Origin: Candidatus Methylomirabilis limnetica
Lineage (GTDB): Bacteria; Methylomirabilota; Methylomirabilia; Methylomirabilales; Methylomirabilaceae
NCBI RefSeq assembly: GCF_003044035.1
Contig: NZ_NVQC01000009.1
Location: 90,001-122,000 of the forward strand
DNA: 32,000 nt
Reading direction: 5' to 3'
The first letter of the stretch is position 1; each line of letters begins with the position of its first letter. The notes below the pieces were generated by a model. That model did no database searches. It had not been told where the DNA came from and was given only the letters and a program-made list of their open reading frames with translations. The translations under genes were made by a program, and so were the position numbers. This document shows positions 1 to 32,000 of the stretch, in pieces.

Positions 1-665
1 CGGCCCACTTCCTCCAGCCGCTTCCGATTGAGCGGCTCTGGGGCGTGGGGCCGAAGACCGCCGGACGCTTGCGGCAGATGGGGCTTATGACCATCGGTGA
101 GCTGGCGGCTCGACCTCAGCTCGAGTTGGCGGCCGCCTTAGGGCCGCTTGGCGCGCACCTGTGGGATCTGGCCCAAGGGATCGATGTGCGGGAGGTGATC
201 CCGGAGGAGCCCGCCCAGTCGGTGGGAGCGGAGACCACGTTTCCAGAGGATACGGCCGATCCCGTCCGGATCCGGCAGACGGTGCTGGCCCTATCGGAGG
301 GGGTGGCTCGGCGCTTGCGGGTGGAGGCCATCCAGGCCGGCGCACTCACCCTGAAACTGCGGGACGAGACCTTCCAGACCCAGACCAGATCGGTCTCGCT
401 CTCGGAGCCCACCGATCAATCTCAGGACATCTATCGGACGGCGCTGATGCTGCTGGAGCGACTTCCCTTCTCGGGCCGCAAGGTGCGTCTCCTGGGGGTG
501 ACGGCCTCGAGACTGTCCGATCTCATGGGATCGGGGCAGCAACTCTCGTTGGAGATCAATCCTGCCGGCGCCAAGCAGCGCCGGTTGACGGAGGCCGTAG
601 ATCGTATCCATGCGCGGTTTGGAAAGGGGGCGATCCGTCCGGCCAGCCTACTCGCTTCCTCGTGA
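1..665 (+). CDS. dinB: DNA polymerase IV (Y-family, DinB), C-terminal part; 5' end lies outside the window
   Basis: The frame is open from base 3 (AHFLQPLPIERLWGVGPKTAGRLRQMG...). It has the HhH-type 'LWGVGPKT' motif followed by little-finger-like sequence (GRKVRLLGVTASRL). Stop TGA at 663-665. Confidence 0.85.
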   Translation, partial: AHFLQPLPIERLWGVGPKTAGRLRQMGLMTIGELAARPQLELAAALGPLGAHLWDLAQGIDVREVIPEEPAQSVGAETTFPEDTADPVRIRQTVLALSEGVARRLRVEAIQAGALTLKLRDETFQTQTRSVSLSEPTDQSQDIYRTALMLLERLPFSGRKVRLLGVTASRLSDLMGSGQQLSLEINPAGAKQRRLTEAVDRIHARFGKGAIRPASLLASS

Positions 666-783
666 CCGCAGATGCCTATAGAGACAGAAGCTGCAAGAGT
701 GAGTTCGCGCTGCCCAATAAATCGTCGCCCTACTGAGAGGGTGAGAGCGGTTGTTAAAAACCTATCACGAGGAGGTTAGGGTT

Positions 784-1089
784 ATGAAGGTGCAAAGAAT
801 TGTATTTGCCGCAATGCTCATGGTGGGGCTCATGGTGATTTCCGCCCCGATCGCGTCGGCAGCGGAGGTCGTGTACGATCTGAAGCCTGCGGCAACGATG
901 AAGGCCATCCTGACGGATTCTATCGGCAAACGGGTGGTGTTGCGGCTGGAGTCCAGTGAGGAAATAGAGGGGACAGTGGTTGTGGTCGGTGAACATCTGG
1001 TTCATATCTCGAAACTTTCAAAGAGGGATTTTTTTGATGCCTTTGTCGGTATCGACCGAATCAGCGCGGTGATTATGAGGGCACGGTAA
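784..1089 (+). CDS. small secreted protein of unknown function (101 aa)
   Basis: ATG 784 is preceded by GAGGAGG. The N-terminus MKVQRIVFAAMLMVGLMVISAPIASA|AEV looks like a Sec signal peptide with an AxA site. I recognise no family. The ORF-track start at 751 is an upstream alternative. Confidence 0.5.
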   Translation: MKVQRIVFAAMLMVGLMVISAPIASAAEVVYDLKPAATMKAILTDSIGKRVVLRLESSEEIEGTVVVVGEHLVHISKLSKRDFFDAFVGIDRISAVIMRAR

Positions 1090-1106
1090 CGTCAGTGCAA
1101 AACTCC

Positions 1107-1135
1107 TTGCCTTTGGTACGGCGCTCTGATATAAG
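1107..1135 (+). promoter_or_regulatory. sigma70-like promoter candidate for lptD
   Basis: TTGCCT (1107-1112), 17-nt spacer, TATAAG (1130-1135), about 75 nt upstream of the lptD start. Confidence 0.4.
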
Positions 1136-1209
1136 GCAAAGGCACCTTCGGTCAGGCTGATCCTGTAGACACACCGCCTGCGGCGCCACGGTTCGGACAA
1201 GGGCAAGTC

Positions 1210-3540
1210 GTGTCTTTAGAAGGTCTGTTGAGGTCCCTCATGAGGTCTCTGTCGATGCCACGCCGCCTCTTACCTGTCTTATCGGTACTCTACGTCCTTA
1301 CTCTCCTTTGCTTCGTGCCTGTGGCTTCGGCTCAGGACACAGGATCCCGTGGCCTCCTTGATAAGCTCAATGAACTCAAGTCGACCGTTCGGATCGAGGC
1401 GAATGAGATGGAACGCCGCGAGAGCGACAAGCTCACCATCGCGAGAGGTGACGTCCGAATCCATATGGAGAATCGCATCCTCAATGCCGATGAGGTTGAG
1501 CTGGATCAGGCCCAGGAGGTCATCCGGGCCAAGGGGCGGGTTCAGCTCATCGATGGGGCAAGCCGTCTGAATGGCGATCGACTGGAATACCACTACCGCA
1601 CCAATACGGGTGTCATGTATCAGGCCAAAGGGGCGATTCCCCCAGCGACCACCTTTCAAGGCGTCGAGATCCACAAGGAAGGGGATCGCAGGTATCGGCT
1701 GATCGATGGCAGCTTCACCACCTGCAGTATCTGCCAACCCGAGTCCGGCGGTGTCGATTGGGAGATCCGGGCGAAAGAGGCGGTGATCGAACAGGACGAG
1801 TATCTTGAGGCCAAGTCAGCGTCGTTCTGGATTCGGGGTCTCCCGTCCCTTTACACCCCGTACCTCGTCTACCCTGTCGGCCCACGGCGTACCGGCCTTC
1901 TTATCCCCAAGATTGGCACCAGCAGTTTGTCAGGGGCCACCTTTAGGCAGCCGTTCTTCTGGGCTATCGATGAGTCTCAGGATCTGACCCTGACCGGAGT
2001 CTACCGGACCAAACAGGGCGTTGAGGGCCAGGCCACCTACAGGTACATCCTGGGGCCGGAGGCGGGTGGCTTCGTGGAGGGCCGGGTGATCCAGGATCGG
2101 CGGAGTGATGCGCAGAGCGAGGTGCGAGCTACCATCACTGCCCGCCACGATCAGCAATGGAATCCGGAGTTGAGCTTGAAGGGCGACATCAATTATACGA
2201 GCGACCGGCATGTTCAACAAAGGTTTGCCGAGACCCCGTCTGATCTGAGGACCGCGAACCTCACCAACTCGCGAGTCTTCCTCACGCAGATGTGGCCAAA
2301 TTATGGCCTGCAGTTCCTGTTCGACGATAGCCGCACCCTTGAGCCAAGCACCAACGACAGTCGTCTGACTCGGCTGCCCGCACTCAGCTTTTCCGCCTTT
2401 CCGCAGCATCTGTTCGGTTCACCGGTCCTCCTGGAGACGCAGCTTTCCGGGGCCTATCTGCAGCGAAAAGAGACTCCTGACAGCGGCCGTGCCGATCTGT
2501 TTCCGAAGCTCTCGCTCCCGTGGCGCCTGCTGCCATGGGCCACCATGACGCCCTCGGTCGGCTTTCGGGAGACCGCGTACACGAAACGCACAAATGGGGG
2601 GGCAGCGGGCGGCACGAGCCGGGAACTGTTTGAGGCTCGAAACGAGCTTCAGGCCAGATTCTTCCGCGGGTTTGATGTCGGCGGCACATCGGTTAATCGG
2701 CTCGTTCACCTCCTCGAGCCGCGCATCAGCTACTGGTTCATCAATGCTGGGGGTCAGCAGAAGATCCCGCAGTTCGACAACGTCGATTTTATCAGTCCGC
2801 AGAACAGGGTGACCTATTCTCTCACGAACCGCCTGCTGGCCAAGCTCAAAGAGGATGATGGTTCTATCCGGACCCATGAATTTCTCTCCTTTTCACTCAG
2901 CCAGAGTATCAACGTGAATCCCCAAACACGAACCTTTTCCAATCTTTTTCTGAATGCGCTGACACCGGAACGGATCGATCAGGCGGTCCGTGAGGTGACC
3001 GCCAAGTCCTTGAATAATGGGTTCTCGCGGGTGCGGGAGCGTCGCCTCTCAAACCTGGTGGCCGACCTCCGCGCCTCTCCCTTGCGGGATCTGACCTTCT
3101 ATGGGGTCACTGCCATCAACACCGAAAGGAATCGGGTGGATGGGATCGAGGCCGGTGTGCGGGTCGCTTATCCGGAGTATGGGCGGATAGAACTAGCCCA
3201 TAGCTTCATCCGCGGTGGGGAGACGGCCGGGCAGCCCAATGACAGTCCATTTAGTAGTCGGGAGACCTCGGGCATCATTGGTCGGCTTCTCCTCACGCCG
3301 CTCAAGAACGTTGCCCTCCACTACCTCGGGCGCCTTGATCCCAGGCGAGATAAAAGCCTGGAGAACAATGTAGTCGCGACCTACGCCACCTGCTGCTGGA
3401 TGGTGGGGCTTCATTTCCTCAACCGTTCGGAGGTGCCAGGGGTCAGGGGGTCTGAGAACAGCGTCGAGTTCTTCTTCGAGCTGCTGACCGGCGGGACCCC
3501 TCCACCTGCAGAGCGAGGAGCCCAGTACCTGCGGCGCTGA
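1210..3540 (+). CDS. lptD: LPS-assembly outer-membrane protein LptD (OstA family)
   Basis: 776-aa ORF. It has a signal peptide (...LTLLCFVPVASA|QD), an N-terminal OstA-like segment (ANEMERRESDKLTIARGDVRIHMENRILNADEVELDQ) and a long beta-barrel-like C-terminal region. The start is ambiguous: GTG 1210, ATG 1240 or ATG 1255. Confidence 0.85.
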   Translation: MSLEGLLRSLMRSLSMPRRLLPVLSVLYVLTLLCFVPVASAQDTGSRGLLDKLNELKSTVRIEANEMERRESDKLTIARGDVRIHMENRILNADEVELDQAQEVIRAKGRVQLIDGASRLNGDRLEYHYRTNTGVMYQAKGAIPPATTFQGVEIHKEGDRRYRLIDGSFTTCSICQPESGGVDWEIRAKEAVIEQDEYLEAKSASFWIRGLPSLYTPYLVYPVGPRRTGLLIPKIGTSSLSGATFRQPFFWAIDESQDLTLTGVYRTKQGVEGQATYRYILGPEAGGFVEGRVIQDRRSDAQSEVRATITARHDQQWNPELSLKGDINYTSDRHVQQRFAETPSDLRTANLTNSRVFLTQMWPNYGLQFLFDDSRTLEPSTNDSRLTRLPALSFSAFPQHLFGSPVLLETQLSGAYLQRKETPDSGRADLFPKLSLPWRLLPWATMTPSVGFRETAYTKRTNGGAAGGTSRELFEARNELQARFFRGFDVGGTSVNRLVHLLEPRISYWFINAGGQQKIPQFDNVDFISPQNRVTYSLTNRLLAKLKEDDGSIRTHEFLSFSLSQSINVNPQTRTFSNLFLNALTPERIDQAVREVTAKSLNNGFSRVRERRLSNLVADLRASPLRDLTFYGVTAINTERNRVDGIEAGVRVAYPEYGRIELAHSFIRGGETAGQPNDSPFSSRETSGIIGRLLLTPLKNVALHYLGRLDPRRDKSLENNVVATYATCCWMVGLHFLNRSEVPGVRGSENSVEFFFELLTGGTPPPAERGAQYLRR

Positions 3541-3546
3541 AGGCAG

Positions 3547-3575
3547 TTGACCGATATGGGTGGTACGGGTAGAAT
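3547..3575 (+). promoter_or_regulatory. sigma70-like promoter candidate for hemB-hemL
   Basis: TTGACC (3547-3552), 17-nt spacer, TAGAAT (3570-3575), about 75 nt upstream of the hemB ATG. Confidence 0.55.
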
Positions 3576-3598
3576 AATTTGCAGAAGAAGGCGACCGT

Positions 3599-3616
3599 TC
3601 CCCGCCTACGCGGGGA
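3599..3616. repeat. short palindromic element TCCCCGC-N4-GCGGGGA (copy 1 of 2)
   Basis: A 7-bp stem with a CTAC loop in the hemB 5' UTR. The same stem plus flanking ACAGG/CCTGT recurs inverted at 21713-21735. Confidence 0.6.
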
Positions 3617-3648
3617 CAGGCCCATAGTAGCGCCTTCGAGGGGGAGCT

Positions 3649-4629
3649 ATGTACTACCCAGTATTTCGGCCGCGGCGTCTGCGCCAAAATGAGACCCTTC
3701 GTCGGTTGGTACGAGAAACTCACCTGCGCCTCGACGATCTAATTCAGCCACTCTTTGTCGTTCACGGTCGTGGCGTGCGTCAGGAGATCTCTTCGATGCC
3801 AGGCTGTTTCCATCTTTCTGTAGATGAACTGGCCAAGGAGGCGAAAGAGATAGCTGCGATGGGTATCCCCGGGATCATCCTGTTTGGCCTCCCGGCTGCG
3901 AAAGACGCCGTTGGTTCCGAGGCCTACGCTGAGGATGGGGTCGTCCAACAGGCGGTGCGGGCAGTCAAGGACACTGTGTCCGACCTGCTGGTGATGACGG
4001 ACGTCTGTTTATGCGAATATACCAGTCACGGCCACTGCGGGGTCGTGGAGCGGGGTCAGGTCAAGAACGATCCCACGCTGGAGTTGCTGGCCAGAACGGC
4101 GCTTTCCCATGCCGAGGCCGGCGCCGATGTGGTGGCGCCCTCCGACATGATGGATGGCCGAGTGTCAGCTATCCGAGAGGCCCTTGACGAGGAGGGGTTC
4201 GAGGATACGCCGATCATGGCCTATTCGGCCAAGTATGCCAGCGCCTTCTACGGTCCGTTCCGCGAGGCGGCTGCCGCAGCCCCCCAATTCGGCGATCGCC
4301 GCACCTACCAGATGGACCCGGCCAACAGTGACGAGGCGCTTCGGGAGGTGGGGCTTGACCTGGAGGAGGGAGCGGATATCGTGATGGTGAAGCCGGCCTT
4401 GCCGTACCTGGATATCATATGGCGGGTGAAGCAGGAGTTTGGCGGGCCGATCGCGGCCTATCATGTGAGCGGCGAGTACGCGATGCTGAAGGCGGCCGGG
4501 CGACTCGGGTGGATCGATGAAGAGCGGGTTCTAATGGAGACGCTGACGTCGATCAAGCGGGCCGGCGCTGACCTGATCCTGACCTATGCCGCAAAGGAGG
4601 CGGCGCGCCTGCTGGAGAATAGACCGTGA
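3649..4629 (+). CDS. hemB: porphobilinogen synthase (delta-aminolevulinate dehydratase), Zn-type
   Basis: 326 aa. It has the Cys-rich Zn site [14 protein letters not shown] and Schiff-base Lys regions (IVMVKPA, and the AYHVSGEY context). GGGGGAG SD before ATG 3649. Confidence 0.95.
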
Positions 4630-5945
4630 CCGGCCTGCCTGTGCGTCGCACGCAGACAGGCCCTCGCTCGAAGGCGCTCTTTGAGGAGGCCACGCGTCTC
4701 CTGCCCGGAGGCGTGAACAGTCCGGTGCGGGCGTTTAAGGCTGTAGGCGGGCAGCCGGTGGTGATCGAGCGAGCCAGTGGCTGTCGCCTCTACGACGTCG
4801 ATGGGAATAGCTACATCGACTATGTCGGCTCCTGGGGGCCGATGATCGTCGGCCATGCCCACCCAGCTGTCGTGAAGGCGATCCAGGAGGCGGCCTCGCT
4901 TGGGGTGAGCTATGGGGCGCCGACCCCATGGGAGACGGTGCTGGCCAGAATGGTGGTCGAGGCGATCCCCTCGATCGAGCTGGTCCGGTTTGTGAACTCT
5001 GGGACCGAGGCGACCATGAGCGCCATTCGGCTGGCTCGTGGTGTTACGGGACGCGACCGGATCGTCAAGTTTGAGGGATGCTACCATGGGCACGCCGATA
5101 GCCTTCTGGTCAAGGCCGGCTCTGGCGCCATGACCTTTGGCGTGCCGGACAGCCTTGGCGTCCCTTCTCACCTCGCCCGCCTGACGATCACGCTGCCCTA
5201 CAATGATGGCGATGCTATACAGGCGGCTTTCCGGTCCGTCGGCAAAGAGATCGCCTGCGTGATTGTGGAGCCTGTTGCAGGTAACATGGGGGTTGTTCCG
5301 CCGAGGCCGGGGTTTCTCGCGGCGTTACGAGAGATCACAGCCGCCCACGGCTCACTGCTGATCTTCGACGAGGTGATGACCGGATTCCGGCTGGGGAAAG
5401 GTGGGGCTCAGGCCCTCTACGATATTCGGCCGGATCTGACCTGTCTTGGGAAGATCATCGGCGGCGGCCTGCCGGTGGGCGCGTACGGCGGTTCGCGTAG
5501 TATCATGGAGCAGGTCTCCCCCCTGGGGCCCGTCTATCAGGCCGGGACCCTCTCCGGTAACCCCCTCGCTATGAGGGCCGGCATCGAAACCCTTCGCCTC
5601 CTCGACGAGCCAGGATTTTACGAGCGGCTTGAGGCGAAAGGGAAGCAATTGGAAGCGGGGCTGCGGGAGCTGGCGGCAAAGGAACAGATTCCGCTGCAGT
5701 GTCAACGGGTTGGCTCGATGTGTACCGCCTTCTTCGCTGAGGAGCCTGTCATCGACTATCAGACGGCTCTGGCTGCGGACACCGACCGCTACGCCGATTT
5801 CTTCTGGGCCATGCTTGAACGGGGAGTCTATCTTGCGCCCTCCCAGTTCGAGGCAGCCTTTCTTTCCGATGCCCACGCCACCGGGGACATTGAAACGACC
5901 CTTCTGGCGGCAAAGGATGCCCTGGCTATACTGCGCTGTCGCTAA
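4626..5945 (+). CDS. hemL: glutamate-1-semialdehyde 2,1-aminomutase
   Basis: 439 aa. It has the N-terminal [13 protein letters not shown] motif and the PLP-Lys region [20 protein letters not shown] 4626 overlaps the hemB stop (GTGA), indicating translational coupling. Confidence 0.95.
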
Positions 5946-5984
5946 CGTTTCATAACCACTCACTCTAACTCAAGGAGGGTTGTT

Positions 5985-6392
5985 ATGTTGCTTACCGATT
6001 GTCTGTCACGACTCCGCTACCAGTGGTTTTTGGTGGTATTGATGGTGCTCGTTGTGGAGGCTTCTCCTGTGTTTGGGGCTGAGAGCCAAGGCACGTCAAG
6101 CCCTCAGTCGCGCTACGGCCTTAGGTGTGCCTCATGTCACGGTGCAAGCGGGAAAGGCGATGGATGGAGGGCAAAGCTTTCCTGGCTCAAGATGCCAAAC
6201 TTTTCCGATTCGGCCTATATGCAAACACGATCCGATGACGACTTCCTGATAGCGATCAAACAGGGTCGTAAGTCGGTAATGCCCGCGTATGGGCTAGAGC
6301 TGCCCGAGCGCGAGATCAAGGATCTGGTGGCCCTCATCAGGAGCTTTGACAAGGCGCCAGCACCGCCGAAGCCAGCGGGAACAGCGCGTTAA
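5985..6392 (+). CDS. small mono-haem c-type cytochrome (class I-like), exported
   Basis: 135 aa with an N-terminal hydrophobic anchor or signal. It has a single CxxCH (CASCHG) and a distal Met candidate (KSVMPAYG). AAGGAGGG SD before the ATG. Confidence 0.8.
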   Translation: MLLTDCLSRLRYQWFLVVLMVLVVEASPVFGAESQGTSSPQSRYGLRCASCHGASGKGDGWRAKLSWLKMPNFSDSAYMQTRSDDDFLIAIKQGRKSVMPAYGLELPEREIKDLVALIRSFDKAPAPPKPAGTAR

Positions 6393-6408
6393 TTATGCGC
6401 TTTTCCCC

Positions 6409-6438
6409 TTGACATTGTGAAGGAGGATATGCTAAAAG
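6409..6438 (+). promoter_or_regulatory. sigma70-like promoter candidate upstream of nuo operon 1
   Basis: TTGACA (6409-6414), 18-nt spacer ending in TGc (extended -10-like), TAAAAG (6433-6438). Confidence 0.4.
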
Positions 6439-6502
6439 TTTCACGAACTTAATCGTGGAATCTCAGAAGGCCCTGCAGCGAACAGTCGGCAAGCTCTTCA
6501 GG

Positions 6503-6527
6503 ATGCCCTGCGCGGGGCATTTTTTTT
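6503..6527 (+). terminator. rho-independent terminator-like hairpin plus U-tract
   Basis: ATGCCC (6503-6508) pairs with GGGCAT (6515-6520) around a 6-nt loop. A run of 8 T follows (6520-6527). Confidence 0.55.
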
Positions 6528-6628
6528 GTCGCCGTTAACTTAAGGCCCCGGCGATCCCCTTCACGAGGCCAGACCGTAACGCATGCCTCGTCCATATCGG
6601 ACGCGCACTTCGAACGCTAGGTGGTGAG

Positions 6629-6988
6629 ATGGCAGCAGATTATGCAGTTGTAGGAGTGTTTCTGGTCGTCGGGCTGCTCTTCGTTGTACTGAATGTTGAC
6701 GTAGTTTCCCGACTGCTTCGGCCAAGTAATCCTCAACGCGAAAAGTTGACCACGTATGAATGCGGGGAGGACCCGGTCGGTGCATCCTGGATCCGTATTC
6801 ACGTCCGATACTACCTGTATGCCTTGGTCTACGTGATCTTCGCGGTAGAAACAATCTACCTGCTTCCTTGGGCAGTGGTCTTCCGGAGGCTGGGGATGTT
6901 TGCTTTTGTGGAGATGATGCTCTTTATCGCCATTCTGCTGGTCGGTTTCGCCTACGCCTGGCGGAAGGGCGCTCTGGAGTGGGTCTGA
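6629..6988 (+). CDS. nuoA: NADH-quinone oxidoreductase subunit A (operon 1)
   Basis: 119 aa with 3 TM segments. It has the conserved YECGEDP and LLPWAVVF motifs. Confidence 0.93.
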   Translation: MAADYAVVGVFLVVGLLFVVLNVDVVSRLLRPSNPQREKLTTYECGEDPVGASWIRIHVRYYLYALVYVIFAVETIYLLPWAVVFRRLGMFAFVEMMLFIAILLVGFAYAWRKGALEWV

Positions 6989-7452
6989 TGACGCCGGATG
7001 AGGTCACTGAAGCCATCAAGTCGCAGTTCGGCGACGCCGTCAAGGCTTCAGAGGTCAAGGGTGTCGAGGCCCGAATGGATATCCATCAGGAGAAGAACTA
7101 CGAGATTCTCATCGCGATCAAGGGGATGGGGTTCGACTACCTGAACTGCCTGAGCGCTGTGGATAGACTTGCAAGCGGCGAGCTCGAAGTGGTTTACAAC
7201 ATCTCCTCCCTGTCGCAACCAACGAAGGTCCTGGTGAGGGTACGGATTCCGCGGGAGGATCCGATCATCCGGAGCGTGGTGTCGCTGTGGGGCACAGCAG
7301 ACTGGCATGAACGGGAGGCCTTCGACATGATGGGGATCCGCTTCGATGGTCATCCTGATCTCCGGCGGATCCTGACCTCTGAGGACTGGGTGGGATATCC
7401 GTTGCGTAAAGATTATCAAGACGAACGGCTGGTTCCGTACGAGCCGGTCTAG
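6988..7452 (+). CDS. nuoC: NADH-quinone oxidoreductase subunit C (operon 1)
   Basis: ATG 6988 overlaps the nuoA stop (TGATG). 154 aa with [26 protein letters not shown]. The 230-aa ORF-track entry (6760..) is an out-of-frame overlap with nuoA. Confidence 0.92.
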   Translation: MTPDEVTEAIKSQFGDAVKASEVKGVEARMDIHQEKNYEILIAIKGMGFDYLNCLSAVDRLASGELEVVYNISSLSQPTKVLVRVRIPREDPIIRSVVSLWGTADWHEREAFDMMGIRFDGHPDLRRILTSEDWVGYPLRKDYQDERLVPYEPV

Positions 7453-7477
7453 TGACGTTTTCAGTTGAGGCAGGCAG

Positions 7478-8611
7478 ATGAGTCCGCAAGAGATGGAGAT
7501 CGCTGAACAGACCCAGGAGACGATGGAGGAGATGTACGTCAACATGGGGCCGCAGCACCCCAGCACGCACGGCGTGCTCCGCCTCTTGTTGAAGCTGGAT
7601 GGTGAGGTCGTGACCGAGGTCATCCCGTACATCGGCTACTTGCATCGCTGCCATGAAAAGATCGGCGAGAACCGCACCTACACCCAGATCATCCCGTATA
7701 CCGATCGACTGGACTATCTCGCCTCCATGTATAACAACTTCGGCTATGTATTGACGGTGGAAAGGCTCATCGGGCTTGCTGTGCCGGAGCGAGCCGAGTA
7801 TATGCGGGTGATCCTGGGGGAGTTGCAACGGATCGCCAGTCACCTGATCTGGTTGGGGACGTTAGGCCTTGACCTGGGCAACTTTACGATTTTCATGTAC
7901 GCCTTCCGGGAGCGGGAGAAGATCCTGGATCTCTTCGAGTCTGTTTCGGGGCAGCGGTTGAACTACGCTTTCTACCGGATCGGAGGGATGCCGTTAGACT
8001 TTCCCGATTCCTTCCTGACCGATTGCAAGGCATTTCTGGAATGGTTTAAACCGCGTCTGCCAGAGTACGACGCGCTGATGAGTGACAACATCATCTTCCA
8101 GAAGCGGGTACAGGGCCTCGGAAAACTCGATGCAAAGACCGCCATCGATTACGCCATCAGCGGGCCGATGCTCCGTGCCTCCGGGATCAAGTGGGATCTA
8201 CGCCGGAACGATCCGTACTCCATTTACGATCGCTTCGAGTTCGACATCCCGGTGGGAACCTCCGGAGACGTCTGGGACCGATATATGGTCAGACGCATCG
8301 AGATGGACGAGAGCGTAAAGATCGTTGAGCAGGCCCTTCAGGGGCTGCCGTCCGGTGAGATTATCGGGAAGGTGCCGAAAAAGCTGAAGCCGCCAGTCGG
8401 AGACATCTATACCAGGGTGGAGTCGCCCAGGGGCGAACTTGGATTCTACCTCGTTTCAGACGGCTCCGAGAAACCGTACCGGTACAAGGTTCGCTCCCCG
8501 GCCTTTGTCAATTTGAGTGTACTTCCCATAATTGGTCGAGGCTGCCTCGTCGCTGATATCGTGGCCATCCTGGGGAGCATCGACATCGTGCTGGGCGAGG
8601 TAGATCGCTAG
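7478..8611 (+). CDS. nuoD: NADH-quinone oxidoreductase subunit D (operon 1)
   Basis: 377 aa. Motifs: [23 protein letters not shown], and the C-terminal [13 protein letters not shown]. Confidence 0.95.
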
Positions 8612-8664
8612 AAAAACAGTTTCGAGTTTCGAGTTACGAAACCCTAAATCCAAAACTTGGAACC
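8612..8664 (+). repeat. heptamer-array hairpin element A (nuoD1|nuoH1 junction), degenerate
   Basis: It starts right after the stop: AAAAACA-GTTTCGA-GTTTCGA-GTTACGA, then AACCCTAAATCCAAAAC-TTGGAAC. The outer units pair only if G-U wobble is allowed on the + strand RNA. Confidence 0.7.
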
Positions 8665-8673
8665 AGTGTAAGT

Positions 8674-9690
8674 ATGGAAGGTTTGACGGAGAGCTTCTAC
8701 AGCATTTTTGAGACCAGGGGGGTACCCTTGTTCGTCCCCCAGTTGATCGTGATGGTGATGGTGGCCACGGCCGTTCTCATTTTCGTTGCCGTCTCCGTCA
8801 TGTTCATGGTCTGGTGGGAGCGGAAGATCAGCGCCCACATCCAGGTTCGCTTTGGGCCGATGCGCGTCGGTGGCTGGCATGGCTGGGCCCAGAGTATCGC
8901 CGATGGAATCAAGCTCCTCATTAAGGAGGATATCGTTCCGGAGGGGGCTGACCGGCTTGTGTTTGCCCTGGCGCCCATGGTGGTCTTTGCGGCCGGGTTT
9001 GCCGCCTATGTCATCATCCCGTTTGGTCCGGGCCTCATCGTCAGCGATCTGAACATCGGTGTGCTCTTCTACATTTCTATCTCCTCCCTGACGGTGGTGG
9101 GAATCATCATGGCCGGCTGGAGCTCTAACAACAAGTATTCAGTCCTCGGCGCGGTCCGCTCGGCGGCGCAGGCGGTAAGCTACGAGGTCCCCCTCGTGGT
9201 CTCGATCCTTGGGGTTGTCATGACGGTCGGCTCCCTGAGTATGACCCGGATCGTAGAGGCACAGCAGGGGGTCTGGTTTGTGATCCCGCAACTGCTCGGC
9301 TTCCTCATCTTTCTGACCGCAGCCATCGCTGAATGCAACCGGCTGCCATTTGACATCCCGGAGGCTGAGTCAGAGCTGGTGGCCGGCTTTCATGTTGAGT
9401 ACAGCGGGATGCGATTTGCCATCTTCTTCCTGGCGGAATACGCCAATATGTTCACGGTGTCGGCCATCGCCACCGCGCTGTTTCTGGGCGGCTGGCATGG
9501 GCCGCTGCTGCCGGGGTGGCTTTGGTTCCTTCTGAAGACCTATTTCCTCATTTTTGTGATGATGTGGCTGCGCTGGACGCTGGCCAGGCTGCGAGTCGAT
9601 CAACTCATGTACCTGGGGTGGAAGGTCTTGCTGCCGCTGGCTTTTCTGAATATGGGGATTACCGGATTAATTCTGGTACTGCGAGGGTAG
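8674..9690 (+). CDS. nuoH: NADH-quinone oxidoreductase subunit H (operon 1)
   Basis: 338 aa, polytopic. Motifs: [41 protein letters not shown]. Confidence 0.95.
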
Positions 9691-9708
9691 TACGGTGGAG
9701 TTACGCTC

Positions 9709-10215
9709 GTGACTGTGACCCAAGTCGTATTCTTCCTCATGGCTACTTTCACCGTGGGGGCATCCCTTCTGGTGGTCCTGGCCAGAAACATCGTGCATTG
9801 CGCTATCGCATTGGTTTTTGCGTTCTTTGGCGTGGCTGCGCTGTTCATCCTGCTCGATGCCGAGTTCCTGGCAGCCACGCAGGTGCTGTTGTACGTGGGG
9901 GGCATCACCATCCTCCTACTCTTCGCCATCATGTTGACCAGCCGGATCTCGGCCAGAGGGGTGAAGATCATGAACGAGCAGGTGGGGATCAGCGCGGTGG
10001 TGGCCCTCGCTCTCTTTGGGCTCATGGTATATGCCAACCTGAAGGGTTTTCCCGCTCTGGTGCCGCCCGTGCTGGCCGAGTCAGATAATACCGCCTCGCT
10101 CGGGAGGCTCCTTCTGACCACCTATGTCCTGCCATTTGAGATCGTGTCGCTCCTCCTCCTGGCGGCCATGGTGGGCGCCATCGTCCTGGCTCGACGCGAG
10201 CAGGGGAAGGACTGA
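9709..10215 (+). CDS. nuoJ: NADH-quinone oxidoreductase subunit J (operon 1)
   Basis: 168 aa with a GTG start after GGTGGAG. Motifs: LLYVGGITILLLFAIML and the C-terminal PFEIVSLLLLAAMVGA. Confidence 0.92.
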   Translation: MTVTQVVFFLMATFTVGASLLVVLARNIVHCAIALVFAFFGVAALFILLDAEFLAATQVLLYVGGITILLLFAIMLTSRISARGVKIMNEQVGISAVVALALFGLMVYANLKGFPALVPPVLAESDNTASLGRLLLTTYVLPFEIVSLLLLAAMVGAIVLARREQGKD

Positions 10216-10218
10216 GGG

Positions 10219-10527
10219 ATGGTGCCACTTTCGTACTACCTGATCCTCAGCGCGATGCTCTTTACCATCGGGATGTTTGGAGCCCTGACGCGCCGCAATG
10301 CTATCGGGGTCCTTATGGCGCTGGAGCTTATGTTCAATGCCATCAACGTGAGCTTCGTGGCGTTTTCTCGTTATCTTCCCCAGCAGATGCTGCAGGGGCA
10401 GATCTTTGCGATCTTTGTCATTACCGTGGCGGCAGCCGAGGCCGCAGTGGGGTTAGCGATCGTCCTTGGACTGTACCGGAACTTTAAGACGATTAATGTC
10501 GATGAGATCAACCTGATGAAATGGTAG
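10219..10527 (+). CDS. nuoK: NADH-quinone oxidoreductase subunit K (operon 1)
   Basis: 102 aa with 3 TM segments. Motifs: [30 protein letters not shown]. Confidence 0.93.
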
Positions 10528-10531
10528 TTAT

Positions 10532-10683
10532 GTTCAAAACGTTCAACGTTCAAGGTTCAAGGTTCAAAGTTGCACCCCATCTTTAACGTTGCAACTCAGT
10601 ACGTAGATCTTTTACCGCGCACAACCTTGAACCTTGAACCTTGAACCTTGAACCTTGAACTTTTTGAACCTTGAACGTTGAAC
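10532..10683 (+). repeat. heptamer-array hairpin element B (nuoK1|nuoL1 junction)
   Basis: The left arm has about 6 GTTCAAG-type units (10532-10575). A spacer of about 50 nt follows. The right arm has 8 CTTGAAC-type units (10626-10683), of which 5 are perfect tandem copies (10626-10660). Confidence 0.85.
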
Positions 10684-10701
10684 GGATAAACAGGGGCTGA
10701 G

Positions 10702-12738
10702 ATGAAACTCGTTGCGCTTGTGCCACTCCTGCCACTGATCGGGTTCCTGATCAACGGGCTGTTCGGTGCCTGGATCAAGGATCGAGCCCATCTGGTGGCT
10801 ATCCCTGCCGCAGGACTGTCATGCCTTGTGGCGTTTATCGTCTTCTTTCAGACGATTGGTGGTGCGACGCTCGATTGGGACATCTATTCATGGCTGGAGG
10901 TCGGCGACCTCAAAGTGCCGATCGGGATTCTGGTCGATCCGCTCTCGACCGTTATGATGCTGGTGGTGACCTTCGTTGGACTTCTCATTCATATCTATTC
11001 GATCGGCTATATGCACGGCGATCGAAGCTTCGCTCGTTTCTTTACCTATCTCAACCTCTTCATGTTCTCCATGCTGGTGTTGGTGCTCGCCAACAACTAT
11101 CTTCTCATGTTCTTGGGGTGGGAGGGGGTTGGGCTCTGTTCATACCTGCTGATTGGCTTTTGGTATGAGAAACAATCGGCCGCGGATGCCGGAAAGAAGG
11201 CGTTCGTCGTCAATCGGATCGGCGATGCCGGCTTCATGATCGGACTCTTTTTCATCTGGAGCACCTTCGGAACGGTGAAGTACACCGAGGTGTTTGCAGC
11301 CGTCGACCCCGCTTTAGGCGCGGGGATCTACACCACCATTACGCTGCTCCTGTTCGTGGGTGCGATGGGAAAGTCGGCCCAGCTTCCGCTCTACGTCTGG
11401 CTCCCAGATGCCATGGAGGGGCCCACTCCGGTCTCGGCCCTGATCCATGCCGCCACGATGGTGACGGCAGGCGTCTATATGGTTGCCCGATCGAACCCCC
11501 TCTTTAACCTTGCGCCTTTCAGCCTCGAAGTAGTGGCCTGGGTCGGCGCGCTGACGGCGGTCTTTGCGGCCACGATTGCGCTGGTTCAGAACGACATCAA
11601 AAAGGTGGTGGCCTACTCTACCATTTCTCAGCTCGGCTATATGTTTATTGGCGCCGGTGCTGGCGCCTACGCCTCATCCGTCTTTCACCTCGCCACCCAC
11701 GCCTTTTTCAAGGCGCTCCTCTTCCTCGGCGCAGGCTCGGTCATTCATTCCCTCCATGGCGAACAGGATATCAGGAAGATGGGTGGACTGTGGAAGGCGA
11801 TGCCGATAACTGCCTGGACCTTCCTGCTGGCCTCGTTGGCGAACGCCGGGATCTTTCCCCTGGCGGGTTTCTGGTCCAAAGATGAGATTCTATTCAATGC
11901 CTATGTGCGAGGGCTGACGATCCCATGGCTCCTGGGGCTGATCGGTGCCTTCCTGACAGCCTTCTACATGTTTAGGCTGTTCTTTCAGGTCTTCACCGGG
12001 CATTTTCGCGGTGACCACCATACCGCCCATCACCTGCACGAATCGCCGCCGAACATGGCGTATCCGCTGCTGGTGCTCGGCGTCCTTTCGGTGATTGCGG
12101 GACTGGCGCTCGGATTCCCCCCGGATCATGGGCTCTATCACAAATTCGTCGCGCCGATCTTTGAGGCCGCCCACGGATCAGAGGCGGCTGTCGGGCATGG
12201 TGTCGGAGAGGCCGCCGAGCATGCGATGGAAGGGGGCACCGGGCATGCGGTGGCTGCGGCTGCCGGGCATGCGGCGGGCGCATCCGAGCTTGTTATGGCC
12301 GCGGTCTCGCTGGCGGTTGCGCTGGCCGGGATCGGCCTCGCCTATCTGTTCTACGTCAAACGGCCGGATATACCCGCGGCGCTGGCGGACAAGCTGCGCG
12401 GTCTCTACAACCTGTTACTGAACAAGTATTGGGTTGATGAGCTATACGAAGCGATCTTCATCGATTTTGGCAAGCGCTTCTGTAGATTTCTGTGGGGATT
12501 CGATTCTCGGGTCGTAGACGGCGTAGTCAACGGGAGCGGCTGGCTGACCATGCGGTTGAGCACGATTTCTGCCTGGGGCGACCTGAAGATTGTGGATGGT
12601 CTGGTCAACGCCATCGCGGATTTGATCCAAGGCGGAAGCATGACCCTCCGTCGATTGCAGACGGGAGCTATCCAAAGCTACATCCTGGCCATGGCGCTCG
12701 GCATCCTTGGCATGGTCGTGTTCTATCTGTTCGTGTAA
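10702..12738 (+). CDS. nuoL: NADH-quinone oxidoreductase subunit L (operon 1), long form with a His/Ala/Gly-rich insert
   Basis: 678 aa. Mrp-antiporter-like motifs: GWEGVGLCSYLLIGFW, GKSAQLPLYVWLPDAMEGPTPVSALIHAATMV. The C-terminus has a lateral-helix region (NKYWVDELYE). Confidence 0.95.
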   Translation: MKLVALVPLLPLIGFLINGLFGAWIKDRAHLVAIPAAGLSCLVAFIVFFQTIGGATLDWDIYSWLEVGDLKVPIGILVDPLSTVMMLVVTFVGLLIHIYSIGYMHGDRSFARFFTYLNLFMFSMLVLVLANNYLLMFLGWEGVGLCSYLLIGFWYEKQSAADAGKKAFVVNRIGDAGFMIGLFFIWSTFGTVKYTEVFAAVDPALGAGIYTTITLLLFVGAMGKSAQLPLYVWLPDAMEGPTPVSALIHAATMVTAGVYMVARSNPLFNLAPFSLEVVAWVGALTAVFAATIALVQNDIKKVVAYSTISQLGYMFIGAGAGAYASSVFHLATHAFFKALLFLGAGSVIHSLHGEQDIRKMGGLWKAMPITAWTFLLASLANAGIFPLAGFWSKDEILFNAYVRGLTIPWLLGLIGAFLTAFYMFRLFFQVFTGHFRGDHHTAHHLHESPPNMAYPLLVLGVLSVIAGLALGFPPDHGLYHKFVAPIFEAAHGSEAAVGHGVGEAAEHAMEGGTGHAVAAAAGHAAGASELVMAAVSLAVALAGIGLAYLFYVKRPDIPAALADKLRGLYNLLLNKYWVDELYEAIFIDFGKRFCRFLWGFDSRVVDGVVNGSGWLTMRLSTISAWGDLKIVDGLVNAIADLIQGGSMTLRRLQTGAIQSYILAMALGILGMVVFYLFV

Positions 12739-12743
12739 TAAAA

Positions 12744-12838
12744 GGTTTCGGGTTTCAAGTTCCGGGTTCCGAGTTGGAGATCCGCGAAAGCGGTATGGAA
12801 TCCGGAACCCGAAACCCGGAACGCGGAACCTGGAACTT
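12744..12838 (+). repeat. heptamer-array hairpin element C (nuoL1|nuoM1 junction)
   Basis: Six units (GGTTTCG GGTTTCA AGTTCCG GGTTCCG AGTTGGA GATCCGC), a GAAA loop at 12786-12789, then seven units (GCGGTAT GGAATCC GGAACCC GAAACCC GGAACGC GGAACCT GGAACTT). This gives a long imperfect stem with several G-U pairs in the + sense. Confidence 0.85.
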
Positions 12839-12861
12839 AAGATAGGAGGACTGGCATTCCC

Positions 12862-14589
12862 ATGAATGTTCTTCAGTTTCCGATACTATCCCTGATGACA
12901 TACCTGCCCCTCGTCGGGGTGTTCTTCATCTCGCTGCTCCCGAAGGAGTGCAAGGGCGGTGTCCGCTGGACTGCCCTTGCCTTCACGATAGCCGACCTTT
13001 TGGTTTCCCTGTGGATCCCTGCCTACTTCGACTCTACGACTGCGCAGATGCAGTTCGTAGAGAAGGCCTCATGGATTCCCTCCCTTGGTGTGACCTATTT
13101 CTTCGGCCTCGATGGGATCAGTCTGTGGCTCGTCTTGCTGACCACTTTCCTCTCCGTTATCGCCGTCATCTGCTCATGGGAATCGGTCAGTATGCGGCTG
13201 AAGGAGTATTACGCCTTTATCCTGATGCTGGAGACGGGAATGCTCGGAGTCTTTTTTTCCCTCGACTTCTTTCTCTTCTATATCTTTTGGGAAGTGATGC
13301 TGGTTCCAATGTACTTCCTCATCGGCATCTGGGGAAGCGACCGTCGCCTCTACTCGGCCATCAAATTCTTTCTGTATACGCTCTTCGGCGGCGTCATCAT
13401 GCTGCTGGGAATCCTGGCGGTCTACTTCTATCATGGCGCCCAGACCGGGATCTACACATTCGACATCCTGGATCTGATGAAGCTCTCGTATCCCTCAACT
13501 CCCATCTTCACGCTGCTGGGCCTTTCGTTCTCGTTCCAGGATCTGGTCTGGCTTGCATTCTTTTTGGGCTTTGCCATCAAGGTCCCGATGTTTCCCTTTC
13601 ACACGTGGCTGCCTGACGCCCACACCGATGCCCCGACAGCCGGCAGTGTCATCCTGGCCGGCGTCCTCCTGAAGATGGGGACCTACGGCTTCATCCGGAT
13701 CAATCTGCCGCTGCTCCCAGAGTCCACCCAACACTTTGTTCCGATGATCATGATCCTGTCGATCATCGCGATCATTTACGGGGCTCTGGTCTGTATGGTT
13801 CAGACCGACATGAAACGGTTGATTGCCTACAGCTCTGTCAGCCACATGGGGTTCATTGTGCTGGGTATGTTCGCCCTGAATCCCCAAGGGGTCCAGGGCA
13901 GTATCATCCAGATGGTGAACCACGGCCTTTCAACCGGCGCCCTCTTTCTCATCGTGGGCCTGATCTATGATCGCCGACATACAAGGCAGATCTCTGAGTT
14001 TGGAGGTCTGTCGAAACAGATGCCGGTCTACGCCACACTGTTCGCCATTATTATGTTTTCTTCCATGGGGCTTCCTGGACTAAACGGCTTCATCGGCGAG
14101 TTTTTGATTCTTATCGGGGCCTTCAAGGAAAATTATGTCTGGGCCGCTTTTGCTGTCACCGGGATCGTGCTCGGCGCGGCCTATATGTTGTGGCTGTACC
14201 AGCGGACCATGTTCGGGGCGCTGGATAACCCAAAGAATGCGGATCTCCCTGACCTGAGTTTCAGGGAGCTGACGACTCTCGTCCCGATCGTCGTCATGTG
14301 TTTCTGGATTGGCCTCTACCCCTCCCCGTTCCTTAGTCGGACGGAAGCGTCGGTGAATTATATCCTGGCACGGGTTCACAAACAGCAGGCCGTTACCGAG
14401 CCTACCCTGAGTAGTCCAGCCACTTCTGGTTCGACACGGCTCACCACAGGCTTCGACAGGCCTGCCATGAGCTTTGTCGAAGGGCTCAGGACGAGCGGCT
14501 GGAGCATCGAAGCTGGTCTGGAGCCCGGGAGATCTGTATTGCCGGTCCAGGGATCTGCCATGGACCACTCCGGAGGGTCTCGTGACTGA
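12862..14589 (+). CDS. nuoM: NADH-quinone oxidoreductase subunit M (operon 1) with a C-terminal tail of about 60 aa
   Basis: 575 aa. Motifs: KVPMFPFHTWLPDAHTDAPTAGSVILAGVLLKMG, and LIAYSSVSHMGF. The AGGAGG SD lies 12 nt before the ATG. Confidence 0.95.
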   Translation: MNVLQFPILSLMTYLPLVGVFFISLLPKECKGGVRWTALAFTIADLLVSLWIPAYFDSTTAQMQFVEKASWIPSLGVTYFFGLDGISLWLVLLTTFLSVIAVICSWESVSMRLKEYYAFILMLETGMLGVFFSLDFFLFYIFWEVMLVPMYFLIGIWGSDRRLYSAIKFFLYTLFGGVIMLLGILAVYFYHGAQTGIYTFDILDLMKLSYPSTPIFTLLGLSFSFQDLVWLAFFLGFAIKVPMFPFHTWLPDAHTDAPTAGSVILAGVLLKMGTYGFIRINLPLLPESTQHFVPMIMILSIIAIIYGALVCMVQTDMKRLIAYSSVSHMGFIVLGMFALNPQGVQGSIIQMVNHGLSTGALFLIVGLIYDRRHTRQISEFGGLSKQMPVYATLFAIIMFSSMGLPGLNGFIGEFLILIGAFKENYVWAAFAVTGIVLGAAYMLWLYQRTMFGALDNPKNADLPDLSFRELTTLVPIVVMCFWIGLYPSPFLSRTEASVNYILARVHKQQAVTEPTLSSPATSGSTRLTTGFDRPAMSFVEGLRTSGWSIEAGLEPGRSVLPVQGSAMDHSGGSRD

Positions 14590-16033
14590 CGCGTTCAACA
14601 TGGCAGACATCTCCACTGCCTCGCCAGAGGTGGTCATGGGCCTGGTGGCCATGGTGATCCTTATGCTCGACTTCATCGCCCCTAAAGGCGGACGAGACTG
14701 GCTGGGATATCTGAGCATCCTTGGCGTGCTTGCCACCTTCACGACCCTGATGGGCCAACGGGGGGCGACACAGCTCGCCTTCAGCGGGCAATACCTCAGC
14801 GATCCCTTCGCGTTCTTCTTCAAGATCGTATTTCTGGTCTCGGCCGCGCTCATTCTGCTCATGTCGATTGGCCACCTGAAGAGCGAAGGAATTGACAAAG
14901 GGGAGTTCTACGGGCTGATCCTCTTCGCCACACTGGGAATGATGTTGATGGTCAGTGCTGTAGACCTCCTGATTCTCTACATCGGCATGGAGACGATGTC
15001 GATTTCCATTTACATTCTCGCGGGATTCCTGAAGCGGGAGCGGCGAAGCGGCGAGGCCGCCCTGAAGTACCTGCTCATGGGAGGGTTCTCCTCTGCGATC
15101 ATGCTGTACGGCATCGTGATGCTGTATGGTCTTACCGGCACCATCGGCCTGAGAGAGATTGCCTCGACGCTGTCAGCAGACACCGCCTCGAATCCGGCGC
15201 TCATCCTGGCCATGGTGATGCTAGTGGCCGGCTTCGGGTTCAAGATCGCGGCGGTCCCCTTTCACATGTACATCCCCGACGTATATGAGGGCGCCCCTAC
15301 CCCTGTAGCGGCCCTCCTGGCGGCGGCCTCAGAGGTTGCCGGTCTCGCTATTCTCTTGCGGGTCTTTCTGGTGGCCATCCCAGGACTACAGGATCGCTGG
15401 ACGTTTCTCTTTTACACCCTATCCTTGCTCACGATGACGGTGGGAAATGTCGTGGCGATTGCGCAGAGCAATATCAAGCGGATGCTGGCCTACAGCTCCA
15501 TCGCCCACATCGGGTACCTGCTGATCGGAGTTGTGGCGGGACGGGAGCTGGGGATCTCAGCCATACTGCTGTATACCCTGATCTATGCCCTGATGACACT
15601 CGGCGTCTTTGCCATGGTTATCCTTCTCTGCGTAGGAAAGGTGAAGGGGGAACAGATCGACGACTTCACTGGCCTGGCTCAGCGAAGCCCCATGGCAGCG
15701 GCCGCCATGTTGATCTTCCTCCTCTCATTGGCTGGCGTCCCCCCGACCGCAGGCTTTGTCGGGAAGCTCTATCTCTTCGGTGCAGCCATCGAAGGAGGGT
15801 ACATCTGGCTCGCGGTGATTGCTGTCATCAATTCAGCCATCTCGGTGTTCTATTACATGAAGGTGGTGGTGGCGATGTACATGCGAGATCTTCCGCCACA
15901 GGGCCTTACCTTGAGTTCTTCCCGGCCTCTGCGGGTCGCGCTATTTGTGACCCTGGCAGGAACCATCGCTATCGGGATCTACCCAGGTCCCTTCCTGGAG
16001 CTGGCTAGGGCCTCGGTCGCCGGACTCTGGTAA
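14582..16033 (+). CDS. nuoN: NADH-quinone oxidoreductase subunit N (operon 1)
   Basis: Motifs: KIAAVPFHMYIPDVYEGAPTPVAA, KRMLAYSSIAHIGY. The proposed start is GTG 14582 (GGAGGG SD at 14571-14576; it overlaps the nuoM stop). ATG 14600 is an alternative. The ORF-track start at 14474 lies inside the nuoM tail. Confidence 0.9.
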   Translation: MTDAFNMADISTASPEVVMGLVAMVILMLDFIAPKGGRDWLGYLSILGVLATFTTLMGQRGATQLAFSGQYLSDPFAFFFKIVFLVSAALILLMSIGHLKSEGIDKGEFYGLILFATLGMMLMVSAVDLLILYIGMETMSISIYILAGFLKRERRSGEAALKYLLMGGFSSAIMLYGIVMLYGLTGTIGLREIASTLSADTASNPALILAMVMLVAGFGFKIAAVPFHMYIPDVYEGAPTPVAALLAAASEVAGLAILLRVFLVAIPGLQDRWTFLFYTLSLLTMTVGNVVAIAQSNIKRMLAYSSIAHIGYLLIGVVAGRELGISAILLYTLIYALMTLGVFAMVILLCVGKVKGEQIDDFTGLAQRSPMAAAAMLIFLLSLAGVPPTAGFVGKLYLFGAAIEGGYIWLAVIAVINSAISVFYYMKVVVAMYMRDLPPQGLTLSSSRPLRVALFVTLAGTIAIGIYPGPFLELARASVAGLW

Positions 16034-16170
16034 AAGACAGTTTCGAGTTGCGAGTTTCGCGTTTGGAGTTGAAAAACAGGTTCCAGGTATCAGGTTGCGT
16101 GTTCCAGTACGTTGAGGACTCTTTGGAGTTTGGGTAACCCGAAACTCAAAACTCGAAACGCGAAACCCGG
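16034..16170 (+). repeat. heptamer-array element D (after nuoN1, end of operon 1)
   Basis: AAAGACA-GTTTCGA-GTTGCGA-GTTTCGC-GTTTGGA-GTTGAAA, then a core of about 60 nt that is also roughly 7-nt periodic (TTCCAGG TATCAGG TTGCGTG TTCCAGT), then CCGAAAC-TCAAAAC-TCGAAAC-GCGAAAC (16139-16166). Confidence 0.8.
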
Positions 16171-16182
16171 TTTGCGCGAGCC

Positions 16183-16211
16183 TTGACAGAGCGGAGGGAG
16201 AGGGCTAGAGT
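16183..16211 (+). promoter_or_regulatory. sigma70-like promoter candidate for atpZ-atpB-atpE (and probably nuo operon 2)
   Basis: TTGACA (16183-16188), 17-nt spacer, TAGAGT (16206-16211). Confidence 0.5.
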
Positions 16212-16232
16212 GAGGCCGAACGCGGCAAGAGA

Positions 16233-16277
16233 AAATCCCCCCAGCCCCCTTTGGTAAAGGAGGGCCAAGGGAGATTT
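16233..16277. repeat. ~46-bp two-segment palindromic element, copy 1 (atpZ 5' UTR)
   Basis: AAATCCCCCC-AG-CCCCCTTT-ggt-AAAGGAGGG-CC-AAGGGAGATTT. It has the same architecture as the copies at 23344-23389 and 27209-27254. Confidence 0.7.
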
Positions 16278-16290
16278 CATCAGCGGGACG

Positions 16291-16506
16291 ATGAAGGACA
16301 ATCAGGTTCGACTGTGGCGTCAGCTCGCGGGGTTGAGCTCACTGGGGATTACCCTTGGCGCGTCGATTGCGATCGGGGCGGCGATCGGGATCGCCTTGGA
16401 TCGCTGGCTGGGGACGTCGCCGTGGTTGATGATTCTGTTTTTTATTTTCGGTGTTGCGGCTGGCTTTACTAATCTTCTAAAAGACCTCAAGCATTGGGGG
16501 AGTTGA
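16291..16506 (+). CDS. atpZ: AtpZ/AtpI-like small membrane protein preceding the F0 genes
   Basis: 71 aa with two TM helices (LSSLGITLGASIAIGAAIGIALDRWLGTSPWLMILFFIFGVAAGF). The position immediately upstream of atpB is typical of this family. Confidence 0.6.
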   Translation: MKDNQVRLWRQLAGLSSLGITLGASIAIGAAIGIALDRWLGTSPWLMILFFIFGVAAGFTNLLKDLKHWGS

Positions 16507-16554
16507 TTTGTTGAGGTTCATATGTGATTTCCCGCAGAATAACGGGGAGGCGTG

Positions 16555-17274
16555 ATGGAGCACCATCCTACATTTATCCAGATTCCTAATTTTCTGGGGG
16601 CGTTAGGGATTCCTGGGGACTGGGTTCCGGAGCAGGTAGCGATGGCCTGGGTTGTGATGGCTATCCTGATCGGCGTTTCGTATCTGGCCACGAGGCGACT
16701 CGATGCTGTGCCCGGGCCGATACAGAACCTCATGGAGGTGGTCGTAGAGACGTTCCTGGACCTGCTCACGCAGATGATCGGGCCCAAGGGGAAACGGTAT
16801 CTTCCCTTGATCGGCACGGCCGGCCTCTTCATTCTCGTTGGGAATCTCCTTGGAACCGTCCCCGGTTTCAAGCCTCCAACGGCGAATCTTAACACCACTG
16901 CGGCCCTGGCCATCACCGTCTTTCTCTCCTATAACTACTTTGGTATACGGGAGCATGGGATCATTGCCTATCTGCGCCACTTCTGTGGCCCGATCCTGTG
17001 GCTGGCCCCCATCATGTTCCCTATCGAGCTTATCGGTCACCTCGCCCGGCCGATCTCCCTGTCGATCCGGTTGTTCGGTAATATCTTCGGCGAGGAGAGT
17101 GTAGTCGCTATCCTGCTGTCGTTGATCTGGTTGGGTATTCCGTATGTCATCTATCTGGGCATCATGATGCCCCTGAGTCTCTTTACCAGCATCGTTCAGA
17201 GCTTCGTCTTTGTGATGCTGTCCATGGTGTATATCGCGGGAGCAGTTCAAACAGAGCACGAGGAGCACCACTAA
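16555..17274 (+). CDS. atpB: F0F1 ATP synthase subunit a
   Basis: About 239 aa. It has the essential Arg motif LSIRLFGNIFGEE and 5-6 TM segments. ATG 16555 follows GGGGAGG; GTG 16552 is an alternative. Confidence 0.93.
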   Translation: MEHHPTFIQIPNFLGALGIPGDWVPEQVAMAWVVMAILIGVSYLATRRLDAVPGPIQNLMEVVVETFLDLLTQMIGPKGKRYLPLIGTAGLFILVGNLLGTVPGFKPPTANLNTTAALAITVFLSYNYFGIREHGIIAYLRHFCGPILWLAPIMFPIELIGHLARPISLSIRLFGNIFGEESVVAILLSLIWLGIPYVIYLGIMMPLSLFTSIVQSFVFVMLSMVYIAGAVQTEHEEHH

Positions 17275-17305
17275 CCCCATCTTTATTCTGAAAGGAGTCG
17301 TGTCG

Positions 17306-17668
17306 ATGAGTCGCACACAAGGAGCGCGTGTTCTACTGTTGGTGATGGTTCTGATTGCCTTTGGATCCCAGGTCGCGTTTGCCGCTGAAGGGGCCAAGCC
17401 TGAGTCCTCAACCTTTTTTGTCGTCTCGGTCTTGACGGGGGGATTCGCCATGGCCATCGCTTCAGGCGCGGCGGCAATCGGCCAGAGTCGGGCAATTGCC
17501 AGCGCAATGGAGGCGATCGGGAGGCAGCCGGCAGCGGCTCCGCAGATCCAGGTCGCAATGATTATCGGTCTCGCGCTCATCGAGTCGCTGGCCATCTATG
17601 TCTTGCTCGTTGCCCTGATCATTTTCTTCGCGAATCCCTTCATCAAGTACATCGTTCCAGGCGCATAG
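17306..17668 (+). CDS. atpE: F0F1 ATP synthase subunit c with an N-terminal signal-peptide-like extension
   Basis: It has a helical hairpin with an RQP loop and the carboxylate motif GLALIESLAIY, and a C-terminal FANPF. ATG 17306 lies 8 nt after GGAG. The first ~28 aa (ARVLLLVMVLIAFGSQVAFA|AEG) look like a cleavable signal peptide. Confidence 0.9.
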   Translation: MSRTQGARVLLLVMVLIAFGSQVAFAAEGAKPESSTFFVVSVLTGGFAMAIASGAAAIGQSRAIASAMEAIGRQPAAAPQIQVAMIIGLALIESLAIYVLLVALIIFFANPFIKYIVPGA

Positions 17669-17698
17669 AGGAGGGTAAAACTTCGGGGCGATGACCGA

Positions 17699-18076
17699 TT
17701 GCCCAGGATAGACGCAGTGCTCTTCTCGTATCTGCCGATCTTTATCCTGATCCTTCTGGTCGCCGGTTTTGCCCTCGCTACCCTCTTTGTGTCTCACGCA
17801 CTCGGGCCGCGGCGGCCGACTCAGGCGAAGCTCGCCCCGTACGAGTGCGGAATCGACCCGGTAGGCTCCGCCAGGGAGCGGTTCTCGGTCAAGTTTTACC
17901 TGGTCGCGATGTTGTTCATCATCTTCGACATCGAGATCGTTTTCCTATATCCCTGGGCGGTGATCCTGAGCAGTCTGAGACTATTCGGGTTGATCGAGAT
18001 GATTGTCTTTCTCGGCATCCTCCTGATCGGCCTCCTGTATGTCTGGAGGAGGGGGGGGCTGGAATGGACAACGTGA
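17699..18076 (+). CDS. nuoA: NADH-quinone oxidoreductase subunit A (operon 2)
   Basis: Motifs: [27 protein letters not shown]. The start is uncertain (TTG 17699 or GTG 17717). Only 30 nt separate it from the atpE stop. Confidence 0.9.
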
Positions 18077-18570
18077 AGGGGCCGGAGAAGAACCGCACCG
18101 TTTCAGAGCTGCGGGAAAGATTCCCGGAGGCGACCCTCTCAGCCAGAAGCTTTCGCAACGAAACGACCCTCCTCGTCAGGCCTGGCGACATCATTCGTAT
18201 CTGTCGCCACCTGAAAGAGGAACCCGGCCTTCTGTACGATTTCCTCTCTGATCTGACTGCGGTCGATCGGCTCGGGGACCACCCACGGTTCGAGGTGGTC
18301 TACCATCTCTATTCCCTTCAGTACAAGTGGCGAATCCGGTTGAAGGTACCGGTTGAAGAGGGTGAGGCGGTACCCAGTGTGACCGCTGTCTGGAGCGCCG
18401 CCAATTGGCACGAACGTGAAGTATTCGATATGTTCGGCATCGGCTTCGATGGGCACCCGGATCTCCGGCGAATACTTATGCCGGAGGATTGGGAGGGATT
18501 CCCGCTCCGAAAGGACTACCCGGTGCAGGCCTCGCCGAAATGGTGGGAAGAGGGGACGACAGGTGACTGA
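18064..18570 (+). CDS. nuoC: NADH-quinone oxidoreductase subunit C (operon 2)
   Basis: ATG 18064 overlaps the nuoA2 3' end by 13 nt. 168 aa with [26 protein letters not shown]. Confidence 0.92.
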
Positions 18571-19735
18571 GCGGCGCACCATGACCATTAACATGGGGCC
18601 TCAGCACCCCAGCACCCACGGCGTGCTGCGTCTGGTCCTGGAGCTGGATGGGGAGATCGTGGTCCGGTGCGCTCCGCATATCGGGTACCTGCACACCGGG
18701 ATGGAGAAGATCGCGGAAAGCAAGCGGTACCAGCAGGTCATCCCCATTACGGATCGGATGGATTACCTGGCCCCCCTCAGCAACAACCTGGCCTATGTGT
18801 TGGCTGTCGAGAAGCTCCTTGACATCGATGTGCCTCAGCGGGCGAAGGTGATCCGCGTCATGCTGACGGAGCTGACCCGGATCGGAAGCCACTTGGTCTG
18901 GCTTGCGACACATGCTATCGATATCGGGGCCATGAGCGTCTTCCTCTATGCTTTTCGGGAGCGTGAGGCGATCCTGGACATGTCCGAACAGGTGTCCGGG
19001 GCCAGGATGATGTCCAGCTACTTCCGGATTGGCGGCCTGTTTGCCGACCTGCCAGAGGGGTTCGAGAGGGTGGTCCACTCTTTCGTCGAAAGCTTTCCTA
19101 CCCGCCTGGCCGAGTACGAAGACCTGCTGACGAGGAACCCGATCTGGATCGAACGGACCAAGGGGGTCGGTGTGATCAAGCCGGAAGATGCCATAGACCT
19201 TGGCTTAAGCGGTCCAAGCCTCCGAGCCTGCGGAATCCCTTGGGACATTCGTAAGGCTAATCCCTATTCTGGCTATGAGCAATTTCACTTCGAGATGTCC
19301 AGGGGAATCCACGGCGATGTCTACGACCGATACCTCTGCCGAATCTTTGAGATGCGGCAGAGTGTGGCTATCGTTCGCCAGGCCCTGGAATGCCTCCCAG
19401 AGGGGCCGATTGCTGTAGCCAATCCGAAGCTCACCCCGCCGCCCAAGCCGATGGTCAAGCAGAGTATGGAGGCTCTCATTCACCACTTCCTGCTCTGGTC
19501 GGCAGGGTTTACCGTACCGGCAGGAGAGGTATATCAGAGTATCGAGTCACCGAGGGGCGAGTACGGCGTCTATCTGGTAAGCGACGGCAGCAACAAACCC
19601 TATCGCGTCCATTTTCGTGCGCCCTCCTTCGTGAACCTGGAGTCGTTATCGAAGATGGTGGAGGGGCGACTGGTGGCAGATCTGGTGGCGATCATCGGTA
19701 GCATCGATATCGTACTCGGCGAGGTGGATCGCTAG
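18563..19735 (+). CDS. nuoD: NADH-quinone oxidoreductase subunit D (operon 2)
   Basis: GTG 18563 overlaps the nuoC2 stop; ATG 18581 is an alternative. Motifs: [36 protein letters not shown]. Confidence 0.95.
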
Positions 19736-19741
19736 TGTGGA

Positions 19742-19818
19742 GTTTCGAGTTTCGGGTTTGGAATTTCTGGTTGTGGCGAGCCTTGTTGACTCGAAACTCG
19801 AAACCCGAAACTCGAAAC
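19742..19818 (+). repeat. heptamer-array hairpin element E (nuoD2|nuoE2 junction)
   Basis: GTTTCGA GTTTCGG GTTTGGA ATTTCTG GTTGTGG, a 14-nt loop region, then TCGAAAC TCGAAAC CCGAAAC TCGAAAC. Confidence 0.85.
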
Positions 19819-19829
19819 CTTTACATACG

Positions 19830-20330
19830 ATGACGGAAGAGACGATTCAGCGCATCCTGTCCAGATATCCCGATCGTCGCTCCGCTCTGTTGCCGCTGAT
19901 GCACCTGTGCCAGGAGGAGGCAGGGTATCTTACAGAGGAGGCCATGCGTGGTCTGGCCGCCCGTCTTGACTTGCCGCCGACCCAGGTGGCAGAGGTCGCG
20001 ATGTTTTATGACATGTTCCGTCTGAAGTCGGGCGGTCGGCGTGAGATCTGGGTCTGCCACAACCTGAGCTGCGCGCTCTTAGGGGCCGAACGGGTGATCC
20101 GACGCCTTGAAGAGGCGCTTGGGGTCAGCACTGGAGAGACGACACCCGATGGACTGTTCACGATCAAACGGGTTGAGTGCCTTGCTGCCTGCGGACTCGC
20201 ACCGGCGATCCAGGTGGGGCCGGATTACTACGGTCCGGTTTCGCACGGTGATGTTGAGACACTGGTTGCACGGCTGCGAGAGCAATTAGCCGGCAGCGAT
20301 CAACGGGCGGCTTCATGCGATCGGTTGTAG
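19830..20330 (+). CDS. nuoE: NADH-quinone oxidoreductase subunit E (24 kDa, [2Fe-2S] N1a)
   Basis: 166 aa from ATG 19830. Cys ligands are VCHNLSC (Cx4C) and ECLAAC (Cx3C). The ORF-track start at 19737 reads through repeat element E. Confidence 0.92.
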   Translation: MTEETIQRILSRYPDRRSALLPLMHLCQEEAGYLTEEAMRGLAARLDLPPTQVAEVAMFYDMFRLKSGGRREIWVCHNLSCALLGAERVIRRLEEALGVSTGETTPDGLFTIKRVECLAACGLAPAIQVGPDYYGPVSHGDVETLVARLREQLAGSDQRAASCDRL

Positions 20331-20380
20331 GGGCAGGGTTTACCCTGCCCAAGGAGGGCGCAGCAAGCAGCGCCCCTACA
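20327..20380 (+). repeat. REP-like two-hairpin element, copy 1 (nuoE2|nuoF2 junction)
   Basis: The outer stem TGTAGGGG...CCCCTACA encloses GGGCAGGG-ttta-CCCTGCCC and GGGCGC-agcaagca-GCGCCC. Confidence 0.8.
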
Positions 20381-20400
20381 CCGCTGATGGCTGAACGTTC

Positions 20401-21708
20401 ATGAGCGAAAAGATCCTTACGAAGCGGTTTGAGATCCCTGGGTATCGCGGGACCCTTGATGAGTACGAGGCTACCGGAGGGTATCAGGCCATTGCGAAAG
20501 CGCTCAAAGAGCATACGCCAGCCAGTCTAACCGAGATGGTGAAGCGGTCGGGGCTCAGGGGGCGTGGGGGGGCAGGCTTCCCCACCGGCGTCAAGTGGGG
20601 CTTTATTCCCAAGGATCCGGAGCTGCCCAAGTATCTCGTCTGTAATGCCGATGAGAGCGAGCCGGGGACGTTCAAGGACCGTGAGCTGATCATGCGCGAC
20701 CCGCACCAGCTCATCGAAGGGATCCTGCTGGCAAGTTTCGCCATCGGGTGTCGGACCGCCTATATCTATATCAGGGGCGAGTTCATTGCAGGGGCGTGTA
20801 TCCTCGAACAGGCGATCAGAGATGCGGCCGCCCGTGGTCTCGCGGGAAAGGATATCCTGGGGAGCAGCTTCAGTCTGGACCTCCACGTGCATCGAGGCGC
20901 CGGCGCCTACATCTGTGGAGAGGAGACCGCCCTGCTGGAATCATTAGAGGGTAAAAGGGGGTTGCCACGGTTGAAGCCCCCGTTTCCTGCCACGTCGGGG
21001 CTCTATCGCAAGCCCACCGTCGTGAATAATGTCGAAACTCTCAGCAATCTTCCGCATATCGTACTGCGTGGAGCCGAGTGGTTCTCGAGCATTGGAAGCC
21101 CCAAGAGTACGGGTACCAGGGTCTTCTCGATAAGTGGCCATGTTCGCCGGCCCGGTATCTACGAGTGCCCGATCAATGTCTCAATGAGAGAGTTGATTTT
21201 CGAGCATGCGGACGGGATGCGGGATGGTCGCCGCCTGAAGGCGGTGATTCCCGGAGGCTCCTCGGTGCCGGTTCTGACCGAGCAGCACCTGGATACCCGG
21301 ATGGACTTCGAATCTCTTGCCACGGTGGGCTCCATGGCCGGGTCTGGAGGCGTCATCGTGATGGATGAGACCACCTGCATGGTCCGGGTGGGCGAGGTCG
21401 TCTCTCGATTCTATCATCACGAATCGTGCGGGCAGTGCACGCAGTGCCGGGAGGGGACGGCGTGGTTACACAAGACACTGAGAAGGATCGAAGATGGTCG
21501 CGGACGAAAGGCGGATCTTGACCTCCTCCTGGACATCTGTGACAACATGAAGAGCAAAACCATTTGCCCCTTAAGCGATGCTGCCGCTATGCCGATTGAA
21601 AGCTACCTGAAGTACTTTCGTGATGAATTCGAGCGCCACATCGTGGATCGCGCCTGCCCGTTCGAAGCCCAGGTCGGGGCCTCGGCCAGGCCCATGGACG
21701 CGTCGTAG
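20401..21708 (+). CDS. nuoF: NADH-quinone oxidoreductase subunit F (51 kDa, FMN/NADH site, N3)
   Basis: 435 aa. Motifs: GLRGRGGAGFPTGVKW, and ESCGQCTQCREG...ICPL for the [4Fe-4S] ligands. Confidence 0.95.
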   Translation: MSEKILTKRFEIPGYRGTLDEYEATGGYQAIAKALKEHTPASLTEMVKRSGLRGRGGAGFPTGVKWGFIPKDPELPKYLVCNADESEPGTFKDRELIMRDPHQLIEGILLASFAIGCRTAYIYIRGEFIAGACILEQAIRDAAARGLAGKDILGSSFSLDLHVHRGAGAYICGEETALLESLEGKRGLPRLKPPFPATSGLYRKPTVVNNVETLSNLPHIVLRGAEWFSSIGSPKSTGTRVFSISGHVRRPGIYECPINVSMRELIFEHADGMRDGRRLKAVIPGGSSVPVLTEQHLDTRMDFESLATVGSMAGSGGVIVMDETTCMVRVGEVVSRFYHHESCGQCTQCREGTAWLHKTLRRIEDGRGRKADLDLLLDICDNMKSKTICPLSDAAAMPIESYLKYFRDEFERHIVDRACPFEAQVGASARPMDAS

Positions 21709-21712
21709 CCTG

Positions 21713-21735
21713 TCCCCGCATGCATGAAGCGGGGA
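21713..21735. repeat. short palindromic element TCCCCGC-N9-GCGGGGA (copy 2 of 2)
   Basis: It lies in the 43-nt nuoF2|nuoH2 gap. It is the same stem as 3599-3616, in the opposite orientation. Confidence 0.6.
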
Positions 21736-21751
21736 GCGGGCGGTAGGGGGC

Positions 21752-22741
21752 ATGATGCCAGAGGGCACCTTCCTCGTCCTCATGGTAGCGAAGATCGCCG
21801 TGGTCTTCGGTCTGATGTTGCTAAGTGTCGCCTACATGACCTGGCTGGAGCGCAAGATCCTCAGCGATATCCAGGTCCGACTCGGTCCGATGCGGGTCGG
21901 CCCCCACGGCCTGCTACAGCCGATCGCCGACGGGCTCAAGCTCTTGTTCAAGGAGGAGATCGTTCCCCAGGCCGCTGACCGGACACTCTACCTCCTGGCT
22001 CCCGTGCTTGCGCTGGTCCCTGCCTTCATCTCCTTTGCCGTAATCCCTTTCGGAGACCGGATCCGACTCTTCGGGCAGAGCATCGACCTGGTCATCGCTG
22101 ACGTCAATATCGGGCTGCTGTATGTGTTCGGTGTCGCCTCTCTCGGGATCTATGGGATCGTCCTGGGAGGGTGGGCCTCGAACAACAAGTACGCGCTGCT
22201 TGGGGGGCTGCGTGCCTCGGCCCAGATGATCAGCTATGAACTCTCCCTGAGTCTGTCGGTGGTGGGCGTGGTGATGCTGTCGCAATCGCTGAGCCTGGTG
22301 CAGATTGTGGATGCCCAGGCCAGGGTGTGGTTTATCGTCCTTCAGCCGATCGGTTTTATCATCTTCCTGATCTGTGCTGTCGCCGAGATCAATCGCGCTC
22401 CTTTCGATCTCCCGGAGGCCGAGACGGAACTGGTGGCCGGTTTTCACGTCGAGTACAGCTCAATGAAGTTCGCCATGTACTTTATGGCTGAGTATGCCAA
22501 CATGATCACCGTATCGGCCATGGCGACAACGCTGTTCCTGGGCGGGTGGAGGGGGCCGTGGTTGCCACCGGTGGTCTGGTTTCTCATTAAGCTCTATCTG
22601 TTTATTTTCCTCTTCATCTGGCTTCGAGGTACGCTGCCGCGCTTTAGATACGACCAACTGATGCGATTTGGGTGGAAGGTTCTGCTGCCCATTGCGCTGG
22701 TCAATATTATGGTCACGGCTGTGTTTGTTGCGTTGAGGTAA
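21752..22741 (+). CDS. nuoH: NADH-quinone oxidoreductase subunit H (operon 2)
   Basis: 329 aa. Motifs: [41 protein letters not shown]. Confidence 0.95.
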
Positions 22742-22743
22742 GA

Positions 22744-23250
22744 ATGGAATGGCTGGTGTTCGTTCCGCTGGCCGCAATGGCGCTCATCACTGCGGTTCTG
22801 GTCATCGTCATGCGAAATCCGGTCTACTGCGCCCTCTCGCTTATTGGGACGTTCTTCGCACTGTCGGGGATCTATCTGCTGTTGCAGGCGCAGTTCATCG
22901 CTGTCGTGCAGGTGATCGTCTATGCCGGAGCGATCATGGTCCTGTTCCTGTTCGTGGTCATGCTGCTCGACCTGGGTCATGAACTACCCGCCTGGCTGCA
23001 GCGAGATCGGCCCAGGCTCCTGCTCGGCATCGGTGTGGCTCTGCTCCTACTTGTTGAGTTGGCGATCCCTATCGGCTTCAGGACTCCTCACGGTCCCCAG
23101 GGCCTCTACACTTCAGAACTCGTGGGCGCCATCGGAAATACTCAAGTCGTCGGCCGTCTCCTGTTCACCGATTTTCTCATCCCATTTGAGATCACTTCTA
23201 TAATCCTGCTCATTGCCATTATTGGCGTCATGGTCTTAGCCAGGAGGTAG
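22744..23250 (+). CDS. nuoJ: NADH-quinone oxidoreductase subunit J (operon 2)
   Basis: ATG 22744 lies 2 nt after the nuoH2 stop. 168 aa with VIVYAGAIMVLFLFVVMLL and PFEITSIILLIAIIGV. Confidence 0.92.
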   Translation: MEWLVFVPLAAMALITAVLVIVMRNPVYCALSLIGTFFALSGIYLLLQAQFIAVVQVIVYAGAIMVLFLFVVMLLDLGHELPAWLQRDRPRLLLGIGVALLLLVELAIPIGFRTPHGPQGLYTSELVGAIGNTQVVGRLLFTDFLIPFEITSIILLIAIIGVMVLARR

Positions 23251-23343
23251 CGAAGTGCGGAATGTAGGGGCAGCCCTTGTGGCTGCCCGAGGTGCAACGT
23301 TCAACGTTCAAGGGTGGAGTGTGCGAGGTGCGAGGTGCAAGGC
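23251..23343 (+). repeat. composite repeat region F (nuoJ2|nuoK2): partial REP hairpin plus heptamer units
   Basis: TGTAGGGGCAGCC-cttgt-GGCTGCCC (23263-23288), then GTTCAAC GTTCAAG, then GTGCGAG GTGCGAG GTGCAAG. Confidence 0.7.
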
Positions 23344-23389
23344 AAATCCTCTCTCACCCCCCTTTATCAAAGGGGGGTTGGGGGGATTT
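23344..23389. repeat. ~46-bp two-segment palindromic element, copy 2
   Basis: AAATCC-TCTC-tca-CCCCCCTTT-atc-AAAGGGGGG-tt-GGGG-GGATTT. Confidence 0.75.
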
Positions 23390-23409
23390 GATGCGAGGCC
23401 TGAAGTGCG

Positions 23410-23721
23410 ATGACAGCAACCGTGCCTTTGAGCGCATACTTAATACTTAGCGCTGTCCTCTTTGTCATAGGGGTCATCGGGGTGCTGATCCGGCGTAATG
23501 TGCTGGTGATCTTCATGGCGATTGAGTTGATGCTGAATGCCGTCAATCTCACCTTTGTGGCCTTCTCAAGGTTTCTCCACTCGATGGATGGACAGATCAT
23601 TGTGTTGTTTGTGATGGCGGTGGCCGCAGCCGAGGTAGCAGTAGGGCTGGCCATCATCATTGCACTGCATAGAAATAAAGAGTCCTTAAATGTGGACGAG
23701 ATCAATCTCCTTAAAGGCTAG
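23410..23721 (+). CDS. nuoK: NADH-quinone oxidoreductase subunit K (operon 2)
   Basis: 103 aa. Motifs: [30 protein letters not shown]. Confidence 0.93.
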
Positions 23722-23788
23722 TTGCGAGTTTCGAGCGTCGGGTTTTGAGCTTACAACCCGAAACCCGAAACTCGTAACCCGAAACCCG
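23721..23788 (+). repeat. heptamer-array hairpin element G (nuoK2|nuoL2 junction)
   Basis: GTTGCGA GTTTCGA GCGTCGG GTTTTGA, then gcttacaa, then CCGAAAC CCGAAAC TCGTAAC CCGAAAC. It abuts both the stop (23719-23721) and the start (23791). Confidence 0.85.
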
Positions 23789-23790
23789 AT

Positions 23791-25686
23791 ATGATGATCT
23801 GGCTGATTCCCGTTGTTCCGCTGGTGGGAAGCCTCGTCGTCGGTCTGATGGGCCGCCGGATGCAGAGAGGGCTGGTGACGGGTATCGCCTGCGGCGCCAC
23901 ATCGCTTTCGTTGCTCCTTTCCCTGATGGCCTTTGTCCGTCTCCTTCAGATGCCGGCGGAAGGACGCCTGCTTCGCTCCTCCCTCGGCTCCTGGATCGCC
24001 TCCGGCGATTTCTCGGTCTCGTTCGGGTTCCTGTTCGATCCCCTCTCTGCCATCATGGCGCTGGTGGTGTGCGGCGTGGGCTTGCTGATACATATCTACT
24101 CGATCGGCTATATGCAGGAGGACCGCGACTATCACCGCTTCTTCTCGCTGCTCAACCTCTTCCTGGCTGAGATGCTGGTCCTGGTCCTGGCCGATAACTA
24201 CCTCCTGCTCTTTGTGGGATGGGAGGGGGTGGGCCTCTGTTCGTACCTGTTGATCGGCTTCTGGTTCGAACGACCTGCTGCGGCATCCGCCGGGACCAAG
24301 GCCTTCCTGGTGAACCGGATCGGCGACGGCGCCGTGGTTGTGGGGCTGATCTGGATGATCCTGCTGTTCGGGTCACTGGACTTCCAGACCGTGTTTACAG
24401 AAGCGCCGACCGTGCTTGCGCACGGCTCTGTTACCGCAATGCTTCTCACCCTCCTTCTCTTCATCGGGGCGACCGGTAAGTCGGCGCAACTCCCACTGTA
24501 TGTCTGGTTGCCTGATGCGATGGAGGGACCTACGCCGGTCTCGGCGCTTATCCATGCTGCTACCATGGTGACGGCAGGCGTCTACCTGGTCGCCCGTTCG
24601 GCTCCCCTGTTCCAGCTTGCGCCTGTGAGCCTGGAGATCGTGGCCTGGGTCGGTGGCCTCACGGCCCTCTATGCCGCAAGCATCGCCCTGGTTCAGACCG
24701 ACATCAAACGGATTATCGCCTACTCGACCATCTCCCAGCTCGGCTACATGTTTTTAGGCCTGGGAGTCGGGGCATACGCCGCAGGGATCTTTCACCTGAT
24801 GACGCATGCCTTCTTCAAGGCCCTTCTCTTCCTATCGGCCGGGTCGGTGATTCATGCGCTGGCCGGCGAGCAGGATATCAGGAAGATGGGGGGGCTGCGG
24901 AAGTCCCTCCGTGTCACTACCGGCAGCTTTCTCGTAGGCGCGCTGGCTAACGCCGGCATCGCTCCCTTCGCCGGCTTCTGGAGCAAGGACGAGATCCTCT
25001 TTGCCGCCTATACCTCGGGACATCGGCTGCTCTGGGTCATTGGGGTGCTGACCGCGGCGGGCACTGCCTTGTACATGTTTCGCCTCTATTTCCTTGCCTT
25101 CGAGGGGAAGTCGAGGCTTGACGCGCATACGCTTAAACACCTGCACGAGGCGCCGTGGAGCATGCGCCTGCCGCTGGTGCTGTTGGCGCTCGGGTCGGCG
25201 ACCGTCGGGTTTGTCGGTTTCCCGCCAGAGTCAGGCCCGTTTCAGCGATTCCTGGGTTCGGTTTTCCCGGTCCCGGTGCATGAGGCCTCGGTCGAGCCGA
25301 GCTCCGGGGTCGTGCTTGCGGTTGCGACTCTTGTAATGGCCCTGCTGGGGATCGGCGTGGCCTTTTGGTGCTATCTTCGGGATCCTACCAGACCCGAGGC
25401 GCTTGTCGCGCGGTATCCTGCGCTGCATCGCACCCTCTTTCACAAATATTGGGTTGATGAGCTGTACGATAAGGTCGTAATCCACCCGATCGTTACCTCC
25501 GCTCGCGCCATATCGGAGTCGTTCGATGCGCGCATAGTCGACGGGTCAGTCAACGGCATCGCGACACTTGCAATACGGGCCGGCAGCATGCTGAGGCGAC
25601 TTCAAACCGGCTATGTTCCAACCTATATCCTTTCGATCCTGGTGGGTGCCGTGGTCCTCTTGGGATACTTGGCGTTTTATGGATAG
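23791..25686 (+). CDS. nuoL: NADH-quinone oxidoreductase subunit L (operon 2)
   Basis: 631 aa. Motifs: GWEGVGLCSYLLIGFW, GKSAQLPLYVWLPDAMEGPTPVSALIHAATMV, HKYWVDELYD. Confidence 0.95.
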   Translation: MMIWLIPVVPLVGSLVVGLMGRRMQRGLVTGIACGATSLSLLLSLMAFVRLLQMPAEGRLLRSSLGSWIASGDFSVSFGFLFDPLSAIMALVVCGVGLLIHIYSIGYMQEDRDYHRFFSLLNLFLAEMLVLVLADNYLLLFVGWEGVGLCSYLLIGFWFERPAAASAGTKAFLVNRIGDGAVVVGLIWMILLFGSLDFQTVFTEAPTVLAHGSVTAMLLTLLLFIGATGKSAQLPLYVWLPDAMEGPTPVSALIHAATMVTAGVYLVARSAPLFQLAPVSLEIVAWVGGLTALYAASIALVQTDIKRIIAYSTISQLGYMFLGLGVGAYAAGIFHLMTHAFFKALLFLSAGSVIHALAGEQDIRKMGGLRKSLRVTTGSFLVGALANAGIAPFAGFWSKDEILFAAYTSGHRLLWVIGVLTAAGTALYMFRLYFLAFEGKSRLDAHTLKHLHEAPWSMRLPLVLLALGSATVGFVGFPPESGPFQRFLGSVFPVPVHEASVEPSSGVVLAVATLVMALLGIGVAFWCYLRDPTRPEALVARYPALHRTLFHKYWVDELYDKVVIHPIVTSARAISESFDARIVDGSVNGIATLAIRAGSMLRRLQTGYVPTYILSILVGAVVLLGYLAFYG

Positions 25687-25701
25687 CGCACAGGTGAAGG
25701 C

Positions 25702-27273
25702 ATGAGTCAGGCGGGAGGACCGATCTTATCGACGCTTATTGTGCTCCCTCTGCTTGGCGTCTTATTGCTTACGATTGTCGACGGAGCGCGTGAGGGGCTC
25801 ATCAAGAGGCTCGCACTGGCCGTCTCCGGCCTAGACCTTCTGCTCTCTCTCATCGTATATGTGCGCTTTGATCCCGCTCAGGCCGGTATGCAGTTCGTTG
25901 AGCGGGCGTCGTGGATCCCTTCGATCGGGAGTAGCTATTTTCTCGGAGTTGATGGGATCAGCCTTCCACTGTTGCTCCTCACGACGTTTCTCACGCCTAT
26001 CGCTATCCTCGCCTCTTTCTCCGGGATCGCGAGTCGGGTAAAAGCGTATATGATCTGCATGCTGCTGCTCCTAAGCGGCATGATTGGAGTGTTTGTTGCC
26101 CTGGATCTGGTGCTTTTCTACGTCTTCTGGGAGGGGATGCTGATCCCGATGTATTTTCTGATCGGCGTCTGGGGCGGCCCGAGGCGAATCTATGCCACCT
26201 TGAAGTTCGTCCTCTTTACGATGGCGGGAAGCGTCCTGATGCTGCTGGCGATGATCGCCCTCGCCTTCCTGCATCAGGAGAGTACAGGTCAGTTGACGTT
26301 TGACCTCCTGGAGCTGATCGGCGGGTCGATTTCATATGGGACGCAACTGTGGCTCTTCGCCGCCTTTGGCCTCGCCTTTGCCATCAAGGTGCCGATGTTC
26401 CCGTTTCACACATGGCTTCCGGATGCCCACGTAGAGGCGCCTACGGCGGGAAGCGTCCTATTGGCCGGGGTTCTCTTGAAGATGGGGACCTATGGTTTCC
26501 TCCGATTCGCGCTCCCGCTCTTTCCGGAAGCGGCCGTCGCCTTTACTCCTTTGATCTCTGCGCTTGCCGTGATCGGTATCCTGTACGGCGCGCTGGTTGC
26601 CATGGTTCAGGATGATCTCAAGCGGCTGATCGCCTATAGCTCAGTAAGTCACCTGGGGTTCGTGATGCTGGGCATCTTTGCCATGAACGTGCAGGCCGTG
26701 GAAGGGTCAATCCTCCAAATGGTCAATCATGGCCTCTCCACTGGCGCTCTCTTCCTGCTGATTGGGATGATCTATGAGAGGCGCCACACAAGGATGATAG
26801 AGGAGTTCGGTGGACTCTCCCGGACACTCCCTCGCTTTGCCCTCTGCTTCCTGGTTGTGACCATGTCGTCCATTGGCCTGCCAGGCCTGAATGGGTTTGT
26901 GGGCGAGTTCCTGATCCTGACGGGGACATTCCGCGTCCATAAAGGATTTGCGGTGATCGCTACCCTTGGGGTCATTCTGGCAGCGGTCTATATGCTCTGG
27001 ATGTGGCAACGCGTGATGTGGGGGAAAAGCCGACGGGCTGAGAATCTCACGCTCAACGATATCGGCTGTCGTGAGATGGCGATACTGGTCCCGATCATCC
27101 TGCTCATTCTATGGATTGGCCTGAACCCAAATCCCCTCCTCAGAAGGATGGATGCGTCGGTCATTCATCTCCTGGATGGGATGCGGATCGCGGCAACGTC
27201 CGAGGTGCAAATCCCTCCGTCCCCCCCTTTCGTAAAGGGGGGTTGGGGGGATTTGGTGCGGAGCGCGAATTGA
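25702..27273 (+). CDS. nuoM: NADH-quinone oxidoreductase subunit M (operon 2)
   Basis: 523 aa. Motifs: KVPMFPFHTWLPDAHVEAPTAGSVLLAGVLLKMG, LIAYSSVSHLGF. The last ~20 codons are encoded by a palindromic repeat. Confidence 0.95.
   Translation: MSQAGGPILSTLIVLPLLGVLLLTIVDGAREGLIKRLALAVSGLDLLLSLIVYVRFDPAQAGMQFVERASWIPSIGSSYFLGVDGISLPLLLLTTFLTPIAILASFSGIASRVKAYMICMLLLLSGMIGVFVALDLVLFYVFWEGMLIPMYFLIGVWGGPRRIYATLKFVLFTMAGSVLMLLAMIALAFLHQESTGQLTFDLLELIGGSISYGTQLWLFAAFGLAFAIKVPMFPFHTWLPDAHVEAPTAGSVLLAGVLLKMGTYGFLRFALPLFPEAAVAFTPLISALAVIGILYGALVAMVQDDLKRLIAYSSVSHLGFVMLGIFAMNVQAVEGSILQMVNHGLSTGALFLLIGMIYERRHTRMIEEFGGLSRTLPRFALCFLVVTMSSIGLPGLNGFVGEFLILTGTFRVHKGFAVIATLGVILAAVYMLWMWQRVMWGKSRRAENLTLNDIGCREMAILVPIILLILWIGLNPNPLLRRMDASVIHLLDGMRIAATSEVQIPPSPPFVKGGWGDLVRSAN
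27209..27254. repeat. ~46-bp two-segment palindromic element, copy 3, inside the 3' end of nuoM2
   Basis: AAATCC-CTCC-gt-CCCCCCTTT-cgt-AAAGGGGGG-tt-GGGG-GGATTT. It is translated as QIPPSPPFVKGGWGDL. Confidence 0.75.
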
Positions 27274-28751
27274 TGGAGCTTGTACTGCCTCAGATTGACT
27301 GGGCTCCCTTTGCGCCGCTCATACCGGTGGCCATTGGCGGTCTCACAACGTTGGTGACAGATCTCTTTCTGCCGCCGGGACGGAAATATCTCATCGCCAT
27401 CCTAAGCCTGATGGCGATCGCTGCATCGATCCTTATCTCGATCGGCTTATGGGGGCCCATCCTCGGCTCAGATCTGGAAATGGTTCGCTACGGGATTCAT
27501 GACGCGGTCGTGTTGGACCGATTTTCGCTCTTCTTTTATCTTGTGCTTGGCCTGGTCTCGATGCTCACCATCCTGCTGTCGATGGGCCACCTTGACACAG
27601 CAGCCGCTGACCAGGGAGAGTATTACAGCCTGGTGCTCTTCTCGACGTTGGGGATGATGCTGATGGCTGCAGGCGGGGATTTGATCGTAATTTTTCTGGG
27701 GCTGGAAACCTTCTCGCTCGCCCTGTACACGCTCGCTGGATTTTGGAGGACAGATCTTCGCTCCAACGAGTCGGCGCTGAAGTACCTCCTGCTTGGCGCC
27801 TTTGCCAGCGCCTTTTTCCTCTATGGTATTGCCCTGATCTATGGGGCGACCGGCACGACCATGCTTCGGCAGATTGCGGCCTTTCTTGCCGATGGGCATC
27901 CTCCCGCACCCCTGTTCATGATCGGAGGAGGATTGCTTCTGGTTGGGTTCGGCTTCAAGATCGCCTCCGTCCCGTTCCATATGTGGGCCCCTGACGTGTA
28001 TGAGGGGGCGCCCACCTCGGTCACAGCGTTCATGATCGCCGGGACCAAGGCTGCGGCTTTTGCCGCCTTCCTGCGGGTATTTCTTCTGGCTTTGCCTGCC
28101 CTTCACGTGCAGTGGTCGATGGCGATATGGGTTCTAGCGGTCCTCACCATGACCGTGGGGAATCTGGTTGCCCTGGTCCAAGACAACATCAAGCGGATGC
28201 TCGCCTATAGCTCGATCGCGCATGCCGGGTATCTGTTGGTAGCGTTGGTCGCTGGCGGATCATCCGGGGTCGCCAGCATCCTCTTCTACCTTGTCGCCTA
28301 TGCCCTCATGAACCTTGGCGCCTTCGCCGTCATCATCGCGTTGCAAGGTAATGAGCAAGAGCGGCTCTTGCTCACCGACTACGCCGGTCTTGGTTGGCAG
28401 CGGCCGGTCCTGGCCGCCTGCATGGCTATCTTTATGTTCTCGCTAGCCGGGATCCCTCCCACAGCCGGTTTCATGGGCAAGCTGTACATCTTCAGCGCCG
28501 CCCTTGAAGGCCACTATCTTGGCCTGGCGGTGATCGGTGTTCTGAACAGCGTGATCTCGGTCTACTTTTATCTCCGCGTCATCGTCATCATGTACATGAG
28601 TGAGGCAGCGTCCCCGCGGCCGCTCGTTCCGGCATCCGTAGCGGCCGTCCTGGCCGTAGTAATGTCCGTACTGGGGACCCTTCACCTTGGCCTGTTCCCG
28701 GCAGGGTTGCTGGATCTGGCCCGGCAGTCGATCGCAGCCGTCGCAGGATGA
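27273..28751 (+). CDS. nuoN: NADH-quinone oxidoreductase subunit N (operon 2)
   Basis: ATG 27273 overlaps the nuoM2 stop (TGATG). 492 aa with KIASVPFHMWAPDVYEGAPTSVTA and KRMLAYSSIAHAGY. Confidence 0.93.
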   Translation: MELVLPQIDWAPFAPLIPVAIGGLTTLVTDLFLPPGRKYLIAILSLMAIAASILISIGLWGPILGSDLEMVRYGIHDAVVLDRFSLFFYLVLGLVSMLTILLSMGHLDTAAADQGEYYSLVLFSTLGMMLMAAGGDLIVIFLGLETFSLALYTLAGFWRTDLRSNESALKYLLLGAFASAFFLYGIALIYGATGTTMLRQIAAFLADGHPPAPLFMIGGGLLLVGFGFKIASVPFHMWAPDVYEGAPTSVTAFMIAGTKAAAFAAFLRVFLLALPALHVQWSMAIWVLAVLTMTVGNLVALVQDNIKRMLAYSSIAHAGYLLVALVAGGSSGVASILFYLVAYALMNLGAFAVIIALQGNEQERLLLTDYAGLGWQRPVLAACMAIFMFSLAGIPPTAGFMGKLYIFSAALEGHYLGLAVIGVLNSVISVYFYLRVIVIMYMSEAASPRPLVPASVAAVLAVVMSVLGTLHLGLFPAGLLDLARQSIAAVAG

Positions 28752-29416
28752 GAGAGCCACTGTCCATGAAAGCGATTAAGATTCCCGAGAAGACCGTGAC
28801 CCGGATTTCGATCTACCTGAGATGCTTAGAGGAGCTGGAGCACGAAGGGACGGCGAGCGTCTCGTCCACGCAACTGGCCGATCGTTTCGGCCTGAATTCC
28901 GCCCAGGTGCGAAAGGACTTGGCATGCTTTGGCCAGTTCGGCATCAGGGGTTTGGGGTACTACATTACCCCCCTTCGGCATAGCCTGGAGGAGATTCTCG
29001 GACTCAAGCGGGCTTGGGATGTAGCCTTGGTCGGGTTGGGGAACCTGGGCTCTGCGTTAATGACCTACAAGGGGTTCCATGAGAAAGGATTCAAGATCTC
29101 TGCCGTGTTCGATCGCGACCCGGCCAAGATCGATCGGAGGGTTGAAGGGGTCCAGGTGATGGATATCGGGGCGATCGTCCCGGTTATCCGCAAGCGGAAG
29201 ATCAAGATGGGCATCCTGGCTGTTCGTGCCGCTGGTGCCCAGGCTGTCCTCGACGCTCTAGTAGAGGGCGGGGTCATCGCAGTCTTGAATTTCGCCCCCA
29301 CCCAACTGACAGCCCCCGATTCGGTCAAGATCCAGAATGTTGACCTATCGGCTCTGCTGAAGACACTGAGCTATCATATCGCCCAGACGGAGCGGCCGAA
29401 CTCCCGCACGCCTTGA
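28748..29416 (+). CDS. rex: redox-sensing (NADH/NAD+) transcriptional repressor Rex
   Basis: It has a winged-helix N-terminus (RISIYLRCLEELEHEG...SSTQLADRFGLNSAQVRKDLACFGQFG) and a Rossmann GxGxxG (LVGLGNLGSAL). ATG 28748 overlaps the nuoN2 stop (ATGA); ATG 28766 is an alternative start. Confidence 0.9.
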   Translation: MREPLSMKAIKIPEKTVTRISIYLRCLEELEHEGTASVSSTQLADRFGLNSAQVRKDLACFGQFGIRGLGYYITPLRHSLEEILGLKRAWDVALVGLGNLGSALMTYKGFHEKGFKISAVFDRDPAKIDRRVEGVQVMDIGAIVPVIRKRKIKMGILAVRAAGAQAVLDALVEGGVIAVLNFAPTQLTAPDSVKIQNVDLSALLKTLSYHIAQTERPNSRTP

Positions 29417-29428
29417 CACCCTTGCCTC

Positions 29429-29929
29429 TTACTTCCCTTTCTGATTGAGAAGGACATCGATAGACTTTTGAAACTCCTCCTCCGTCATTGCCCCGACCGA
29501 GCGTCCATATAAGCTCCCGTCTTTATTGACCATAATGGTGGTCGGCGTACCCTCGATTTGATAACGCCGGCCGATATCACCGGTGCTGTCGCGTCCTACG
29601 GGATAAGGAACCTTGTACTCTTCAACAAATTTCCGCGCGCTGGCTTCGTTATCCCAGGCGACGTTCACGCCCAGCATCACGAGGCCCTTGCCCTTATACT
29701 GCTGGTAGATCTTTGCCAGAACGGGAGCCTCCCGTTGACAGTGTGATCATGTGGAGTGGAAGAAATTGATCAGGACCGGCTTGCCGCGAAAGTCTTTTAG
29801 TGCGATGGACTTTCCATCCAGGAGCGGAAGCGTAAAGTCCGGGACAGGCGCAGCGTGGGCCGCCTGGGCAACTAATAGTGTGCCAATCAAGAGGGCTGCG
29901 TACATTGCTCGTCGTAGGGGATTGTTCAT
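29429..29929 (-). CDS. secreted TlpA/ResA-like thioredoxin-fold redoxin; in-frame TGA (29749-29747) read as selenocysteine in a UxxC motif
   Basis: The ORFs 29747..29929 and 29429..29680 share one frame (501 nt = 167 codons), interrupted only by one TGA. The read-through gives KPVLINFFHST-U-SHC-QREAPVLAKIY. An AGGAGG SD lies 7 nt before ATG 29929. Signal peptide: LLIGTLLVAQAAHA|APV. Confidence 0.7.
29720..29736 (-). promoter_or_regulatory. candidate bacterial SECIS hairpin
   Basis: mRNA 5'-AACGGGA-GGC-UCCCGUU-3'. It begins 10 nt after the UGA and has a G-rich apex. Confidence 0.55.
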
Positions 29930-29946
29930 GTCTGATTCCTCCTAAA

Positions 29947-30000
29947 TGTAGGGGCGCTGCTTGCTGCGCCCTCTTTGGGCAGGGCATACCCTGCCCCTAC
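29947..30000 (-). repeat. REP-like two-hairpin element, copy 2 (inverted orientation)
   Basis: TGTAGGGG-CGCtgcttgctGCGCCC-tctttG-GGCAGGGcataCCCTGCCCCTAC, between the UbiD-family stop and the redoxin start. Confidence 0.8.
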
Positions 30001-30029
30001 GCCAATAGCTGATCTCTGCCAGCTTCTCA

Positions 30030-31478
30030 TCAACCCAACCCATACTCTTTCCATCGTTGGTCTACGAGGGCCTTGGTCTCGCGATCCATGACCTGTTCCT
30101 CCGGCCACTCGCGCGTGAATCCCTCCTCTTTCCACTTGCGTGTTCCGTCGATCCCCATCTTTGAGCCATACCGGGGCAGCCGACTGGCGTGATCCAGGGT
30201 TTCGACCGGGCCCATGACAAACTCGATATCGCGCTCCGGGTCGATATGGTTCAGGACCTTCCAGGTCACTTCGGCCGGATCGCGGACGTTCACATCCTTG
30301 TCCACGACGACGATCACCTTCGAAAACATCGCCTGGCCGAGGCCCCAGATCGCGTGCATGATCTTGCGCGCGTGGCCCGGGTAGGCTTTATCGATACTGA
30401 CGATGACGAGGTTATGAAAGACCCCGGCGAACGGCATGTGAAAGTCCACGATTTCCGGTAACTGTTTTCTCAGGAGGGGGAGGGACATCCGTTCCACGGC
30501 AGTCCCCATGTGACAGTCTTCCATGGGTGGGCGGCCGACGATGGTGGTCTGATAAATCGGATCCCGGCGGTGGGTGACGGCCGTCAGGTGAAAGACGGGA
30601 TAGTGGTCAGCAAGGGAGTAAAAGCCGGTGTGGTCGCCGAATGGCCCCTCCAGGCGCAGCTCATCCGGTTCGACGTACCCTTCCAGCACAATCTCGGCGT
30701 TGGCGGGAACCTCCAGATCGACGGTCTCGCACTGAACAAGCTCGACGGACCGCTTCCGCAGAAAGCCGGCGATGAGCATCTCATCAATCCCGTCGGGCGC
30801 CGGTATGACTGCCGACAGGGTGGTGGCCGGATCAGGCCCCAGGGCAACGGCGACCTCGGTACGGCGACCCAGCCGCCGGTTTTTCTCGTAGTGTCTGGCC
30901 CCGCCGTGATGGATGTGCCAGTGCATGCCTGCGGTCCGTTCGTCGAAGATCTGCATTCGATACATGCCGCAATTGCGCGTGCCGGTTTCGGGATCTTTGG
31001 TGAAGACCAAGGGCATTGTCACGAATCGGCCGCCATCCAGCGGCCAGCACTTGAGGGTCGGCAACGGGTCGAATGAGGGCTCTTTCGTGATGCGTACCTC
31101 CTTGCACGGGCCATCCTTCACCCGTTTGGGCAGGTAGCGGGCCATCTCCGCGAGCTTGGGCAACATCCGGAGCTTCTCAAAGAACCCTTCCGGGGGCTTG
31201 ATCTCGGTGACGCTGTCCAGCTCACTGGCCAGATCGTCCAGCGAGGCGCGCTGCAACGCCAGGCACATCTGCTCCTCGGAGCCGAAGGCGTTGATCAGGA
31301 CCGGCATCGATGAATCCTTGACCCGTTCGAAGAGCAGGGCCGGTCCGAACCGCTTGCTGACTCGATCAGTGATTTCGGTAATCTCGAGAATCGGATCGAC
31401 CTGGGTCTTGATCCGCTTCAGCAGTCCCCGCTGCTCCAGCGCCGCGATAAAGGCCCGCAGATCCTCGTATGCCATCAT
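30030..31478 (-). CDS. ubiD: UbiD-family (prenyl-FMN-dependent) aromatic decarboxylase; ubiquinone versus menaquinone role not resolvable
   Basis: 482 aa from MMAYEDLRAFIAALEQRGLLKRI..., a typical UbiD N-terminus. GGAG precedes the two ATGs at 31478 and 31475. The 518-aa ORF-track version starts at 31586 and reads through a REP element. Confidence 0.88.
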   Translation of the reverse strand: MMAYEDLRAFIAALEQRGLLKRIKTQVDPILEITEITDRVSKRFGPALLFERVKDSSMPVLINAFGSEEQMCLALQRASLDDLASELDSVTEIKPPEGFFEKLRMLPKLAEMARYLPKRVKDGPCKEVRITKEPSFDPLPTLKCWPLDGGRFVTMPLVFTKDPETGTRNCGMYRMQIFDERTAGMHWHIHHGGARHYEKNRRLGRRTEVAVALGPDPATTLSAVIPAPDGIDEMLIAGFLRKRSVELVQCETVDLEVPANAEIVLEGYVEPDELRLEGPFGDHTGFYSLADHYPVFHLTAVTHRRDPIYQTTIVGRPPMEDCHMGTAVERMSLPLLRKQLPEIVDFHMPFAGVFHNLVIVSIDKAYPGHARKIMHAIWGLGQAMFSKVIVVVDKDVNVRDPAEVTWKVLNHIDPERDIEFVMGPVETLDHASRLPRYGSKMGIDGTRKWKEEGFTREWPEEQVMDRETKALVDQRWKEYGLG

Positions 31479-31515
31479 AACTCCAAGCGGTGAGCTGTCA
31501 GCGCTCAGCAATTGG

Positions 31516-31569
31516 TGTAGGGGCAGGGCTTGCCCTGCCCAAAGAGGGCGCAGCAAGCAGCGCCCATAC
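31516..31569 (+). repeat. REP-like two-hairpin element, copy 3 (ubiD 5' UTR)
   Basis: TGTAGGGGCAGGGcttgCCCTGCCCaaagaGGGCGCagcaagcaGCGCCCATAC. Confidence 0.8.
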
Positions 31570-31600
31570 GCGGCTGATAGCTGCACTATTGAACGCTGCC

Positions 31601-31629
31601 ACTATAGCGGAGGGAGGTGAGGTCGGCAA
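31601..31629 (-). promoter_or_regulatory. sigma70-like promoter candidate for the UbiD-family gene
   Basis: On the minus strand: TTGCCG (31629-31624), 17-nt spacer, TATAGT (31606-31601). Confidence 0.4.
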
Positions 31630-31756
31630 GCAAAAATGGGTCAACAGAAAAGGCAATCGCCGCAGACCGATGGCGCCTCCTCGCGCATCTTAGAATGGTG
31701 GGTACGGTATGGAGTCGAGGTGTGAGTAAATCTGTCCCTTTTTCGATAGATTCCAC

Positions 31757-31785
31757 TTGACCGATCAGATTGTACTGTAGATGAT
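31757..31785 (+). promoter_or_regulatory. weak sigma70-like promoter candidate for the RHH gene
   Basis: TTGACC (31757-31762), 17-nt spacer, GATGAT (31780-31785). Confidence 0.25.
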
Positions 31786-31811
31786 GATGTATATTCGAGA
31801 AAGGCAGAGTC

Positions 31812-32000
31812 ATGCCCCGTAAAGTGCGAAAACAAATCTATCTTGATCCCCACCATGCGCAGCTCTTGAAGCAGTTGGCGCGTGATCTCGGGGTGTCGGA
31901 AGCGGCGCTCATTCGGCAGGCCGTGGACCAACAGGCGGCCCACCTTACACCCCTCCGCCGCGACCCAGCCGCCTGGCAGCAAGAGCGGGCCTTTATTGAA
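31812..32000 (+). CDS. ribbon-helix-helix (CopG/VapB-like) antitoxin-type protein; 3' end outside the window
   Basis: ATG 31812 is open to the window edge. The translation MPRKVRKQIYLDPHHAQLLKQLARDLGVSEAALIRQAVDQQ... shows a beta-strand followed by two helices, typical of RHH antitoxins. It is absent from the ORF track because no stop is reached. Confidence 0.6.
   Translation, partial: MPRKVRKQIYLDPHHAQLLKQLARDLGVSEAALIRQAVDQQAAHLTPLRRDPAAWQQERAFIE

Follow-up and report, generated by a model that had tools for sequence, protein, structure and literature searches.

Candidatus Methylomirabilis limnetica Carries Two Complex I Gene Sets With NuoB, NuoI, and NuoG Encoded Apart From the Main Operons

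The genome of Candidatus Methylomirabilis limnetica (phylum NC10) probably codes for two complete isozymes of complex I, each with its genes distributed over two to three loci. In the 32,000-nt stretch of DNA analyzed here (hereafter, the window), two paralogous operons carry the membrane-arm genes (nuoA, nuoH, and nuoJ to nuoN) along with non-Fe-S and N-module genes (nuoC and nuoD in both operons, nuoE and nuoF in operon 2), and NuoB, NuoI, and NuoG, the Fe-S subunits bridging the path of the electrons, would be supplied from two small units elsewhere. Operon 1, together with one NuoB-NuoI pair (the a pair), would form a complex I-like enzyme of the Ignavibacteria-related type, with 11 subunits and no NuoEF, and its electron donor would not be NADH through NuoE and NuoF. 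Operon 2, together with the other pair (the b pair) and NuoG, would form a canonical 14-subunit NADH:quinone oxidoreductase. The arrangement amounts to a split gene set of the usual sort rather than a novel type of enzyme.

Gene Content of the Two nuo Operons

Pfam assignments of the window ORFs bear out the gene orders that an earlier note on this DNA had proposed, A-C-D-H-J-K-L-M-N for operon 1 and A-C-D-E-F-H-J-K-L-M-N for operon 2, both on the plus strand. Operon 1 begins with nuoA (6629-6988; PF00507, 130.9 bits) and nuoC (6988-7452; PF00329, 134.5 bits; start codon checked), followed by a nuoD of the 11-subunit type (7478-8611; PF00346, 324 bits), the product of which is identical to M. 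limnetica PTL36987.1. The membrane-arm genes that complete it are nuoH (8674-9690; PF00146, 417 bits), nuoJ (9709-10215; PF00499), nuoK (10219-10527; PF00420), nuoL (10702-12738; PF00361, PF00662), nuoM (12862-14589; PF00361), and nuoN (~14600-16033, with a likely ATG start at 14600; PF00361, PF19530).

Operon 2 encodes nuoA (17699-18076; PF00507, 139.5 bits), nuoC (18064-18570; PF00329, 165.5 bits; start codon checked), and a nuoD of the canonical type (~18563-19735, starting at GTG 18563 or ATG 18581; PF00346, 395 bits). These precede the N-module genes nuoE (19737-20330; PF01257, 155.6 bits) and nuoF (20401-21708; PF01512, PF10589), the latter encoding a protein identical to M. limnetica PTL37000.1. 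The remainder comprises nuoH (21752-22741; PF00146, 442 bits), nuoJ (22744-23250; PF00499), nuoK (23410-23721; PF00420), nuoL (23791-25686; PF00361, PF00662), nuoM (25702-27273; PF00361, PF01059), and nuoN (27273-28751; PF00361), whose ATG at 27273 overlaps the nuoM stop. A plus-strand gene for the redox-sensing repressor (28748-29416; PF06971, PF02629; named Rex in the source) follows, its start overlapping the nuoN stop (ATGA). Between the two nuo operons, and also on the plus strand, are a putative atpZ-like ORF (16291-16506; assigned by sequence appearance only), atpB (16552-17274; PF00119), and atpE (17300-17668; PF00137), which end 30 nt before nuoA of operon 2.

Absence of nuoB, nuoI, and nuoG From the Window

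The A/C, H/J, and F/H junctions are all either overlapping or only 2-43 nt wide. In operon 1, nuoA and nuoC have one base in common (TGATG), and in operon 2 they overlap by 13 nt; these start-stop overlaps, which had been noted before, leave no room for nuoB. The ORF coordinates likewise reproduce the nuoH-nuoJ spacings given in the earlier note, 18 nt in operon 1 and 2 nt in operon 2, so that there is no room for nuoI, and with a gap of 43 nt between nuoF and nuoH, nuoG is missing from operon 2 as well. This last absence was implied by the gene order in the earlier note, although not stressed there. A six-frame motif scan of the whole window, combined with a tblastn search using E. coli NuoB and NuoI, upheld the claim that no NuoB or NuoI ORF is present: the scan found no CxxCxxCxxxC(P) motif and no credible NuoB motif set, and the search found no NuoB or NuoI coding sequence in the window (best E = 0.3). 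As a positive control, the same queries readily found the in-operon B and I genes of 39 Ignavibacteria loci.

The order lacking nuoB and nuoI is seen again in ~35 independent assemblies of NC10, among which NuoD1 identity ranges from 74 to 99%, and it is therefore no assembly artifact; the artefactual deletion of these genes, previously raised as a possibility, is ruled out. Some basal NC10 lineages keep nuoI within operon 1. In deeper NC10 with a B/I-less operon 1, a nuoB-nuoI pair occurs elsewhere on one 5.6 Mb chromosome (L019, L081), and in a second case the operon and such a pair are found in one assembly (L015, L083).

Decay of an operon often shows first in the loss of essential genes, and one of the two gene sets might be a decaying remnant, with the loss of nuoB and nuoI amounting to inactivation and a single functional complex I being made. 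We regard this as very improbable, given that all 9 genes of operon 1 and all 11 of operon 2 are full length without internal stops, that the arrangement is kept with intact genes across those NC10 assemblies, and that matching intact B/I pairs are retained elsewhere; no positive sign of decay was found in either operon. Both NuoD copies also keep the quinone-site residues, as had been claimed: the His of QHPSTHG and the Tyr of DR(L/M)DY are present in each, and QHPSTHG and DRMDY (NuoD2) are invariant in the alignment.

Trans-Encoded nuoB, nuoI, and nuoG

Other contigs of M. limnetica carry one nuoG and two nuoB-nuoI pairs, counted over the loci found. One locus (L173) has the order nuoG (534 aa), nuoB(a) (175 aa; PTL35053.1), nuoI(a) (178 aa), and trxB. 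At the other (L169), genes for a cysteine desulfurase, a radical SAM protein, and an A-type Fe-S carrier are followed by nuoB(b) (181 aa) and nuoI(b) (153 aa; PTL35415.1). The two contigs come from one ENA sample and have ~660x coverage. Both units are also present in M. oxyfera (complete genome FP565575.1) and M. lanthanidiphila, where they are ~8 kb apart. The genes do not form one contiguous nuoA-N operon, as B, I, and G lie on other contigs or at distant chromosome positions, and the earlier idea that B and I are encoded elsewhere proved correct.

Family models support these assignments. In M. limnetica, NuoG passes the NCBIfam equivalog TIGR01973 (504.7 vs. a cutoff of 470), both B copies pass NuoB models (258.5 vs. 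a cutoff of 116 for B(b)), and I(b) passes NuoI models (197.1 vs. an equivalog cutoff of 163). NuoI(a) falls just under the TIGR01971 cutoff (104.1 vs. 113.05), although its best family match is still NuoI, and by sequence it is a divergent NuoI. In the original annotation of M. oxyfera, NuoI(a) was called a "putative 4Fe-4S ferredoxin" and NuoG a "putative molybdopterin oxidoreductase."

Cluster N2 is carried by NuoB, and clusters N6a/b by NuoI. The CC..E, GxCxxxGG-type, and GCPP cysteines are present in both B copies and two CxxCxxCxxxCP motifs in each of the I copies, with the Cys ligands of B(b) and I(b) taken from the M. oxyfera sequences. The operon 2 set includes all 14 core subunit genes (A-N), namely those in the window, B(b) and I(b) on L169, and G on L173, with the four Cys ligands of N2 in NuoB, both NuoI motifs, and, at the domain level, a full N-module (PF01257, PF01512, PF10589, and the TIGR01973 NuoG). 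The operon 1 set amounts to 11 subunits, nine encoded in the window and B(a) and I(a) on L173, with no dedicated E or F. For a donor other than NADH acting through NuoEF, such as ferredoxin, no subunit that would bind it was identified. The other option offered in the earlier note, that some unrecognised protein without homology to NuoB and NuoI stands in for them, is extremely improbable: the genome encodes canonical NuoB and NuoI with all Fe-S ligands and in the right number, neither operon contains an extra conserved ORF of unknown function, and the window holds no candidate partner gene, whether at the junctions or outside them.

A different reading of these loci is that the B, I, and G genes of both isozymes left their operons and came together beside genes of cofactor biogenesis (cysteine desulfurase, A-type Fe-S carrier, radical SAM, moeA, trxB) as a separate control point, which would tie the supply of the peripheral arm to Fe-S availability. 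Since the only nuoG found is probably co-transcribed with the B/I pair of the 11-subunit type, NuoG, perhaps together with E/F, may be able to join either Q-module, resulting in a truly modular complex I. We consider this combined proposal unlikely.

Pairing of the B/I Pairs With the Operons

Sequence affinity assigns the a pair to operon 1 (the 11-subunit, Ignavibacteria-related type) and the b pair to operon 2 (the canonical, NADH-oxidizing type). The NuoI that basal NC10 lineages encode in operon 1, between the H and J genes, is 58-66% identical to I(a), which is by this measure its ortholog, and just 34-37% identical to I(b). NuoB of the Ignavibacteria 11-subunit enzymes is closer to B(a) than to B(b) (58-61% vs. 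52-54% identity), while the E. coli proteins are closer to the b copies, both for NuoB (60% for B(b) vs. 52% for B(a)) and for NuoI (44% for I(b) vs. 33% for I(a)). Scores against T. thermophilus follow the same division: NuoD2 exceeds NuoD1 (460 bits, to Nqo4, vs. 392 bits), and B(b) exceeds B(a) (245 bits, to Nqo6, vs. 195 bits). In metagenomic relatives of operon 2, the b copies are the best match for every in-operon B (22/22) and I (47/47). We infer from these affinities that each pair physically assembles with the module it matches; both enzymes would be expressed.

The position of nuoG is less tidy. The only copy found adjoins the a pair, with which it is probably co-transcribed, yet E and F occur in operon 2 only, and for G, gene neighborhood and phylogenetic pairing disagree. 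With one G copy and one E/F-containing operon among the loci found, NuoG would serve the E/F-containing enzyme. Alternatively, the Fe-S subunits may not be strictly dedicated, and the single NuoG, possibly along with either B/I pair, may dock on both Q/membrane modules. In support of such sharing, the only nuoG found is in an apparent operon with the a-type and not the b-type pair, the B copies are 61% identical and the NuoD copies 52% identical, and genes encoded in trans are freed from the cis-coupling by which paralogous subunits are usually kept separate. On the other hand, two B-I pairs are present with clearly different, operon-matching affinities, so that sharing is not required; I(a) and I(b) are ~31% identical, which makes interchange at the NuoI position unlikely; and operon 1 lacks E and F and hence has no obvious use for G. 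On balance, we consider sharing unlikely. In a mix-and-match complex, B/I copies would be fewer than Q/membrane modules; among the loci found, there are two pairs for two operons. The earlier suggestion of one B/I set shared by both modules is accordingly not needed, and what that note had named as evidence against its own proposal, dedicated B/I genes elsewhere for each operon, is what the genome holds.

Comparison With Known Complex I Gene Sets

On the preferred reading of two dedicated isozymes, each has a known counterpart. Operon 2 with B(b), I(b), and G has the same 14 core subunits as the canonical complex I of T. thermophilus, E. coli, and M. smegmatis, and the Fe-S ligands and quinone-site residues are likewise present. 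Methylomirabilis departs from the canonical nuoA-N operon by having its B, G, and I genes at separate loci, and its NuoG is short (534-544 aa vs. 783 aa in Thermus). Operon 1 with B(a) and I(a) has the same subunits as the 11-subunit, NuoEFG-less enzymes of the Ignavibacteria/Chlorobi type and the cyanobacterial NDH-1 core. NuoD1 is 56-63% identical to Ignavibacteria NuoD and has a 25-residue deletion in common with it, and its best PDB match is cyanobacterial NdhH (397 bits). The Ignavibacteria have all 11 genes in one operon, whereas in NC10 the B gene has always moved out, as has I in most lineages.

Bacteria with split nuo gene sets have been described before. In Aquifex aeolicus, nuo paralogues are spread over multiple loci, and Aquifex peripheral-arm chains ("C/D 2," "B," and "chain G" of 7q5y) were among the PDB matches here. 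The NUO-2 genes of Nitrospina gracilis are also scattered, with nuoB2 and nuoF2 alone and the rest arranged as nuoACHIJKLMN and nuoEGD, a published precedent for nuoB outside the main cluster; unlike in Methylomirabilis, nuoD has left the main cluster and nuoI has not (Lucker et al., 2013, PMC3578206). Nitrospina NuoF2 and NuoG2 have extra Fe-S clusters and no FMN site (PMC3578206), and NuoF of operon 2 has, at the domain level, normal Pfam matches. Most complex I clades mix split and single-cluster gene sets (bioRxiv 10.1101/2025.03.13.643058), and the text of that survey consulted here does not describe the pattern of two B/I-less paralogous operons with two B-I pairs together elsewhere.

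Implications

Censuses that require colocalized nuo genes, or that depend on the original annotations, could record a complete complex I as missing from Methylomirabilis, when the genome actually encodes two full sets. Energy models of this nitrite-dependent methanotroph should therefore include both an NADH-oxidizing complex I and an E/F-less complex I-like enzyme. Export of the same Fe-S subunits, NuoB, NuoI, and NuoG, has happened repeatedly, step by step in NC10 and, among other environmental operons, in differing combinations, a mildly interesting evolutionary pattern.

Gene content of the two complex I operons

Based on a Pfam scan of plus-strand ORFs, the first complex I operon in the window (operon 1; 6629-16033, plus strand) has the order nuoA-C-D-H-J-K-L-M-N, and the second (operon 2; 17699-28751, plus strand) the order nuoA-C-D-E-F-H-J-K-L-M-N; suffixes 1 and 2 denote their genes below. 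In a six-frame motif scan of the window, neither a ferredoxin-type CxxCxxCxxxC nor a credible set of NuoB motifs turned up, and in tblastn searches of the window with Escherichia coli NuoB and NuoI the best E was no better than 0.3. The same queries detect in-operon nuoB and nuoI in 39 of 39 Ignavibacteria loci, and thus work as probes. Pfam scans, motif scan and tblastn together confirm the gene orders claimed in the earlier note and the lack of nuoB and nuoI from both operons. The junctions leave no room for either gene, with coordinates that agree with that reading: one base is common to the nuoA1 stop and the nuoC1 start (TGATG), nuoA2 runs 13 nt into nuoC2, and the gap between nuoH and nuoJ is 18 nt in operon 1 and 2 nt in operon 2. 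Fusion of NuoB or NuoI into a neighboring gene is ruled out because NuoA, NuoC, NuoH, and NuoJ are of normal length, with a single Pfam domain each. Since only 43 nt separate nuoF2 from nuoH2, operon 2 lacks nuoG as well. As previously claimed, both NuoD copies keep the quinone-site residues (in alignment, QHPSTHG retains its His and DR(L/M)DY its Tyr).

Operon 1 is preceded by lptD, hemB, hemL, and a gene for a cytochrome c. A strong terminator-like hairpin (6500-6523), with a 10-bp stem and a T run behind it, separates this last gene from nuoA1, which suggests a separate promoter for operon 1 within the next 100 nt. Between the operons are an ORF of atpZ-like appearance, atpB, and atpE (16291-17668); atpB and atpE, for ATP synthase subunits a and c, occur here without the remaining atp genes, an order kept across NC10 loci. 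With 30 nt from the atpE stop to the nuoA2 start, the atp genes and operon 2 may be co-transcribed. The start of rex (28748-29416) overlaps the nuoN2 stop codon (ATGA), so rex is probably the final gene of operon 2; ubiD lies downstream of operon 2 on the minus strand. A search for the Rex operator (TTGTGAAN6TTCACAA, ≤3 mismatches), aimed at a common regulator of these operons and the trans loci, gave a single chance-level match in the window (751-770) and none in the Methylomirabilis oxyfera nuoG-nuoB-nuoI locus (L086); the canonical operator was not found 5' of operon 1 or operon 2.

Conservation of the arrangement across NC10

A scan with NuoD1, using one genome per species, yielded 41 NC10/Methylomirabilota loci and 39 Ignavibacteria/Melioribacter loci, onto which all window proteins were then mapped. 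About 35 NC10 assemblies, one of them a closed 5.6 Mb chromosome, show the order A-C-D-H-J-K-L-M-N, without nuoB or nuoI, at NuoD1 identities from 99% down to 74%, and in NC10 loci atpB-atpE-nuoA2-nuoC2 usually comes next. The deposited M. limnetica proteins are PTL36987.1 (NuoD1), PTL37000.1 (NuoF2), and, at about PTL37005.1, a near-identical Rex, all on a 171 kb contig. An artefactual deletion of nuoB or nuoI, which the earlier note had allowed for, is ruled out because the layout is kept in many independent assemblies, the closed chromosome and the complete M. oxyfera genome among them. From this conservation, the arrangement is both real and old.

Seven basal NC10 loci (L030, L032-L034, L036, L037, and L039) retain nuoI in operon 1, with nuoH and nuoJ on either side, while nuoB is already absent. 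The two genes thus did not leave the operon together: the arrangement arose stepwise, with nuoB moving out first and nuoI later. Unlike NC10 operon 1, the operon of the Ignavibacteria relatives (NuoD 56-63% identical) follows the standard 11-gene order A-B-C-D-H-I-J-K-L-M-N.

Three contigs with NC10-type nuo synteny (L003, L028, and L029; NuoD1 identity 75-90%) are labeled "Patescibacteria group bacterium," "Candidatus Baltobacteraceae," and "Candidatus Sulfotelmatobacter," and are probably mis-binned or mislabeled MAG contigs. Another NC10 MAG carries, besides a normal operon 1 (L014), an isolated nuoA-nuoD pair (L027 9603-11113; NuoD 78% identical to NuoD1) among YHS, HMA, and metal-resistance genes. 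This pair was considered as a hiding place of nuoB and nuoI and rejected, its neighbors being metal-resistance genes, with no further nuo gene within 10 kb.

Loci encoding NuoB, NuoI, and NuoG

Searches began with an operon-embedded NuoI from a basal NC10 locus; the genomic context of its NC10 matches supplied a NuoB that served as the next query, leading to the Methylomirabilis matches. Copy numbers of nuoB, nuoI, and nuoG obtained by such searches of loci are lower bounds. On the closed NC10 chromosome, merR-nuoB-nuoI-moaA (L081) lies 3.2 Mb away from an operon 1 without nuoB and nuoI (L019), and a second NC10 assembly has the same layout (operon 1 at L015, nuoB-nuoI at L083). In the complete genome of M. 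oxyfera and in M. lanthanidiphila, nuoG (544 aa), nuoB (175 aa), nuoI (176 aa), and trxB form a unit with moeA behind it; ∼8 kb beyond this unit are a cysteine desulfurase, another nuoB (181-183 aa) with another nuoI (153 aa), and yjbQ. Hereafter, "a" denotes the NuoB/NuoI pair beside nuoG and "b" the pair beside the Fe-S genes.

In M. limnetica, NuoB(a) (PTL35053.1) is encoded within nuoG(534 aa)-nuoB-nuoI(178 aa)-trxB (L173), and NuoI(b) (PTL35415.1) is preceded by genes for a cysteine desulfurase, a radical SAM protein, an A-type carrier, and NuoB(b) (L169). The proposal that NuoB and NuoI are encoded elsewhere in the genome is therefore upheld, with the a pair on L173 and the b pair on L169. 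Both contigs derive from one ENA sample (about 660x coverage), and the a locus is also present in a sibling sequencing run of the run holding the window's NuoD1.

The cysteine desulfurase and an ErpA-like A-type Fe-S carrier are encoded just 5' of nuoB(b) in M. limnetica (L169 155-4202) and M. oxyfera (L086 17311-19473); at the equivalent position in M. lanthanidiphila (L088 17349-19317), the desulfurase occurs without the carrier gene. The thioredoxin-disulfide reductase gene (L173 3774-4706; L086 11072-12001; TIGR01292, 391 bits vs. a cutoff of 343) begins 1-2 nt past nuoI(a) in all three species, placed as though on the same transcript.

The cluster N2 ligands, the cysteines of CC..E, GACxxxGG, and GCPP, occur in both NuoB copies, and both NuoI copies have two CxxCxxCxxxCP motifs each. 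With these genes found and their cluster cysteines intact, the unrecognized partner suggested as a replacement is not needed. Among NCBIfam models, NuoG exceeds its equivalog cutoff (504.7 vs. 470), as do both NuoB copies their model cutoffs and NuoI(b) its equivalog cutoff (197.1 vs. 163); NuoI(a) has NuoI as its best family, at a score slightly under the cutoff (104.1 vs. 113.05). NuoG, which has a short C-terminus, prefers complex I 75 kDa subunits over formate dehydrogenases (about 300 vs. 257 bits). Public records name the genes in question NuoB and NuoI. In M. oxyfera, source names for NuoG (L086 8261-9895; "putative molybdopterin oxidoreductase Fe4S4 region" or "molybdopterin-dependent oxidoreductase") and NuoI(a) (L086 10540-11070; "putative 4Fe-4S ferredoxin" in UniProt) hide their complex I role.

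Pairing of the NuoB/NuoI sets with the operons

With the NuoI embedded in operon 1 of basal NC10, NuoI(a) shares 58-66% identity, vs. 34-37% for NuoI(b); NuoI(a) is therefore the relocated operon 1 gene. Similarly, NuoB(a) is 58-61% identical to Ignavibacteria NuoB, vs. 52-54% for NuoB(b), while identities to E. coli are 60% for NuoB(b) and 44% for NuoI(b), and 52% and 33% for the a pair. Against the Thermus thermophilus structure, NuoD2 scores 460 bits vs. 392 for NuoD1, and NuoB(b) 245 vs. 195 for NuoB(a); the best match of NuoD1 among solved structures is cyanobacterial NdhH. In alignment, NuoD1 lacks a 25-residue segment after residue 310 that is present in NuoD2 and canonical NuoD, a deletion also found in Ignavibacteria NuoD. 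A metagenome scan anchored on NuoH2 listed mostly non-NC10 matches (48-74% identity), and is used as outgroup material, not to survey operon 2 across NC10; among the matches listed (80 operon 2-related loci), the b copy is the best match of in-operon NuoB in 22 of 22 loci and of in-operon NuoI in 47 of 47.

Taken together, these comparisons assign the a pair, by descent, to operon 1 (11-subunit type) and the b pair to operon 2 (canonical 14-subunit type), and we infer that each pair would physically assemble with the products of its own operon. One NuoB/NuoI set shared between the two modules is not borne out, given one pair per operon with matching affinities; the observation in the earlier note was correct and its interpretation half right.

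The placement of nuoG is at odds with this pairing. NuoE and NuoF, which need NuoG to attach, are encoded in operon 2 only, and the sole nuoG found (a lower-bound count) is directly 5' of the a pair. Possibly NuoG is merely encoded beside the a pair and serves operon 2, or is common to both enzymes; a further copy may also occur elsewhere in the genome.

Comparison with other split nuo gene sets

A published survey describes most complex I clades as a mixture of split and single-cluster gene sets (bioRxiv 10.1101/2025.03.13.643058), and the Methylomirabilis case is one more instance of a split set. It resembles Nitrospina gracilis, whose second complex I has stand-alone nuoB2 and nuoF2 (PMC3578206): nuoB2 lies outside the main cluster there, as nuoB lies outside both operons here. 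In full-text searches of one literature library, no account of how the complex I genes of Methylomirabilis are organized came up, and a comparative-genomics paper (PMC6094997) nowhere mentions NADH, nuo, or complex I. Of the earlier note's counter-scenario, a common and already described gene order with dedicated nuoB and nuoI for each operon, the common order and the dedicated pairs were found, and a description for the lineage was not found in those searches. The export of the same Fe-S subunits from both paralogous operons, and their collection near cofactor-biogenesis genes, is mildly interesting.

Among the matches listed, relatives of operon 2 also occur in reduced forms: A-C-D-E-F-G-H-J... 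(no nuoB or nuoI), A-B-C-D-E-F-H-J... (no nuoG or nuoI), D-E-F-H-J, A-H-J-K-L-M-N (membrane arm only), and A-(NuoE-like)-H-J-K. These come from environmental loci (L101, L106, L108, L137, L145, L158, L102, L105, L120, L128, L126, L148, L115, and L117), and a reduced form is also present in L036 (20089-20995).

Follow-up and report, generated by a model that had tools for sequence, protein, structure and literature searches.

The window, a stretch of 32,000 nt from contig NZ_NVQC01000009.1 of Candidatus Methylomirabilis limnetica, carries a 15-kb block of nuo and atp genes in which seven elements built on 7-nt repeats, designated A to G, are found (Table 1). All seven are intergenic, as the preliminary description had stated. 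The heptamer repeats between the nuo genes are genuine and non-random. Matches to GTTTCGNGTTTCG with at most one mismatch numbered 20, versus 0.12 expected from shuffles, and all 20 were located inside elements A, C, D, E and G, while 17 of the 22 inverted repeats in the window fell within B, C, D, E or G. The rest of the window contained no period-7 array additional to those listed in Table 1 according to Tandem Repeats Finder, and none was present in the contig flanks (6.3 kb upstream and 7.4 kb downstream of the window). Over 45.8 kb of contig the arrays were thus confined to the nuo/atp block, despite many other spacers. The elements are not an assembly artefact, because the sequence was identical in independent ENA, NCBI and Logan assemblies.

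Table 1. Heptamer elements and associated features in the window, with period-7 arrays reported by Tandem Repeats Finder.
Feature	Position	Strand	Location	Composition	Period-7 arrays
Element A	8612-8664	+	nuoD1/nuoH1	minimal version; GTTTCGA GTTTCGA GTTACGA at 8619-8639 (~2.5 GTTTCGA units); single inverted unit CGAAAC at 8636-8641 (GTTTCG-AGTTA-CGAAAC)	8618-8639
Element B, 5' arm	10532-10572	+	nuoK1/nuoL1; begins 4 nt past nuoK1 stop codon	~5 GTTCAAS units	10538-10571
Element B, central spacer	10573-10621	+		non-repetitive, ~50 nt	
Element B, 3' arm	10622-10684	+	ends 18 nt upstream of nuoL1 ATG (10702)	~8.4 STTGAAC units	10623-10683
Element C	12744-12838	+	nuoL1/nuoM1	5' arm 12744-12775 (GTTTCGG/GTTCCGG); apical hairpin CCGC-GAAA-GCGG 12782-12793; 3' arm 12797-12838 (CCGGAAC/CCGAAAC)	12745-12775, 12797-12836
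Element D	16034-16170	+	nuoN1/atp genes, 3' of nuoN1 stop	5' arm 16039-16070 (GTTTCGA/GTTGCGA); centre 65 nt with degenerate GTTCCAG units; 3' arm 16136-16170 (TCGAAAC)	16039-16070, 16136-16169
Promoter-like site	16183-16211	+	immediately after element D, upstream of atp genes	TTGACA-17-TAGAGT	
Element E	19740-19818	+	nuoD2/nuoE; ends 11 nt upstream of nuoE ATG (19830)	5' arm 19740-19772 (GTTTCGR x4); loop 16 nt; 3' arm 19789-19818 (YCGAAAC x4.3)	19740-19772, 19789-19818
Element F	23251-23343	+	nuoJ2/nuoK2	mix of direct heptamers with two palindromic repeats of other types; GTAG-tagged G+C hairpin 23265-23288; CAACGTT x2.4 at 23295-23311; GTGCGAG x3.1 at 23321-23342	23295-23311, 23321-23342
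Nested palindrome	23345-23389	+	interrupts GTGCGAG array of element F	45 nt, AAATCC..CCCCCCTTTATCAAAGGGGGG..GGATTT; second copy at 16233-16278	
Element G	23721-23789	+	nuoK2/nuoL2; 5' arm overlaps final stop-codon base; ends 2 nt upstream of nuoL2 ATG (23791)	5' arm 23721-23749 (GTTGCGA GTTTCGA ...); 3' arm 23750-23789 (ACCCGAA x5)	23755-23789

The elements are palindromic heptanucleotide simple-sequence repeats, in which two opposed tandem arrays of one 7-nt unit are separated by a short spacer. Five of them, B, C, D, E and G, are inverted heptamer arrays folding as long hairpins. The inverted build once proposed for all seven is therefore correct for these five, only minimally so for A, and wrong for F. 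In element A, outer pairing to 8653-8663 is weak and requires two G-U pairs, and the fold is weak as well (z -2.1 sense and -1.6 antisense versus shuffles); its sequence was identical across six strains and it was missing at the orthologous junction of genome L131. The inverted repeat of element B is 40 nt long and 93% complementary; as its 3' arm has more units than its 5' arm, 2-3 units should be unpaired or shift in register. Many assemblies have a break point inside this element. Element C has its Shine-Dalgarno sequence, GGAGGA, downstream and outside the stem, while neither E nor G is followed by one; the NuoE start position is backed by homolog lengths. Element F was rejected as an inverted heptamer array, since its two direct arrays are mutually non-complementary and its fold is shuffle-like (z = +0.3). 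GTGCGAG units and GTAGGGGC hairpins like those of F also occurred in L056, L212, L213 and L217. The site following element D probably functions as a promoter, judging from its hexamers, both of which were kept in L131, L211, L212, L213, L216, L217 and L219; L218 kept TTGACA and had TTAGAG instead of CTAGAG as the second. With a promoter directly after it, D would lie 3'-terminal in the first nuo transcript.

Elements B, C, E and G folded well above shuffles (z -5 to -8.7; C -5, E -7.3 to -7.7, G -4.6 to -5.8), and D had z of about -2 to -3. The preliminary description had read G-U pairs in the arms as a sign of selection on the sense-strand RNA. This was contradicted by the minimum free energies, which were equivalent for sense and antisense strands (B -55.5 and -65.2, C -48.8 and -43.6, D -43.4 and -39.5, E -39.2 and -39.5, G -30.0 and -32.3 kcal/mol, respectively). 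Likewise, of 46 co-directional elements taken from other genomes, 25 folded more stably as the sense strand and 21 as the antisense strand (Wilcoxon p=0.55), and the claim of strand-specific selection fails. No terminator-like T run was found at the elements, nor did they match any Rfam family.

The corresponding junctions of sister Methylomirabilis genomes either lacked a spacer altogether or held a hairpin built on another unit or a palindromic element of another kind. Junction E, with GTTTCGR in the window, was occupied by GTTCCAG x10/x9 in L131, GGGTGTG in L211, GGGTATA in L213 and a 45-nt palindrome in L212 and L216; in L218 the stop and start codons overlapped without a spacer. Junction B was empty (5-7 nt) in L131, L216 and L218, and element D had orthologs of other units in L131, L212 and L213 and none in L211 and L216-L219. 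Separate junctions of a single NC10 genome use similar units, a genome-specific dialect: the window has GTTTCGR at A, D, E and G, L131 has GTTCCAR at C, D and E, and in L213 three junctions have GGGTATR. Between species the two arms differ in concert, which preserves the pairing. Change was also seen at short distance: in L002, a strain 98.5% identical, the 3' arm of element B was one 7-nt unit shorter, with point changes in the element and identical flanks. By these comparisons the elements are fast-turnover occupants rather than conserved regulators.

Neither the nuo operons nor this genus delimit the phenomenon, contrary to the earlier suggestion that the elements were special to the nuo operons. 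The same GTTTCGG hairpin was located upstream of a gene read from its sequence as putatively hemA-like in Methylomirabilis MAG L056, and approximately 1.9 Mb from many phyla yielded 95 non-redundant inverted heptamer pairs of many units in many gene contexts. Units at other loci were mutually unrelated (e.g., ATTGACG, CAAATGA, GGTAAAG, AGTCGAG), and (GTTTCGN)3 occurred at >120 loci in many phyla. In 934 kb of loci taken without selection for repeats, period 7 prevailed among inverted array pairs, with 12, against 4 at period 14 and 0-4 at any other period. The inverted-heptamer architecture is general, whatever the sequence of the unit. Nor is it undescribed, as had been thought: the inverted-pair layout was earlier known for GGGAATC arrays of Xanthomonas, where 70-75 convergent array pairs per genome, variable in length and preserved in type, form potential stem-loops (Rehm et al., 2015, PMC4692102). 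Among intergenic tandem repeats heptamers are the commonest, slippage being a suggested cause (PMC4679880; preprint 10.1101/309039). The likeness to STRR and REP-type repeats noted at the outset was upheld, as was the statement that the arrays are not CRISPR.

The elements adjoin the stop and start codons in operon-internal junctions, as described before. The distance from stop codon to arm was 0-7 nt in the window; over 46 co-directional elements outside it, the median distance was 7 nt from the stop codon to the 5' arm and 15 nt from the 3' arm to the start codon. Two further regularities were new observations. Firstly, the G-rich arm was the 5' one in 75 of 95 inverted pairs. Secondly, unpaired arrays were polar, G/T-rich ones lying beside the stop codon in 11/12 cases and C/A-rich ones beside the start codon in 21/31 (Fisher p=6e-4). 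Such polarity with respect to gene direction suggests that a filter, or perhaps a function, operates on the mRNA.

We consider it somewhat better than an even chance (roughly 55%) that the elements are palindromic heptamer repeats born by slippage, tolerated within operons by folding back on themselves and turning over fast, with the mRNA stem-loops as a side effect. Replication slippage would lengthen or shorten the array in 7-nt steps, and intrastrand template switching, selection against unfolded spacers, or the two combined would keep the arms complementary. Three observations count against this reading. The similar units at separate junctions of one NC10 genome are unexplained by purely local slippage, and both the concentration of arrays in the 15-kb block and the polarity of unpaired arrays speak against it.

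It is unlikely that the hairpins are instead a selected device that fixes how much of each complex I subunit is made relative to the others. It could divide the operon mRNA into segments at RNase III or RNase E sites and exonuclease barriers, or could couple termination at one stop codon to initiation at the next start codon, and 7-nt changes would tune the output. Such a device would agree with pairing preserved despite the change of unit between species, the close fit between stop and start codons, the stem within 2-11 nt of the ATG at E and G together with their lack of a Shine-Dalgarno sequence, the polarity of unpaired arrays and the dense occupation of the nuo block. There is also a precedent, which bears on the slippage reading as well: the (ATCTTTC)n array in the hmw1A 5'-UTR of H. 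influenzae forms a long hairpin cleaved by RNase III, and change of repeat number there needs both hairpin and transcription (PMC12721329). However, sister species with the same operon have empty junctions (L218 at E; L131, L216 and L218 at B), other genomes carry unrelated palindromes at these junctions, the sense strand has no folding advantage, and copy number varies among near-identical strains.

Still less probable is mobility, with the elements being non-autonomous (of MITE or REP/REPIN type) and spread to new junctions by a trans-acting transposase. The unit dialect, common to the junctions of one genome and different at the same junction between genomes, would fit such copying, as would junctions filled or empty among relatives. 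Some elements of L211 and L213 have A-rich/T-rich ends in common, AAAAG(A/C)CAG ... CTG..CTTTT, and the same junctions also house true REP-like elements with GTAG and CGTC tags (PMC3733652). The AAAAGMCAG motif is not general, however; no full-length copy is conserved, every element has its own arm length and centre, and comparison of the empty site of L131 at junction B (TAGAAGCTATG) with filled sites revealed no target-site duplication. In other phyla (L145, L194) the units are unrelated from junction to junction, which favours a local origin. MITEs and sequence-specific binding alike appear disfavoured, because the units are diverse and conserved ends and target duplications are absent.

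A DNA cruciform or single-strand hairpin affecting replication, supercoiling or recombination, with the transcript irrelevant, is improbable. Equivalent sense and antisense folds, the chirality of the pairs, which is symmetric between strands, and the location of 5 + 5 of 56 elements between convergent and divergent genes would be expected from it, but not the polarity of unpaired arrays or the tight placement at stop and start codons. Cruciform extrusion would be disfavoured by central spacers of 16-65 nt. A multi-site array for an oligomeric RNA- or DNA-binding protein, one unit per subunit, is very improbable: regular 7-nt spacing, the dialects, the many (GTTTCGN)3 loci and the role suggested for TAACTGA repeats, with S1, Csp and CsrA as binders (MacGregor, 2015), are countered by units varying between junctions of one operon (GTTCAAS at B, GTTTCGR at E) and wholly unrelated in other genomes, by half of each unit being hidden in duplex, and by the lack of a candidate protein among neighbouring genes.

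If the elements are tolerated slippage products, they would persist between co-transcribed genes because a self-folding spacer leaves the operon unharmed, the base of the hairpin drawing the stop codon on its 5' side close to the start region on its 3' side. Transcribed within the nuo mRNAs, the near-perfect stems of 20-40 bp should, on established RNA biology, behave like REP-type intercistronic stem-loops; they would stop 3' exonucleases and provide RNase III substrates, and at E and G, which lack a Shine-Dalgarno sequence, the stem would also cover the start region until opened. The elements are not a new or conserved regulatory device; the nuo-spacer hairpins are a local case of a widespread, still unexplained bacterial class of intergenic heptamer repeats.

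Seven candidate heptamer-repeat elements, A-G, occupy junctions of the two paralogous nuo operons in the order nuoA-C-D (A) nuoH-J-K (B) nuoL (C) nuoM-N (D) atpZ-like, atpB, atpE, nuoA-C-D (E) nuoE-F-H-J (F) nuoK (G) nuoL-M-N-rex. Within the window, period-7 arrays were found by Tandem Repeats Finder at these loci only, with 2.4-8.4 copies each, and the 45.8 kb of source contig pieced together from the window and two fetched loci, L214 and L215, contained no others. All arrays are intergenic and lie between Pfam-confirmed genes. Their units run head to tail at frequencies above chance; GTTTCGNGTTTCG, with at most one mismatch, gave 20 matches against 0.12 expected. The preliminary description had listed seven inverted arrays, and the observation was largely correct. 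Five of them (B, C, D, E, and G) are built as described there, with a G/T-rich 5' array, a non-repetitive centre of 0-65 nt, and a complementary 3' array. GTTCAAS is the 5' unit of B and GTTTCGG/GTTCCGG that of C, while D, E, and G share GTTTCGR. The arms are 77-93% complementary over 24-40 nt, with predicted stems of 24-40 bp at 88-93% in B, D, and E, and of 29-31 nt at 77-79% in C and G. A candidate RNase III substrate was defined as a transcript with a near-continuous duplex of some 20 bp or longer. On folding, B, C, E, and G gave z-scores between -5 and -8.7, and D gave about -2 to -3. These elements are tightly framed by stop and start codons, the 5' arm beginning 0-7 nt past the upstream stop and the 3' arm ending 2-23 nt short of the next start; no Shine-Dalgarno sequence was found at E or G. 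The two remaining elements do not follow the described build. Element A is minimal, comprising approximately 2.5 units and one inverted unit (z about -2), and F is a composite. It combines a G+C hairpin bearing a GTAG tag with direct arrays of CAACGTT and of GTGCGAG, which are not complementary to each other, and with a nested palindrome of 45 nt that interrupts the GTGCGAG array.

Several known classes were dismissed. CRISPR arrays consist of 23-50 nt repeats with unique spacers, while the units here are 7 nt long, head to tail and without spacers, as had been noted before. No element has a G+C-rich stem followed by a T run, and a terminator scan gave no site overlapping the elements, which rejects intrinsic (Rho-independent) terminators. 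The elements had no matches in Rfam at the gathering threshold; at an E-value of up to 1 there were only generic hairpin matches, to miRNA precursor models (E-value 0.28-0.74), below threshold and regarded as chance matches.

The window, from a Candidatus Methylomirabilis (NC10) genome, matches a 170-kb ENA contig exactly and one NCBI MAG at 98.5% identity, and its NuoE shares 87% identity with the M. oxyfera protein. The arrangement of the atpZ-like/atpB/atpE trio between two nuo operons is conserved across the lineage. No Pfam hits for nuoB, nuoG, or nuoI were obtained among the called genes of either operon, and nuoE and nuoF are missing from the first operon as well. A predicted promoter follows element D. 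It is conserved in eight loci of the Methylomirabilis lineage, L218 having a variant second hexamer (TTAGAG for CTAGAG), and this conservation suggests that transcription of the atp genes and of the second nuo operon probably starts anew there. Automatic gene calls overrun the repeats in the window and in two sister loci. NuoE, for example, is called as 197 aa from a GTG inside element E, against 152-171 aa in homologs, and spurious ORFs of 33-46 aa are called within junction elements. Heptamer elements mislead gene callers into small false ORFs and N-terminal extensions. They also break short-read assemblies, as seen from the many public contigs of this locus ending inside B. In L213 (GCA_027493695.1), nuoL, M, N, C, and D are each split into several short ORFs, probably by frameshift errors of long-read assembly, so its junction lengths are less reliable.

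Repeat features, junction occupants and neighbouring sites (window coordinates unless a fetched locus, L, is named)
Feature	Position or locus	Description
Element A, first of seven	8612-8664	nuoD1/nuoH1 junction
Element G, last of seven	23721-23789	nuoK2/nuoL2 junction
GTAG-tagged G+C-rich hairpins	20327-20350, 20355-20379	nuoE/nuoF spacer
GTAG-tagged G+C-rich hairpin	23265-23288	element F
Nested palindrome, ~45 nt	16233-16278, 23345-23389	AAATCC..CCCCCTTT-NNN-AAAGGGGG..GGATTT
CGTC-tagged REP/MITE-like element	L212 13684-13863; L213 junctions C, D, G	CGTCATTCCCGCGAAAGCGGGAATCCAG ... CCGGAATGACG
Apical hairpin of element C	12782-12793	CCGCGAAAGCGG
Predicted sigma-70-like promoter	16183-16211	TTGACA-17-TAGAGT, directly 3' of element D
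atp trio and flanking nuo operons	6629-28751	
Gene calls overrunning repeats	19737-19829; L211 3070-3189, 13446-13586; L212 13277-13378	
Contig ends (L003-L010)	10528-10652	inside element B
Junction E (nuoD2/nuoE)	window; L131; L211; L213	hairpins of GTTTCGR; GTTCCAG x10/x9; GGGTGTG; GGGTATA (z -5 to -7)
Junction E	L212	GTTTYGA 5' arm, partner arm replaced by 45-nt palindrome
Junction E	L216	45-nt palindrome alone
Junction E	L217	small AGCTATC/AGCTGAC hairpin
Junction E	L219	unrelated spacer
Junction E	L218	stop and start overlap
Junction B (nuoK1/nuoL1)	window, L212, L217	GTTCAAS hairpin
Junction B	L211; L213	single C/A-rich array, (CACTCAA)5; (AACCCCC)4
Junction B	L131, L216, L218	spacer only, 5-7 nt
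Junction nuoM2/nuoN2	L211-L213	arrays; none in window

Inverted heptamer pairs are not confined to this genome. Our detector took TRF arrays of period 7, 14, or 21, required adjacent arrays to lie within 160 nt and to form 12 or more predicted pairs with each other, and returned 95 non-redundant inverted pairs from approximately 1.9 Mb of fetched loci. Gene contexts were assigned by a crude longest-ORF rule, which left 39 of the 95 without assignable context and placed 46 between co-directional genes; the latter served as the set for strand tests. The string (GTTTCGN)3 occurs at 120 loci or more in species-representative genomes. Among the matches listed were Acidobacteriota, Planctomycetota, Bacteroidota, Verrucomicrobiota, Cyanobacteria, Chloroflexota, Desulfobacterota, Gammaproteobacteria, and one Methylomirabilis MAG, and in about one fifth of those listed a complementary array was present just downstream. 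In addition, 80 metagenomic nuoL loci were picked regardless of repeats. Here nuo junctions of unrelated bacteria were filled by inverted heptamer pairs of wholly different units, e.g., ATTGACG/AATCGTC, CAAATGA/ATTTGTC, GGTAAAG/TTTACCC, AGTCGAG/GACTCTC, and GGGAACA/CCCTGTT. By period, this set held 12 pairs at 7, 4 at 14, 3 at 8, 4 at 9, and 0-1 at others; in this unbiased sample, then, pairing of inverted arrays occurs mainly at period 7. The elements are palindromic heptamer simple-sequence repeats, common and independent of the unit sequence.

It had been argued from G-U pairs that selection acts on a sense-strand RNA structure. Such pairs do exist in A and C, but B and G are more stable in the antisense fold and E is equal in both. 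Among the 46 co-directional elements elsewhere, the sense fold had the lower energy in 25 and the antisense fold in 21 (p=0.55), so the pairing carries no strand-specific signal and selection on the sense strand finds no support. A systematically longer 3' arm was not general in the same 46 either (3' longer in 24, 5' longer in 20, not significant).

The junctions were compared across nine loci of the Methylomirabilis lineage, i.e., the window, L131, L211-L213, and L216-L219, and their occupants are unconserved at orthologous sites. The mixed states across the nine loci indicate that these junctions serve small palindromes as hot spots or safe havens, that occupants turn over quickly with no particular element conserved, and that the two arms of an element change together. 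Length varies in 7-nt steps in the one comparison available, where element B of a 98.5% identical strain (L002) has one unit fewer in the 3' arm and several substitutions; element A is invariant in six strains. Units also form dialects: within a single NC10 genome the junctions share related units, but a given junction varies from genome to genome. In other phyla the units are particular to each junction. The elements do not qualify as MITEs, as empty and filled sites reveal no target-site duplication and the centres differ in all elements. A terminal motif, AAAAGMCAG, was considered as evidence of mobility and rejected as well, being present at few elements only.

Other palindromes share these junctions. 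The GTAG-tagged hairpins resemble classical REPs of the GTAG type set as a REPIN-like pair, with the sequences GTAGGGGCAGGGTTTACCCTGCCC and, inverted, GGGCGCAGCAAGCAGCGCCCCTAC, and the motif recurs in L056, L213, L216, and L218. The atp leader holds one conserved copy of the 45-nt palindrome, and the other copies have gone into heptamer arrays, where they split an arm or take its place; outside the window it was seen at junction D in L211, L212, L213, L216, and L217, at E in L212 and L216, and at F in L212, L216, and L217. The CGTC-tagged element is nested within heptamer hairpins of sister genomes, and the apical hairpin of element C may be a remnant of it.

Two unexpected regularities concern the orientation of arms and arrays. 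Firstly, the G-richer arm was the 5' one in 75 of 95 pairs (by keto, G+T, content in 72 against 23, p=5e-7), symmetrically between strands, and this agrees with the "convergent" orientation reported in Xanthomonas, where the G-rich array likewise comes first on each strand. The second is a polarity relative to genes. At co-directional junctions, 11 of 12 unpaired G/T-rich arrays adjoin the upstream stop codon, and 21 of 31 unpaired C/A-rich arrays adjoin the downstream start codon (Fisher p=6e-4). The sense strand is C/A-rich in 43 of 58 unpaired arrays, or by locus in 21 against 10 (p=0.07). We consider the polarity a lead and not a result, since the gene calls are crude and what counts as an "unpaired" array may in some cases be one half of a degenerate pair.

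The preliminary description had not recognised the architecture as a described one, but it is not new. Xanthomonas genomes each carry 70-75 convergent pairs of GGGAATC arrays that could form stem-loops, and array length varies between species while the single or inverted type is kept (Rehm et al., 2015; PMC4692102). Elements B, C, D, E, and G are likewise pairs of opposed tandem heptamer arrays of the same unit, close together, convergent, and intergenic. They differ in that the units GTTTCGR, GTTCAAS, and GTTCCGG lack a GGG tract, so that no G-quadruplex is expected, although the GGGTGTG unit of L211 and the GGGTATA unit of L213 would qualify on this point. They also differ in belonging to the phylum NC10 and in filling operon-internal junctions from stop codon to start codon. 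The architecture is already described, though unnamed, and what is new about the present elements is their phylum and their units, within a known kind of repeat. Among the papers searched, the exact GTTTCGR unit strings had no bacterial context and gave only unrelated eukaryotic matches.

The STRR heptamers of cyanobacteria were reportedly described by Mazel et al. in 1990, and Elhai et al. are said to have found in 2008, as a parallel, small dispersed repeats inside such arrays. Cyanobacterial STRR arrays also occur inside operons, e.g., between pecE and pecF (PMC4692102). Heptanucleotides are the most abundant long simple-sequence repeats (LSSRs) of prokaryotes, with slippage as the proposed origin (Mrazek, 2007, as cited in PMC4679880), and tandem heptamers were the most abundant intergenic repeat in 7,006 genomes, with "no clear clue" to function (SPADE; 10.1101/309039). 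Our elements share with them the 7-nt tandem unit, intergenic position, spread over many phyla, and fast change in length; these surveys, however, deal with single direct arrays, and the pairing of two arrays falls outside their definition. In Beggiatoaceae, TAACTGA arrays lie directly upstream of start codons without Shine-Dalgarno sequences, in 169 direct sets and 1 indirect set, with one unit genome-wide (MacGregor, 2015; PMC4679880). Comparable in placement are the C/A-rich 3' arms of E and G and the single arrays at junction B of L211 and L213, but the window elements are inverted and of several units.

REPs are 20-40 bp long, with a genome-wide consensus, a GTAG or CGTC tag, and a link to RAYT transposases (Di Nocera, 2013, PMC3733652; Bertels and Rainey, 2011, PMC3116915). 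Like REP/BIME/REPIN elements, the heptamer elements are small palindromes outside genes. They lie mostly between co-directional or convergent genes and 3' of coding regions, and they are plausibly transcribed to act as RNA hairpins; by this analogy they most likely work in the same way. Nevertheless, they are not REPs or BIMEs themselves, having no tag, no consensus beyond the unit, and an internally periodic stem, and true GTAG- and CGTC-tagged REP-like elements sit beside or inside them. The nearest experimental precedent, by analogy, is the hmw1A 5'-UTR of H. influenzae, where a transcribed (ATCTTTC)n array forms one arm of a long RNA hairpin cleaved by RNase III, and where change in repeat number depends on the hairpin and on transcription (Rapun-Araiz, 2025; PMC12721329). 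There, unlike in the window, the right arm is a G-rich non-repeat region and not a second array, and the array controls a phase-variable adhesin from a 5'-UTR and not from an intercistronic junction.

We suggest that the elements arise by slippage, that their arms would be matched by template switching, selection, or both, and that they may be tolerated inside operons because the spacer folds away. If transcribed, they would behave like REPs, as a barrier to exonucleases and a substrate for RNase III, and the stem could occlude the start region of both nuoE and nuoL2. Slippage and tolerance leave two main observations partly unaccounted for, the dialects and the polarity relative to genes, and these keep three alternatives alive: a selected device for coupling or stoichiometry, ectopic conversion or mobility, and a trans-acting factor. 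The inverted arrays could also be, jointly, a general, polar, operon-internal RNA device. The G/U-rich arm would adjoin the upstream stop and the C/A-rich arm the downstream start, the fold would join both codons so that translational coupling or re-initiation could persist even as the spacer expands, the C-rich arm would be concealed from Rho once made, and 7-nt slippage would serve as a heritable rheostat for subunit stoichiometry, e.g., of NuoL and NuoE. Taken as a whole we find this improbable.

Chirality and polarity together could make the old question of heptamer function testable with reporters. For this the window offers a compact natural experiment, with two paralogous 10-gene operons in which five to seven junctions are filled by arrays, and with sister genomes in which the same junctions are empty or hold other units or other palindromes.
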